Shown: positions 1 to 41,815 of the stretch, piece after piece
Position numbering within the stretch: position 1 is the first letter of the stretch
Layout of the letters: every line of letters starts with the position of its first letter
NCBI GenBank assembly: GCA_041661365.1
Contig: JBAZUN010000002.1
Location: forward strand, 1-41,815
DNA length: 41,815 bases
Direction of reading: 5' to 3'
From: Candidatus Latescibacterota bacterium
Lineage (GTDB): Bacteria; Latescibacterota; UBA2968; UBA8231
Program-made: the position numbers and the translations under genes
Notes under the pieces: generated by a model
What the model was told of the DNA's origin: nothing
What the model saw: only the letters and a program-made list of their open reading frames with translations
The model's database searches: none

Positions 1-400
1 AGATACGACCGGGACGGGGGGAACCGGGACGGAGCCGGACACCACGGGGACAGGCGGAATTGGGACCGAGCCAGATACGACCGGGACGGGGGGGACCGGG
101 ACGGAGCCGGACACCACGGGGGCGGGTGGAACCGGGACCGAGCCGGACACCACGGGGACAGGGGGAATCGGGACGGAGCCGGACACCACGGGAACGGGCG
201 GAACCGGGACGGAGCCGGACACCACGGGGACGGGCGGAACCGGGATCGAACCGGACACCACGGGGACAGGGGGAATCGGGACGGAGCCGGACACCACCGG
301 GGCGGGCGGTATCGGGACCGAGCCGGACACCACGGGGACAGGCGGGACTGGAGCCGAGCCGGACACCACGGGAACGGGCAGCGGCTCTGGGGAGCCGGAA
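1..400 (+). repeat. 36-nt in-frame tandem repeat, at least 10 copies, running off the 5' window edge
   Basis: The GAGCCGGACACCACGGGG... unit recurs in exact 36-nt phase at 32, 68, 104, 140, 176, 212, 248, 284, 320 and 356, with a degenerate last copy near 392. In frame 2 it encodes TEPDTTGTGG(I/T)G repeats. Confidence 0.9.
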
Positions 401-1222
401 CCATCCGACGGGCAACCGACCGGGGTGATCGCCTTTGTCTCTGACCGGACGGGGGTCGGCGAGATCTTCCGCCTTGACCTGAGCACCGGGGTGGCCGAGA
501 ACCTGACCCAGGATGCCGCGGTGGATTGGACCCCGGCCTGGTCCCCGGACGGCACCGAGATGGCCTTTGCCTCGGATCGCACCGGGAACTTCGAGGTCTA
601 CGTGATGCGGTCGGACGGCAGCCAGCTCAGGCGAGTCACCGACAGCCCGGCCGACGACGGCCTCTTCGGTCTGTGCTGGTCCCCGGACGGTGGCCGCCTG
701 GCCTTTGCCTCGAACCGCGGCGAGGATCTGGAGATCTACTTGGTCAATACCGACGGCTCAGGGGTGGTCAACCTGACGAACAGCCCTGGTACCGATCGAT
801 TCCCGAGCTGGTCACCGGACGGCACCCGGCTGGTCTTCGAGTCGAACCGGGACGAGGACTTCGAGATCTATTCGATCGCGGCGGCCGGCGGCGAGGCAAT
901 GAACCTGAGCAACAACCTGGCCAACGACCGTTTTCCGGTCTGGTCCCCTGACGGCAGCCGGATCGCCTTTGCCACCGACCGCGACGGCGACTTCGAGCTC
1001 TACGCGATGGCGGCAGGCGGCGGGAGCGTGCAGCGGTTGACCGACCATCCGGCGGATGACCGCCGGCCGACCTGGTCTCCCGATGGCCGCTGGGTCGGGT
1101 TCGAGTCGGACCGCGGCGGAGGGGCCGGGATCTTTGCCGTTCACGTGGGTACCCGGACGACGGCCGCCATCCCCACGGGCACCGACACCGATTGGGGCCC
1201 GTGCTGGTCGCCCCAGCGATGA
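2..1222 (+). CDS. PD40/TolB-like beta-propeller repeat protein, 5'-partial, with an N-terminal 12-aa tandem-repeat linker
   Basis: Frame 2 is open from the window edge into track ORF 425..1222. Five PD40-type repeats are visible (WSPDG...FASDRTGNFEVYVM, FASNRGEDLEIYLV, FESNRDEDFEIYSI, FATDRDGDFELYAM, FESDRGG). Confidence 0.85.
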   Translation, partial: DTTGTGGTGTEPDTTGTGGIGTEPDTTGTGGTGTEPDTTGAGGTGTEPDTTGTGGIGTEPDTTGTGGTGTEPDTTGTGGTGIEPDTTGTGGIGTEPDTTGAGGIGTEPDTTGTGGTGAEPDTTGTGSGSGEPEPSDGQPTGVIAFVSDRTGVGEIFRLDLSTGVAENLTQDAAVDWTPAWSPDGTEMAFASDRTGNFEVYVMRSDGSQLRRVTDSPADDGLFGLCWSPDGGRLAFASNRGEDLEIYLVNTDGSGVVNLTNSPGTDRFPSWSPDGTRLVFESNRDEDFEIYSIAAAGGEAMNLSNNLANDRFPVWSPDGSRIAFATDRDGDFELYAMAAGGGSVQRLTDHPADDRRPTWSPDGRWVGFESDRGGGAGIFAVHVGTRTTAAIPTGTDTDWGPCWSPQR

Positions 1223-1239
1223 AGCGATGAGCTGAAGCG

Positions 1240-2025
1240 ATGCGCACATCGGGAAGGCCAAGGCTCACGAGAATCCTGCCCTGGGTGCTGGTCTGCGCCG
1301 TCCTGCTGACGGCGGCTCCCGCGAGGGGTCAGCTCGAGGTCATCGAAAGCGTGGTGCCCAACGGCACGGCCGCCGGCTTGACCGGCTCGACGCGCGTGGT
1401 CCAGGGAGGATCGGTAGCGATCTACAGGATCGGTCTGACCGACGGGATCGGCTTCATGAACGACAACGATCTGGGCCACGATGTCCTTGGGGGTGCCGTG
1501 ACCAACCGGGGCGTCCAGATCCTCATCGCCGATCTGAGTTCGCCCACCGGGCTGTCGCCGGCCGATTTCACCGAGCTGCGCCTGTACCGCAGCGCCGACG
1601 CGGTCTGGGACGGCGCCGACGTGCTGCTGGCCACCAACCCCGTGGTCAACATCGGCGCCGCCACCGAGCTCGACGTGACCGGCTTGCCGTTGGGCGGGAA
1701 TCGCCGGATCGGGGTAAGCCCGGTAAGCACCTTCTTCATCGTCGTGGCGAGTATCGCCCCTACCGCGGTCACCGGCCACGCCTTCACCGTCGGGGCCTTG
1801 GCGAGCCACGTCGGGATATACGAGGACATCTTCGATTCCGGCTTCGGCAACTACCTGCGCGGCTCCGGGATCGTGGCCAGCGACGGGAACAACGTCATCA
1901 TCGGTGCCGAGGAGCCGATCCTCCTGGGCGGAGGAGGTCGCACCATCCCCTTCGGCGGCGAAGGTCCCCTTTTGGTCCTCCTGCTGACCTCCGGGCTGTT
2001 CCTGTTGCGGCGCCGATTGAGCTGA
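1240..2025 (+). CDS. secreted hypothetical protein with a C-terminal motif-TM-RRR sorting-signal-like tail
   Basis: N-terminal signal peptide (RILPWVLVCAVLLTAAPARG). C-terminus is GGGGRTIPFGGEGPLLVLLLTSGLFLLRRRLS. No family recognised. Confidence 0.65.
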   Translation: MRTSGRPRLTRILPWVLVCAVLLTAAPARGQLEVIESVVPNGTAAGLTGSTRVVQGGSVAIYRIGLTDGIGFMNDNDLGHDVLGGAVTNRGVQILIADLSSPTGLSPADFTELRLYRSADAVWDGADVLLATNPVVNIGAATELDVTGLPLGGNRRIGVSPVSTFFIVVASIAPTAVTGHAFTVGALASHVGIYEDIFDSGFGNYLRGSGIVASDGNNVIIGAEEPILLGGGGRTIPFGGEGPLLVLLLTSGLFLLRRRLS

Positions 2026-2133
2026 CCGCTGGGCCTGGACGTACCCTGACCCCTCTTCGTCCAAGGCCTTCCCCCTGCCCGGCTCAAGTCGCGCCCAAGG
2101 CCCGGACCCTGTATCTTCCCTCGCGAACCGGGA

Positions 2134-2382
2134 TCAGCGCTCCGGAACCGCGCGGCTGACCCGGATCGCCAGTTCGGTCAGGTGTTCGAGCTCGGCCGCG
2201 TCGAGCTGGCCCATGGCGTGGGCCCGGTTGGCCTGCGCCACCCAGGCCTCCAGTTCGGTCCACGACAGGGCGTAGCGGATCCCCTCGTGGAGGTCGTCGA
2301 AGCAGTCCCAGGCCGAGTCTTCGGGGAGGACGGCAACGCTGGCGGTCCTGCCCGGGGCGGGCCGGTCGAGTTGGGCGTTCAC
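2134..2382 (-). CDS. small hypothetical protein (82 aa)
   Basis: GTG start preceded by GAGGAGG at 5-nt spacing. Natural-looking composition (LPEDSAWDCFDDLHEGIRYALSWTELEAW). No family recognised. Confidence 0.5.
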   Translation of the reverse strand: MNAQLDRPAPGRTASVAVLPEDSAWDCFDDLHEGIRYALSWTELEAWVAQANRAHAMGQLDAAELEHLTELAIRVSRAVPER

Positions 2383-2668
2383 GGTGACCTCCTCGCGTGG
2401 GCCAGGCGGTCTGCCTGAGCCCTTTGCACAGGAGCAAGCAATTCGCGGGCCGGATCCACCACCAGCGGCCATAGGCCAAATCATCTACTTGAGAAGGAAT
2501 GAGTTAGGAGAACTCCCCGCGGACCGCCGAGGGCGTCGCTACGTTGGGATACCGTGGTCATTTCGCCACGTCGGGCGCGATTCTGAACCCGATTTGGAAC
2601 CAGGGGTGACCGGCCGTGACGCCGGCAGCTCCACGCGAAGCGAGATAAGCTGAGGAGGATGAACCGAG

Positions 2669-3955
2669 ATGGACGCCGAGGAACGAGACCTGCTGAAGCG
2701 GGTGGAGTCGCTGCAGGACCGGTTGGTGGCCTGGACCCGCGAGCTGGTGGCCATTCCCACGGTGAACCCGTACTCGGGGGACGATTCCGCCGGCACCGAG
2801 AGGCCGGGACAGGACTGGATCGAGGCGCGGCTGCGGGCCATGGGGGCGCAGGTGCGGCGTCTCCCGGTGCCCCCGGACGTGTATGCCCGGGGCGGCATCA
2901 TCGGTCCCGCGAATCGCCGTTGGGAGGGCCGCGAGAACGTGGTCGGGGAATGGGTGCTGGGTTCGGGCGACGGCCCGTGTCTGCTGCTGAACGACCACAT
3001 GGACACCGTGGGCACGGCGGGGATGCGGTTCGATCCCTTTGACCCGGTCATCGAGGACGGGTGCCTCTTCGGCCGCGGCTCCTCGGACAGCAAGGGGAAC
3101 CTGGCCATGGGGCTGACCGCGCTGCAGGCCCTGCTGGCCGAGCCTCGGGGCCTGCACGGCCGGGTGATCTTCGAATCCGTGGTCGACGAGGAGTGCAACG
3201 GCGCCGGCGCCGGCACCCTGGCCTGCTGCCTGGCCGGGATCACGGGAGACTTCGCCCTCTGCCTGGACGGCACCCACGGTCAGGTGGACATCGGCTGCAA
3301 CGGGGTGGTCACGGCCCGCGTGCTGGTCGAAGGCCGGGCCGCTCACGGCTCGGGTCAGGGGGCGGTCAGCGCCCTGGACAAGGGGATCGTGGTCAAGGCC
3401 GCGGTGGACGCCTTTGCCCGCGAGCACGCCGAGATCTTCCCCGACTGCCGGGTGAACATCGGGGTCTTCCGGGCCGGCACCCTGCCGGCCATCGTGCCGG
3501 GCCAGGCCGAGCTCCAGATCAACCTCAACTACGACATCCAGGACGCCGATCAGGCCGAGCAGCAGGAGGGGGTCTGGGATGGCCGCTTCTTCCGGGCCCG
3601 CTTCGAGCGGGCCATGGCGGAGCTGGAGGCCCGGGACGAGTGGTTCGCCCGCCATCCGGTGGCGGTGAGCTGGATCAAGGACATCTATCCGTTCTGGTGC
3701 GATCCCACCGAGCCGCGGATCGAGGTGGTGCTGCAGGCCGCGGCCGAGGTGCACGGCGGCCCGGTGGAAGCCAAGCTGATGCCGGCCTGGATCGACGCCG
3801 CCCACCTGGCCCGGCAACTTCGGGTGCCGGCCGTGGCCCTGGGTGCGGGCACGGCCGGCACCGCCCACGGCGCCGGGGAGTATGTCGTTCTCGCCGACCT
3901 GTACTCCGGGGCCCGGACCCTGGCGCTGGCGCTCCACCGCCTGTTGCGCGCCTGA
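2669..3955 (+). CDS. M20 family metallopeptidase (ArgE/DapE/acetylornithine deacetylase-like)
   Basis: LLLNDHMDTV and GRGSSDSKGN motifs typical of M20. GAGGAGG lies 10 nt upstream of the ATG. Confidence 0.85.
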   Translation: MDAEERDLLKRVESLQDRLVAWTRELVAIPTVNPYSGDDSAGTERPGQDWIEARLRAMGAQVRRLPVPPDVYARGGIIGPANRRWEGRENVVGEWVLGSGDGPCLLLNDHMDTVGTAGMRFDPFDPVIEDGCLFGRGSSDSKGNLAMGLTALQALLAEPRGLHGRVIFESVVDEECNGAGAGTLACCLAGITGDFALCLDGTHGQVDIGCNGVVTARVLVEGRAAHGSGQGAVSALDKGIVVKAAVDAFAREHAEIFPDCRVNIGVFRAGTLPAIVPGQAELQINLNYDIQDADQAEQQEGVWDGRFFRARFERAMAELEARDEWFARHPVAVSWIKDIYPFWCDPTEPRIEVVLQAAAEVHGGPVEAKLMPAWIDAAHLARQLRVPAVALGAGTAGTAHGAGEYVVLADLYSGARTLALALHRLLRA

Positions 3956-4065
3956 CCGGCCTCATCCCCGCCCCGGCCTTGAGGTTGCGCCTCGGTCCGG
4001 CGCCGGTAGGTTCTCGGCGGCCCGGCGCGGCCATCCTGCCGCGACCCTCCTTGAGGAGCGCCCTG

Positions 4066-4866
4066 ATGCTGACCCCGGCCCAGACCGCTTTCTATCACGA
4101 GCACGGATACCTGTACCTCCCTGGCGTCTTCACTTCGGCCGAAACCGACCAGCTCGAGGTCGACCTCGAACGGCTGGTCCAGGATTGGTCCACCACCGAT
4201 CAGGGCTGGACCGGTCCCTGGCGCCGGGCCTACATGGACGACCGCACCGAGCGCGCCTCGAAGCTGACGGCCATGCACGACCTGCACTTCTACTCCGCGC
4301 CGTGGTGCCGGGCCGTGACCCATCCCCGCTTGGTGGAAGCCGTGGCCGACCTGCTGGGAGACAACGTAGAGCTGCACCACTCCACCATGCACCTCAAGCC
4401 GCCCGAGACCGGTCATCCCTTCCCCATGCACCAGGACTGGGCTTTCTACCCGCACGAGGACCATCGGTACGTCGACGTGCTGGTCCACCTGGACGACACC
4501 TGCCACGAGAACGGCGAGATCCGCTTCCTGGACCGGTCCCACCGCCTGGGCGCGCTGGAGCACGTCACGCGCACCGAGGCCGGGCCCTGCACGCCTCATC
4601 TGCCGACGGACCGATACCGGCTCGAGGACACCGTGGCCGTGCCGGCCCGCCGGGGCGACGTGGTCTGCTTCTGCATCCACACGATCCACGGATCGCATCT
4701 CAACCGTACGGACCGGGCGCGACGGCTGGTGCGCGTGGGGTACCGCGATCCGGCCAACCGCCAGACCGGTGGTCAAAGCCATGGTCGCCCGGGGTTGCTG
4801 GTGCGGGGGTACCGAACGCGGGACGACGGGCAGCGGGCCTTCAGCACGGCGGGTCCGGCAACCTGA
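4066..4866 (+). CDS. phytanoyl-CoA dioxygenase (PhyH) family Fe(II)/2-oxoglutarate oxygenase
   Basis: FYHEHGYLYLPGVF N-terminus; HQDWAFYP (HxD) and HGSHLNRT motifs. ATG at 4066 follows a GAGGAG. The upstream part of track ORF 3061..4866 overlaps the M20 gene off-frame. Confidence 0.85.
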   Translation: MLTPAQTAFYHEHGYLYLPGVFTSAETDQLEVDLERLVQDWSTTDQGWTGPWRRAYMDDRTERASKLTAMHDLHFYSAPWCRAVTHPRLVEAVADLLGDNVELHHSTMHLKPPETGHPFPMHQDWAFYPHEDHRYVDVLVHLDDTCHENGEIRFLDRSHRLGALEHVTRTEAGPCTPHLPTDRYRLEDTVAVPARRGDVVCFCIHTIHGSHLNRTDRARRLVRVGYRDPANRQTGGQSHGRPGLLVRGYRTRDDGQRAFSTAGPAT

Positions 4867-4924
4867 GGACGCGGGTCGATCGATCCTTCCTGGTGGCCGG
4901 GGGGCTGCGCCCGGTTTGCCGGAG

Positions 4925-4936
4925 CGTCGTATATTG
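4925..4936 (+). promoter_or_regulatory. CGTCGTATATTG box (candidate -10 or regulator site) 44 nt upstream of the GGDEF gene
   Basis: AT-rich 12-mer identical to 8793..8804. It contains TATATT in a GC-rich background. Confidence 0.35.
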
Positions 4937-4979
4937 CTGGGTCCCGGTGTGGCGTTGACCCCCCCCAGGAGCGGCGGCG

Positions 4980-6020
4980 ATGGAACCTCAGCAGCAGTCC
5001 GAAAAAAACCTGCCCGAGGCCGAAAAACTGCAGGAGTACCTCAAGAAGACCATGATCGAGGGGTCCTTCAGGGCCCTGCTGCTGTTCAACCTTGACGGGT
5101 TTCGGCAGTACAACCTGCGTCACGGCCTCGAAGCGGGGGAGCAGCTGCTGGAACTGGTCGAGGAGTACCTCGCCGGATGTGGCAGGGTCGGCTACCACAC
5201 CTCGAGCGACGACTTCGGCCTGGTCGTGGAGCAAGCGCAGGAGGCGTTCGACGATCAGGAGTTCCGCGACGGGCTGGCCCGATTCGTCGTCGAGCGGGGT
5301 GGCCAGCCGGTCACCGTGTCCGGCGGCGGGATCTGGCACCCCGGGGAGGGGTTCAACCTCGACCCGAGGCTGGATACGGTGGTGCTGTCTACCGCCCGCC
5401 AACTCCTGGCCCGGGCCAAGGAGCAGGGCCGGAACCGCGTGCTGTGGCTCCCCCCTGCCAGCGCCGCGTCCCCCGAACTGCTCGACCTGGTGGCGCGATT
5501 CTACGAGGAGCTGGCCCGGGCTATTTCCTCCCAGGTTCGGGAGCTGGAGGTGGAATCCCGGATCGACTTCCTCACCGGACTGGCCAACCGACGCGGCTTC
5601 GAGGACGTGGCCGGCCGCATGACCGAGGCGGCGCAGCGCAGCAGCCTGCCCCTGTCCCTGATCTATCTCGATTCCGACTCCCTCAAGCGGATCAACGACA
5701 CCCGTGGCCACGATGCCGGGGACCGGTTCCTGACCGACATCGCGCGGGTTCTCCGCCAGGTCGTCCGCGGCTCGGACTTCATCTCGCGCTGGGGCGCCGA
5801 CGAGTTCGCCGTGCTGATGGACTCGGCCACCCCGGAGAAGGCCCTGGCCCTGGCCAACCGTATCCTGCACGCGGTGGCCACCCGCACCGAGGGGACGGTC
5901 TCCATCGGGGTCTACTGCGGCGTGCCCGCCACCCCGGAGGAGGCCGTGCTGCAGGCCGACCGGGCCCTGTACCGGGCCAAGGAGCTGGGCAAGAACCGGG
6001 TGGAGGCATGCCAGCCCTGA
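4980..6020 (+). CDS. tandem GGDEF-domain protein: degenerate N-terminal domain (SSDDF) plus C-terminal domain (GADEF, with RxxD I-site)
   Basis: C-terminal domain: FLTGLANRRGF, LDSDSLKRINDTRGHDAGD, RGSDFISRWGADEF, ADRALYRAKELGKNRV. N-terminal domain: LFNLDGFRQYNLRHGLEAGEQLL, SSDDFGLVV, ARQLLARAKEQGRNRV. Confidence 0.85.
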   Translation: MEPQQQSEKNLPEAEKLQEYLKKTMIEGSFRALLLFNLDGFRQYNLRHGLEAGEQLLELVEEYLAGCGRVGYHTSSDDFGLVVEQAQEAFDDQEFRDGLARFVVERGGQPVTVSGGGIWHPGEGFNLDPRLDTVVLSTARQLLARAKEQGRNRVLWLPPASAASPELLDLVARFYEELARAISSQVRELEVESRIDFLTGLANRRGFEDVAGRMTEAAQRSSLPLSLIYLDSDSLKRINDTRGHDAGDRFLTDIARVLRQVVRGSDFISRWGADEFAVLMDSATPEKALALANRILHAVATRTEGTVSIGVYCGVPATPEEAVLQADRALYRAKELGKNRVEACQP

Positions 6021-6484
6021 GCCGGTCGGCGTTCCGGGCCGGCCTACTGCTGGCCGCCTTCCTGTGCGGCTGCGGCTCCCCGGACGGCGAGGCGGCCGTG
6101 GCCGTGCGCCAGGCCTGGATCCGGGCCGTTCCCTCGCCGACGCAGCCCACGGCAGCCTACCTGGTCATCGAGAATCGCGCCCCCGCGGCGGTGGTGCTGC
6201 GCGCGGTCGAGACCCCGCTGGCCCGCCGGGTCGAGCTGCACGAGTCGGTGCAGGACGGCGAGTACCTGCGGATGCGGCGCCTGGACGGAATCGAGGTTCC
6301 GGCCCGAGGCACGGTGGAGCTCCGCCCGGGCGGGCTGCACCTGATGCTGCTCGAGTTGACCCAGGTTCCCCGGGCCGGCGAGACCGTGGCCCTGCGCCTC
6401 TTCTTCGAGGGGAGCGCGGCCCCGGCCGGCGCGGTCGCGGTGCAGGCCGAGGTCCGCGGGCTGACCTCGCCGGCCAGGCCCTGA
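6008..6484 (+). CDS. PCu(A)C (DUF461) periplasmic copper chaperone, lipoprotein-like
   Basis: Signal and lipobox-like LLLAAFLCGC. Exact H-X10-M-X21-H-X-M spacing (H ESVQDGEYLR M ...21 residues... HLM). The ATG at 6008 overlaps the GGDEF stop by 13 nt. Confidence 0.85.
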   Translation: MPALSRSAFRAGLLLAAFLCGCGSPDGEAAVAVRQAWIRAVPSPTQPTAAYLVIENRAPAAVVLRAVETPLARRVELHESVQDGEYLRMRRLDGIEVPARGTVELRPGGLHLMLLELTQVPRAGETVALRLFFEGSAAPAGAVAVQAEVRGLTSPARP

Positions 6485-6500
6485 TCACCAGGTGGGGGAG

Positions 6501-7109
6501 ATGCCGCGGCGGGCCATGCTCTGGTCGGTGCTCCTGGGGCTGCTCGCCTCGGCCTGCGGTGAGGAGGCGAGGAACGGCGCGGCCCAACACGCCGAGATGA
6601 CGCTGGCCGATTTCGGCTCCCTGGGCGGCGACTTCGCCCTGCAGGACCACCAGGGTCGGCCGTTCGCGCTGAGCCAGGCGCGGGGCCGGGTCGTGCTCCT
6701 CTTCTTCGGGTATACCCACTGCCCCGACTTCTGTCCCCTGGCCCTGTCCCGGGTGGCCCGGGCCCTGGAGCTGGTCGGCCCGGCTCGGGAGCGCGTGCTG
6801 GTCGTCCTGGTGAGCGTCGATCCGGGCCGCGATGATCCAGCCCGGCTGAGCCAGTACCTGTCCGGGTTCGGGCTGTCGGCGATCGGCCTGACCGGCACCG
6901 AGAGCGAGGTGGCGGCGGTGGCCCGGCAGTACGGGGCCACCTACGAGCGGCAGCCGGCCACGTCCGAGGGCGGGTACGCCGTGGACCACTCGACCTATCT
7001 CTACCTGATCGACCCGGCCGGGCGACTGCGCTACCTCTTCGGGCACCAGGAGCCGCCCGAACGACTCGCCGCCGGGATTCAGGCCGTCCTGGTCGCGGCC
7101 GGACCGTGA
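6501..7109 (+). CDS. SCO1/SenC family copper chaperone / thiol-disulfide oxidoreductase
   Basis: FFGYTHCPDFCP (CxxxC) and a downstream DHS motif, thioredoxin-like fold pattern, signal peptide. An alternative GTG start exists at 6492. Confidence 0.85.
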   Translation: MPRRAMLWSVLLGLLASACGEEARNGAAQHAEMTLADFGSLGGDFALQDHQGRPFALSQARGRVVLLFFGYTHCPDFCPLALSRVARALELVGPARERVLVVLVSVDPGRDDPARLSQYLSGFGLSAIGLTGTESEVAAVARQYGATYERQPATSEGGYAVDHSTYLYLIDPAGRLRYLFGHQEPPERLAAGIQAVLVAAGP

Positions 7110-7116
7110 GGCGGGG

Positions 7117-7506
7117 TCAGCCTTCGCCCTGGTGAGGCGTGGCGCGATGCAGCCGACAGATCGGCGAGGAGGCCGGAACAAAGGCGCGGCAGATCCGCGG
7201 CCGGGTGGGGTAGATGGTGCAGGTGGCGGTCGAACCCTCGACGACGAGGAAGGTGCAGGGGCCCAGGTCAAGGCCCTGACGGGCCGAGACCAGCCGGTCG
7301 CCGGCCCACACCGGCTGGGAGCGGGCCAGGGCCTCGAGGATCTCCGCGCGGTCCTCGGCGGCCCAGCGATCGAGGTCGGCCGGTTCTACGTAGGCGCTGA
7401 AGTCGACCTGGCAGCAACTGCCACACCGTTGACAGGCAGGTGGACCGGCCGTGCCCGCGTTGCCGCAACCGCGGCTGGTCGATCGGTGGTCAGCAGAGGC
7501 CGCCAT
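7117..7506 (-). CDS. YkgJ family cysteine-cluster protein
   Basis: CQRCGSCC (CxxCxxCC) plus distal Cys residues (CTIYPTRPRICRAF). Start taken at the internal ATG at 7506. Confidence 0.7.
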   Translation of the reverse strand: MAASADHRSTSRGCGNAGTAGPPACQRCGSCCQVDFSAYVEPADLDRWAAEDRAEILEALARSQPVWAGDRLVSARQGLDLGPCTFLVVEGSTATCTIYPTRPRICRAFVPASSPICRLHRATPHQGEG

Positions 7507-7608
7507 GAGGCGTCTTTCAGGGGTGGCGCAGCACGACAAGAACCTAACATGCGAGAGGGTGCCTGGCACGCTCCGCGTCTGCCCGGCAACCCGAAGGAGG
7601 AGATACCC

Positions 7609-8760
7609 ATGAACTCACGTGAGCGGGTGCTCACGGCCTTGAGGCACCAGGAGCCGGACCGGATCCCCTTTGACCTGTCGGCCACCCCGGTGACCGGGAT
7701 CCACCACGTCGCCTACCGCGGCCTGCGCCAGGCCCTCGGGCTGCCGGTCGGCGAGCCGCGGATCTGGCACCTCATGCAGCAGTTGGCCTGCGTGGAGGAC
7801 GACGTCCATGCGGCCCTGGCCACCGATGCCCGCGGCCTGCGGCCCGGGGCGTCGGCAACCTGGAGCCTCCGCTTCCGCGACGACGGTCCGTACCGCTACT
7901 ACACCGACGAATGGGGGATCACCCGGCGCATGCGGCGCGAGGACGGGCTCTACTTCGACCTGTGTGGCTCGCCCCTGTCCGAGGTCCGGACCGTGGCCGA
8001 GATCGAGCGGTACCCCTTTCCCGCGCCGGCTGACCCGGCCCGGTTCACCGGCCTGCGCGCAGCCGCGGAGCAGGCCCGGGCCGAGGGGAAGGCCTTTGTC
8101 CTGGGCGGGATCTGCGCCGGGATGCTCGAGATGGGCCAGTGGCTGCGCGGGTACGAGGGGTTCTTCTGCGACCTGGCCGCGGATCGGGCCCTGGCCGAGG
8201 CCCTCTGCGAACGGATCCTCGAGCTCAAGCTGGCCTACTGGGAGCGGGCGCTCGAGCTGCTGGGCGACCTGGTCGACGTGGTCCAGGAAGGGGACGACTA
8301 CGGCGGCCAGCGCGGCCTGCAGGTCTCCCCCGAGGTCTGGCGGGCGGTGTTCAAGCCGCGGCTCGGTCGACTGCTGGCCGCGATCAAGCGCCGGGCCCCC
8401 GGGGCGTCGATCTTCTTCCATTCCTGCGGCAGCATCGCCGAGATCCTCCCTGACCTCGTCGAGGTCGGGGTCGAGGCGCTCAACCCGGTGCAGGTGGCGG
8501 CCACGGGCATGGACAGCCGCGAGCTCAAGGCGCGGTACGGCTCGGCCCTGACCTTCTGGGGCGGCGGGATCGACACCCAGCGGGTCCTGCCGGGCGGTAC
8601 CCCGGCCCAGGTGCGCGACGAGGTGCGGCGCCGGATCGACGACCTGGCTCCCGGCGGCGGCTTCGTCTTCGCCGCGGTGCACAACGTCCAGGCCGACGTG
8701 CCGCCGGCGAACCTGCTGGCCATGCGGGCCGCCCTGGAGGAGTTCGGCCGGTACGCCTGA
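7609..8760 (+). CDS. URO-D superfamily protein, MtaA/CmuA-like (HSCG motif)
   Basis: RERVLTALRHQEPDRIPFD N-terminus; FFHSCGSIAEILPDLVEVGVEALNPVQ core. GAAGGAGG lies 7 nt upstream of the ATG. Confidence 0.8.
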   Translation: MNSRERVLTALRHQEPDRIPFDLSATPVTGIHHVAYRGLRQALGLPVGEPRIWHLMQQLACVEDDVHAALATDARGLRPGASATWSLRFRDDGPYRYYTDEWGITRRMRREDGLYFDLCGSPLSEVRTVAEIERYPFPAPADPARFTGLRAAAEQARAEGKAFVLGGICAGMLEMGQWLRGYEGFFCDLAADRALAEALCERILELKLAYWERALELLGDLVDVVQEGDDYGGQRGLQVSPEVWRAVFKPRLGRLLAAIKRRAPGASIFFHSCGSIAEILPDLVEVGVEALNPVQVAATGMDSRELKARYGSALTFWGGGIDTQRVLPGGTPAQVRDEVRRRIDDLAPGGGFVFAAVHNVQADVPPANLLAMRAALEEFGRYA

Positions 8761-8792
8761 ACGGCCTGGCCCGGCGGCGGTCCCCCGGGCTC

Positions 8793-8804
8793 CGTCGTAT
8801 ATTG
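8793..8804 (+). promoter_or_regulatory. CGTCGTATATTG box 47 nt upstream of cydA
   Basis: Identical 12-mer to 4925..4936, at a similar distance from a start codon. Confidence 0.35.
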
Positions 8805-8850
8805 AGGCGGCAGCATCGCCGCGGTCCTTGCGCCCACGAGGTCAGTGCCG

Positions 8851-10203
8851 ATGGACGCCCTCCTGCTCGCCCGCCTGCAGTTCGCGGTCACCACGGTCTA
8901 TCACTTCTTCTTCGTGCCCCTGACCCTGGGGCTGTCCCTGTTCGTGGCCCTGCTGGAGACGGCCTGGGTCCGCACCCGGGATCCGGTCTACCTGCGGATG
9001 ACCCGGTTCTGGGGCAAGCTCTTCCTCATCAACTTCGCCATGGGGGTGGCCACCGGGATCGTGCAGGAGTTCCAGTTCGGCATGAACTGGTCGGAATACT
9101 CCCGCTTCGTCGGCGACGTCTTCGGCGCACCGCTGGCGATCGAGGCCCTGCTGGCCTTCTTCCTCGAAAGCACCTTCCTCGGGGTGTGGATCTTCGGCTG
9201 GGAGCGGCTCTCGCCGGCCAAGCACCTGGCGGCGATCTGGATGGTGGCGCTGGGCTCCAACCTTTCGGCCCTGTGGATCCTGATCGCCAACTCCTTCATG
9301 CAGGAGCCGGTCGGCTTTGCCCTGCGGCACGGCCGGGCCGAGATGACCGATTTCGCCGCCCTGATCCTCAACCCCCACGTCTGGGTCCAGTTCCCCCACG
9401 TTTTCTTCGCCGGGGTGACCACCGCCGCCTTCTTCGTCCTGGGGATCAGCGCCTGGCACCTGCGCCGGCCTCGGGAAGAGGCCGAGGTCTACCGGCGATC
9501 GTTTCGCCTGGCCGGGATCTACGGGGTGGTCGGCGCGGTCCTGGTGATGGTGCTCGGACACAACCAGGCCCAGCACATGGTCGGCACCCAGCCGATGAAG
9601 ATGGCCGCGGCCGAGGCCTTGTGGGAGAGCGAGGACCCAGCGGCCATGTCCCTGTTCACCTGGGGCGACGAGGCCAACCGCCGCGACGTCTTCGCCGTGC
9701 GGGTGCCGTCCCTGCTCAGCATCCTGGCCTACAACCGCCCCGGCGGGGAGGTCAAGGGGATCAAGCAGATCCAGGCCGAGTACGAGGCCCGGTACGGCCC
9801 GGGCAACTACGTGCCGCCGGTGGCGATCACCTACTGGACCTTCCGCCTCATGGCCGGCGCCGGCCTGCTGATGCTGGTCCTGGCCCTGTACGCCGCGTGG
9901 CTGGCCAGCCGCCCGGAGCTGATCCTGCCGTCGCGGTTCCTGGCCCTGCTGGTCTGGGCCATCGGGCTGCCGTACCTGGCCAACTCCACCGGTTGGCTGA
10001 TGACCGAGATCGGTCGCATGCCCTGGGTGGTCTTCGGGGTGATGCGGGTCGAGGCCGGGCTGTCGCCGACGGTGGGGGTTCCTGAGCTGCTGTTCTCGCT
10101 GGCGGTTTTTACCCTGCTCTACGGGGCCCTGATGGCCGCCGACTTCTACCTGCTCCGCCAGTACGCGCGGGCCGGCGTGGCCGCGGCCGCGGTGCACGGG
10201 TAG
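8851..10203 (+). CDS. cydA: cytochrome bd ubiquinol oxidase subunit I
   Basis: MDALLLARLQFAVTTVYHFFFVPLTLG is the canonical CydA N-terminus. Length fits the short Q-loop type. Confidence 0.95.
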   Translation: MDALLLARLQFAVTTVYHFFFVPLTLGLSLFVALLETAWVRTRDPVYLRMTRFWGKLFLINFAMGVATGIVQEFQFGMNWSEYSRFVGDVFGAPLAIEALLAFFLESTFLGVWIFGWERLSPAKHLAAIWMVALGSNLSALWILIANSFMQEPVGFALRHGRAEMTDFAALILNPHVWVQFPHVFFAGVTTAAFFVLGISAWHLRRPREEAEVYRRSFRLAGIYGVVGAVLVMVLGHNQAQHMVGTQPMKMAAAEALWESEDPAAMSLFTWGDEANRRDVFAVRVPSLLSILAYNRPGGEVKGIKQIQAEYEARYGPGNYVPPVAITYWTFRLMAGAGLLMLVLALYAAWLASRPELILPSRFLALLVWAIGLPYLANSTGWLMTEIGRMPWVVFGVMRVEAGLSPTVGVPELLFSLAVFTLLYGALMAADFYLLRQYARAGVAAAAVHG

Positions 10204-10227
10204 GGGCACTGGAGAGGGAGGAGGATC

Positions 10228-11241
10228 ATGGACCTCAACACGCTCTGGTTCATCCTCGTGGCCGTGCTCTTCACGGGGTTCTTCCTGCTCGAGGGGTTCG
10301 ACTACGGCGCCGGTGCCCTCCTCCCCTTCGTCGCCCGCGACGACCGCGAGCGGCGGGTGGTGTTCAATGCTCTAGGTCCCTTCTGGGACGGGAACGAGGT
10401 CTGGCTGCTGACCGCGGGTGGCGCCATCTTCGCCGCCTTCCCGCACTGGTACGCCACCATGTTCAGCGGGTTCTACCTGGCCCTGGTGCTGATGCTGGTG
10501 GCCCTGATCGTGCGGGGGGTGTCGTTCGAGTTCCGCAGCAAGGACCAGCACCCAACCTGGCGGGCCACCTGGGACTGGATGCTCTTCCTCGGGTCGGTGA
10601 TCCCGGCCCTGCTCTGGGGCGTGGCCGTGGGGAACCTGATCCAGGGGGTGCCGATCGACGCGGACAAGCAGTACGTGGGCGGCTTCCTCGACCTGCTCAG
10701 CCCGTACACCCTGGTCGGCGGTCTGGCCACCCTCTCCCTCTTCGCCCTGCACGGGGCGATCTTCCTGTCCCTGCGCACCACCGGCGCGGTGCTGGAGCGG
10801 TCCCTGGCCCTGGCCCGCCGGCTGTGGCTGCCGGCCCTGGTCCTGGTGCTGGGCTTCGTCGCCTTCGGTTATTCCGCCACCGACATGTTCACCCGCCTGG
10901 GACTCAATCCCGGGGCCACCCCGATCGTGGCCGGGATGGCCCTGGTCGCGGTGCGGCCCCTGCTGCGCGCCGGTCGCTGCGGCTGGGCCTTTGCGATGAC
11001 CGGGCTGACTCTCGCCGGCGCGGTGCTGACGATCTTCATCGGGCTGTTCCCCCGGGTGATGGTCTCCAGCCTGGACGACCGCTGGAGCCTGACGATCTAC
11101 AACGCCTCGTCGTCCCCGTACACCCTGAAGGTGATGAGTCTGGTGGCCCTGGGCTTCGTGCCCGTCGTGGTGGCCTACCAGGTCTGGACCTACTCGACCT
11201 TCCGCCAGCGGGTGTCGCCCGAGGGGGAGCTGGAGTACTGA
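10228..11241 (+). CDS. cydB: cytochrome bd ubiquinol oxidase subunit II
   Basis: MDLNTLWFILVAVLFTGFFLLEGFDYGAG; polytopic membrane protein. GGAGGAGG RBS. Confidence 0.95.
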   Translation: MDLNTLWFILVAVLFTGFFLLEGFDYGAGALLPFVARDDRERRVVFNALGPFWDGNEVWLLTAGGAIFAAFPHWYATMFSGFYLALVLMLVALIVRGVSFEFRSKDQHPTWRATWDWMLFLGSVIPALLWGVAVGNLIQGVPIDADKQYVGGFLDLLSPYTLVGGLATLSLFALHGAIFLSLRTTGAVLERSLALARRLWLPALVLVLGFVAFGYSATDMFTRLGLNPGATPIVAGMALVAVRPLLRAGRCGWAFAMTGLTLAGAVLTIFIGLFPRVMVSSLDDRWSLTIYNASSSPYTLKVMSLVALGFVPVVVAYQVWTYSTFRQRVSPEGELEY

Positions 11242-11270
11242 CGCGCCCGGCCACGGACGGGATCGACCGG

Positions 11271-11303
11271 ATACCCCTGTCCCCCGGGCAGGGGTATTCT
11301 CTT
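11271..11303 (+). terminator. hairpin plus T-rich tail between cydB and cydD (intra-operon terminator or attenuator candidate)
   Basis: ATACCCCTG (11271-11279) pairs perfectly with CAGGGGTAT (11289-11297), followed by TCTCTT. Confidence 0.45.
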
Positions 11304-11341
11304 GATCACGGGCTCTGCGGCGCGATCTCGAGGGCTGCGCC

Positions 11342-13066
11342 ATGTGCGTCGAGCCGCGGCTGACCGCGCTCCTGCAGGGCCGCCGCCGCTGGCTGGTCGC
11401 CAGTGTCGGTGGTGGTCTGCTGGCCGCGGCTGCCGGGGTGGGCCAGGCCTGGCTCCTGGTCCGGGCCATTGACGGGGCCTTCCTCCGCGGTCTGGATCTG
11501 GCCGGGATAACCCCCTGGCTGGTCGGCGCGGCCGGACTGGCCGTGGTCCGGGCCGCGGGGACTTGGGGTGGGCAGGCCGCGGCCACCCGGCTGGCCGGTG
11601 CGGTCCAGGCCGCGCTGCGCGAGGCCCTGAGCGTCCACCTGGGCCGCCTGGGACCGAACCACGCGGCCGACGAGCGAGCCGGCGAGCTGGTGACCACCCT
11701 GACCGAGGGCGTTGACCGGCTCGAAGCCTACCTCCGTCAATACCTGCCCCAGCTCTTCCTGGCCGTGCTGGTGCCGTTGGGCCTGCTCGTTGCCGTCTTT
11801 CCCCTCGACCCGCTGTCCGGCCTGGTGCTGCTCCTCACCGCGCCCCTGATCCCGCTCTTCGCCGCGCTGATCGGCCGCGGCGCCGGGCAGGTGGCGGCAC
11901 GGCAGTGGCAGACCCTGGGCCGCTTGAGCGCCCACTTCCTCGATCTGCTCCGCGGCCTGGCGACCCTCAAGGAGCTCGGCCGCGGCCAGGACCAGGCCAC
12001 GGCGATCGCCCGGGTCAGCGACGCCCACCGGCAGGCCACCCTGCAGGTCCTCCGCCTCGCCCTCCTCTCGGCCCTGGCCCTGGAGCTGGTGGCCACCATG
12101 GGTACCGCGGTGGTGGCGGTGGAGGTCGGCCTGCGGCTGCTCTACGGCCGGATGGAGTTCGCCCCGGCCCTCTTCGTCCTGCTGCTGGCGCCCGAGCTGT
12201 ACCTTCCCCTCCGGCAGCTCGGGGCCCACTTCCACGCCGGGACCGAGGGCCTGGCCGCGGCCGACCGGATCTTCGCCCTGCTCGAGACGCGAGCGGTCTC
12301 TGGCGGTAACCGGGAACCCGCCACCGCGCCGGAGCGGATCGTCTTCGACCGGGTGTCGTTCGCCTACCGACCGGGACGGCCGGTGCTGCAGGAGGTCTGT
12401 TTAGAGCTGCGGCGCGGCCAGACCGTGGCCCTGGTCGGCCCCAGCGGCTCGGGGAAGACCACCCTTGCCGGGCTGCTGCTCGGATTCAGCGCGCCGACCG
12501 CGGGCCGGGTGCTGATCGACGGTCGACCCCTGACCGAGCTGGACCCGCGGGCCTGGCGCCGCCGGGTGGCCTGGGTGCCGACGCGGCCGCATCTCTTCGG
12601 CGGCACCCTGGCCGCCAACCTCCGGCTGGCCCGACCCGAGGCGACCACTGCCGACCTGGACGAGGCCGCGCGCCAGGCTGGTCTGCAAGCCCTGATCGAG
12701 TCCCTGCCCGAGGGGTGGGAGACCTTGATCGGCGAGGAGGGGGTCTGCCTCAGCGCCGGCGAGGGGCAGCGCCTGGCCCTGGCCCGGGCCTTCCTCAAGG
12801 AGGCGCCGGTGCTGATCCTCGACGAGCCCTCGGCCCACCTCGATCCGCAGACCGAGGAGGAGGTCCGGGCCGCCCTGGTCCGCCTGCGGCCGGGCCGCGC
12901 CGTGCTCCTCATCGCCCACCGGTTGACCACGGTGCAGGAGGCTGACTTGGTGGTGGTGCTGGCCGATGGTCGGGTCCAGGAGCAAGGAAGTCCGGCGGCC
13001 TTGCTGGCTCAGGGCCGGTGGTACCGCGCCATGCTGGCGGCGTACCACCGGGAGGAAGCCGCGTGA
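11342..13066 (+). CDS. cydD: thiol reductant ABC exporter subunit CydD
   Basis: Six-TM ABC domain plus NBD (GPSGSGKTT, LSAGEGQRLALARA, LILDEP). Located directly after cydAB. Confidence 0.9.
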   Translation: MCVEPRLTALLQGRRRWLVASVGGGLLAAAAGVGQAWLLVRAIDGAFLRGLDLAGITPWLVGAAGLAVVRAAGTWGGQAAATRLAGAVQAALREALSVHLGRLGPNHAADERAGELVTTLTEGVDRLEAYLRQYLPQLFLAVLVPLGLLVAVFPLDPLSGLVLLLTAPLIPLFAALIGRGAGQVAARQWQTLGRLSAHFLDLLRGLATLKELGRGQDQATAIARVSDAHRQATLQVLRLALLSALALELVATMGTAVVAVEVGLRLLYGRMEFAPALFVLLLAPELYLPLRQLGAHFHAGTEGLAAADRIFALLETRAVSGGNREPATAPERIVFDRVSFAYRPGRPVLQEVCLELRRGQTVALVGPSGSGKTTLAGLLLGFSAPTAGRVLIDGRPLTELDPRAWRRRVAWVPTRPHLFGGTLAANLRLARPEATTADLDEAARQAGLQALIESLPEGWETLIGEEGVCLSAGEGQRLALARAFLKEAPVLILDEPSAHLDPQTEEEVRAALVRLRPGRAVLLIAHRLTTVQEADLVVVLADGRVQEQGSPAALLAQGRWYRAMLAAYHREEAA

Positions 13067-15057
13067 CCTGGCCGCTGATCCCCTTGCTGCGCCTGGCTTG
13101 GCCCTGCCGGGGCTGGATGACCGTGGCGGCGGTGGCCGGATGGCTGGCGGTGGCCGCCGGGGCCGGGCTGCTGATGACCTCGGCCTGGCTGATCGGTCAG
13201 GCGGCGCTCAGGCCGTCGATCGCCGCGCTGCAGGTCAGCATCGTCGGAGTCCGCTTTTTCAGCCTCAGCCGGAGCGTCTGCCGCTACCTCGAACGGCTGA
13301 CCGCGCACGACGCGACCCTGCGTCTGCTCGGTCGCCTGCGGGTGGGGTTCTACCGGGCCGTGGAGCCTTTGGCCCCGGCCGGCCTGGAGGGGCACCGGCA
13401 AGGGGATCTGCTGGCCCGGGTCGTGGCGGACGTGGACACCCTGCAGGGGTTCTACCTGCAGGTCCTCCGGCCGCCGCTGGTGGCCCTGCCGAGCATGGCC
13501 CTGATGGCCGGTCTGCTGGGCTGGTACGAACCCCGGTTGGCCGGGCTGCTGGTCCTGGCCTGGGCCTTGGTGGCCGTGGGGATACCGTGGCTGACCCGGC
13601 CGCTCGGCCGTGACCTGGGGTCGCGGCTGATCCAGACCCGGGCCGAGCTGCACGTGCTCCTGGTCGACCAAGTCCGGGGGATCGCCGATCTGCTGGTCCA
13701 CGGGGCGGCCGACGACCACCAGCGCCGGGTGGCCCGGTGCAGCGGCACGCTGCTGGGCCTGCGCCGCCGGAGCGCGGACCTGGCCGCGCTCCACGAAGCC
13801 CTCGGCGGCCTGACCGTGCAGTGGACCGCGCTGGCGGCCGTGGCCCTGGCCGTGCCCCTGGTCCGGCAACAGGTCCTTGAAGGTCCGGCCCTGGTGGTGA
13901 TCGCGGTCGGCGTCCTGGCCGCCTTCGAGGCCGTCCTTCCCTTGCCGGATCTGTGGCGGACCCTGGCCGAGAGCCGCGCGGCGGCGACGCGCCTGTTCGG
14001 GATCGCGGGGGTCGACCGCGCCGAGGTCGGGCCGCGTAGCGCACCGATCGGGGGGAGTCCGGGGAGCGCCTCGGACGAGGCGGCGGCCGCCGCCTGGTTC
14101 GAGGCCGCGGCTGCACCCGGAAGCGACCGCGACCCGCACCCGACGCGCCCGCTCCTGCCGGCGGAGGTCGCCCCTCGGTGGCCCGTTCCCGGCGGGTCGT
14201 CTCCTGGCCCGGTCTCTCCCCCCGATCTGGTCCTCGAGGGGATCGGCTTCGCCTACCCCGGTCGCGGCCCGATCCTCGACCAGGTGAGCCTGACCGTGTC
14301 GGCCGGCCAGCGGGTGGCCCTGGTCGGGGCCAGCGGCTCGGGGAAGTCCACCCTCTTCCACCTGTTGCTGCGGTTCCGCGCGCCGGCCCGCGGCCGGGTC
14401 CTGGTCAACGGCCAGGACCTGTCCGAGCGTGCTCCCGAGGCGGCCCGGGCCTGGTTCAGCGTGCTCAGCCAGGGCTCCCATCTCTTCGGCGCCACGGTGC
14501 GCGAGAACCTGCTGCTGGCCCGGCCTCAGGCCACGGACGAGGAGCTCGAGGCGGCCTGCTGCCGGGCCGGGATCGACGAGGTGATCCGGGCGCTGCCCCA
14601 GGGGTACGACACCTGGATCGGCGAGCAGGGGGTGAACCTGAGCGCCGGCGAAGCCCAGCGCCTGGCCCTGGCCCGGACCCTGTTGCAGGATGGGCCGATC
14701 CTCCTGCTCGACGAGCCCACGGCCCGGCTCGATCCCTTTTCCGTGCAACGCGTGCACCAGGGGCTCCTGGCAGCCAGCGCCGGCCGCACGACCTTATGGA
14801 TCACCCACCGTCTGAACGGCTTGGCCGCGGTCGACCGGATCTGCGTGCTGGCCAACGGCCGGGTGGCGGAGACCGGCACCCATGCTGAACTGCTGACCCG
14901 GCCGCAGGGCCAGTACCGGCGATTGTGGGACCTGCAGCGACAGGCCGCGGTCCTGGCCACCTCGCCGCTTGACGGGGTCGATCCCGGCGGTAGATTTGAA
15001 ACGGATCGCACGGCTCCGCAAGGGCAGCAGGGTTACCGAGAGGATGAGTCATGCTGA
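13063..15057 (+). CDS. cydC: thiol reductant ABC exporter subunit CydC, with extended TMD-NBD linker and C-terminal tail
   Basis: GTG at 13063 overlaps the cydD TGA (GTGA). NBD motifs GASGSGKST, LSAGEAQRLALART, LLLDEP. A low-complexity A/P/S/G-rich insert lies at about 14020-14225. Confidence 0.85.
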   Translation: MTWPLIPLLRLAWPCRGWMTVAAVAGWLAVAAGAGLLMTSAWLIGQAALRPSIAALQVSIVGVRFFSLSRSVCRYLERLTAHDATLRLLGRLRVGFYRAVEPLAPAGLEGHRQGDLLARVVADVDTLQGFYLQVLRPPLVALPSMALMAGLLGWYEPRLAGLLVLAWALVAVGIPWLTRPLGRDLGSRLIQTRAELHVLLVDQVRGIADLLVHGAADDHQRRVARCSGTLLGLRRRSADLAALHEALGGLTVQWTALAAVALAVPLVRQQVLEGPALVVIAVGVLAAFEAVLPLPDLWRTLAESRAAATRLFGIAGVDRAEVGPRSAPIGGSPGSASDEAAAAAWFEAAAAPGSDRDPHPTRPLLPAEVAPRWPVPGGSSPGPVSPPDLVLEGIGFAYPGRGPILDQVSLTVSAGQRVALVGASGSGKSTLFHLLLRFRAPARGRVLVNGQDLSERAPEAARAWFSVLSQGSHLFGATVRENLLLARPQATDEELEAACCRAGIDEVIRALPQGYDTWIGEQGVNLSAGEAQRLALARTLLQDGPILLLDEPTARLDPFSVQRVHQGLLAASAGRTTLWITHRLNGLAAVDRICVLANGRVAETGTHAELLTRPQGQYRRLWDLQRQAAVLATSPLDGVDPGGRFETDRTAPQGQQGYREDESC

Positions 15058-15638
15058 GGATCACCGAGGCGGCCGAGCAGAAGATCACCGCCCTCATCGG
15101 CGAGGCCGGCAAGCCGGTCAAGGGGCTGCGCGTCGGCGCCACGGCCAAGTCGCCGTTCAAGATCGATTACCGCCTGGCCTTCCTGTCCGACGACCAGGTC
15201 CGGCCGGACGACACCCGGATGCAGTTCAACGGCTTCGACGTGTACCTCGACGGGGGAAGCGCGCCGCTGTTGCTCGAAACCACCATCGACTTCGTCAACG
15301 AGGTCACCGGCGCCGGCTTCAAGATCGAGCGGGCCAACAAGGTGCCGCCCGAGCTGAAGGGAACCCTGGCCGAGCGGGTGCTGACCGTCATCGAAGAGCA
15401 GATCAACCCCTCGGTCGGCGGGCACGGCGGGTCCGTCACCCTGATGGACGTCAAGGACGGGGTGGTCTACGTCGAGCTGGGCGGCGGCTGCCGCGGCTGC
15501 GGCATGGCCAAGGTCACCTTGAAGCAGGGGATCGAGCGGATGATCCTCGAGGCCCTGCCCGAGGTCAAGGAGGTGCGCGACGTCACCGACCACGCCCTGG
15601 GCGAGAGTCCCTACTACGCGCGCGAAGCCGCGGAGTGA
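15051..15638 (+). CDS. nfuA: NfuA-type Fe-S cluster carrier (Cys-less A-type domain plus Nfu domain with CxxC)
   Basis: MLRITEAAEQKI N-terminal domain without Cys; C-terminal GGHGGSVTL...GGGCRGCGMA. The ATG overlaps the cydC stop (ATGCTGA). Confidence 0.85.
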   Translation: MLRITEAAEQKITALIGEAGKPVKGLRVGATAKSPFKIDYRLAFLSDDQVRPDDTRMQFNGFDVYLDGGSAPLLLETTIDFVNEVTGAGFKIERANKVPPELKGTLAERVLTVIEEQINPSVGGHGGSVTLMDVKDGVVYVELGGGCRGCGMAKVTLKQGIERMILEALPEVKEVRDVTDHALGESPYYAREAAE

Positions 15639-15663
15639 GTCCGCGGCGGTACCTTGATACCAG

Positions 15664-15693
15664 ACGCCAGGCCGGGCGGCCTGGCGTTTCTGT
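15664..15693 (+). terminator. rho-independent terminator after nfuA
   Basis: ACGCCAGGCC (15664-15673) pairs perfectly with GGCCTGGCGT (15678-15687) around a 4-nt loop, followed by TTTCTGTT. Confidence 0.7.
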
Positions 15694-15899
15694 TAGCAGC
15701 CCGGTGGAAAAGCCGCTTTGTTCGGCGAGGTCGAGGGATGACGGGGTCTGGCTAGGCGCGCGAGTGACGCCGCATCGAGGGGAGATGCGGCAAGCGAGCG
15801 GCACAGGGACGTGGCCGGATCGAGAGCGATCCGGCACACGACGCCAGGGCTCGTCAGCACCGACCGCGGCGCGAATGGGCTTTTTCAACGGGCTGCTAA
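15693..15899 (+). other. 207-nt intergenic element bounded by an 11-nt perfect inverted repeat, with two similar internal hairpins (structured RNA or MITE-like element)
   Basis: TTAGCAGCCCG (15693-15703) versus CGGGCTGCTAA (15889-15899). Adjacent GAAAAGCC versus GGCTTTTTC. Hairpins GCCGCATC/GATGCGGC (15769-15791) and GCCGGATC/GATCCGGC (15814-15835). Confidence 0.4.
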
Positions 15900-15913
15900 G
15901 TCAGGAGGGGTAG

Positions 15914-16576
15914 ATGCTGGAGGCGGCGATCTTCGACATGGACGGCCTGCTGGTGGACTCCGAGCCGCTGTGGCGGCGGGCCGAGCGGGAGGTCTTCCCC
16001 ACGGTGGGGATCCGCCTGACCGACGAGATGTGCATGCAGACCATGGGGACCCGGGTCGACGAGGTGGTGCGCCACTGGTACCGCACCAGCCCCTGGCCGG
16101 GTCCGTCCCAAGAGGAGGTGGCGGAGCGGATCGTCTCGGGCGTGGTCGACCTGGTCCTGGCCGAGGGTACGCCGATGCCGGGCGTGGAGCAGGTCCTGAC
16201 CCGGTGCGCCGGGCGCGGCCTGACCCTGGCCCTGGCCTCGTCGTCTTCCACCCGGTTGATCGACGCGGTGGTCGATCGGTTGGGGATCCGCGACCGCTTT
16301 GCCTTGCTCCAGTCGGCCGAGCACGAGCCCTACGGCAAGCCCCACCCCGGCGTCTTCCTCACCACCGCCACGCGGCTGGGGCTGGAGCCGACCGCCTGCC
16401 TGGTCTTCGAGGATTCCTTTGCCGGGCTCATCGCGGGAAAGGCGGCGCGGATGAAGGTGGTGGCCGTGCCCGCCGCCGAGCAGTATTCCCAGACCCGCTT
16501 CGACATCGCCGACCTCAAGCTCCCCTCCCTCGCCGACTTCGGCGAGGCCGCGCTCGAGCGGCTCCAGCAGGCCTGA
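15914..16576 (+). CDS. hxpB: HAD-superfamily sugar phosphatase, HxpB/YniC-like
   Basis: AAIFDMDGLLVDSEPLW, YGKPHPGVFL, VFEDSFAGLIAGKAARMKVVAVPA. From memory this is collinear with E. coli YniC along the whole length. GGAGGGG RBS. Confidence 0.8.
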   Translation: MLEAAIFDMDGLLVDSEPLWRRAEREVFPTVGIRLTDEMCMQTMGTRVDEVVRHWYRTSPWPGPSQEEVAERIVSGVVDLVLAEGTPMPGVEQVLTRCAGRGLTLALASSSSTRLIDAVVDRLGIRDRFALLQSAEHEPYGKPHPGVFLTTATRLGLEPTACLVFEDSFAGLIAGKAARMKVVAVPAAEQYSQTRFDIADLKLPSLADFGEAALERLQQA

Positions 16577-16586
16577 TCAGCCACAG

Positions 16587-18626
16587 CTATCCCTTCTGGG
16601 ACGGCCGGGCCAGCCAGGCCTCGATCGCGGCCAGACTGTTCCCCGTGGCCATCCCGGTGTCGACCTGGCCGGCCAGCTCCGGCCCCCAGTGCCGGCCGCA
16701 GTACTGGCCCAGGGCGTGCAGCATCCCCCCGTCCCAGGGCTCTCCCGGGGCCTCGAGCTGCCAGTGGGAGAGGAAGGCCACGGCCTCGCCGGCCAACTGC
16801 TCGTAGAGCAGGTCGCCGGTCAAGGCGTGCAGCTCGAGCAGCGGCTTGACCGCCTTGGCCGGGCCGATCGGATAGAGCAGCGGGAAGTCGTCCATGCGGC
16901 AGCACTGACCGCCGCGGGCCACGCCGCAATGGGCCAGCGGCAGATCGTAGAGGTAGGTCCAGCAGGCGCCGAAGGCCACGGCCTGGCGACAGCCGGCCAG
17001 CACCTCCTCGTCGCCGGTGGCGGCGTAGAGCGGCACCAGCCCCTCGAGCACGTAGTACGCGGCCTCCCCGTCCACGTACTCCACCCCGGGCGCGATCAGA
17101 CCGTCGAGCATCTGGTTGGTGTACTCGTACCGCGCGAGTTGAGGGGCCACGACCCGGAACAGCCGCAGGGCTCGCTCCACGTACCCATGATCGCCGCTCA
17201 GGCGGCCGAAGCGGGTCCATAGGCCGCAGACCACAGCCCGGGCCGTGATCCGGTGCGGCTTGCGGTTGACCTCGCGATCCTGCTCGTCGAAGATGTCGTG
17301 CAGGTCGCCGTCCGGTCGCTGCTGACGGGCAAAGAACCGGGCGATGGAGCCGGCCGCGGTCCACCAGGCCTGCCGGGTGGCCGGCAGCGGGTACTCGGGC
17401 GCCTCCTCGTAGAGTTGCAGGAGTTGGCTGGCGGTGTGGCCCAGGGAGTGGGTCCAGATCCGCTGGCCCGGGACGTGGTCCATCAGGAAGTCGCCGAAGC
17501 GGACCCCGTCCGCGCGGTCGAGGTAGGGCTGGTCCTCGCCCGGGCCGCGGCGGAACCGCTCGATGTTTCGGCTCATCTCGTCCACGTAGGGCAGCAGCTC
17601 GACGCAACCGGTCCGGCGCCAGTGCCGCACCAGCCCGAGCATCGTCTCCACCGCGATCCCCTCGCCCCAACCCAGGTCGAAATACCCGCTCATCTCGCCG
17701 CGCTTGCGGGCCGGCCCGGTCTGGGTCCGCACCCACATGTTGCTGAACCAGCCGCGACCCGGACCCAGGGCGTTCGGCTCCCACAGCCCGCAGCGCGGGT
17801 AGAAGGCGGCGATCCGGTCGGCCACCGGCGCCAACGGGGCGCCGACAGGTGGTTGGTCGAGCAATAGCCCAACGGCCAGCCGCACCGCGACCAGCAGTGG
17901 CTCCTCACCCGGAGCCACCGGCGCCGCGGCGATCAGCTCGGTCAGGCTGATCTCGGTCCCCGCGGCCAGCTCCACCTGCTCGGGGAGCCAGGATGCGGCC
18001 GGCCGTTCAGGGTCGTACGCGGCACTGTCCGGGTACCGGATCCGCAGGCCGACCGGGTCAGACCCGCTCGCCGGCAGGAGTTCGAGGGTCCCGGGTGACA
18101 CCCGCTTGTCCAGGCCGTAGAGCGCCACCCAGTCCGGACCGTGCCAGACGTGGAAGGGGAAGGGGAGAGCCCAGTCCACGGCCAGCCGCGCGGCCGGCAG
18201 GCCGGCCAGGGGCTGCTCGTGCAGGCGCAGGGGATAGGTGTAGCGGATCGCCGGGTCAGGGCTCAACCGGAAGCCGGGGTGCACGGCGACTGGACCAGAC
18301 GCCTTGATCCGGTAGGTCTGCCGTCGTACCAGGACCGAAGGCACCGCGCCGAAGCCGATGGTCTCGGTCGCCTCCCAGATCGGCTGGCAGCAGGACAACC
18401 TCCAGGTCCCGCCCATCCCGGAGTCTGCCGAGAGGTCGGCGTCCGTGGCGTCGGTGCTGCCGTACGAGGTGGCGAACTCGCGATCCCAGGCTCCGTCGAG
18501 GAGCCGCTGCCAGCGGTTTCCCAAGAGCAGCTCCACCGAGCCCAGGCGGAAGGTCTGGCCAGCACCGCTGTCGTTGACCTCGAGGGCCACCCGCAGGGCG
18601 CCGCTGTTCAGTGACTCGAGCATCAT
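16587..18626 (-). CDS. hypothetical 679-aa protein; the C-terminal half looks like an alpha/alpha toroid (six-hairpin glycosidase-like)
   Basis: Long ORF with natural composition and a GAGGAAG RBS. Repeated helical-hairpin pattern rich in W/Y/G-D. No specific family recognised. Confidence 0.7.
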   Translation of the reverse strand: MMLESLNSGALRVALEVNDSGAGQTFRLGSVELLLGNRWQRLLDGAWDREFATSYGSTDATDADLSADSGMGGTWRLSCCQPIWEATETIGFGAVPSVLVRRQTYRIKASGPVAVHPGFRLSPDPAIRYTYPLRLHEQPLAGLPAARLAVDWALPFPFHVWHGPDWVALYGLDKRVSPGTLELLPASGSDPVGLRIRYPDSAAYDPERPAASWLPEQVELAAGTEISLTELIAAAPVAPGEEPLLVAVRLAVGLLLDQPPVGAPLAPVADRIAAFYPRCGLWEPNALGPGRGWFSNMWVRTQTGPARKRGEMSGYFDLGWGEGIAVETMLGLVRHWRRTGCVELLPYVDEMSRNIERFRRGPGEDQPYLDRADGVRFGDFLMDHVPGQRIWTHSLGHTASQLLQLYEEAPEYPLPATRQAWWTAAGSIARFFARQQRPDGDLHDIFDEQDREVNRKPHRITARAVVCGLWTRFGRLSGDHGYVERALRLFRVVAPQLARYEYTNQMLDGLIAPGVEYVDGEAAYYVLEGLVPLYAATGDEEVLAGCRQAVAFGACWTYLYDLPLAHCGVARGGQCCRMDDFPLLYPIGPAKAVKPLLELHALTGDLLYEQLAGEAVAFLSHWQLEAPGEPWDGGMLHALGQYCGRHWGPELAGQVDTGMATGNSLAAIEAWLARPSQKG

Positions 18627-18685
18627 GCTTCCTCGTCAGTGATCTCGGGCGACGGCCGAAGCGGTCCGGGAGTCGCGGCCCGAGG

Positions 18686-20908
18686 TCAGCGTTCCTCGAG
18701 GCTACCCAGTTCGAGATCGGTGTGGCGCAGCCGTTCGGCGATCGACAGGGCCAGCCGCGAGAAGACCTCCACCCCGAACCCCGAGTCGGCGTTGATCCAC
18801 TCGTCGAACCTGGTCCGGGACAGGGCGAACAGCTCGGTCGGGGTCTTGGCCTCCACGTCGGCCGAGCGGACCCCGCGGTCGAGGAAGGACAGCTCGCCGA
18901 AGAAGTCGCCCCGACCGATGGTGGCCAGGTGGTGCCGCCGGCTGCGCTCCAGGGGGAGCATGATCCGCACCGCCCCCTGTCGGATCAGGAAGATCTCGTC
19001 GGCCCGGTCGCCGTGGGAGAAGACCTTCTCGCCGGCCGCCACGCTCAACCGGCGCAGGCAGGGGGCCAGGCGGGCCAGCAGGGTCGAATCGAGACCGCGG
19101 AAGAGGTCGATCTCGGTCAGCTCCAGCGGCTGCTCATCGTCCTTGGGCAGGGCTCCGGCCGCCTGGAGGATCTGCTCCTCCATCCACTCCAGGGCGCTGT
19201 CCATGGTCTCGGCGATCATCACCCCGGCGCCGTCCCGCACCAGCCCCACCTCGATCAGGTACCGCTCGAGATCCTGCTGGTGGGGCAGGGCCGAGGGCAT
19301 GCCGCTGAAGAGCAGCCGGCCGTCGCGCTCGGCCAGCAGGGCCTGCATCTGCTCGAAGAGATGGGCCGCGGTATAGTCCAGCGACTGCACCCGTCTGAGG
19401 TCGAAGAGCACGAACCGCCGGGTGCGCAGGTCGGCCTCCAGGTGGGAGAGGAGCTGATCCGCGGTGCCGAAGAAAAGGTTCCCCTGCAGCTCGCAGCAGA
19501 CCCCCTGGTCGCCGTGTTGGCGCAGCAGTTTCCGCTCGGCGCTCAGGCGGCGGGTTTTCGAGGAAATCTCGTTGAGGTACCGCTTGTGGCGGATCACCGA
19601 GCCGTGCACCTGATCGCGGATGAACAGCAGGATGGCCATGCCCACGCCGACCCCGGCCGCGGCGATCAGGTCGACCAGGACCGCGACCAGCACCACCGCG
19701 GCGATCACCGCGAAGTCCTGCCGACCGGCCGGGTAGCGCAGCAGGCGGAACAGGTGCCAGTCGAACATCCGCCAGGAGACCACCAGCAGGATCCCGGCCA
19801 GGGCGCTGATCGGGACCCAGGCGATCAGGCCGCCCAGGGCCACGGTGGCCAGGATGACGAGCCCGCCCTCGATCACCCCGGCCCGGGAGCCGCGGCCGCC
19901 GCTGGCCAGGTTGACCAGGGTCGGGCCGAGGGTGCCGGAGCCCGGCATCCCGCCGATCAAGAGTGAGGAGAGGTTGGCCGCGCCCTGGCCCACCAGGGCC
20001 TGGTTGGAGTCGTGCCGCTGCCGGGTGAGGGTGTCGAGGATGACCCCGGTCTTCAGGGTGTCGATGGAGAGGAGGACCGACAGGGTGAAGGCCGGCACCA
20101 GTGCGGCCTCGATCGTGCGCAGGTCCACGGCCAGCAGGGACCCGATCCGGCCGGTGAGGGAATCTAGGAAGGAGCCCGAGGTCTGGATCGAGCCGATGAG
20201 GAGCGGATTCCCCTCGAGCCGCAGTAGCCCGGGTACGAACCAACCCAGGGAAAGGTAGGTCGCCATTCCCGCGGCCAGACCGAGGATGGCGGCCGGCACC
20301 TTGCGGGTCAGGCGGGGGGCGGCGGCCATCACGCCGATGGTTACCAGGCCGACCACCACCCCGGGCCAGCGCCACTGCTCGGGCGTGGTCAGCCCTTCCC
20401 AAAGCGAGGCGCCCGCGGGCAGACCGAGCAGCTTGGGGGCCTGACCCAGGGCGATGAGTATGCCGACGCCGGCCAGGTACCCGCTGACCACGGGATAGGG
20501 GACGTACTTGATCAGCCGCCCGCCACCCAGCAGACCGTAGAGGACCTGGAGGAAGGCCGAGAACAGGGCCGTGAGGGCGAGGAGCGGCAGGATCTCGTCA
20601 GCGCTGAGCGGTGCATGGCCCCCGACCAGGCTGGCCACCATGCCGGAGAGCACGGCCGCGGCCGGGGCGCAGGGTGCCGAGATCAGCCCCCGGGTGCGAC
20701 CGACCAGGGGCGCCACCAGGCCCAGCGCCGCCGCGCCCAGCAGCCCGGCCAGGGCCCCGGCCGCGGCGTATCCCTTGCCCAGGCCGCTGTAGGCCAGCAC
20801 CCCGTAGGCGATGGAGGCCGGCAGGGCCACCAGCATCGAGGCGAGCCCGCCCCACAGGTCGCCGCTGAGGGAGGCGGGACGGTCCGCGGTCCCGGTCTTC
20901 GCGTCCAT
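18686..20908 (-). CDS. SulP family anion transporter fused to STAS and cyclic-nucleotide-binding domains
   Basis: SulP N-terminus (DLWGGLASMLVALPASIAYGVLA). STAS region (FFGTADQLLSHLE...FDLRRVQSLDYTAAH). cNMP domain (FRGLD...GDRADEIFLIRQGAVRI...GRGDFFGELSFLD..RSADV). GGAGGAG RBS. Confidence 0.9.
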   Translation of the reverse strand: MDAKTGTADRPASLSGDLWGGLASMLVALPASIAYGVLAYSGLGKGYAAAGALAGLLGAAALGLVAPLVGRTRGLISAPCAPAAAVLSGMVASLVGGHAPLSADEILPLLALTALFSAFLQVLYGLLGGGRLIKYVPYPVVSGYLAGVGILIALGQAPKLLGLPAGASLWEGLTTPEQWRWPGVVVGLVTIGVMAAAPRLTRKVPAAILGLAAGMATYLSLGWFVPGLLRLEGNPLLIGSIQTSGSFLDSLTGRIGSLLAVDLRTIEAALVPAFTLSVLLSIDTLKTGVILDTLTRQRHDSNQALVGQGAANLSSLLIGGMPGSGTLGPTLVNLASGGRGSRAGVIEGGLVILATVALGGLIAWVPISALAGILLVVSWRMFDWHLFRLLRYPAGRQDFAVIAAVVLVAVLVDLIAAAGVGVGMAILLFIRDQVHGSVIRHKRYLNEISSKTRRLSAERKLLRQHGDQGVCCELQGNLFFGTADQLLSHLEADLRTRRFVLFDLRRVQSLDYTAAHLFEQMQALLAERDGRLLFSGMPSALPHQQDLERYLIEVGLVRDGAGVMIAETMDSALEWMEEQILQAAGALPKDDEQPLELTEIDLFRGLDSTLLARLAPCLRRLSVAAGEKVFSHGDRADEIFLIRQGAVRIMLPLERSRRHHLATIGRGDFFGELSFLDRGVRSADVEAKTPTELFALSRTRFDEWINADSGFGVEVFSRLALSIAERLRHTDLELGSLEER

Positions 20909-21039
20909 GGCGCTCCTCCACCGCGACGGCCCGCGGTTGTCGGTATCGGTAGATCGTCCGTGGTCGGTGGCCCCGAAAGGTGCAGCGGCGTCGGACCGGG
21001 CACAAGAGGGAGAAGGCGGCCCAGACTCGGGCGGGGGTG

Positions 21040-21260
21040 ATCTCGACGCGGCCCAAGCCGGTGACCTGACCGCCTTTAGCCCTGTCCGAGCTGCGCGCTC
21101 AAGGAGCCTTCGTCTCCTGGTTTCGCCGGACGGGACGCAGATCGCCTTTTCCGCCCACAGCCGGCTCTACGTGATCAGTGCCGACGGTTCCAACGGCCAG
21201 CGGCCCGAGCCGGTGGCCACTGGGCTGACCGGGATCAGCAGCGTGGCTTGGGCGAGGGGG
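21040..21260 (+). pseudogene. isolated PD40/TolB-type repeat fragment
   Basis: LLVSPDGTQIAFSAHSRLYVISADGSNGQRPEPVATGLTGISSVAW, with no credible start and non-protein-like flanks. Confidence 0.35.
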
Positions 21261-21347
21261 GCTGTATCGCGACTACGCGCTGGTGGCGCTGCATCCGCGA
21301 CTGCGCCGTCGCGGTAGTCGCTCCACAATCGACGCCCACCGCCCCCC

Positions 21348-21446
21348 GAGGCGATCGCCTACCTGACCCCCGAGGTTCAGCGCTCCTACGCCGAGTTTCT
21401 CGCCCTGCTGATCCAGGATGAGGTGGCCGTCGCCGTACTCGCGTGA
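21348..21446 (+). mobile_element. short remnant resembling the N-terminus of an IS21-family IstB helper ATPase
   Basis: EAIAYLTPEVQRSYAEFLALLIQDEVAV matches the IstB pattern S-x-x-EFL-x-LL-x-x-E-(L/V)-x-x-R as I remember it. It breaks off after about 30 aa and no Walker motifs follow. Confidence 0.3.
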
Positions 21447-21570
21447 ACAGATCAGGCTCGGTCGTGTGTTGCTAGAAGGTGACACCTTTTTCAGGCGTGT
21501 GTGCGGGGGCCACACGGTGGCTATCTTGAAAGGAAGCCGTCTCTGGACGGGTTCCCTGGCATACTTCTTG

Positions 21571-21876
21571 ATGGCCATGGCGCCAGCCGCGATCTTGCCG
21601 CAGATTGCCGAGCTGAGACTCCAAGCCGGGGAGGCCGGCCGCCTCATGGTCTATTTCCCCTACCGCCCCGATCTGGTCGCTCGGATCAAGACCCTCCCTG
21701 GTCGCCGTTGGCATCCGGAGAAGAAATGCTGGAGCCTACCCCATACCTCGGAGAGCCTGGCCCGTCTGCAAGGGCTGTTTTCCAGTCCCCGACCCACCCT
21801 CCAGATTACCCCCCCGCTGCCAGTCCGCTCCAGTACGCCCCCACTTTCTCCGGCAGAACACCTATTCCTGGAGTGA
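21571..21876 (+). pseudogene. stand-alone N-terminal domain of a tyrosine recombinase/integrase; catalytic domain absent
   Basis: RLMVYFPYRPDLVARIKTLPGRRWHPEKKCWSLPHTSESLARLQGLF is the characteristic N-terminal module of one integrase family. No SAM-like or catalytic R..HxxR..Y region follows in any frame, and there is no SD. Confidence 0.5.
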
Positions 21877-23063
21877 AGTTGACCCGGTTTGGTGGACACC
21901 TTCCCTTTTGGGGAGAAGGGCAAATACCACGCGATCCACGGACCCTATCGGAAGTACGCCGAGTACCTGCCGGCGAGGCTCGCCTGGTGTACGACGGCGA
22001 ACGGGGGTGGGTTGACGTCCACGGCGAGGCGTATGCCCTGAGCGGCTCGAACCTGCGGGAGGTGGAGCGGCGGGCCTGGCGCTGGGACTTCCTCTCGCGC
22101 TACCTGGGCGACGGGGTGCGCCTGGATTACCTGGGGGGCAAGGGGGAGGCACGCCTGCCGCAGTCCCAGTCGGTCATTGCGGTGGAGGATCTGAAGTACG
22201 GGACCGAGACCTTCCGGGCCGGGTTCGACCAGGAGACCGACCTGCTGTCCCGGGAGGAGTTCCCGTCCTCTCCAGGGGCAGACGCCAGGTTCGATCTCCG
22301 GCATCTGCGCCTGGAGTACCTCGACTACGGCCCGGTGCAGCGGGCCCGTCTCTGGCAGGCCGTGGGCAGCAAGCTGGTACCGGGTTGGGGTCGAGCCACG
22401 GTCCTCCCCGTAAGCTATGACTCCATCCCCGAGCACCTGTTCGCCCTGTCGCGACCGGACACCGGTAGCGTGCGGCTGCCTGCTCCGCCGGACGGTCCCC
22501 AGGTGTGGGTGAAGGTGGTCATGGCCAACACGTGGATCGGGGCGAACTACCGGATCCTCCCGGCATCCCCGGGAGCGTTGGGATTAGGTCAGCGCAACAC
22601 CCTTCAGAAATGGATGCTCAAGAAGGCGATCGACGAACTGGACCGCAAGGGGCTGTTCAGCCAAGTGCTGCCCACGGAGATCCCCTCGACGCTGTCCACG
22701 AGTTCGTTGAGTGGGTACCTCCTGCACATCGAGGTCCACCAACCGAGCGGGGTACCAGGCTGTCCGGCGCCGACCCGCTACTTCGCCTGGCTGTCGGACG
22801 CCTCCGGGACGTTGCTGATGCTGGACGGTCCTCCGAGTGCCTGTTACTACAGCCAGCACCCCAAAGGTCCGGGCGACCCCGGATGCTCGGAATACAGGAT
22901 CAGGACCATGTCGATCGACCAGACCGCGGCGTACCTCGACCAAAAACCGCTGCTCTTTCTGTTGGTCCGGACCGCGCACAAAGCAGCCGCCGCGGTGCAG
23001 GCCTTCGAGGCCGGGGAGCCCCTTCCCTATATGCGGGAATGCTGCTACTGCAAGTCGCCGTGA
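21873..23063 (+). CDS. orphan hypothetical protein (~397 aa) with a CCYC C-terminus
   Basis: Frame-0 ORF with natural composition (e.g. LQKWMLKKAIDELDRKGLFSQVLPTEIP). GTG 21873 overlaps the TGA of the preceding ORF (GTGA); TTG 21879 lies 5 nt after a GGAG. No family recognised. The 5' part of track ORF 21501.. is off-frame overlap with the integrase fragment. Confidence 0.55.
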   Translation: MKLTRFGGHLPFWGEGQIPRDPRTLSEVRRVPAGEARLVYDGERGWVDVHGEAYALSGSNLREVERRAWRWDFLSRYLGDGVRLDYLGGKGEARLPQSQSVIAVEDLKYGTETFRAGFDQETDLLSREEFPSSPGADARFDLRHLRLEYLDYGPVQRARLWQAVGSKLVPGWGRATVLPVSYDSIPEHLFALSRPDTGSVRLPAPPDGPQVWVKVVMANTWIGANYRILPASPGALGLGQRNTLQKWMLKKAIDELDRKGLFSQVLPTEIPSTLSTSSLSGYLLHIEVHQPSGVPGCPAPTRYFAWLSDASGTLLMLDGPPSACYYSQHPKGPGDPGCSEYRIRTMSIDQTAAYLDQKPLLFLLVRTAHKAAAAVQAFEAGEPLPYMRECCYCKSP

Positions 23064-23333
23064 GGACAGAACGACCTGACCGGTGCTGGGGCCGCAGTAT
23101 CCACAGCGCACTTGCAGCGATAAAACCACCAGCATGGCTGAACCGGACGATCACCGCCAACTGCGGCTGGACCGATCCCGGAGAGATACGGCAGGGAGTT
23201 TGCGTCGTAGAACATGTGTGCGTGGGTGTAAGGGGGACACCCTCTTCGCAGTGACGGGCTCCACGCCCGGCTGACTCCTACGCCAAAACAGATGAAGGGC
23301 TGGAGAGCGTCCGGCTTGGTCGGTCTGGGCCGC

Positions 23334-24836
23334 TCACCCGCCGATCGGTTCCCCCGGATCAGGCCGGTCGACGAAGTGCCGGATCAGACGGTCGGTGGCG
23401 GCATGGGGACGCGGGTCCACGTGCCGGGGCAACTGGTCGTAGATGGGGTAGACCCGCTGCCAGTACCGCTGCCGCAGACCGTCGTAATCCGGGCTCGGAC
23501 CGGAGAGCGCGGAGAACAGCTCGGCGAAGAACAGCAGCTCCTCGCGGTACTCGGGCACCGTGGGATGGAAGGGCACGGCCTGGCCGGCCTCGGGATGCAG
23601 GTCGCGCAGGCACTCCGCCAACCGGGTGAGTTGGCAATGATACTCGCCCCGGGTCAGCTCGATCCGGGTGCAGTTCCCCCAGTCGGGGATCGCCTCGAAG
23701 AGGGGGAGCAGGGGCACCAGCTCGCGGCCGGCCCGGCCGAAGAGCCGCTCGTAGAAGCCGCTGGCCAACCCCTCGGAATCGGCGTCCGGGTCGAGGAAGG
23801 ACTGGGCCGCCTCGTAGAGCGAGAGCTGGTTGAGCCGCGGGGTCATGGTGAAGCAGATCCCGCCCTGGTACGGGGCGGCCGCGCGCTCGCGCCGGCGCTG
23901 GGCGAACAGCCGCGCGAAACGATAATGCGGCACGACGGCGTTCTCCCCCTCGGTGAGGCTGAAGTCCCAGGTGCGGATCGGCCGCTGGCGCGCGATCTCG
24001 TTGGCCCAGGGGATGGCGTTGGCCTCGCCCGCGGGATCGCTGTTCCCGTTGAACCCGAGATTGATCGAGACCACGGTCCGGTCGGGGAAGTCGGGCAGGC
24101 GACGCAGCAGGTGCTGCATCGAGCGGTCGGCCCGCTCGCGGCTGAAGTCCCAGGCCGTGTGCTGGTACTCGGGGATGAACTCGCCCTGCCAACCCTCCGG
24201 GTACTGGAGGTTCCCCCAGCCGAAGAAGGGCGGTCCCCAGGTGCCGAGCTCGATCTCGGCTTGCGGCAGGTTGCAGCGGATGAGCCCGGCGATCTCGGCC
24301 GAGCGGTCGATGTAGGTCTCGGCGGTGCACCCGTTGCGGCTGCAGGCCCCGGGGTCGCCGGGGAAGATGGCCACCCCGTCGACGATCTCGAAGCGGCGGG
24401 TCCAGGCATCCCACAGGTGCCGGACCTCGGCCCACTCCTCAGGCAGGTTAGGGCACAGGGTCCGCCAGTCCGGGCCGACCGTGGCCAGGGCCGTCAGGAG
24501 GATGGTCCGCACCCCGTGCTCGTGACCGTGAGCCGCCACCGCGGTCATCTGGCGGTGGAACTCGCGGCCGGCCTCGGACTCCATCCCCTCGCGGAAGAAC
24601 AGCCTGGGCTCGAGCCAGAGCTCGAAGGCGTTGAAGCCGAAGCCGGCGATCATCTCGATCAGCCGGAACCAGTCCTCGTCGGTCCAGCGATGCGGCAGCC
24701 CCGGGTAGTACATGTTCGGGTTGTACCCGTTAAGCAGGTGGGCCGCGAAGTTGTTGTAGTAGATCCGCTGCTCGCCGAAGTGCGGAGCCCTCGAATCCAT
24801 AGGTTGATCCATCGACTGATTCATAGACCGGTCCAT
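23334..24836 (-). CDS. hypothetical 500-aa protein, possibly TIM-barrel glycosidase-like; last gene of the operon
   Basis: WTDEDWFRLIEMIAGFGFNAFELWLEPRLF and later beta/alpha-like alternation. No signal peptide. Start ambiguous: four in-frame ATGs in the first 13 codons and no SD. Confidence 0.7.
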   Translation of the reverse strand: MDRSMNQSMDQPMDSRAPHFGEQRIYYNNFAAHLLNGYNPNMYYPGLPHRWTDEDWFRLIEMIAGFGFNAFELWLEPRLFFREGMESEAGREFHRQMTAVAAHGHEHGVRTILLTALATVGPDWRTLCPNLPEEWAEVRHLWDAWTRRFEIVDGVAIFPGDPGACSRNGCTAETYIDRSAEIAGLIRCNLPQAEIELGTWGPPFFGWGNLQYPEGWQGEFIPEYQHTAWDFSRERADRSMQHLLRRLPDFPDRTVVSINLGFNGNSDPAGEANAIPWANEIARQRPIRTWDFSLTEGENAVVPHYRFARLFAQRRRERAAAPYQGGICFTMTPRLNQLSLYEAAQSFLDPDADSEGLASGFYERLFGRAGRELVPLLPLFEAIPDWGNCTRIELTRGEYHCQLTRLAECLRDLHPEAGQAVPFHPTVPEYREELLFFAELFSALSGPSPDYDGLRQRYWQRVYPIYDQLPRHVDPRPHAATDRLIRHFVDRPDPGEPIGG

Positions 24837-24851
24837 CGAGAGGAGAAAGTC

Positions 24852-26603
24852 TCAGAGGGTCAGCCGGTAGAGGGTGGTGCCGCCGGCCACGTAGACCTCG
24901 CCCGCCGGGGTGACGGCCATGGTGTTCACCTGTCCCGGCAGCTCGCCGGCAAAAACCCGCGTGCCACTCAGCGGATCGAGCAGCCACAACTGACTGCCGC
25001 AGAACAGGGCCGCCTGCCCCGAGGGCAGGGCCGCCAGGTAGTGGCAGGGGGTTTCCAGCTCCACGGCCCGCTCGAAGCGGAGCTGCGCGGGGTCGAAGAT
25101 CTCGATGCGCTGATCCACGGACAGGGCCACCTTGCCGTTGACCGCGGCCACGCCCTTGAGCGCCACGCCGACCGGGAACTGGTGCTTCCAGACCAGGCGC
25201 CCCTCGGGACTCCAGACCCCGAAATGCAGCGGCTCTTCCTTGGCCGGCAGGCCGTTGGCCCCGCCGCTGGTGATGAAGTAGAGATACTGCCGGTCCGCGG
25301 CCAGACCGACGATGGCCTGGGCCGGCATCGGGTCGTACCAGCTCGTCATCTCCAGGGTGCGGCTGTCGATGCGGGAGAGCCCGCCGCCGTAGGTGCCGTA
25401 CCGGGCCATCCAGCCGGTCCAGAAGTGGCCGTCCGGTCCGACCACGCTGCGACCGGCCGGCCGGATCAGCTCTGGCCCCACCGGCTGCAGGGTGCGGGGG
25501 TTGAGGTTGTTGATCTGGTCCCAGGGCTGGGTCGGGTCGTAGACCACGTGGTCGCCGCCCGAGTAGCAGGCCAGGAAGAGCCGGCCGTCGATCTCGGCCA
25601 GGCCGTAGACCTCGCCGCCGTTGTTGCAGACCACCTGGGAGTTCCACGGCTCAGCCGCGGCCGGGTCGTGGCAGAAGATGGTCTGGCCGAACCCGGCCGG
25701 GCCCCAGATGCGACCGGCCGCGTCGGCGATGATGGTGAGGATGTGGGTGGCCGGCCTGGGCGCGGGAATCGGCTGGAGCAGGGGCGCGACCTCGCTGCCG
25801 TCGTCGAGGTAGTACTCCTGCCCCCGGGTGGCCAGGGCGCGGCCGTCGGCCAGGCCGATGGAGAAGCTCATCCCCGAGTACCGGGCCGGTCGACCAGCCG
25901 GAGTCAAGCGGCCGCTGAGGTCGCCCTCCAGGTGCTCGAGCGTGTGCAGGTCGTAGAAGTCCAGCTCACTGCCGGTCTGCAGGCAGAGGAAGTCCTTGTT
26001 GATCTCCTTGACCGAGGCCCCGGGTCGGCCGAAGCGGCGCCAGGTGCGGCTCTCCATGGACCACAATGACAGGTGGGACTCGGCCGAGCCGCAGGAGATC
26101 AGGATATGCCCCGGGATACCACCGTAGACCAGGCGGCTGTACATGTTGTCCGGGTGGTCCGAGACCCGGCCCAGGTTTTCCAGGGTGCGGCGCTCGGGGT
26201 CGTACCGCAGGAGCACGCACCCGGGCCAGGTACCGCCGTAGACCAGACCGTCGGACCCCAGGCAGAGGTTCCAGATGTACTGCTCCCGCTCGTCGCGCAG
26301 CGGGGCGTCCCACTGCCGTGTGGCCAGGTCGAGGGAGTGCAGGTACCCGTACTGGCCGCAGGTGCCGATGAGGAGCCGCTCGTCGCGCCAGTTGAGCACG
26401 GCCCAGGCCCCGTTGTCGCCGGGCAGGTCCAGGGCCTCGCCGGTTCCGGTGGCCGGGTCGACGAGGACGATGCTGCCGATGGCGCCGGAGGCGAAGTTCG
26501 ACAGCACCACCTTCTCGCGATCACCGTCGCGCGGGTCGTTGAGCTTGGCGATGCCGAGGATCTGGAAGTTGCGGCAGGGCTGACCGATTGGCTGGCAGTT
26601 CAC
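24852..26603 (-). CDS. cytoplasmic beta-propeller repeat protein (583 aa), function unknown
   Basis: Many blade-like repeats (LVYGGTWPGCVLLRYDP, GRIWGPAGFGQTIFCHDP, GRLFLACYSGGDHVVYDP, YLYFITSGG, EVYVAGGTTLYRL). GTG start with GAGG upstream. No signal peptide. Confidence 0.75.
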   Translation of the reverse strand: MNCQPIGQPCRNFQILGIAKLNDPRDGDREKVVLSNFASGAIGSIVLVDPATGTGEALDLPGDNGAWAVLNWRDERLLIGTCGQYGYLHSLDLATRQWDAPLRDEREQYIWNLCLGSDGLVYGGTWPGCVLLRYDPERRTLENLGRVSDHPDNMYSRLVYGGIPGHILISCGSAESHLSLWSMESRTWRRFGRPGASVKEINKDFLCLQTGSELDFYDLHTLEHLEGDLSGRLTPAGRPARYSGMSFSIGLADGRALATRGQEYYLDDGSEVAPLLQPIPAPRPATHILTIIADAAGRIWGPAGFGQTIFCHDPAAAEPWNSQVVCNNGGEVYGLAEIDGRLFLACYSGGDHVVYDPTQPWDQINNLNPRTLQPVGPELIRPAGRSVVGPDGHFWTGWMARYGTYGGGLSRIDSRTLEMTSWYDPMPAQAIVGLAADRQYLYFITSGGANGLPAKEEPLHFGVWSPEGRLVWKHQFPVGVALKGVAAVNGKVALSVDQRIEIFDPAQLRFERAVELETPCHYLAALPSGQAALFCGSQLWLLDPLSGTRVFAGELPGQVNTMAVTPAGEVYVAGGTTLYRLTL

Positions 26604-26643
26604 CGGGCAGTTACCTCGGGTGAAGGGTGAAACGGTCCCGGGC

Positions 26644-27438
26644 CTAGAAATCTCGAGTGTATCCGGCGGTCCAGCCGCCGTCGACCGGCAGCACCGCGCC
26701 GTTGACGTAGCTGGCCTCGGGCGAGACCAGGAAGAGCACGGCGTGGGCGATCTCCGCCGGTTCGCCCGGCCGGCCGAGCGGCACGTGGGCCAGCATGGCC
26801 TGGGCCTTCTCGCTGTAGCTGCCGCCCGGACCGTAGAACAGGGCCCGGGTGCCGGCCGTCAGGGTGGAGCCCGGCGCCACGCAGTTGGTCAGGATCCCGT
26901 GCGGTCCCAGTTCGAGGGCCATGGAGCGGGTGAGGTTGACCACCCCGGCCTTGGCCGCGACGTACCCCGACTGCAGGCGCAACGGCACCAGGCCGGCGAT
27001 CGAGGCGATGTTGACGATCCGGCCGGAGGGCTGGCGCAGGATGGCCGGGATCACCGCCTTGCTGACCGTGAAGACGCCGGTCAGGTCGACCTGGATGATC
27101 CGGTTCCAGTCCTCGGTGGAGTACTCGTGGATCGGCTTCCGGTTGCCGCTGGTGTTGATCCCGGCGTTGTTGACCAGGATGTCGATCCGCGACCAGCGCG
27201 CGAGGATCTCGGCCACCACCGCTTCCATGCGAGCCGCGTCGGTCACGTTGGCGGTCCAGGCCGCGGCCTGCTGTCCCGCGGCCGTCACCTCGGCTGCAGC
27301 CTTGGCCGCGGCATCGCCGTCGAGGTCGAGGATGGCCACGAGAGCCCCGTTGGCCGCCAGGTCGTCGACGATCGCCCGGCCGATCCCGTTCCCGCCGCCG
27401 GTCACCACGGCCACCTGGTTCTTCAGGTCGACTTGCAT
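26644..27438 (-). CDS. SDR family oxidoreductase (FabG/KduD-like)
   Basis: VTGGGNGIGRA (TGxxxGxG), NNAGI, YVAAKAG (YxxxK). Confidence 0.9.
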   Translation of the reverse strand: MQVDLKNQVAVVTGGGNGIGRAIVDDLAANGALVAILDLDGDAAAKAAAEVTAAGQQAAAWTANVTDAARMEAVVAEILARWSRIDILVNNAGINTSGNRKPIHEYSTEDWNRIIQVDLTGVFTVSKAVIPAILRQPSGRIVNIASIAGLVPLRLQSGYVAAKAGVVNLTRSMALELGPHGILTNCVAPGSTLTAGTRALFYGPGGSYSEKAQAMLAHVPLGRPGEPAEIAHAVLFLVSPEASYVNGAVLPVDGGWTAGYTRDF

Positions 27439-27441
27439 GGC

Positions 27442-27891
27442 TCATCCCTCGCTTTCGACCAGCTCGAGGCTGATCGGCGTGAGCTGGCGCAGGTTGTCGG
27501 AGACTGGGCAGCGCGCGTCCACCTCGTGGAGAAAGGCGCGCTTCTGCTCGGCCGTCAGGTCAGCGTCGATGCGGGCCTGCACGGTGATCCCGGTGAAACC
27601 GGCCCGGGCGTCGCGGGACTTGCCCAGCAGCACGTCGACGTCGAGGTCACCGGCCACGGTCACCTCGAGACCGCGCAGGGCGATCTTCTGCTGGTGGGCC
27701 GCGATCCGGGCGATCGAGGCGATGCACCCGGCCAGGCTGCAGAAGAGGAGCTCGAGCGGGGTCGGACCGGTGTCGGTGCCGCCCTGATTTTTGGGCTGAT
27801 CGATGCAGACCAGGTGGTCGCGGACGCGGCTCTCGATCCGCATCCCCGCTCCCAGGGTGGCGCTGACCCGCACTTCCTTGACGGTGGCCAT
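27442..27891 (-). CDS. OsmC/Ohr family protein
   Basis: PTPLELLFCSLAGC and ARCPVSDNL, the two conserved Cys contexts of OsmC. Confidence 0.85.
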   Translation of the reverse strand: MATVKEVRVSATLGAGMRIESRVRDHLVCIDQPKNQGGTDTGPTPLELLFCSLAGCIASIARIAAHQQKIALRGLEVTVAGDLDVDVLLGKSRDARAGFTGITVQARIDADLTAEQKRAFLHEVDARCPVSDNLRQLTPISLELVESEG

Positions 27892-27909
27892 GGTTCCTCC
27901 TTTCGGGAT

Positions 27910-28584
27910 TCAGACGGCGGATCGCCGCGCCGCGGCGATGGTGACCAGCAGTTGCTCGGCGGCGGCCTGGAGGTCGGCCATGCGACCTTCCTCGTACGCC
28001 GGCGTGGCCAGCCCGTTGGCCAGCACGGTGACGACGCTGGCGCCGGCGCGGATGTAGTCGCCCACGTTCCCCAGGTTGATCCCGCCGGCCGCCATCAGCC
28101 GCACCCCGGGGAAGGGACCGACGACCTCGGCGAAGAAGCCCGGCCCCACGGCCGAGGCCGGGAAGACCTTGATGACGTCGGCCCCGGCCCGCAGGGCCAG
28201 CATGATCTCGGTCGGCGTGACCGCCCCGACGACGCTGACCACGCCGAGCCGGCGGCAGGCGGCCACCACCTCGGGGCAGAACCCCGGGCCGGCGATGAAG
28301 GAGGCACCGGCCTGCACGGCCAGCTCCACGGTGCCGGGGTCCATCACCGTGCCGGCCCCGACCGCGCAGCCGGCCGACAGCTCGGAGGCGGCCCGGTGCA
28401 CCAGGGCCAGGGCGTCGGGCATGGTCAGGGTGTATTCGATGCAGGAGATCCCGGCCTCGCAGTAGGCCTGACTGGCCGCCATCAGGTGGTCTAGCTGGTG
28501 GGTGCGGAAGACCGGTAGCAGGCCCGGGCCGCACATCCGCTCGATCAGCTCCTCGCGCTCCATCGGTTTCTCTCTTCTCTTCAT
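27910..28584 (-). CDS. KDPG/KHG (Eda-type) class I aldolase family protein
   Basis: IEYTLTMPDA, GAGTV, DVIKVFPA (Schiff-base Lys context), MAAGGI. An alternative ATG start exists at 28563. Confidence 0.85.
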   Translation of the reverse strand: MKRREKPMEREELIERMCGPGLLPVFRTHQLDHLMAASQAYCEAGISCIEYTLTMPDALALVHRAASELSAGCAVGAGTVMDPGTVELAVQAGASFIAGPGFCPEVVAACRRLGVVSVVGAVTPTEIMLALRAGADVIKVFPASAVGPGFFAEVVGPFPGVRLMAAGGINLGNVGDYIRAGASVVTVLANGLATPAYEEGRMADLQAAAEQLLVTIAAARRSAV

Positions 28585-28599
28585 TCGTGTTGTTCGTGT

Positions 28600-29799
28600 C
28601 TACTGTTCGTGGCAGGCCCGGAACAGGGCCTCGATATTGGGCAGCGGGATCTCCGGGGTCAAGACGTTCGAGGGGCCCACCAGGTAGGCGTGGTTGCCGG
28701 CCCGGCCCAGCAGGTCCACGGTGTGGCGCACGGCGGCGCGCACCTGGGCCGGGGTCTGCCGCGCGATCTCCTGGTCGCTCAGACCGCCGCAAAGGGCCAC
28801 CCGGCCGCCGAACTCGCGGGCCAGGGCCGCCAGGTCCATGGCCTCGGGCTGTAGCGGATCGAGTACGTCGATCCCGGCGTCGATCAGGTCGCCGACGATC
28901 GCCGTCACGTTGCCGCAACTGTGGAAGATCACGTCCAGCCCGACCTGGTGGGCCTGGTCGAAGATCCGGCGGTACCGGCCGAGGAAGAACCGTCGCCACA
29001 TCTCCGGGGAGATCATCAGGGCCTGCTGCGTGCCCCAGTCCTCGCTCATGAACAGGCCGTCCACCCCGGGCAGGCGGCCCCAGGCGCGGACGATCTCGAG
29101 GTAGTACTCCGTAAGGGCGTCGAGCAGCCGCTCGCTCTCCCGGGGGTGGAGGCACAGGTCCTCGAGGGTATTCTCGAAGCCCCGCAGGCAGTGCATCCGC
29201 TCGAAGAGCATCAGGTGGGTCATGCCGGCGAAGTACTGCTTGCCGCCGAAGCGTCGGAGGGAGGGGAGGACCCCGTCGAGCCGGCCCGGTAGTCGTGGGT
29301 CCGGCATCCGGGTCAGGTAGGACTCCAGCTCGCTCCAGTCAGGCAGGGGCGCGGCCACGGTCGAGGCGCCTACCCCGCCGGCCGCGTGTCGCCAGCGGGT
29401 GCCCCACTCGTCGGTCCACTCGGCCTCCCGGGTCAGGGCCGCGACCAGGTCCACGGCCTCCGGGTCGTCGGGCCGCTGGTACCCCAGGAAGATGTCGTAC
29501 GGCTGGGCAAAGACCACGTCGTCGGGGTACGCGGCGAACAGCTCGATCAGGGCCTTGCCGTGGCGCAGGATGACGTCGAGGGACAACCGCCGCAGCCGCA
29601 CCGGACAGCGGGGACCGCCGCGCCGGTGCAGGACTTGCTGCACCCAATCGCGACCGGCCGGCTGGGCCTCCATGCCGCGGTTGACCGCCTCGTTGAAGCG
29701 GTCGATGGCGGCCCGGACCTGGGCCGCCGGGAGCGGCGAAGGCTCAGGTATAGGTGCCGAGCCGCAGTCCCTGTTCGACGAAGTACCGGTAGGTGTCAT
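28600..29799 (-). CDS. URO-D superfamily protein, MtaA-like (HSCG motif), paralog B
   Basis: IFHSCGNVTAIVGDLIDAGIDVLDPLQPE core. ATG 29799 overlaps the upstream gene by 56 nt; ATG 29673 (MEAQPAG...) is an alternative start. Confidence 0.75.
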   Translation of the reverse strand: MTPTGTSSNRDCGSAPIPEPSPLPAAQVRAAIDRFNEAVNRGMEAQPAGRDWVQQVLHRRGGPRCPVRLRRLSLDVILRHGKALIELFAAYPDDVVFAQPYDIFLGYQRPDDPEAVDLVAALTREAEWTDEWGTRWRHAAGGVGASTVAAPLPDWSELESYLTRMPDPRLPGRLDGVLPSLRRFGGKQYFAGMTHLMLFERMHCLRGFENTLEDLCLHPRESERLLDALTEYYLEIVRAWGRLPGVDGLFMSEDWGTQQALMISPEMWRRFFLGRYRRIFDQAHQVGLDVIFHSCGNVTAIVGDLIDAGIDVLDPLQPEAMDLAALAREFGGRVALCGGLSDQEIARQTPAQVRAAVRHTVDLLGRAGNHAYLVGPSNVLTPEIPLPNIEALFRACHEQ

Positions 29800-30853
29800 A
29801 GTCCACCTGGTCGGGAACGGAGTGATCGACCTGCAGCACGTACCCGCTGCCGGCCATGGCCGCGGGGACCTTGGCCTCCAGCTCGGCCCGGACCGCGCCC
29901 AGGTCGTTGGTCACCAGCACCCGTGCGTCCATGCCGCCGATCAGGGCCAGCCGGTCGCCGTACTCGCGCTTGAGGCGGACCAGGTCCATGCCGGCCTTGG
30001 CCTCCAGCGGCTGCAGACAGTCGATGCCCGCTTCGAGCAGGGCCGGCAGCAGGGCGAGGATGCGGCCGTCGCTGTGAAGGATGACCTTCAGCCCGCGCTG
30101 GTGGGCAAAGCCGAACAGCCGCCGGTGCGCCGGGAAGATCAGCTCGCGATACATGGCCGGGGACATGAACGGCCCGTTGGCGAACCCCAGGTCGTCCCAC
30201 ACCCACATCCCGTCGGGCAGCCCCTCGCGCGCGAAGAGTATCTCCAGCAGCTCGATGGTCAGCTCTCCGTAGAGATCGGCCATGGTGCGCACCCATTCCG
30301 GGTCCAGGGCCATCCCGGCCAGCAGGTGCTCGTGGCCGCACATCAGGGTCATCAGGTCAAAGGCGCCGACCACCCCACAGGCCAGGAAACGCTGATCCTG
30401 GTCGCATTGCCGGCGGGCCTGCCGGTACAGCTCGAGGTTGATCCGCCTTTCGAGCTGACCACGGTCGCGCAGTCGGGGCTCGAGCTGGTGCTCCCACCCG
30501 GCCCGGTCCCGCACCAGGAAGTCCACGTGCTCGGGTGCGCCCGAGACCCCCTTGGGCCAGCGGAGCACGGCGCCGTTCCCGTCGCGGACCAGGCGGGTGG
30601 TCGCCGTCTCCTCGAGGACCTGCTCCCCGGCGTCCAGGTCGGCGACCAAGTCGAGGAGCTTCCCCGAGATGGAGAGGGCGCCGCTGCTTCGCCTGAGGTC
30701 GAGGTCGAAGTGGTCCTCGATCGCCTCGCCGGGCGGGAGATGACCCTCGGCGGTCCAGCGTCGGGCGGTATCGGCCCAGAAGACCTCGAACAGGCCGATC
30801 CGGTCCACCGGCTCGTGGGCCAGGATCCGGCGGATCCGCTCGCGGCTGGTCAC
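29744..30853 (-). CDS. URO-D superfamily protein, paralog A (HSDG in place of HSCG)
   Basis: RERIRRILAHEPVDRIGLFE N-terminus; ILHSDGRILALLPALLEAGIDCLQPLE core. The GTG start overlaps the Ldh_2 TGA (GTGA). Confidence 0.8.
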   Translation of the reverse strand: MTSRERIRRILAHEPVDRIGLFEVFWADTARRWTAEGHLPPGEAIEDHFDLDLRRSSGALSISGKLLDLVADLDAGEQVLEETATTRLVRDGNGAVLRWPKGVSGAPEHVDFLVRDRAGWEHQLEPRLRDRGQLERRINLELYRQARRQCDQDQRFLACGVVGAFDLMTLMCGHEHLLAGMALDPEWVRTMADLYGELTIELLEILFAREGLPDGMWVWDDLGFANGPFMSPAMYRELIFPAHRRLFGFAHQRGLKVILHSDGRILALLPALLEAGIDCLQPLEAKAGMDLVRLKREYGDRLALIGGMDARVLVTNDLGAVRAELEAKVPAAMAGSGYVLQVDHSVPDQVDYDTYRYFVEQGLRLGTYT

Positions 30854-31917
30854 AGCCAGGCCGGCGCGATCAGGCCCAGGTCGGCCACCAGCCCGCGCAG
30901 GCTGTCGCGCACGTCGGACGGCAGGTCGATCCCCTGCTTCAGGGCCCGCTGCCTGGCCTCCCACTCCTTCTCCCCGGGGAGCCAGATCCGCTCCTGGCCC
31001 TTGGCCTTGGGCGCCTGCCGGATCTCGCGGATCAGGGCATCCATCCGCCGACGGTACTGATCGAGGGGGATGAAAGCCCCCACGTCGAGGGCCAGGAAGG
31101 CGTGCCCGTGGTCGGTGGGCAAGGAGGGGTCGCTGTCGATCCAGCTCCCGATGGCCCCGGTCAGGCTCGCGCCGCTGAGCAGTCCGGAGAGAACCTCGAT
31201 CATCAGGGCCAGGCCGTACCCCTTGTGACCGGCCATCGGGGTCAGCGAGGCCTGGTACGGGTAGAGGTTCGGATCCAGGGTCGGCACCCCCTCGTGGTCG
31301 ACCAGCCAAGTCGCCGGGATCGGCTGATTGAAGGTTGCGGCGATGCGGATCTTCCCCCCGGCCACGGCCGCGGTCGAGACGTCGAGGAGGATCGGTGGCT
31401 CCTCTCCGGCCGGGGCGGCAAAGGCGAACGGGTTGCTCCCCAGGACCGGGCCACGCGAACCGGGCGCGGTGACGCTGGCCGTGTCGCTGGCCATGGCCTG
31501 ACCGACCATCCCGTGATGAACGGCGAGCTGGGCATAGTACCCGGCCGCGCCGAAGTGGCAACTGTTTTTAACCGTGGCAAAGCCGATCCCGCAGGCCTTG
31601 GCCTTGGCGATGGCCGTCTCCATGGCGAAGATCGCGGTGACCATGCCGATGGAGGAGTTGCCGTCGACCACGGCCCAGGCCGGACCCTGGCGGACCACGA
31701 CCGGCCGACCTCGTGGATTAAGACCGCCCCCGCGCAAGCGCCGGGCGTACCCCCGCAGGCTCTTGGTGCCGTGGGTGAACACGCCCCAGGTGTCGGTGGT
31801 GACCAGCACCTCGGTGGCGGTCCGGGCGTCCTCGGGACTCAGGCCGCAGAGGGTGAGGGCCTCGAGGGCCAGCCCTTCCAGGGCCGCGACCGGGACGGGA
31901 CCGGACTTCGCATCCAT
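30850..31917 (-). CDS. Ldh_2 family dehydrogenase (malate / L-sulfolactate / ureidoglycolate / diketogulonate reductase family)
   Basis: GVFTHGTKSLRGYARRL, NSCHFGAAGYYA, GSNPFAFAAP, AGHKGYGLALMIEVLSG. Confidence 0.85.
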   Translation of the reverse strand: MDAKSGPVPVAALEGLALEALTLCGLSPEDARTATEVLVTTDTWGVFTHGTKSLRGYARRLRGGGLNPRGRPVVVRQGPAWAVVDGNSSIGMVTAIFAMETAIAKAKACGIGFATVKNSCHFGAAGYYAQLAVHHGMVGQAMASDTASVTAPGSRGPVLGSNPFAFAAPAGEEPPILLDVSTAAVAGGKIRIAATFNQPIPATWLVDHEGVPTLDPNLYPYQASLTPMAGHKGYGLALMIEVLSGLLSGASLTGAIGSWIDSDPSLPTDHGHAFLALDVGAFIPLDQYRRRMDALIREIRQAPKAKGQERIWLPGEKEWEARQRALKQGIDLPSDVRDSLRGLVADLGLIAPAWL

Positions 31918-31950
31918 CGCGTTGATGTCCTTCTCGAAATCACCAACAAC

Positions 31951-32925
31951 TCAGACGACGCCGTTGACCACGTTGACCGCCGGCTCGTCCCTCAGGGCCC
32001 GGGCCACGGCCTGGGCCGCGCTGGTCCGCAGGGCACGCACGGCCTGCACCGTGGCCGAGGCCACGTGGGACGAGACCACCACCTGGTCCAGGCTCCGTAG
32101 CGGGTGGTCCTTCGGCAGGGGCTCGGGACTGGTCACGTCGAGCGCGGCGCCGGCGATCCGGCCGCTGTTCAGCGCGGCCACCAGGTCGTCGGTGATCACC
32201 AGGTCGCCCCGGCTGGCGTTGACCAGCAGCACCCCGGGCTTCATCCGGCTGATGGCCTGGGCGTCGATCATCCCGCGGGTCTGGGGCGTGCTGGGGCAGT
32301 GCAGGGAGACCAGGTCGCTTTCGGCCAGCAGTTGGTCCAGAGCCACCGGCTCGGCCCCGGCCTGCTGAATCGCCTTGGCCGGGACCAGGGGATCGTGCAC
32401 CAGCAGGCGGCACTTGTGCGGCCGGAGCCGGGCCGCCACCTCCCGGCCGATCCGGCCGAAGGCCACCAGCCCCACGGTCATGTACTTGAGGGCGCGCAGT
32501 TGCTCCAGGGAGCCGGCCAAGCCCCAGCCGCCGCCGCGGAAGAGCAGGTGTCCGGGCACGACCTGCCGCACCAGGGTCAGGATCAGGGCCAGGGTGTGGT
32601 CAGCCACCTCGTCGATGCAGTAGTCCGGGACGTTGCAGACCGGGATGCGGCGCTCGGCCGCCGCGGTCAGGTCGACGTTGTCCACGCCGATCCCGTACCG
32701 GACGATGACCCGGCACTGCTTCATGGCGGCGATGGCCTGGGCCTTGACCGGGGCGAACTGGGTCAGCACCGCGTCGGCGTCAGCGACCAGCGTCGCGACC
32801 TCGGCCTCGGTGCGGCACTGGGCCGGCACCAACCGGCAGCCCAAGGGACTGAGTACCTCCTCCTCCAGGTCGAACGGCCCGAAGGTGGCATCGGTGATGG
32901 CGACCTTCCACGTCGGCTTGTTCAT
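31951..32925 (-). CDS. D-isomer-specific 2-hydroxyacid dehydrogenase family protein
   Basis: VGLVAFGRIGREVA (NAD fold), LVNASRGDLV, AALDV, SSHVAS (R/E/H triad contexts). The ATG overlaps the E2 TGA (ATGA). Confidence 0.85.
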   Translation of the reverse strand: MNKPTWKVAITDATFGPFDLEEEVLSPLGCRLVPAQCRTEAEVATLVADADAVLTQFAPVKAQAIAAMKQCRVIVRYGIGVDNVDLTAAAERRIPVCNVPDYCIDEVADHTLALILTLVRQVVPGHLLFRGGGWGLAGSLEQLRALKYMTVGLVAFGRIGREVAARLRPHKCRLLVHDPLVPAKAIQQAGAEPVALDQLLAESDLVSLHCPSTPQTRGMIDAQAISRMKPGVLLVNASRGDLVITDDLVAALNSGRIAGAALDVTSPEPLPKDHPLRSLDQVVVSSHVASATVQAVRALRTSAAQAVARALRDEPAVNVVNGVV

Positions 32926-34166
32926 GGGATCAACCTCGCTCCAGGGTTCTCGACCAGGACCCGGACCCGCTCCAGGAAGCGGGCCGCCGGGCCGCCGTCG
33001 ACGATGCGGTGATCGAAGGTCAGGCTTAGCCAGAGCCGGTCGCGCGGCACCACCGCGTCCCCCACCACCGCGGCCTGCCGGGTGATGCGGCCCACCCCGA
33101 GGATGGCGCACTCCGGGGCATTGATGATCGGGGTGAAGGCATCGATCCCCATGGGGCCGAGGTTCGACACGGTGAAGGTGCCGCCGCCCATCTCCTCGCT
33201 GGCCAGTCGCCGGCTGCGGGCCCGGTCGATCAGGTCGCGCGAGCGGGCCGCCACCTCGCGCAGGGTCAGGCCCGGCACGTCGCGGATCACCGGCACCACC
33301 AGGCCGGCCTCGGTGTCGACCGCGACCCCGACGTGGATCCCGCCGCAGAGCACGATCCGCTCGCCGGTCCACCGCGAGTTGAGCTGCGGGTGCTCGGCCA
33401 GGGCCACCGCGACCAGCTTGATCAGGATGTCGGTGAAGCTGGGCAGCGGCTCGCCGTCGGTCGCCAGGGCCTTGAGCTGGGTCCGCAGGCTGACCAGGTG
33501 GGTGGCGTCGGCCTGGACCATCAGGGTGACCGCGGCCGTGGCGGTCTGGCTCTGCATCATCTTCTCGGCGATCATCCGTCGGGCCGTACTAACCGGCACC
33601 TCGCGGTCCGGCGACGCGGTGAAGCGACGACCATCCGCGGGTACAACCGGGGAGCCGCCACCTGCAGTCGCTGCGGCGCGGACGTCCCGCTCGCGGATCC
33701 GGCCGGACCTGCCCGAGCCGGTCACCACGGCCAAGTCCACGCTTAGCTCCGCGGCCAGGCGGGCTGCCCGGGGCGAGACCGGAACCGTTGGTCGGATCGT
33801 GGGTGCTGGCCCTAAGGCAACCGGTTCGGTCGCGGTCGTGCCGCCGGCAGCAGGAGCTCCCTCTGCCTCGCTCGGTTCCGCGGCAGGACGGACCGGGAGC
33901 GGACCGGCGGGCGGCTCTTCACCGGCCGCGAGCAGGTACCCCAGCACCTGACCGACCGGGATCATGTCCCCTTCGGCCGGACTGCCGGGCGGGATGCACA
34001 GCAGGCCGCTGTCCGTGGCCTCGACCTCCTGCACCGCCTTCTCGGTCTCCAGGGAGAAGAGCGGCTCCCCGGCCTTGACCTGCTCGCCGTCCTGCTTGAG
34101 CCACTGGACAAAGACCCCCTCGTCCATGGACCAACCCAGGCGGGGGAGCGTGATCTCGATGGCCAT
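32922..34166 (-). CDS. 2-oxoacid dehydrogenase complex E2 (dihydrolipoyl acyltransferase)
   Basis: Lipoyl domain (LFSLETEKAVQEVEA), E3/E1-binding domain (PRAARLAAELSVDLAVVTGSGRSGRIRERDV), catalytic FDHRIVDGGPAARFL. AGGAAG RBS. Confidence 0.9.
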   Translation of the reverse strand: MAIEITLPRLGWSMDEGVFVQWLKQDGEQVKAGEPLFSLETEKAVQEVEATDSGLLCIPPGSPAEGDMIPVGQVLGYLLAAGEEPPAGPLPVRPAAEPSEAEGAPAAGGTTATEPVALGPAPTIRPTVPVSPRAARLAAELSVDLAVVTGSGRSGRIRERDVRAAATAGGGSPVVPADGRRFTASPDREVPVSTARRMIAEKMMQSQTATAAVTLMVQADATHLVSLRTQLKALATDGEPLPSFTDILIKLVAVALAEHPQLNSRWTGERIVLCGGIHVGVAVDTEAGLVVPVIRDVPGLTLREVAARSRDLIDRARSRRLASEEMGGGTFTVSNLGPMGIDAFTPIINAPECAILGVGRITRQAAVVGDAVVPRDRLWLSLTFDHRIVDGGPAARFLERVRVLVENPGARLIP

Positions 34167-34176
34167 ATCCCTTCCT

Positions 34177-36186
34177 CTACTCGTCAAGCAGGTCGCGCAC
34201 GGCCTGGGCGATGCGTTGCGGGCTCGGGGTCACCAGGGCTTCCAGCGGCGGGCTGTAGGGGGTGGGCACGTGAGCCCCGTGCAGCCGCCGCACTGGCGCG
34301 TCCAGCTCGTCGAAGCCGGATTCGGCCACCCGGCCGACGATCTCGCTGGCGAATCCGAACGGCCCGAAGTCCTCGTCGACCACCAGCAGGCGGCCGGTGC
34401 GGCCGACCGAGGCCAGGATCGTCTCCAGGTCCAGGGGCGCCACGGTCCGCGGGTCGATCAGCTCCACCTCGATCCCCTCGCGGGCCAACTCCTCGCTGGC
34501 CTGCAGGCTGTGGTGGACCATCAGGGCCAGAGCCACCACGGTGATGTCCCGGCCCGGGCGGACCACGCGCGCCCGGCCGAACTCGATCTCGTAGTCGTCC
34601 TCGGGCACCGGCCCCTTCACCCCCATCAGCTCCCGGTGCTCGAGGAAGAGGACCGGGTCCCGGCCGCGCAGGGCCCGGGTGAACAGCCCCTTGGCATCGT
34701 ACGGGGTGGACGGCACCGCGACCAAGAGCCCGGGGAAGTGGCCGTACATCGCGTAGTAGCTCCCCGAGTGGTGGGTGGCGGCCGAGTGACCGATGCCGAT
34801 GCAGCCGCGCAGCAGCACCGGCATGGCCAGCCGGCCGTTGCTGAGGAACTGGATCTTGGCGATCTGGTTGACCACCTCGCCCACCCCGTCGAGGATGAAG
34901 TCGGCGAACATGAAATCGACCACCGGCCGGGTCCCGGTCATGGCCGCGCCGCCGGCCAGGCCGACGAACCCCCGCTCGCAGATCGGGGTGTCGCAGAGCC
35001 GCACCGGACCGTACAGGTCGTACAGTCCGGTGGTGGTGGCGAAGTTTCCGCCCCGCTTGCCGATCCCCTCGCCCAGGACGAAGATCCCGGGGTCAGCGGC
35101 CATGGCCGCGACCAGGGCCTCGTGGGTGGCCTTGGTGTAGGAGATCTCGCGGCCGGTCTCGGGCGCCGGCGGCTCGGGCAGCGGGACCGCCTCGCTCACC
35201 ACGTGCTGGGCCAGGCGGTCCGGCTCGGGCCACGACTCAGATTCGGCGAAGCGCTGGGCCTCCTCGACCCGAGCCTGGATATTGGTCGTGATCGCCTCCA
35301 GCTCCTCGGGCTTGGCCAGCCCTGCTTCAAGCAGGTGGGTGCGCAACCGGGAGATCGGGCAGCGGGCCTTCCAACCTTCGACCTCCTCGCGGGTGCGGTA
35401 GGTGTAGTCGCCCATCCCTTCGGCGTGCGGCCGGGTGCGGTAGGTGACGCACTCGAGCAGGGTGGCCCCCTCGCCGGCCCGAGCCCGGGCCACGGCCTCG
35501 CCGGCGGCCCGGTGCACCGCCACCACGTCGTTCCCGTCCACCTGCACCCCGGGCAGACCGTAGGCCGCGGCGCGGGCCGCGATATTTGGATTGCCGGCCG
35601 AATAGGAGATCGGCACCTCGGTGGCGAACTGGTTGTTCTCGCAGACGAAGAGGACCGGGAGCTTCCAGATGCTGGCCATGTTGAGGCCCTCGTGGAAGGC
35701 CCCGTTGTTGGCGGCACCGTCGCCGAAGAAGGCCACGGCCACCCCGCCGTCCTGCCGCAGCTTGAAGGAGTACCCCCCGCCGGTCGCCTGCAGGATGCAC
35801 GGCCCGACGATCCCGCTGGTCCCCATCAGGCCGATCTCGGGGGCGAAGAGGTGCATGCTGCCGCCGCGACCGCCCGAGCACCCCGAGGCGCGGCCGAACA
35901 GCTCGGCAAAGAGCCGGCGCGGGTCCAGGCCCTTGGCCAGGGCATGGCCGTGCCCCCGATGGGTGCTGAAGACCACGTCCCGGGCGCTCAGGTGGGCGCA
36001 GACCCCGGTGGCGACCGCCTCTTCCCCTACATAGGTATGGCAGGCGCCGTGGACCAGGCCCCGCCCGTGGGCCCGGGCCAGTTGCTCCTCGCACTGCCGG
36101 ACCAGCACCATGGTGCGGTAGAGCGTCAGCAGGCCTTCCCGGTCGGGTTCGGCCCCTGCCGCGGACCGCTTCCTCTGCTTGCCCAT
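34177..36186 (-). CDS. fused E1 alpha-beta thiamine-diphosphate-dependent 2-oxoacid/acetoin-type dehydrogenase component
   Basis: Alpha part with GDGAANNGAFHEGLNMASIWKLPVLFVCENN (GDG-X-NN TPP motif). P/E-rich linker. Beta part (FVLGEGIGKRGGNFATTTGL...DTPICERGF...). ATG 36186 follows a GAGGGGGA. Confidence 0.9.
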   Translation of the reverse strand: MGKQRKRSAAGAEPDREGLLTLYRTMVLVRQCEEQLARAHGRGLVHGACHTYVGEEAVATGVCAHLSARDVVFSTHRGHGHALAKGLDPRRLFAELFGRASGCSGGRGGSMHLFAPEIGLMGTSGIVGPCILQATGGGYSFKLRQDGGVAVAFFGDGAANNGAFHEGLNMASIWKLPVLFVCENNQFATEVPISYSAGNPNIAARAAAYGLPGVQVDGNDVVAVHRAAGEAVARARAGEGATLLECVTYRTRPHAEGMGDYTYRTREEVEGWKARCPISRLRTHLLEAGLAKPEELEAITTNIQARVEEAQRFAESESWPEPDRLAQHVVSEAVPLPEPPAPETGREISYTKATHEALVAAMAADPGIFVLGEGIGKRGGNFATTTGLYDLYGPVRLCDTPICERGFVGLAGGAAMTGTRPVVDFMFADFILDGVGEVVNQIAKIQFLSNGRLAMPVLLRGCIGIGHSAATHHSGSYYAMYGHFPGLLVAVPSTPYDAKGLFTRALRGRDPVLFLEHRELMGVKGPVPEDDYEIEFGRARVVRPGRDITVVALALMVHHSLQASEELAREGIEVELIDPRTVAPLDLETILASVGRTGRLLVVDEDFGPFGFASEIVGRVAESGFDELDAPVRRLHGAHVPTPYSPPLEALVTPSPQRIAQAVRDLLDE

Positions 36187-36198
36187 CCGATCCCCCTC

Positions 36199-36236
36199 TT
36201 GACAATCATCATATGATCTGATGAAAATACTGTCAA
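36199..36236. promoter_or_regulatory. overlapping divergent promoters with a central palindrome (candidate GntR operator)
   Basis: Minus strand: TTGACA (36236-36231), 17-nt spacer, TATGAT (36213-36208). Plus strand: TTGACA (36199-36204), 18-nt spacer, GAAAAT (36223-36228). Perfect palindrome ATCATATGAT at 36208-36217. This is an AT-rich island in GC-rich DNA. Confidence 0.65.
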
Positions 36237-36332
36237 AGAAATTCTCCGGCAAGACTCCGGCGCCAGGTGATCCAGCCGCACCGGTGGCCGGAGCCGCTCC
36301 TGGCCTCGGCGCAGGGGCAGGTGGAGGACGAG

Positions 36333-37016
36333 ATGGAGCCGACGGTTCCCCGGCAGACCCTGGGCGAGGTGGTGGTGACCCGGGTCAAGCAGCTCATCGT
36401 GGACCAGGGACTCCAGCCAGGAGACCGTCTGCCCACCGAGCAGGAGCTGGCCGTGCGCTTCGGGGTCTCGCGGCTGAGCGTGCGCGAGGCTACCCGCACC
36501 CTGAACTTCCTGGGGATCATCCGCGCCGCCCCCCGCCGCGGCCTGACCGTGGGCGAATTCGACGTGACCCGGATCGCCGAGATCCTGGGGTACCACCATG
36601 CCCTGGTCCGGTACCCCGGCCGCCAGCTCGTGCAGGCCCGGCTGGTCATCGAGGTCGGCGCCCTGCCGTTCGCCGCCGAGCGATTGGCCGGCGAGCCCGA
36701 GCTGCGCGAGCATCTCCTGGAGCTGGCCGCGCGCACCGAGGATGAGACCTTGCCCGAGGCGTTCATCGAGGGGGAGATCGCCTTTCACCGGGCCCTGGTC
36801 GAGACCAGTGGGATCGGGCCGCTGGTGCTCTTCAGCGACATCCTGCACGCCTTCTTCCGGCGGTTCCAGGAGACCGTGGTGGCCCACCGGCACGACGAGG
36901 GGGTGAGGCAGCATTGCCAGCTCGTCGAGCTGCTAGGACGCGGCCGACTGGCTAAGGCCGAGGCCGTGCTGCGGGGCCATCTCCAGGCCTTCCTGGCCGC
37001 CGAGCAGGAAGGGTGA
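36333..37016 (+). CDS. GntR family (FadR-like C-terminal domain) transcriptional regulator
   Basis: PGDRLPTEQELAVRFGVSRLSVREATRTLNFLGII winged-HTH region and an all-helical C-terminal domain. GGAGGACGAG precedes the ATG. Confidence 0.9.
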   Translation: MEPTVPRQTLGEVVVTRVKQLIVDQGLQPGDRLPTEQELAVRFGVSRLSVREATRTLNFLGIIRAAPRRGLTVGEFDVTRIAEILGYHHALVRYPGRQLVQARLVIEVGALPFAAERLAGEPELREHLLELAARTEDETLPEAFIEGEIAFHRALVETSGIGPLVLFSDILHAFFRRFQETVVAHRHDEGVRQHCQLVELLGRGRLAKAEAVLRGHLQAFLAAEQEG

Positions 37017-37132
37017 GCGGACGCTCGCTGGACCCGGCCCGCGTGGCGGCGTTACCTTACCTCCCCGGCAGGACGCGACAGTAGACCACCGCGAGCCGGG
37101 GCGCCGCGGGGGTACCGGGAAAGGGGAATCGC

Positions 37133-37738
37133 GTGGTGCAGGGATCGGTGACCTGGGTCCTCGACGACCTCGAGCGCCTGCAGGCCGCCGGCTTTTCGGT
37201 CGAGGGCGCGCCTCGGGTCGCTCCCTGTCCGCTCGGCCGGGCCGTGGTCTTCAGCGGCGACCGCGACAGCCTGTGGCTGGAGACCAACCCGCTGGCCGGC
37301 CTGACCGCCTTCACCGTGGAGGTGGTCTTCCGGCCCGATCCCGGTGGCCTGACCGAGCAGCGGTTCCTGCATCTCGGGCAGCCCGACGGCGACCGCCTGC
37401 TCTTCGAGACCCGCCTGGTCGGTGCCGACTCCTGGTACCTGGACACCTTCATCCTGTCCGGAACCGCGGACAGCACCCTGCTCAATCGGAGATTCCCGCA
37501 TCCGACCGGTGCCTGGTACCACCTGGCCGCGGTCTGGGACGGCCGGCGTCACGCCAACTTCGTCGACGGCCGGCTCGAGCAGGAGGCACCGTTCGACTAC
37601 CACCCCGCGACCGGCGGCCGGACCTCGATCGGGGTGCGGCTCAACCGTGTCTGCTGGTTCCGCGGCGCGATCCACCGCATCCAGATCACCCCCGAGGCCC
37701 TGGATCCCGAGCGCTTCACCCGGCCTAGAGCCACCTAA
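37133..37738 (+). CDS. LamG/concanavalin-A-like lectin-fold domain protein, no signal peptide
   Basis: FTVEVVFRPD...QRFLHLG...WYHLAAVWDG...NFVDG...IGVRLN...FRGAIHRIQIT pattern of Laminin_G_3-type domains. Confidence 0.7.
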   Translation: MVQGSVTWVLDDLERLQAAGFSVEGAPRVAPCPLGRAVVFSGDRDSLWLETNPLAGLTAFTVEVVFRPDPGGLTEQRFLHLGQPDGDRLLFETRLVGADSWYLDTFILSGTADSTLLNRRFPHPTGAWYHLAAVWDGRRHANFVDGRLEQEAPFDYHPATGGRTSIGVRLNRVCWFRGAIHRIQITPEALDPERFTRPRAT

Positions 37739-37760
37739 CGCGCCCAACGGAGGAGCACCG

Positions 37761-39005
37761 ATGCCCGTCAGCAAGAAGGACCGCGAGATCATCCGTAGCC
37801 TGGCCGCCGAGGTGGCCGAGATCGCCGCGCTGCCCGTTCAGCAGGAGACCATCAGCCTGTGGAAGGCGCTCAACGGGCTGCGGCCGGTCCGGCCGATGGT
37901 GATGATCGACCAGGTCTGCTGGCACGAGATGGAGGTCGACGGCGAATTGACGGTCCGGTCCGAGGATCCGTTCTGCCGCGGCCTGGAGGGCGGGCTGCGC
38001 CGCACCCTGTACTCGTGGAAGCACATGCCCGGGGACATGGTCGTCGAGCCGGTGATCGAGGTCGGCAAGGCGATCCGCAATACCGGGTTCGGGGTGCAGA
38101 CGATCGAGCAGACCGCGGCCACCGACCCGAAGAACGGGGTCGTGGGTCACTACTACATCGACCAGATCCGGGACGAGGGGGAGCTGGAGAAGATCCAGAC
38201 CCCGCGGATCAGCCACGACGAGGCCGCCACGGCGGAGCTGGAGGCCAAGGCGCGGGAGCTGTTCGACGGCCTCCTCGAGGTGAAGATGCAGGGGGCCTTC
38301 CCCTCGTTCGCGCCTTGGGATGCCATCGTCCAGTGGCGCGGGGTCGAGGGGCTGCTCTACGACCTGGCCGACCGGCCCGAGTTCATGCACCGGATCATCG
38401 GCCGGCTGACCACGGCCTATCTGTCGATGCTCGACCAGCTCGAGGCTCAGGGGCTCCTCGGCCACGGGCAGGCCACCATCCACTGCACCGGGGCGTACAC
38501 CGACGAGCTGCCGGCCCCGGGGTTCGATCCGGCGCGGCCCCGGGCCTGCGACCTGTGGACCTGCGGCATGGCCCAGATCTTCTCTACGGTCGGCCCGGCC
38601 ACCCACCAGGAGTTCGAGCTGGCCTACGCGCGGCAGTGGTACGCCCGCTTCGGCCTGGTCTACTACGGGTGCTGCGAGCCGCTGGACGAGAAGATCGCGA
38701 TCATCCGCCAGGTGCCCGGGGTGCGCAAGATCAGCATGAGCCCCTGGGTCGACCAGGAGCGCGGGGCCGAGCGGATCGGGGGCGACTTCGTCTTCTCGCG
38801 CAAGCCGTCACCGGCCTTCCTGGCGATCCGGCAGTGGGAACCGGCCGCGGTCGAGCGCGACCTGCGGCGGACTCTGGAGACCTGCCGGCGCCACGGCTGC
38901 CCGCTGGAGTTCATCCTCAAGGACATCAGCACCGTGGCGTACCAACCGCAGCGGCTGTGGGAGTGGGCCGCGATCGCCGCACGCGTAGTCCGCGAGAGTG
39001 CCTGA
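37761..39005 (+). CDS. hypothetical protein, possibly a distant URO-D/MtaA-like TIM barrel
   Basis: AGGAG RBS and natural composition. The C-terminal part (VRKISMSPWVD...FVFSRKPSPAF...EFILKDISTV) is only loosely reminiscent of URO-D-superfamily barrels, so the assignment is weak. Confidence 0.65.
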   Translation: MPVSKKDREIIRSLAAEVAEIAALPVQQETISLWKALNGLRPVRPMVMIDQVCWHEMEVDGELTVRSEDPFCRGLEGGLRRTLYSWKHMPGDMVVEPVIEVGKAIRNTGFGVQTIEQTAATDPKNGVVGHYYIDQIRDEGELEKIQTPRISHDEAATAELEAKARELFDGLLEVKMQGAFPSFAPWDAIVQWRGVEGLLYDLADRPEFMHRIIGRLTTAYLSMLDQLEAQGLLGHGQATIHCTGAYTDELPAPGFDPARPRACDLWTCGMAQIFSTVGPATHQEFELAYARQWYARFGLVYYGCCEPLDEKIAIIRQVPGVRKISMSPWVDQERGAERIGGDFVFSRKPSPAFLAIRQWEPAAVERDLRRTLETCRRHGCPLEFILKDISTVAYQPQRLWEWAAIAARVVRESA

Positions 39006-39060
39006 GGCGAAGATCGGTAAGGCTGCCAGCGGGCAAACCTCAGGGAGAGGAGAGAGACCG

Positions 39061-39708
39061 ATGGAACGGTTGTCCCGGCTGCTGCAGTCGGCTGCCCCGG
39101 TCAAGTGGCTGTTCTACGGGGACAGCATCACCCACGGAGCCCTGCATACGTTTGGGGTGCGCGACTACACCGAGGTCTTTGCCGAGCGGGTCCGCTTCGA
39201 GTTGGGTCGCGGCCTGGACGTAGTGATCAACACCGCCATCAGCGGCCACAATACCCGCCTGCTGCTCGAGCAGTTCGACTGGCGCGTGGGGCAGTTCGCG
39301 CCCCAGGCCGTCTTCGTCATGATCGGGATGAACGACTGCTCCGCGGCCAGCGGCATTTCGGTTGCCGAGTTCAGCGCCAACCTGGAGACCCTGGTCTCGC
39401 GGATCGCGGGACTGGGTGGCCAGACCGTGCTGCAGACCACCTGCCCGATCCTGCCCGGCGCCGCGCCCGACCGGGAGGCGGGGTTCGGGGCGTACATGGA
39501 GGCGGTGCGGCAGGTCGCGGCCCGGACCGGTGCGCCGCTGGTCGACCACGAGCGGTTCTGGCGGGAGCGGGTCGACCGTCACTACTACTGGATGAGCGAC
39601 GCCTTCCACCCCAACGAGTACGGCCACCGGGCCTTTGCCCATCTGCTCTTCGAGGCCCTGGGGATCGCCGACCCGCAGAGCCACTGCTGCCGGCTGTTCC
39701 GGCCGTAA
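39061..39708 (+). CDS. SGNH/GDSL hydrolase family protein
   Basis: FYGDSITHG (block I), ISGHNT (block II), IGMNDC (block III), DAFHPN (block V DxxH). Confidence 0.85.
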   Translation: MERLSRLLQSAAPVKWLFYGDSITHGALHTFGVRDYTEVFAERVRFELGRGLDVVINTAISGHNTRLLLEQFDWRVGQFAPQAVFVMIGMNDCSAASGISVAEFSANLETLVSRIAGLGGQTVLQTTCPILPGAAPDREAGFGAYMEAVRQVAARTGAPLVDHERFWRERVDRHYYWMSDAFHPNEYGHRAFAHLLFEALGIADPQSHCCRLFRP

Positions 39709-39726
39709 AGGGCGCCGGGCGGGGGC

Positions 39727-39858
39727 CTATCCCGTGGACAGCAGTAGGCGGCCCAGCAGCGACTGCAGGTCGCGGCGGCCATCGGCGATGAGGTGGACCT
39801 AGACGCGGCCGCCCACCACGCGATAGATGATGCCAGGCGTTGCGGTGCTGCAGCCCGG
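39727..39858 (-). pseudogene. C-terminal remnant of a ParE/RelE-family toxin with an in-frame TAG
   Basis: The minus strand reads ...TPGIIYRVVGGRV*VHLIADGRRDLQSLLGRLLLSTG*. This resembles the ...YRV..d.v.vl.v.HgRRDl..ll C-terminus of ParE toxins. The N-terminal two thirds are absent. Confidence 0.4.
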
Positions 39859-40080
39859 TCAGCGGCGGCCGCCGAGCTGCGTTTCGAGCTTGCGAAGGCG
39901 CGACATGGCCCGCATCCAGGAGACCAGGAGGATGAGCGAGATGGCCCCCAGGATCAGGGCGCCCATCGTGTCTCTCAGGTTGATCGTGGGATTGTTGGAG
40001 CGATAGTCCCGGCAGTGATGCAGGGGCAGGTCTTCCTTGGCCGGATCGATCGGCTCGTCATTCATGGTATATGGCTCCAT
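39859..40080 (-). CDS. small single-TM hypothetical protein (73 aa)
   Basis: One hydrophobic helix (MGALILGAISLILLVSWM) followed by a basic tail. Starts 4 nt after the flavodoxin-like gene. Local GC is lower. Confidence 0.35.
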   Translation of the reverse strand: MEPYTMNDEPIDPAKEDLPLHHCRDYRSNNPTINLRDTMGALILGAISLILLVSWMRAMSRLRKLETQLGGRR

Positions 40081-40083
40081 TGG

Positions 40084-40578
40084 TCAGGCCTGACCGAAGA
40101 GCTCGACGGCCTTGGCCGCGATGTTGCGACCCAGCTTGAGGCAGCGGTCGTGGGACAGGGCGTCCTGGGGCGCCTTGGTGGACACGGCGCCGAAGTGCAG
40201 GAAGGGCATCCCCTCGGAGATGCCGCCCGAGTATACCAACATCCCGTGCACCAGCAGCGCGGCGATGATCGACATCTCGGCGAAGCTCCCTCCCCCGCCG
40301 CCCGGCCAGTTCTGCGACACGAACACCCCGGCCAGCTTGCCGGCCAGCCCGCGGGGCTCGGTGTCCAGGTACCTCTTCATCTGCCAACTGCAGGTCCCCT
40401 CGTAGGTCGGCGAGCCGAGGATCACGGCCCGGGCCTCCTCGACCCAGGTCGGGTCGACCTGGTCGATGGACATGCAGCGCGCCTCGACGCCTGCCACCTG
40501 CTGGCATCCGTCCCGGACCAGCTCGGCCATCCGCCGCGTGTTGCCGGTCTCGGAGTGGTAGATCACGGCGATCTTCAT
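40084..40578 (-). CDS. flavodoxin-fold FMN protein (flavodoxin/WrbA-like)
   Basis: MKIAVIYHSETGNTRRMAE N-terminus and GSPTYEGTCSWQMK. GAGGAGGAAG RBS. The upstream part of track ORF 40084..40770 is discarded. Confidence 0.85.
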   Translation of the reverse strand: MKIAVIYHSETGNTRRMAELVRDGCQQVAGVEARCMSIDQVDPTWVEEARAVILGSPTYEGTCSWQMKRYLDTEPRGLAGKLAGVFVSQNWPGGGGGSFAEMSIIAALLVHGMLVYSGGISEGMPFLHFGAVSTKAPQDALSHDRCLKLGRNIAAKAVELFGQA

Positions 40579-40768
40579 CCGCTTCCTCCTCGTCAAGCGT
40601 CGGCTCCCGGCCCCGACGCGATGCAGTATAGTAGGCACCGAGCCGGCGCCTGTCATCCCGCCGGGCGCGGCTCTGGGATGGTGTCCGTGCTGACGGGAGT
40701 CCGCATAGGCAGTCGAGTCGTCCCGGCCGATGGGGCGATGGTGCAGAACAACCAGGGGAGCGTGGATC

Positions 40769-41815
40769 ATGTCCAGGCCAATGGGCGTTGCCGGGCAGGT
40801 CGGCCGGATCTACGGTGAGCCGGTCGAGCTGAACGGCCGGTTCATCTACTTCACGAGCTGGAAGTACGTCAGGCAGGGATCTTTTTCGTGGCAGGTCGAG
40901 GTGGCCCCGGACGCCACGGAGGCGGAGAGGAACGTGGGCGCCTGGTTGGCCGGTGACGGGACCCGGCCGGCCCGCTTCGTCCCGAACGGCATGCCGCGGG
41001 GGAGCCGGCTCGAGGCCCAGCCGGCCCGGAAGGTGCCGTTCGCGCCGGGCCAGGTCGCCGCGACCCTGTTCGACGACGGCAGGTACAAGGCCTGGTACAC
41101 CCAGGCGGCCTGTGCCCAGCCGGAGCCGTTCAGCACCAAGGATCGGATCCTGCCGGGGCACAACAGCCACCTGTGCTACGCCGAGTCGCCGGACGGCGTC
41201 GCGTGGGAGTTCCCCAGGCTCGGCCTGTTCGAGAGCGCCGGGAGCCGGGACAACAACATCGTCTTCCGGGGCGACCTCGACGGCTCCACGCGGGGCCTGC
41301 ACACCGCCTGCGTGTTCGTCGATCCCACCTCTCCGGCCGAGCGCTACAAGCTGTTCTACCTGGGTATCCTCTCCGAGGGGGAGTGGGAGGCCTTTGCCGC
41401 GAGATACCCCGGCGAGGTGGACAGCATGGCGCGGCGCCGGGACGTGGGTGGCTTCCGCTGCGTGATGGGGGTGTTCGGCGCGGTCTCCCCGGACGGGATC
41501 CACTGGCGATCCAGGCCGGAGCCCCTGATGGTCCAGCACGCCGACACCCACAATACCTGCGAGTACGACGCGGAGAGAGGGGAATACGTGGCCTACGTCC
41601 GCGCCTGGCAGGTCGGCGCCAAGGCGCCCGGGTTCGAGCAGGAGGGACCGGATAACTGGATCGGCGTGGGCCGGCGCTCGATCGGCCGCTCGACGAGCCG
41701 GGATTACCGGCATTTCGGCAGGACCGAGGTGGTGATGAGCACCGGGGCCGACATGCCCCCGAGCCATCTCTACTACACCAACGGCAAGACCGTCCTGCCC
41801 GGGGCGCCGGACAAC
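40769..41815 (+). CDS. 3'-partial hypothetical protein with SPDG-x-x-W repeats (glycosidase-like beta-propeller?), missing from the ORF track
   Basis: Frame open from 40709 to the window end. ATG 40769 lies 8 nt after GGGGAG. Natural composition with YAESPDGVAWEF and AVSPDGIHWRS motifs. Confidence 0.7.
   Translation, partial: MSRPMGVAGQVGRIYGEPVELNGRFIYFTSWKYVRQGSFSWQVEVAPDATEAERNVGAWLAGDGTRPARFVPNGMPRGSRLEAQPARKVPFAPGQVAATLFDDGRYKAWYTQAACAQPEPFSTKDRILPGHNSHLCYAESPDGVAWEFPRLGLFESAGSRDNNIVFRGDLDGSTRGLHTACVFVDPTSPAERYKLFYLGILSEGEWEAFAARYPGEVDSMARRRDVGGFRCVMGVFGAVSPDGIHWRSRPEPLMVQHADTHNTCEYDAERGEYVAYVRAWQVGAKAPGFEQEGPDNWIGVGRRSIGRSTSRDYRHFGRTEVVMSTGADMPPSHLYYTNGKTVLPGAPDN

Follow-up and report, generated by a model that had tools for sequence, protein, structure and literature searches.

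The window analyzed here is a stretch of 41,815 nucleotides from a Candidatus Latescibacterota contig (JBAZUN010000002.1), and eleven minus-strand open reading frames, designated g1 to g11, run through it from 36186 to 23334, all of them present at the coordinates first given (Table 1). Neighbouring genes lie 3–40 nt apart or overlap, by 4 nt at two junctions and by 56 nt at a third; a preliminary description had the gaps (at most about 40 nt) and both short overlaps right, and left the 56-nt g5/g6 overlap unmentioned. An equivalent overlap of these two genes is called in the relatives L167 (56 nt) and P0243 (29 nt, on a contig). A longer ORF in a different frame from g9 (26600–27445) was rejected as spurious. 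The eleven genes form a genuine, tightly packed operon under a GntR-type repressor, and 23334–36186 is, as that description proposed, one transcription unit, tightly coupled and headed by a strong promoter. Pfam agreed with every family named there, Pfam and NCBIfam profile searches bore out that the operon encodes no E3, kinase or transporter and no member of a known dehydratase family, and none of the products has a signal-peptide-like N-terminus by inspection, again as claimed. No recognised lactonase is found in the operon, and its lack of a transporter, a kinase and a lactonase speaks against a sugar-acid reading.

Table 1. Features of the operon and of the divergent unit, with the evidence for each and the junction to the next operon gene.
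Feature	Position	Strand	Evidence	Junction to next gene
g1, fused E1 alpha-beta of 2-oxoacid dehydrogenase, PDH-like	34177..36186	-	Pfam E1_dh + Transket_pyr + Transketolase_C	10 nt
g2, E2 dihydrolipoyl acyltransferase (lipoyl, E3-binding and 2-oxoacid_dh catalytic domains)	32922..34166	-	Pfam, NCBIfam	ATGA overlap, 32922-32925 (g3 start overlaps g2 stop)
g3, D-isomer-specific 2-hydroxyacid dehydrogenase	31951..32925	-	Pfam 2-Hacid_dh_C 2e-54	33 nt
g4, Ldh_2-family (type 2 malate/L-lactate/sulfolactate/ureidoglycolate) dehydrogenase	30850..31917	-	Pfam Ldh_2 3e-109	GTGA overlap, 30850-30853 (g5 GTG start overlaps g4 stop)
g5, URO-D superfamily, subfamily A	29744..30853	-	Pfam URO-D 2.3e-19, C-terminal part only	56-nt overlap
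g6, URO-D superfamily, subfamily B	28600..29799	-	Pfam URO-D 2.5e-24	15 nt
g7, Eda-type class I aldolase, KDPG/KHG family, T. maritima-like subtype	27910..28584	-	Pfam PF01081 1.2e-31	18 nt
g8, OsmC-like, putative thiol- or lipoyl-dependent peroxidase	27442..27891	-	Pfam OsmC 6.5e-19	3 nt
g9, classical SDR oxidoreductase	26644..27438	-	Pfam adh_short 6e-60	40 nt
g10, 583-aa beta-propeller, Pfam-less family	24852..26603	-	sub-threshold Kelch, SGL, Reg_prop hits only	15 nt
g11, 488-500-aa, Pfam-less, predicted GH-like TIM barrel + C-terminal helical domain	23334..24836	-	AF2/Foldseek	
Promoter/operator region	36199..36236	-	promoter scan + inverted repeat	
GntR/FadR-subfamily regulator (winged-helix GntR + FCD ligand-binding domain)	36267..37016	+	Pfam GntR 1.5e-15, FCD 1e-13	
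Laminin_G_3 / concanavalin-like protein, downstream of GntR	37133..37738	+	Pfam 3.1e-13	
u414, 414-aa, Pfam-less, remote URO-D-superfamily member	37761..39005	+	hhalign	
SGNH/GDSL esterase, last recognisable gene of divergent unit	38998..39708	+	Pfam Lipase_GDSL_2 1.6e-31	

The promoter scan identifies TTGACA-17-TATGAT (an 11/12 match) at 36236..36208 of the minus strand, with the -35 box TTGACA at 36236–36231 and the -10 box TATGAT at 36213–36208, both of which sit within an outer inverted repeat (TTGACA...TGTCAA) and an inner palindrome at 36206–36224. A plus-strand promoter-like site, serving the GntR gene, lies back-to-back with it (36199..36228), and the region holds three promoter-like sites against a chance expectation of 0.7. 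This match, together with the GntR and FCD domains recognised by Pfam, sustains the earlier claim of a near-consensus promoter facing a GntR/FadR gene. A near-identical element, TTGACAGTATTTTGGTCAGATGATATGACGATTGTCAAG, stands upstream of E1 in a related genome (L007) whose proteins are just 65–82% identical and where the flanking DNA differs. GntR/FadR-type control is typical of sugar-acid operons. Furthermore, the unit is larger than first stated, in that the operon is accompanied by a conserved, divergent GntR transcription unit: a related contig keeps the divergent GntR/FCD gene, follows it with a 414-aa gene free of Pfam hits and has a GDSL gene at the equivalent position, while the LamG-like protein is found in the window only. 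The u414 product aligns with URO-D-like proteins in hhalign over 228 columns (probability 89%, E 2.2e-6), and in L098 and L099 a homologue (35% identity) is flanked on both sides by GH36-like genes and neighbours a g5 homologue.

The operon opens with genes that recall pyruvate or branched-chain 2-oxoacid dehydrogenase operons of the heterodimeric-E1 type. As in those, the E1 alpha and beta domains and the three-domain set of E2 are all complete, and g1 finds its closest solved relatives, and also its best NCBIfam matches, in the E1 alpha and beta subunits of pyruvate dehydrogenase; unlike those, alpha and beta are fused into one 669-aa chain, every match falls under its equivalog cut-off, no E3 accompanies them, and E1 and E2 form part of a catabolic operon instead of a free-standing one. 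Different 2-oxoacid dehydrogenase complexes commonly draw on one E3, and because the E2 here has an E3-binding domain, the missing E3 is not anomalous. The Ldh_2 enzyme g4 has type-2 malate/lactate dehydrogenases and L-sulfolactate dehydrogenase as its closest PDB entries and stays under every NCBIfam cut-off. The best PDB match of g7 is the T. maritima KDPG/KHG aldolase, and its orthologues (56–60% identity) adjoin URO-D pairs in four related loci (L127, L128, L133 and L153), where this type of Eda gene follows the pair directly and no kinase is present. OsmC also adjoins SDR, URO-D, E1 and E2 genes, in L132.

The central enzymes of the operon are the two URO-D-like proteins. In the subfamily alignment g5 shows H260-x-D262-G, D343-H344-S and many invariant arginines, such that Asp and Asp-His occupy the positions where Cys ligands would be; its AF2 model (pLDDT 81) has HemE and an MtaA-like methyltransferase as best Foldseek matches (TM 0.65–0.70, 11–20% identity). 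Aligned to 4AY7, g6 carries H-S-C-G-N, the HxC zinc motif of MtaA-type enzymes, and is missing the third cysteine. A third URO-D-like gene in the window (7609–8760) is closest in type to subfamily C, which has the HxC(G) zinc motif of MtaA and an invariant His-Cys at the third-ligand position. These His-Cys(-Cys) sites of subfamilies B and C resemble thiol-activating zinc sites, an observation that goes against a sugar-acid reading, and are unlike Lewis-acid sites for hydroxy-acids. The known activities of the superfamily are uroporphyrinogen decarboxylation and zinc-dependent alkyl transfer to thiols; we know of no member that acts on sugars, and our full-text literature search returned nothing linking URO-D-like proteins to sugar catabolism.

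Described members of the superfamily comprise HemE, the corrinoid:thiol methyltransferases MtaA, MtbA and CmuA, MetE, and epoxyalkane:CoM transferase (PMC10418091). The operon proteins share their fold and retain the N-terminal D-R, the D221-type Asp and the His of HxC (g6 keeping HxCGN), but they fall far under the cut-offs of the HemE and MtaA models, have no corrinoid partner, and occur among genes of sugar-acid catabolism, not of tetrapyrrole, methanogenic or methionine metabolism. MtaA-like proteins outside methanogens have been described in Type 1 mlp gene clusters, defined by >25% identity to characterised CoM methyltransferases, which are discussed as systems of corrinoid-dependent methyltransferases and have been connected with the metabolism of methyl-sulfur or methyl-selenide compounds (Kountz and Balskus, PMC10418091). 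Those clusters likewise feature URO-D-superfamily proteins of uncharacterised role that are widespread in bacteria of anoxic habitats; in contrast, the proteins examined here are farther from MtaA and lie among sugar-acid enzymes.

At the far end of the operon, neither g10 nor g11 has a sequence relative in the PDB, and g11 has no Pfam hit even at E = 5; its AF2 model (pLDDT 87.6) matches GH84, GH138, GH67 and GH20 best in Foldseek (TM ~0.5). Homologues of g10 (36–78% identity) in Paenibacillus, Cohnella, Caldilineaceae, Verrucomicrobiota and Clostridia adjoin sugar ABC permeases, DegT aminotransferases and GFO_IDH_MocA oxidoreductases, in no case g1–g9, while those of g11 (59–78% identity) occur in unrelated contexts in Hydrogenedentes, Planctomycetes, Victivallales and Anaerolineae. 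The two families are found in 79 and several other genomes, respectively, that have none of g1–g9. Both g10 and g11 are lineage-specific additions drawn from widespread, independent Pfam-less families, and any part they play in the pathway is conjecture, because neither is tied to the core in any other lineage. The full order of eleven genes is confined to three close relatives (65–82% identity), and the earlier picture of an eleven-gene module needs amending, since the eleven do not form one conserved module.

The g1–g9 core, on the other hand, is a real recurrent neighbourhood. We surveyed 80 metagenome loci anchored on g5 homologues (57–74% identity), with genes called by a simple ORF picker, and found the core families nearby in shuffled order: another URO-D paralogue in 32 loci, SDR in 23, Ldh_2 in 18, 2-HADH and g6-type genes in 15 each, Eda in 13, and E1 and E2 in 8 each. 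When counts were restricted to the 33 loci flanked by 6 kb or more, a subfamily-C paralogue lay within 6 kb in 19, SDR in 16, 2-HADH in 10, Eda in 8, Ldh_2 in 7 and E1 in 5; given how common the SDR and 2-HADH families are, some of this co-occurrence could be background. Six to seven of the nine core families are present in L111 and L132 in a different order, and E1 occurs in both fused and split forms. Other recurrent neighbours are GH36-like, PfkB, FAH, DHDPS-family, metallo-beta-lactamase-fold, UxaE-like and HpcH proteins; GFO_IDH_MocA, GH2, GH127, solute-binding, LarA, LUD-domain, Fe-ADH and ALDH proteins are present as well, and more distant g5 relatives lie beside DHDPS-family and TRAP DctP genes or directly after ABC sugar permeases. 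The constant feature of these loci is the URO-D-like pair. None of ILVD_EDD, enolase-type, UxuA or altronate dehydratases is among the top 25 Pfam families listed for the neighbours, a limit under which a rare dehydratase could have been missed; the related loci nonetheless strengthen the initial remark that URO-D-like proteins occupy the place expected of a dehydratase or lactonase.

We see about an even chance that the locus serves the catabolism of a carbohydrate-derived acid, as a cytoplasmic system that a FadR-type GntR protein represses and that has g1–g9 as its core. The analysis establishes family assignments, gene linkage and regulatory architecture, and we infer every enzymatic step. 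A sugar or small glycoside would enter the cell and may be trimmed or converted, in this lineage, by the GH-like barrel g11 and the propeller g10, after which the SDR g9 would oxidise or reduce the sugar or sugar acid. The His/Asp-type, arginine-rich g5 and the MtaA-like His-x-Cys protein g6 would act as a pair, catalysing the reaction of a classical aldonate dehydratase, or else one of a similar lyase or isomerase, to give a 2-keto-3-deoxy (4-hydroxy-2-oxo) acid; such a dehydratase-like step is proposed because the families listed for the neighbours include no known dehydratases, the pairs are constant, and the Eda gene directly follows such pairs at four loci. The aldolase g7 could then cleave this acid into pyruvate and a C2 or C3 aldehyde or hydroxy-acid, g4 and g3 may turn L- and D-2-hydroxyacids akin to lactate, glycolate or glycerate into 2-oxoacids, and the PDH-like g1 and g2, with an E3 encoded elsewhere, would yield acyl-CoA, OsmC g8 possibly being a peroxidase dependent on the lipoyl group of E2. 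The regulator presumably binds the palindromic operator overlapping both back-to-back promoters and would be released by a pathway intermediate; the near-identity of this promoter/operator in a relative that also keeps the divergent GntR/FCD gene favors such regulation. Functional coupling of g1–g9 is proposed because the same families recur, shuffled, around g5 homologues, and the sugar-acid flavour of the other families in those neighbourhoods, the resemblance of g1 to PDH E1, the GH-like fold of g11 and the sugar ABC-transporter operons that house g10 homologues are in keeping with a sugar-acid substrate.

The non-phosphorylative (Entner-Doudoroff-like) pathways that break down L-fucose, L-rhamnose and pentoses begin with a sugar dehydrogenase, a lactonase and an aldonate dehydratase, and proceed through an aldolase, or a 4-dehydrogenase and an FAH-family hydrolase, to pyruvate and lactate, lactaldehyde or glycolate. 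The locus resembles them in its SDR, 2-keto-3-deoxy-acid aldolase and downstream 2-hydroxyacid dehydrogenases, and the related loci do so in their FAH hydrolases, DHDPS/HpcH aldolases, lactonase-like folds, LarA, LUD, Fe-ADH and ALDH. Unlike them, it has neither an enolase-superfamily or IlvD/EDD dehydratase nor a recognised lactonase, URO-D-superfamily pairs being the constant element instead; its aldolase is Eda-type rather than DHDPS/HpcH, and a dedicated PDH-like E1/E2 is attached. The judgement that this enzyme mix maps to no described pathway has held, with all NCBIfam equivalog cut-offs missed and no match in the literature.

Three rival explanations were considered. The URO-D-like proteins might be MtaA/MetE-type zinc methyl- or alkyl-transferases that demodify a sugar (e.g. 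an O-methylated sugar or uronate), the remaining genes catabolising the product. The zinc motif of g6 and of subfamily C, the commonest companion of g5 homologues, the invariant His-Cys of the latter, the best PDB sequence match of g6 (the MtaA-like methyltransferase 4AY7) and the appearance of MetE among Foldseek matches all favor this, as does the likeness of the g11 fold to, among others, GH67 alpha-glucuronidase, which has been solved with 4-O-methylglucuronate; the A+B pair also resembles the two-barrel layout of MetE. We nevertheless regard it as unlikely, given that a corrinoid-binding motif occurs in 1 of 494 related-locus ORFs and in none of the window, that no corrinoid protein, activase or pterin methyltransferase recurs among the families listed, that MtaA/CmuA models score 35–51 bits against cut-offs of 235–400, and that g5 has Asp replacing Cys ligands; on chemical grounds, moreover, aliphatic methyl ethers are poorly suited to nucleophilic demethylation.

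It is comparably doubtful that the operon is a lineage-specific mosaic, co-transcribed without being one pathway. Its modules would then be the PDH-like E1/E2 genes together with the lactate-type dehydrogenases, the aldolase and its URO-D pair, the OsmC and SDR genes, and g10 and g11. The narrow distribution of the full order, the independent occurrence of g10 and g11, and the variable subsets of core families at other loci are what such a mosaic would leave, but the rare families (Ldh_2, Eda, E1/E2 and FAH) recur near g5 homologues on many unrelated contigs despite shuffling, which is a signature of functional coupling, and overlaps indicative of translational coupling join g2–g3, g4–g5 and g5–g6, bridging the borders that such modules would have. 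A route of the sulfolactate or sulfoquinovose type, in which Ldh_2 would be the sulfolactate dehydrogenase, g7 the sulfo-ED aldolase and the propeller the sulfogluconolactonase, seems to us very improbable. The 208 bits of Ldh_2 against L-sulfolactate dehydrogenase (2X06 being among its top PDB matches) are far from the model cut-off of 500, and a SulP-family permease 2.4 kb downstream is parted from the operon by a 2-kb stretch and missing from syntenic loci. A weak SGL-like match in g10 also points this way, yet SuyAB, Xsc, a sulfite exporter, an IlvD-type sulfogluconate dehydratase and sulfolactaldehyde dehydrogenase are all absent from the window and not recurrent among the families listed for related loci; the sulfo-sugar route suggested at the outset gained no specific support.

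We found no description in the literature of a role for URO-D relatives in sugar breakdown, and it is in what is most likely an operon for a sugar-derived acid that these relatives are placed here.

The preliminary description had placed eleven minus-strand open reading frames behind one near-consensus promoter that faces a GntR/FadR-type regulator, and this observation is confirmed, as the reading frames, the product families, the junctions, the promoter and a conserved predicted operator were all found. Pfam recovered each of the families that had been claimed, although g10 returned sub-threshold propeller repeats only and g11 no match. The window is an entire 41,815-bp contig of a metagenome-assembled genome (MAG) filed as Candidatus Latescibacterota (G+C approximately 70%), in which g11 bears the locus tag WDA75_00330 and a public gene call that begins 12 codons later than the frame considered here. 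From g1/g2 to g10/g11 the junctions measure 10 nt, a 4-nt overlap, 33 nt, a 4-nt overlap, a 56-nt overlap, 15, 18, 3, 40 and 15 nt; the tight packing and the two 4-nt overlaps reported initially are borne out, but the 56-nt overlap of g5 with g6 had been overlooked. Overlap of these two genes is also called in relatives (56 nt in the related locus L167 and 29 nt in the P0243 contig).

Features of the window with their coordinates, strands and assignments
Feature	Coordinates	Strand	Assignment	Basis
Operon g1-g11	36186-23334	minus	eleven genes	
g1		minus	fused E1 alpha-beta	Pfam
g2		minus	E2: lipoyl, E3-binding and catalytic domains	Pfam
g3		minus	D-2-hydroxyacid dehydrogenase	Pfam
g4		minus	Ldh_2 dehydrogenase	Pfam
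g5, g6		minus	URO-D-family proteins	Pfam
g7		minus	Eda-type aldolase	Pfam
g8		minus	OsmC	Pfam
g9		minus	SDR	Pfam
g10		minus	583 aa	propeller-repeat matches, sub-threshold only
g11		minus	500 aa	no Pfam match
Operon promoter	36236..36208	minus	TTGACA-17-TATGAT	11/12 match
GntR/FCD regulator	36267-37016	plus	GntR/FadR type	Pfam GntR 57 bits, FCD 52 bits, both above gathering score
u414	37761-39005	plus	414 aa, remote URO-D-superfamily member	no Pfam match; hhalign probability 89%, E 2e-6
ORF cut by window end	40709-41815	plus		no Pfam match
Stretch downstream of g11	21170-23330		no confidently coding frame	
ORF within that stretch	21501-23063	plus		no Pfam match
SulP permease	18686-20908	minus	fused to STAS and cyclic-nucleotide-binding domains	
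679-aa ORF adjoining the permease	16587-18626	minus		no Pfam match
cydAB-cydDC	8845-15057		cytochrome bd cluster	
Third URO-D-like gene	7609-8760	plus	H-S-C-G motif	
SCO1/SenC	6492-7109			

The operon promoter and a plus-strand promoter-like site that would serve the GntR/FCD gene are arranged back to back, and both are enclosed by nested inverted repeats that overlap the -35 and -10 elements. A 40-nt stretch of this promoter/predicted operator is almost identical upstream of E1 in L007, a related locus filed as Gemmatimonadetes; the surrounding DNA differs, and the L007 proteins share only 65-82% identity with those of the window. GntR-type control acting through this predicted operator is thus a well grounded reading of the sequence. 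The window gave no Rfam match to an RNA element and no convincing candidate for an intrinsic terminator downstream of g11. In the approximately 2.1 kb that lie beyond g11, the one tabulated ORF has a third-position GC of just 0.75 and is unmatched in syntenic loci, where its place is taken by a pirin gene and a convergent 477-aa gene. In L005 and L006 this convergent gene, which lacks a Pfam match, comes after g11, and it shares 33% identity with the ORF truncated at the end of the window; hence the 477-aa family has remained near the locus with its position changed.

Examination of gene-order conservation returned a divided result: the complete order is found in three related assemblies (L007, L167 and the P0243 contig), but beyond that lineage the eleven genes are dispersed. 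In the P0243 contig the divergent GntR/FCD gene is retained as well, and behind it come a 414-aa gene without Pfam match and then a GDSL esterase. Homologues of g10 (36-78% identity) occur in 80 of the 185,579 species genomes searched, with hosts that include Paenibacillus, Cohnella, Caldilineaceae, Verrucomicrobiota, Clostridia and Chitinophaga, and in 79 of these 80 no other operon gene lies within 10 kb, L007 being the sole exception. As only L007 among these loci has the remaining operon genes, g10 is no marker of the pathway. Its immediate neighbours elsewhere are sugar ABC permeases and binding proteins, DegT aminotransferases, GFO_IDH_MocA oxidoreductases and AraC regulators. For g11, too, the homologues (59-78% identity; Hydrogenedentes, Planctomycetes, Victivallales and Anaerolineae) stand in contexts unrelated to the operon. 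Both g10 and g11 thus represent widespread families in their own right, added to the operon in this lineage.

Profile searches found no sequence relatives of g10 or g11 in the PDB. The match of g10 to SGL is sub-threshold (21 bits against a cut-off of 26.3), and g11, which has no Pfam match at E <= 5, does not by sequence belong to a described glycoside hydrolase (GH) family. A structural model of g11 (pLDDT 87.6) comprises a TIM barrel and a C-terminal helical domain, and its best structural matches are to GH84, GH138, GH67 and GH20 (TM approximately 0.5, 9-13% identity). Conservation of the g11 family at 59-78% identity over several phyla is unusually high, and four cysteines (C116, C153, C158 and C316 in 488-aa numbering) and the motif FPGDPGxCSRNGCTAETYID are invariant, which may reflect a metal site or catalysis through cysteine in a putative GH-like barrel. 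The g10 family is multi-copy in some genomes, with examples drawn from L019, L068 and the Clostridiaceae 8_bin.75 loci: Paenibacillus nasutitermitis has two copies within approximately 5 kb with one gene between them, an uncultured Clostridia contig has three consecutive copies, and the single MAG Clostridiaceae 8_bin.75 has five loci (L021, L037, L039, L063 and L070). In L008, another Latescibacterota MAG, the gene immediately upstream of the g10 homologue is of the IS605 OrfB/TnpB type (L008:3700-4353; OrfB_IS605 and Cas12f1-like TNB domains).

The proposal of an undescribed catabolic module finds support for the core (g1-g9), whose families recur together, but does not extend to g10 and g11, which are not tied to that core elsewhere. 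A single scan of metagenome contigs anchored on g5 returned 80 loci with 57-74%-identical homologues, near which we observe a further URO-D-like paralogue (32 loci), SDR (23), Ldh_2 (18), 2-hydroxyacid dehydrogenase (15), the g6 type (15), Eda-type aldolase (13), E1 (8) and E2 (8), in varying orders. Where the flank extends to 6 kb or more (33 loci), the partner type designated subfamily C lies within 6 kb of the g5 homologue in 19, Eda in 8, Ldh_2 in 7 and E1 in 5. In our judgement this linkage is far more than would be expected for families of one to few copies per genome. The genes may be directly consecutive, as in L111 (SDR, E1, E2, g5-type, g6-type, Ldh_2), and L132 has OsmC, SDR, URO-D, E1, E2, g5-type and 2-hydroxyacid dehydrogenase genes. 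Other recurrent neighbours are GH36/melibiase-like proteins with a Tat signal, PfkB kinases, FAH-family hydrolases, DHDPS-family and metallo-beta-lactamase-fold proteins, UxaE-like epimerases, DUF6786, Zn-ADH and HpcH aldolases, and rarer ones include GFO_IDH_MocA, GH2, GH127, solute-binding proteins, aldehyde:ferredoxin oxidoreductase, FGGY kinase, LarA, a LUD domain, Fe-ADH and ALDH. Such a repertoire is characteristic of the breakdown of sugars and sugar acids. More distant relatives of g5 are found beside DHDPS-family and TRAP DctP genes, or immediately after ABC sugar permeases. One locus (L116:1642-11107) holds at least five URO-D-like genes within approximately 10 kb, with genes for DHDPS, Eda, PfkB and Ldh_2 scattered among them. 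A tblastn search of plasmid records with g5 gave just three weak, unannotated matches.

By clustering, the URO-D-like proteins fall into three subfamilies with mutual identity of 28% or less, namely A (typified by g5), B (typified by g6) and C, which is the commonest partner of A and is approximately 41% identical to the third URO-D-like gene of the window. Residues R18, D52, D214, D221, S231, R236, H260 and D290 (g5 numbering) are common to all three. The subfamilies diverge where MtaA and MetE carry their zinc ligands: A shows H-x-D and D-H-S (H-S-D ... D-H-S in g5 itself) together with many invariant arginines, B shows H-S-C with S-N in the third place, and C shows H-S-C and V-H-C; the His-x-Cys ... 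Cys zinc site of the MtaA type is consequently lacking in g5 and g6 and complete only in subfamily C. Neither g5 nor g6 matches the URO-D profile over its full length (profile positions 128-341 at 70 bits and 159-345 at 86 bits, respectively), no HemE model is found among the NCBIfam matches at E <= 1e-5, and the MtaA/CmuA models TIGR01463, NF040654 and NF004889 score 35-51 bits against cut-offs of 235-400. An AlphaFold model of g5 (pLDDT 81) matches HemE and an MtaA-like methyltransferase with TM of 0.65-0.70 at 11-20% identity, and MetE at a lower score. With identity to solved relatives this low and scores this far below the models, g5, g6 and subfamily C are superfamily members outside any characterized family. 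The g5 branch is a large one, of 266 clusters (50% identity) at E <= 1e-30 and 3,668 at E <= 1e-10.

A g7-type aldolase (56-60% identity) immediately follows the A+C pair in L127, L128 and L133 and lies between the two genes in L153, and none of these four loci has a kinase adjoining it. Given this placement, a URO-D-like protein of subfamily A, another of subfamily B or C, and an Eda-type aldolase form a conserved kernel. In the window u414 is next to the GntR gene; in both L098 and L099 a homologue of it has GH36-like genes on either side and a g5 homologue nearby. With u414 included, the window has four URO-D-like genes. The third of these, 23-26% identical to g5 and g6, is situated between SCO1/SenC and the cytochrome bd cluster, and an ORF start at 7132 is over-extended for it, with third-position GC climbing only past approximately 7580.

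The remaining core enzymes were likewise placed in families rather than assigned to substrates. The single chain of g1 scores 274.6 bits for E1_dh, 129 bits for Transket_pyr and 123 bits for Transketolase_C and is closest to pyruvate dehydrogenase E1, but it misses the equivalog cut-offs for pyruvate specificity (TIGR03182, 342 against 393.85; NF008854, 311.5 against 454); g2 has all three E2 domains and reaches 242-260 bits in E2 equivalog models with cut-offs of 552-722. The class I aldolase domain of g7 (PF01081) is found at 110 bits against a cut-off of 27.8, and a K-x-F-P segment visible in its translation presumably holds the Schiff-base lysine, but the eda model TIGR01182 is missed (139.3 against 156.05). 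In the PDB and NCBIfam, g3, g4, g7 and g9 find generic family members with no specific substrate assigned, the SDR g9 having a generic NCBIfam match only. The absences of an E3, a kinase and a dehydratase listed in the preliminary description were also upheld: no E3 dihydrolipoamide dehydrogenase and no PfkB kinase were found in the 41.8-kb window, and the operon has no member of the enolase or IlvD/EDD families. More broadly, no ILVD_EDD, enolase-superfamily, UxuA or altronate-type dehydratase is found in the operon or among the 25 top families listed for the related loci. The operon would resemble a non-phosphorylative, Entner-Doudoroff-like sugar-acid pathway in its working, under GntR control, but it differs in having no known dehydratase, the defining step of such a pathway, and in an aldolase and dehydrogenases that fall below all equivalog thresholds.

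Several other interpretations merit consideration. The URO-D-like proteins might be methyl- or alkyl-transferases, a role to which the His-Cys sites of subfamilies B and C lend themselves; however, corrinoid partners are lacking (in the related loci 1 of 494 ORFs has the motif DxHxxG...SxL...GG, and in the window none does) and the scores against curated models are very low, and we hold this role to be improbable. A corrinoid-dependent O-demethylase system was rejected since no corrinoid proteins are present. It could also be argued from the narrow distribution of the full order that the operon is a mosaic of unrelated small modules. Translational coupling nonetheless spans the module borders, and the linkage recurs in other loci, such that a mosaic seems to us an unlikely account.

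As to substrate, the sulfo-sugar route that had been suggested is not sustained: g4 scores 208 bits in the sulfolactate dehydrogenase equivalog NF040650 against a cut-off of 500, the SuyAB and Xsc families were not found in the window, and a sulfonate route, rejected for want of a desulfonating enzyme, is highly improbable. Hydroxyproline and allantoin routes would be compatible with Ldh_2, DHDPS and a KHG aldolase, and were set aside because sugars are the more natural substrates given the glycoside hydrolase, PfkB and UxaE-like neighbours. The GntR/FadR regulator, the SGNH esterase, a BNR-like gene in the P0243 contig and the DHDPS and TRAP neighbours prompted the idea of a substrate of the sialic-acid or KDO type, which would already be a 2-keto-3-deoxy acid; this is conceivable, although nothing specific speaks for it.

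A GntR-repressed sugar or sugar-acid pathway that employs the URO-D-like pair is, to our mind, the best explanation overall, with about an even chance of being correct. That the operon serves catabolism of a carbohydrate-derived acid, with URO-D-like enzymes as integral catalysts, is probable; a specific dehydratase or lyase role for the pair is put forward tentatively. From the observed architecture, family assignments, conserved predicted operator and linkage of the core with sugar-acid genes, we infer a cytoplasmic pathway controlled by a GntR-type repressor, in which g11 and g10 may, in this lineage, first release a sugar or sugar acid that the SDR would oxidize or reduce. The URO-D-like pair would then convert the sugar (or sugar acid) into a 2-keto-3-deoxy-type acid, a step performed by a dehydratase in classical pathways, and the Eda-type aldolase would cleave this acid to pyruvate and a small aldehyde or hydroxy-acid. 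The resulting hydroxy-acids could be oxidized by the L-specific Ldh_2 and the D-specific 2-hydroxyacid dehydrogenase, and the PDH-like E1/E2 would yield acyl-CoA with an E3 encoded elsewhere. Lactate and lactaldehyde-type products arise in the non-phosphorylative routes for 6-deoxyhexoses and pentoses, and the FAH, LarA, LUD, Fe-ADH and ALDH genes of the related loci fit end products of this type.

Extending this proposal, it is conceivable, if doubtful, that the URO-D-superfamily barrels (A, B, C and the remote u414 type) constitute an unrecognized class of carbohydrate-acid-converting enzymes, which as A+B or A+C pairs would carry out a dehydratase-, lyase- or etherase-type reaction and replace the classical dehydratases. 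Such a pair might be a split analogue of the two-barrel MetE and act upon a sugar derivative either to make a 2-keto-3-deoxy acid or to free lactate or pyruvate. Many uncultured members of the Planctomycetota, Latescibacterota, Chloroflexota and Spirochaetota would then use URO-D-like pairs where other organisms use dehydratases of the Fe-S or enolase type, and in the present lineage the propeller g10 and the GH-like barrel g11 would join the pair as two more carbohydrate-active families yet to be described.

The enzyme mix had initially been described as one that maps to no known pathway, and in agreement with this, no report tying URO-D-superfamily proteins to sugar catabolism was found in open-access text, which leaves room for a description elsewhere. 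The closest work concerns MtaA-like 'mlp' clusters, which are linked to corrinoid-dependent methyl-sulfur and methyl-selenide metabolism (PMC10418091). We regard the operon as a probable regulated sugar-acid catabolic system with at least three uncharacterized enzyme families; that the locus is a lead to new enzymology in abundant uncultured bacteria is well supported, and its substrate and chemistry are hypothetical. It offers a compact, testable system of one regulator, one predicted operator and nine core enzymes, to which g10 and g11 add two highly conserved, structurally unsolved families that look like cytoplasmic carbohydrate-active enzymes. If the proposal is true, the URO-D superfamily would include a large branch, widely distributed, that acts in carbohydrate catabolism, a capacity absent from databases and the literature searched; the fold, whose known reactions are decarboxylation and the alkylation of thiols, would gain a new reaction type, and a systematic 'missing dehydratase' gap would be filled in the metabolic reconstructions of abundant uncultured bacteria of sediment, peat and freshwater.

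Follow-up and report, generated by a model that had tools for sequence, protein, structure and literature searches.

The window, i.e., the whole stretch of 41,815 nucleotides of a Candidatus Latescibacterota contig that was analysed, harbors four genes of the uroporphyrinogen decarboxylase (URO-D) type. The first-pass annotation had assigned the URO-D superfamily layout to three of the products and had regarded the fourth as a possible distant relative. All four reading frames exist and are open at the positions given in Table 1, and P0001, P0002 and P0003, hereafter representing families A, B and C, scored above the cut-off of the Pfam URO-D model (PF01208, 23.9 bits). The motifs noted earlier are also present, H-S-C-G in P0001 (F-H293-S-C295-G) and P0003 (F-H271-S-C273-G) and H-S-D-G in P0002 (L-H260-S-D262-G). 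The AF2 models of P0001 and P0002 reached pLDDT values of 93.8 and 92.2, respectively, and the profiles of families A and C matched each other in hhalign at E=1.6e-43. Judged by sequence, P0001 and P0002 represent two widespread, uncharacterised subfamilies of the UroD superfamily, and the activities discussed below are predicted ones.

The distant kinship of P0004 is supported by a collinear match of its family profile to that of family A (247 columns, hhalign probability 94%, E=1.2e-7); the matches to families B and C were weaker. No match to P0004 was obtained in Pfam, NCBIfam or PDB sequence searches, including a search of the PDB with the family profile. Its family comprises 2320 representative clusters with the invariant residues E76, Q272 and G303-C304-C305, and the gene is flanked by a LamG-like gene and a gene for a GDSL hydrolase.

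Table 1. Positions of the genes considered in this study within the window.
Gene product	Position	Strand	Assignment and remarks
P0003, family C, 383 aa	7609..8760	+	PF01208, 78 bits
500-aa protein, no recognisable family	23334..24836	-	no Pfam match; last gene of the operon
Beta-propeller-like protein, 583 aa, possible lactonase	24852..26603	-	sub-threshold SGL/Kelch Pfam matches
Short-chain dehydrogenase (SDR)	26644..27438	-	Pfam
OsmC-like protein	27442..27891	-	Pfam; conserved in L003, L005, L006
KDPG/KHG-type aldolase (Eda-like)	27910..28584	-	PF01081, 110 bits
P0001, family A, 399 aa	28600..29799	-	PF01208, 86 bits
P0002, family B, 369 aa	29744..30853	-	PF01208, 70 bits; GTG start
Ldh_2-family (malate/L-lactate/ureidoglycolate/sulfolactate-type) 2-hydroxyacid dehydrogenase	30850..31917	-	PF02615, 365 bits
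D-isomer-specific 2-hydroxyacid dehydrogenase, 324 aa	31951..32925	-	PF02826, PF00389; frame open from ATG 32925
E2 acyltransferase with lipoyl domain, 2-oxoacid dehydrogenase complex	32922..34187	-	Pfam
Fused E1 alpha-beta, TPP-dependent 2-oxoacid dehydrogenase	34177..36252	-	Pfam E1_dh, Transket_pyr, Transketolase_C; first gene of the operon
GntR/FCD regulator	36267..37016	+	Pfam; divergently transcribed
P0004, remote URO-D-superfamily relative, 414 aa	37761..39005	+	hhalign to family A

A Pfam scan of the neighbors bore out that P0001 and P0002 are part of a dehydrogenase/aldolase operon, in which no recognisable dehydratase was found by Pfam. The stop of the Ldh_2 gene overlaps the P0002 start (GTGA), and the genes of P0002 and P0001 overlap by 56 nt, an overlap of the same length being present in a related locus (L003). 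No other canonical start codon precedes the conserved N-terminal helix at this overlap. Families A and B are predicted to form a translationally coupled pair. The 583-aa and the 500-aa proteins at the distal end are conserved only in L003 and L006, which are close relatives, and a GntR/FCD gene also accompanies the family-A cluster in L001 and L002. P0003 is encoded by a stand-alone gene between SCO1/SenC and cydAB, just upstream of cydAB/cydDC. Cytochrome bd is a haem protein and not an enzyme of haem synthesis. The adjacency to cydAB was rejected as meaningful: the neighbors of P0003 orthologs are unrelated, and the syntenic locus L086 reads SCO1 - URO-D - NifU - HAD and contains no cyd genes.

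As had been noticed before, the window contains no haem-synthesis gene, no corrinoid protein and no activase; a methyl-corrinoid:tetrahydrofolate methyltransferase is likewise absent from it. Corrinoid proteins were missing both from a Pfam scan of about 34 ORFs and from a jackhmmer search, in which two real corrinoid proteins gave no match to any window ORF of at least 90 aa.

Comparison with HemE, MtaA and other known enzymes

All three proteins are clearly separated from HemE. The HemE equivalog model TIGR01464 (cut-off 302.95 bits) yielded 17.0 bits for P0001, 13.8 bits for P0002 and no match for P0003, and NCBIfam models of the MtaA/CmuA type matched at E=1e-8 to 1e-14 as opposed to E=2e-3 or no match for hemE. 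The motif M-R-Q-A-G-R, the N-terminal substrate-carboxylate motif of HemE (Arg37/Arg41 in human UROD), was not found by a six-frame search of the whole window for [MLIF]RQAGR, and the N-termini of P0001-P0003 differ from it. HemE Tyr164 is aligned with Cys in family A, with Pro in B and with Trp in C, in an alignment whose N-terminal half is poorly reliable, and HemE His339 is aligned with Asn in A and with His in both B and C. This barrel-end His of the HemE G-H-G motif is thus matched in B and C, and the D-x-W-G/'SP' motif region is likewise common to HemE and these families; however, HemE has Phe-x-Lys where they have His-x-Cys/Asp, and they are found without haem-pathway context. The structures of HemE (6w2o, 1r3y, 3cyv) display the same UroD TIM barrel (Foldseek E ~1e-13, TM 0.62-0.73), as does MtaA (4ay7; E=3e-13, TM 0.63/0.73), and the AF2 models are equally distant from both folds.

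The proteins are not orthologous to the characterised MtaA, MtbA or CmuA either, as the scores against the curated models TIGR01463, NF040654 and NF041608 (cut-offs 235-600 bits) reached at best 51 bits for P0001 and 35 bits each for P0002 and P0003. Identity to MtaA/MtbA/MtsA amounts to about 16-17%, and the scores against the curated models of this group lie between 29 and 51 bits (cut-offs 235-400). Several paralogs encoded together are a feature shared with MtaA/Mlp systems, and some family-A orthologs are also corrinoid-adjacent. For the bacterial MtaA-like 'Mlp' proteins, an arrangement of several UroD paralogs around one corrinoid protein has been described, and a role in methyl-sulfur or methyl-selenide metabolism was proposed for such clusters (PMC10418091). 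In contrast to these systems, the families studied here occur in non-methanogenic hosts, of which many are aerobic, their genes reside in sugar-acid catabolic operons, and no activase was found in the vicinity.

A further point of comparison are the MT-I enzymes, i.e., the O-demethylases OdmB, VdmB and MtvB and the chloromethane dehalogenase CdmB (9rui), which are substrate:corrinoid-protein methyltransferases built on the same barrel. They serve in the catabolism of methylated compounds, and a small corrinoid protein gene is adjacent, as in three family-A loci (see below). The sequence relation to CdmB is marginal (E=0.03-0.2). The MT-I enzymes known so far, from strict anaerobes, use phenyl methyl ethers or methyl halides and not carbohydrates, and genes for MT-II and an activase are located close to theirs, whereas neither was seen in the family-A loci examined. 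Aerobic demethylation of 6-O-methyl-D-galactose in marine Bacteroidota is carried out by P450 enzymes (PMC6292453), which would solve the same physiological problem, a methyl ether that blocks the sugar, as our preferred reading of family A; they have an unrelated fold, depend on oxygen and release formaldehyde, and the role in sugar metabolism of the P450s encoded next to family A is putative. A relation to MetE was not supported, with no Pfam Meth_synt match, 16.6 bits against PRK00957 (cut-off 258) and Foldseek matches only at E ~1e-5 to 1e-6. PDB searches with single sequences and family profiles returned only marginal matches to HemE and MtaA (E=1e-5 to 1e-3), and a literature search yielded general papers on the UroD superfamily and no characterised member of these families.

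Conserved residues and phylogenetic placement

Homologs of family A from many phyla are 55-92% identical, those of family B 63-79% and those of family C 54-76%; families A and B are each conserved at 55-79% over about 10 phyla. All of the 80 best genome matches are MAGs. Each family contains 30-80 invariant columns. This degree of conservation rules out that the genes are relics that have lost their catalytic residues.

In HMMER alignments, the zinc ligands H240 and C242 of Methanosarcina mazei MtaA (4ay7) coincide with the H-x-C of P0001, which occupies the corresponding strand position. However, the triad H240/C242/C319 is incomplete in all three families, the corresponding and conserved residues being H293/C295/N378 in A, H260/D262/H344 in B and H271/C273/H358 in C. 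The third ligand, Cys319, is accordingly replaced by Asn in A and by His in B and C, and the second ligand, Cys, by Asp in B and also in a further family, D. Zinc is optional in MT-I enzymes (PMC13222342). Family A additionally conserves C65 as well as W128, D130, E131, W132, H138, E200, R201, D254, Q317 and Q343. Cys65 occurs together with Asn378 in 118 of 121 family-A sequences, and families with His at position 378 carry Val or Ile at position 65. This covariation is consistent with a possible migration of one ligand, which would give family A an MtaA-like putative site of one His and two Cys. Since H-x-D...H is the commonest pattern among the corrinoid-adjacent relatives, the H-S-D-G variant of family B is not a degenerate one.

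In an IQ-TREE phylogeny, the sister group of family B consists of corrinoid-adjacent proteins (99/97), within a larger corrinoid-adjacent clade (100/99), and a corrinoid-adjacent protein forms the sister branch of family D (100/99). Corrinoid-adjacent proteins also cluster with family C, and family A lies on a long branch inside an A+C group (96/96). The tree contained no characterised MT-I or MT-II sequence, and HemE was represented by fragments from search alignments, whose placement had low support (87/45). No true HemE for use as an outgroup was found among the fetched loci; the second URO-D gene of locus L023 was considered and rejected, as it lacks RQAGR and its H-x-C...C pattern is MtaA-like. 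On the basis of sequence relationships, families A and B are best placed in the radiation of corrinoid-dependent methyltransferases, which includes MtaA, the MT-I O-demethylases and CdmB, and not with HemE.

Gene neighborhoods and corrinoid proteins in other genomes

Family A recurs in an operon that encodes an SDR, a lactonase, KDG kinase, KDPG aldolase, Ldh_2, a 2-hydroxyacid dehydrogenase, a FAH hydrolase and E1/E2. In the conserved 15-gene version exemplified by L053, the SDR is sugar dehydrogenase-like, a KDG/KDGal kinase and an Eda aldolase accompany the lactonase, and the hydrolase resembles 2,4-didehydro-3-deoxy-L-rhamnonate hydrolase; no sugar-acid dehydratase of the enolase, IlvD/Edd or UxuA/UxaA type is present. 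The hosts belong to Gemmatimonadota, Planctomycetota, Chloroflexota, Acidobacteriota, Hydrogenedentota, Nitrospirota and other phyla and are almost all uncultured. Among 57 loci with full flanks, an Eda-like aldolase is the most frequent direct neighbor of family A (17 loci), and Ldh_2 lies within 10 kb in 23, directly adjacent in 12. Elsewhere, GH42 and a cytochrome P450 stand beside family A (five Acidobacteriota loci), GH36-like glycosidases surround it in Planctomycetota, and GH2 is located nearby in L170. Some family-A genes stand alone beside glycosidases or P450s without a dehydrogenase or lactonase. Such surroundings fit an action on a modified free sugar.

A corrinoid protein of the MtaC type is encoded directly after the family-A ortholog in three Chloroflexota-type loci, L010, L015 and L169. 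In the first two, the corrinoid gene (PF02607+PF02310, the architecture of MtaC) begins 13-51 nt past family A. The three orthologs are 57-58% identical to P0001 and 72-78% among themselves, and in all three loci the pair lies within an Ldh_2/E1/E2/PfkB/Eda cluster. No further methyltransferase is encoded within 10 kb of the pairs, and Pfam scans of the neighbors in L010 and L015 revealed no other methyltransferase components; a reductive activase or methyl-corrinoid:tetrahydrofolate methyltransferase was not seen in any examined locus. The neighbors of L010 and L015 include aldehyde dehydrogenases, aldehyde:ferredoxin oxidoreductase, a molybdo-enzyme, ABC transporter parts and a UxaE-like protein.

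Such pairs are rare. The initial survey covered 86 family-A loci, of which two encode a corrinoid protein at a distance of up to 10 kb and 84 do not; L169 was added later through close relatives of L010 and L015. The three loci form one Chloroflexota-type subclade and may reflect a single evolutionary event. A metagenome scan centered on the corrinoid protein of the pairs listed 80 loci, which contained no family-A ortholog and almost no genes of the sugar-acid operon, and the pairing therefore appears confined to this subclade. The same scan showed URO-D-like genes adjoining corrinoid proteins, with H-x-D...H and H-x-C...H patterns like those of families B and C. Thus, the lack of a corrinoid protein from the window, which the first-pass annotation had put forward, stands as an observation but is a weak argument against corrinoid dependence, as orthologs and relatives are corrinoid-linked.

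Possible functions of families A and B

We tentatively favor, at a little below an even chance, a role in corrinoid-protein-dependent methyl transfer, which would probably demethylate a methylated sugar or sugar acid together with a partner encoded elsewhere. The GntR-controlled operon would carry out the oxidative breakdown of a sugar or sugar acid, leading from a sugar dehydrogenase via a lactonase and a 2-keto-3-deoxy-acid aldolase to C3 hydroxy-acid dehydrogenases and the 2-oxoacid dehydrogenase complex. Methyl transfer would take place between the cobalt of a small corrinoid protein and a methylated substrate of carbohydrate origin, the favored substrate being an O-methyl ether on a sugar, a sugar acid or a C3 cleavage product. 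Its removal would make the blocked sugar degradable. The putative metal site (C65/H293/C295 in A, H260/D262/H344 in B) may act on the leaving group, an oxygen or sulfur, by binding or activating it. In a possible division of labor, family A would be the substrate-specific methyltransferase, and family B a paralog of second specificity, a methyl-offloading partner or a heterodimer partner. Several points count against corrinoid dependence. Corrinoid pairs are rare and confined to one subclade, no activase or methyl-corrinoid:tetrahydrofolate methyltransferase was seen in the loci examined, and Cys319 of MtaA corresponds to Asn in family A. Many of the host lineages are aerobic, and Co(I) chemistry is less common in aerobes; in the P450-adjacent loci, a second demethylase might be redundant; and as the operon lacks a dehydratase, the gap would be explained more simply if family A were that enzyme.

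This last point leads to the main, though rather unlikely, alternative, according to which family A, and perhaps B, is a corrinoid-independent, metal-dependent TIM-barrel enzyme that fills the missing step, i.e., a sugar-acid dehydratase, an eliminase of another leaving group or an isomerase/epimerase, whose product would be a 2-keto-3-deoxy acid for KDG kinase, KDPG aldolase and FAH hydrolase. The absence of a recognisable dehydratase from both the conserved operon and that of the window, the 84 of 86 surveyed loci without a corrinoid protein and the frequent direct adjacency of Eda are all in line with this. Furthermore, the invariant Trp, Asp, Glu, His, Arg, Gln and Asn of family A resemble a sugar-binding pocket, and a His/Asp/His triad such as that of family B typically forms the metal site of hydrolytic enzymes or lyases. 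However, the UroD superfamily is not known to include a dehydratase or isomerase, and this alternative leaves unexplained both the corrinoid protein right after family A in three loci and the corrinoid-neighbor status of the nearest relatives of families B, C and D. A dehydratase would also lack its substrate where family A stands beside glycosidases or P450s without a dehydrogenase or lactonase, and DUF6786 or the 500-aa protein of the window could be the missing enzyme instead.

A corrinoid-dependent reaction with a methyl thioether or thiol instead of an O-methyl ether, as known from MtsA and MtaA, is improbable; the substrate would be, e.g., a methylthio-sugar acid or a different methyl-sulfur compound arising in the pathway. 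The putative His and two Cys site (C65/H293/C295) corresponds to the ligand set of MtaA-type thiol activation, the methyl-sulfur/selenide role proposed for the related Mlp clusters (PMC10418091) would agree with it, and the Ldh_2 of the operon also scores against L-sulfolactate dehydrogenase models. However, this metal site is only putative and has Asp instead of Cys in families B and D, no sulfur-metabolism gene was seen in the operons, and ordinary sugar-acid enzymes and glycosidases dominate the context.

A HemE-like, cofactor-free decarboxylation of a carboxylated, non-porphyrin pathway intermediate is highly improbable. The fold is as near to HemE as to MtaA (Foldseek E ~1e-13, TM ~0.63-0.73 for both), and the His of the HemE G-H-G motif is kept in B and C. 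Against this stand the lack of RQAGR from the window, the unconserved Tyr164 equivalent, hemE scores of 14-17 bits where 303 are required, the replacement of Phe-x-Lys by a strongly conserved His-x-Cys/Asp and a deduced pathway with no evident need for a decarboxylation step. The possibility of true HemE, indicated only by automatic 'uroporphyrinogen decarboxylase' labels on homologs, or of decayed, non-enzymatic paralogs is negligible, as the HemE scores, RQAGR, Tyr164 and the catabolic context all speak against it and 30-80 invariant columns with 55-79% cross-phylum identity are incompatible with decay.

The earlier proposal that these proteins have a non-textbook activity of the URO-D fold, with a sugar-derived acid as substrate, is a reasonable reading, and non-orthology to the known enzymes was demonstrated, but its decarboxylase option gained no specific support. 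A corrinoid-dependent methyltransferase with its partner encoded elsewhere, which had been named as a finding that would contradict this proposal, may in part describe the mechanism, although not as an ortholog of a characterised enzyme.

A broader claim, which we consider doubtful, is that A and B together with C and D constitute a new and widespread corrinoid-dependent, oxygen-independent system for the cleavage of carbohydrate methyl ethers. The UroD-type methyltransferase would demethylate an O-methylated sugar or sugar acid and hand the methyl group over to a small corrinoid protein, and the demethylated product would feed an oxidative pathway of the De Ley-Doudoroff or fuconate type. Candidate substrates would be 4-O-methyl-glucuronate, 6-O- or 3-O-methyl-galactose, 2-O-methyl-fucose or a methoxy C3 acid after aldol cleavage. 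Soil, peat and freshwater bacteria would thereby possess a non-P450 route for methylated sugars.

The label 'uroporphyrinogen decarboxylase' covers at least four conserved subfamilies, and thousands of genes in environmental genomes, whose products are not haem enzymes. If family A were the missing dehydratase or isomerase, it would represent a new reaction class for the UroD fold. If these proteins are sugar demethylases, carbohydrates would join phenyl ethers, amines, thiols and halomethanes as substrates of corrinoid methyltransferases, the B12 demand of aerobic heterotrophs would be tied to polysaccharide turnover, and a known gap, the fate of the methylated sugars of plant and algal cell walls, would be filled.

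URO-D-fold genes of the window

All four reading frames that the first-pass annotation had assigned or tentatively linked to the URO-D superfamily were open within the window (G+C content about 70%), and three of the products, P0001 to P0003, matched the Pfam URO-D family (Table). The motifs were as it had described, F-H-S-C-G in P0001 and P0003 and L-H-S-D-G in P0002. Pfam scans of some 34 ORFs placed P0002 and P0001 in a tightly packed minus-strand operon of dehydrogenase and aldolase genes, which agrees with the earlier view, and P0003 outside this operon, between SCO1/SenC and cydAB-cydDC. As also claimed before, neither these scans nor, for corrinoid proteins, jackhmmer turned up a gene for a B12-binding protein, an activase or haem synthesis in the window. 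The two proteins encoded at the operon end were kept only in the loci of the two closest relatives, L003 and L006 (75-78% identity); the widespread form of the cluster lacks them.

The genes of P0001 and P0002 overlap by 56 nt. The overlap is real, as the ATG at 29799 is the sole canonical start that precedes the conserved N-terminal helix of P0001 and as the identical overlap occurs in L003, and it suggests translational coupling.

P0004 had no match in Pfam or NCBIfam, and its family is large and uncharacterised, with no Pfam or PDB match. It comprises 2320 representative clusters of proteins of about 410 aa with invariant E76, Q272 and G-C-C at 303-305. In a profile-profile comparison (hhalign), the family aligned with that of P0001 (family A) with 94% probability over 247 collinear columns, the invariant G-C-C falling on the H-S-C of family A. 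The window thus holds four superfamily members, the P0004 family being a remote UroD-superfamily branch, as the earlier guess of a distant relative had it. The LamG-like neighbour of P0004 is cytoplasmic, and the other neighbour is a GDSL/SGNH hydrolase.

Features of the window, the minus-strand operon in operon order (Pfam URO-D cut-off, 23.9 bits)
Feature	Position	Strand	Evidence or remark
P0003	7609-8760	+	Pfam URO-D (PF01208), 78 bits
cydABDC block	8845-15057		
GntR/FCD regulator	36267-37016	divergent from operon	Pfam
Fused E1 alpha-beta	34177-36252	-	Pfam; first in operon
E2	32922-34187	-	Pfam
D-2-hydroxyacid dehydrogenase	31951-32925	-	Pfam
Ldh_2 dehydrogenase	30850-31917	-	Pfam
P0002	29744-30853	-	Pfam URO-D (PF01208), 70 bits
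P0001	28600-29799	-	Pfam URO-D (PF01208), 86 bits
KDPG/KHG aldolase (Eda)	27910-28584	-	Pfam
OsmC, then SDR		-	Pfam
583-aa propeller-like protein, then 500-aa unknown protein	23334-26603	-	operon end
P0004	37761-39005	+	open frame between LamG-like and GDSL hydrolase genes

Families A to D and their relation to HemE and MtaA

Database searches retrieved homologs with 52-93% identity to P0001 (family A), 62-79% to P0002 (family B) and 53-76% to P0003 (family C), each family with dozens of invariant columns. Their database names were all generic, either 'uroporphyrinogen decarboxylase (family protein)' or 'hypothetical protein', and literature searches found no characterised member of these families or of a fourth, family D (about 355 aa), seen in related loci. 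Profile-profile comparison gave E=1.6e-43 for A against C and E=3e-21 for A against B.

P0001 to P0003 scored 14-17 bits or did not match at all with the hemE NCBIfam model (cut-off 303), and reached 29-51 bits with the MtaA/CmuA-family models (cut-offs 235-400), the E-values of the methyltransferase models (1e-8 to 1e-14) being much better than that of hemE (2e-3). The RQAGR motif was absent from every frame of the window, and the equivalent of HemE Tyr164 is not conserved in the families. AlphaFold2 models of families A and B (pLDDT 93.8 and 92.2) were equidistant from HemE and MtaA in Foldseek (E about 1e-13, TM 0.6-0.73, 12-19% identity). Judged from profiles and models, the three proteins are thus neither HemE nor MtaA, and the low scores and lacking RQAGR uphold this part of the first-pass annotation.

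In HMMER alignments, H293 and C295 of P0001 fall on the MtaA zinc ligands H240 and C242. The third ligand, C319, is replaced by an invariant Asn378 in P0001, whereas P0002 and P0003 have a histidine there, as does HemE. Within family A, 118 of 121 sequences combine Cys65 with Asn378, and the families with His378 carry Val or Ile at position 65. We read this swap as a migrated third ligand, which would create a putative His+2Cys site. UroD-type MT-I enzymes may lack zinc (PMC13222342).

No conserved gene context was found for orthologs of P0003, and its adjacency to cyd genes is specific to the window's genome. The syntenic relative L086 has the order M20 peptidase, GGDEF, SCO1, family C, NifU and HAD without cytochrome bd genes, so the cydABDC block seems to have been inserted between nifU and the family-C gene.

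Distribution and gene context of family A

Family A has 290 relatives in species-representative genomes. The best 80 of these all stem from MAGs and none from an isolate, which may be why the family is uncharacterised; they belong to Gemmatimonadota, Chloroflexota, Planctomycetota, Acidobacteriota, Hydrogenedentota, Nitrospirota, Latescibacterota, Spirochaetota, Verrucomicrobiota, Omnitrophota and Armatimonadota, the closest being a gemmatimonadotal protein (72%) with the same gene order as the window, a likeness by which the window would probably belong to that phylum. All ORFs of 86 loci were clustered, and neighbours were counted in the 57 where family A has 5 kb or more of sequence to each side. 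Within 10 kb we found SDR (26/57), Ldh_2 and Eda aldolase (23 each), 2-hydroxyacid dehydrogenase (22), E1 (20), PfkB kinase (17), and FAH hydrolase and a metallo-beta-lactamase-type lactonase (12 each), Eda (17 loci) and Ldh_2 (12) being the usual direct neighbours. Families C and D are frequent co-residents; family B is found with family A in about nine loci only.

A 15-gene operon is near-identical in Hydrogenedentota and Nitrospirota, and Planctomycetota have related forms of it. Its order in L053 is 2HADH, LacI, SDR, MFS, DUF6786, KDG/KDGal kinase, Eda and family A, followed by Ldh_2, 2HADH, a 2,4-didehydro-3-deoxy-L-rhamnonate hydrolase-like protein, lactonase, E1 alpha, E1 beta and SDR. 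The gene content suggests that a hexose or deoxyhexose is broken down oxidatively, along De Ley-Doudoroff or fuconate/rhamnonate lines. The E1 architecture differs among loci: alpha and beta form a fusion in the window and in L005, are joined with a lipoyl domain in L001 (13855-16269) and are separate elsewhere; several operons, including the L053 type, have E1 without E2, and E3 was not seen in any locus.

No sugar-acid dehydratase is recognisable in this conserved operon, which speaks for a corrinoid-independent metal enzyme filling the missing dehydratase or isomerase step, the main rival to our preferred reading and somewhat less likely than it. Another candidate for this step is the DUF6786 protein, which has no known function. 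It has about 360-390 aa, occurs in 8 of the 57 loci (L053, 7124-8293; L001, 12785-13858, there matching PF20583) and carries a Tat-like signal in L060.

Other settings are more in keeping with an enzyme for a modified free sugar than with a sugar-acid dehydratase. GH36-like glycosidases often lie beside family A in Planctomycetota, as does a GH2 glycosidase in L170, and a cytochrome P450 directly adjoins it in five Acidobacteriota loci (L037, 5152-11161; L027; L052; L064; L066), three of which encode a GH42 beta-galactosidase as well as a TonB-type outer-membrane barrel. Such a layout is reminiscent of the loci for P450 sugar demethylases in marine Bacteroidota; P450s are the sugar demethylases known from aerobes (PMC6292453). 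In L023 (9875-12337), a second URO-D gene comes after family A in the same frame; it scores 260 bits with Pfam URO-D, has the full MtaA-like H-x-C...C triad and is a candidate partner methyltransferase.

Corrinoid proteins and possible function

A motif scan followed by Pfam identified a protein of 210-220 aa with B12-binding_2 and B12-binding domains, the MtaC architecture, starting 13-51 nt after family A in L010 (Limnocylindrales) and L015 (Chloroflexia), and L169 has the same arrangement. In all three the pair is part of the Ldh_2/E1/E2/PfkB/Eda cluster, which occurs in two arrangements, with no other methyltransferase component within 10 kb. What the first-pass annotation observed is confirmed, and its interpretation is supported in part; that the window lacks a corrinoid protein says little against corrinoid dependence. 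Jackhmmer revealed no further corrinoid protein among the 86 loci beyond L010 and L015; the three family-A proteins belong to a single subclade (72-78% identity), and a sister sequence, from L170, has no corrinoid gene. The linkage is thus real but rare and may go back to a single event.

In a reciprocal, corrinoid-centred scan, URO-D-like genes beside corrinoid proteins carried H-x-D...H or H-x-C...H, as do families B and C. An IQ-TREE phylogeny, computed from a set leaving out full-length characterised MT-I and MT-II sequences, placed family B as sister to corrinoid-adjacent proteins (branch supports 99/97) in a larger corrinoid-adjacent clade (100/99), family D as sister to one such protein (100/99) and family C with others; family A formed a long branch within an A+C group (96/96), and HemE had no firmly supported position. 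In metagenome contigs (L101, L113, L119, L121, L126), a module recurs in which one corrinoid protein precedes two or three URO-D paralogs; these are distantly related to families B and C (22-37% identity), and the module resembles published 'mlp' gene clusters. Gene clusters that combine multiple UroD paralogs with a single corrinoid protein but lack a tetrahydrofolate methyltransferase are recognised as a class still to be solved (PMC10418091).

Thioether or thiol methyl transfer appears improbable, HemE-like decarboxylation of a non-porphyrin substrate slightly more so, and a true HemE or decayed relic can practically be dismissed. Our preferred reading, held tentatively and at somewhat less than even chances, is that families A and B are corrinoid-protein-dependent methyltransferases acting on a presumably methylated, carbohydrate-derived substrate, and that their corrinoid partner would be encoded elsewhere in the window's genome.
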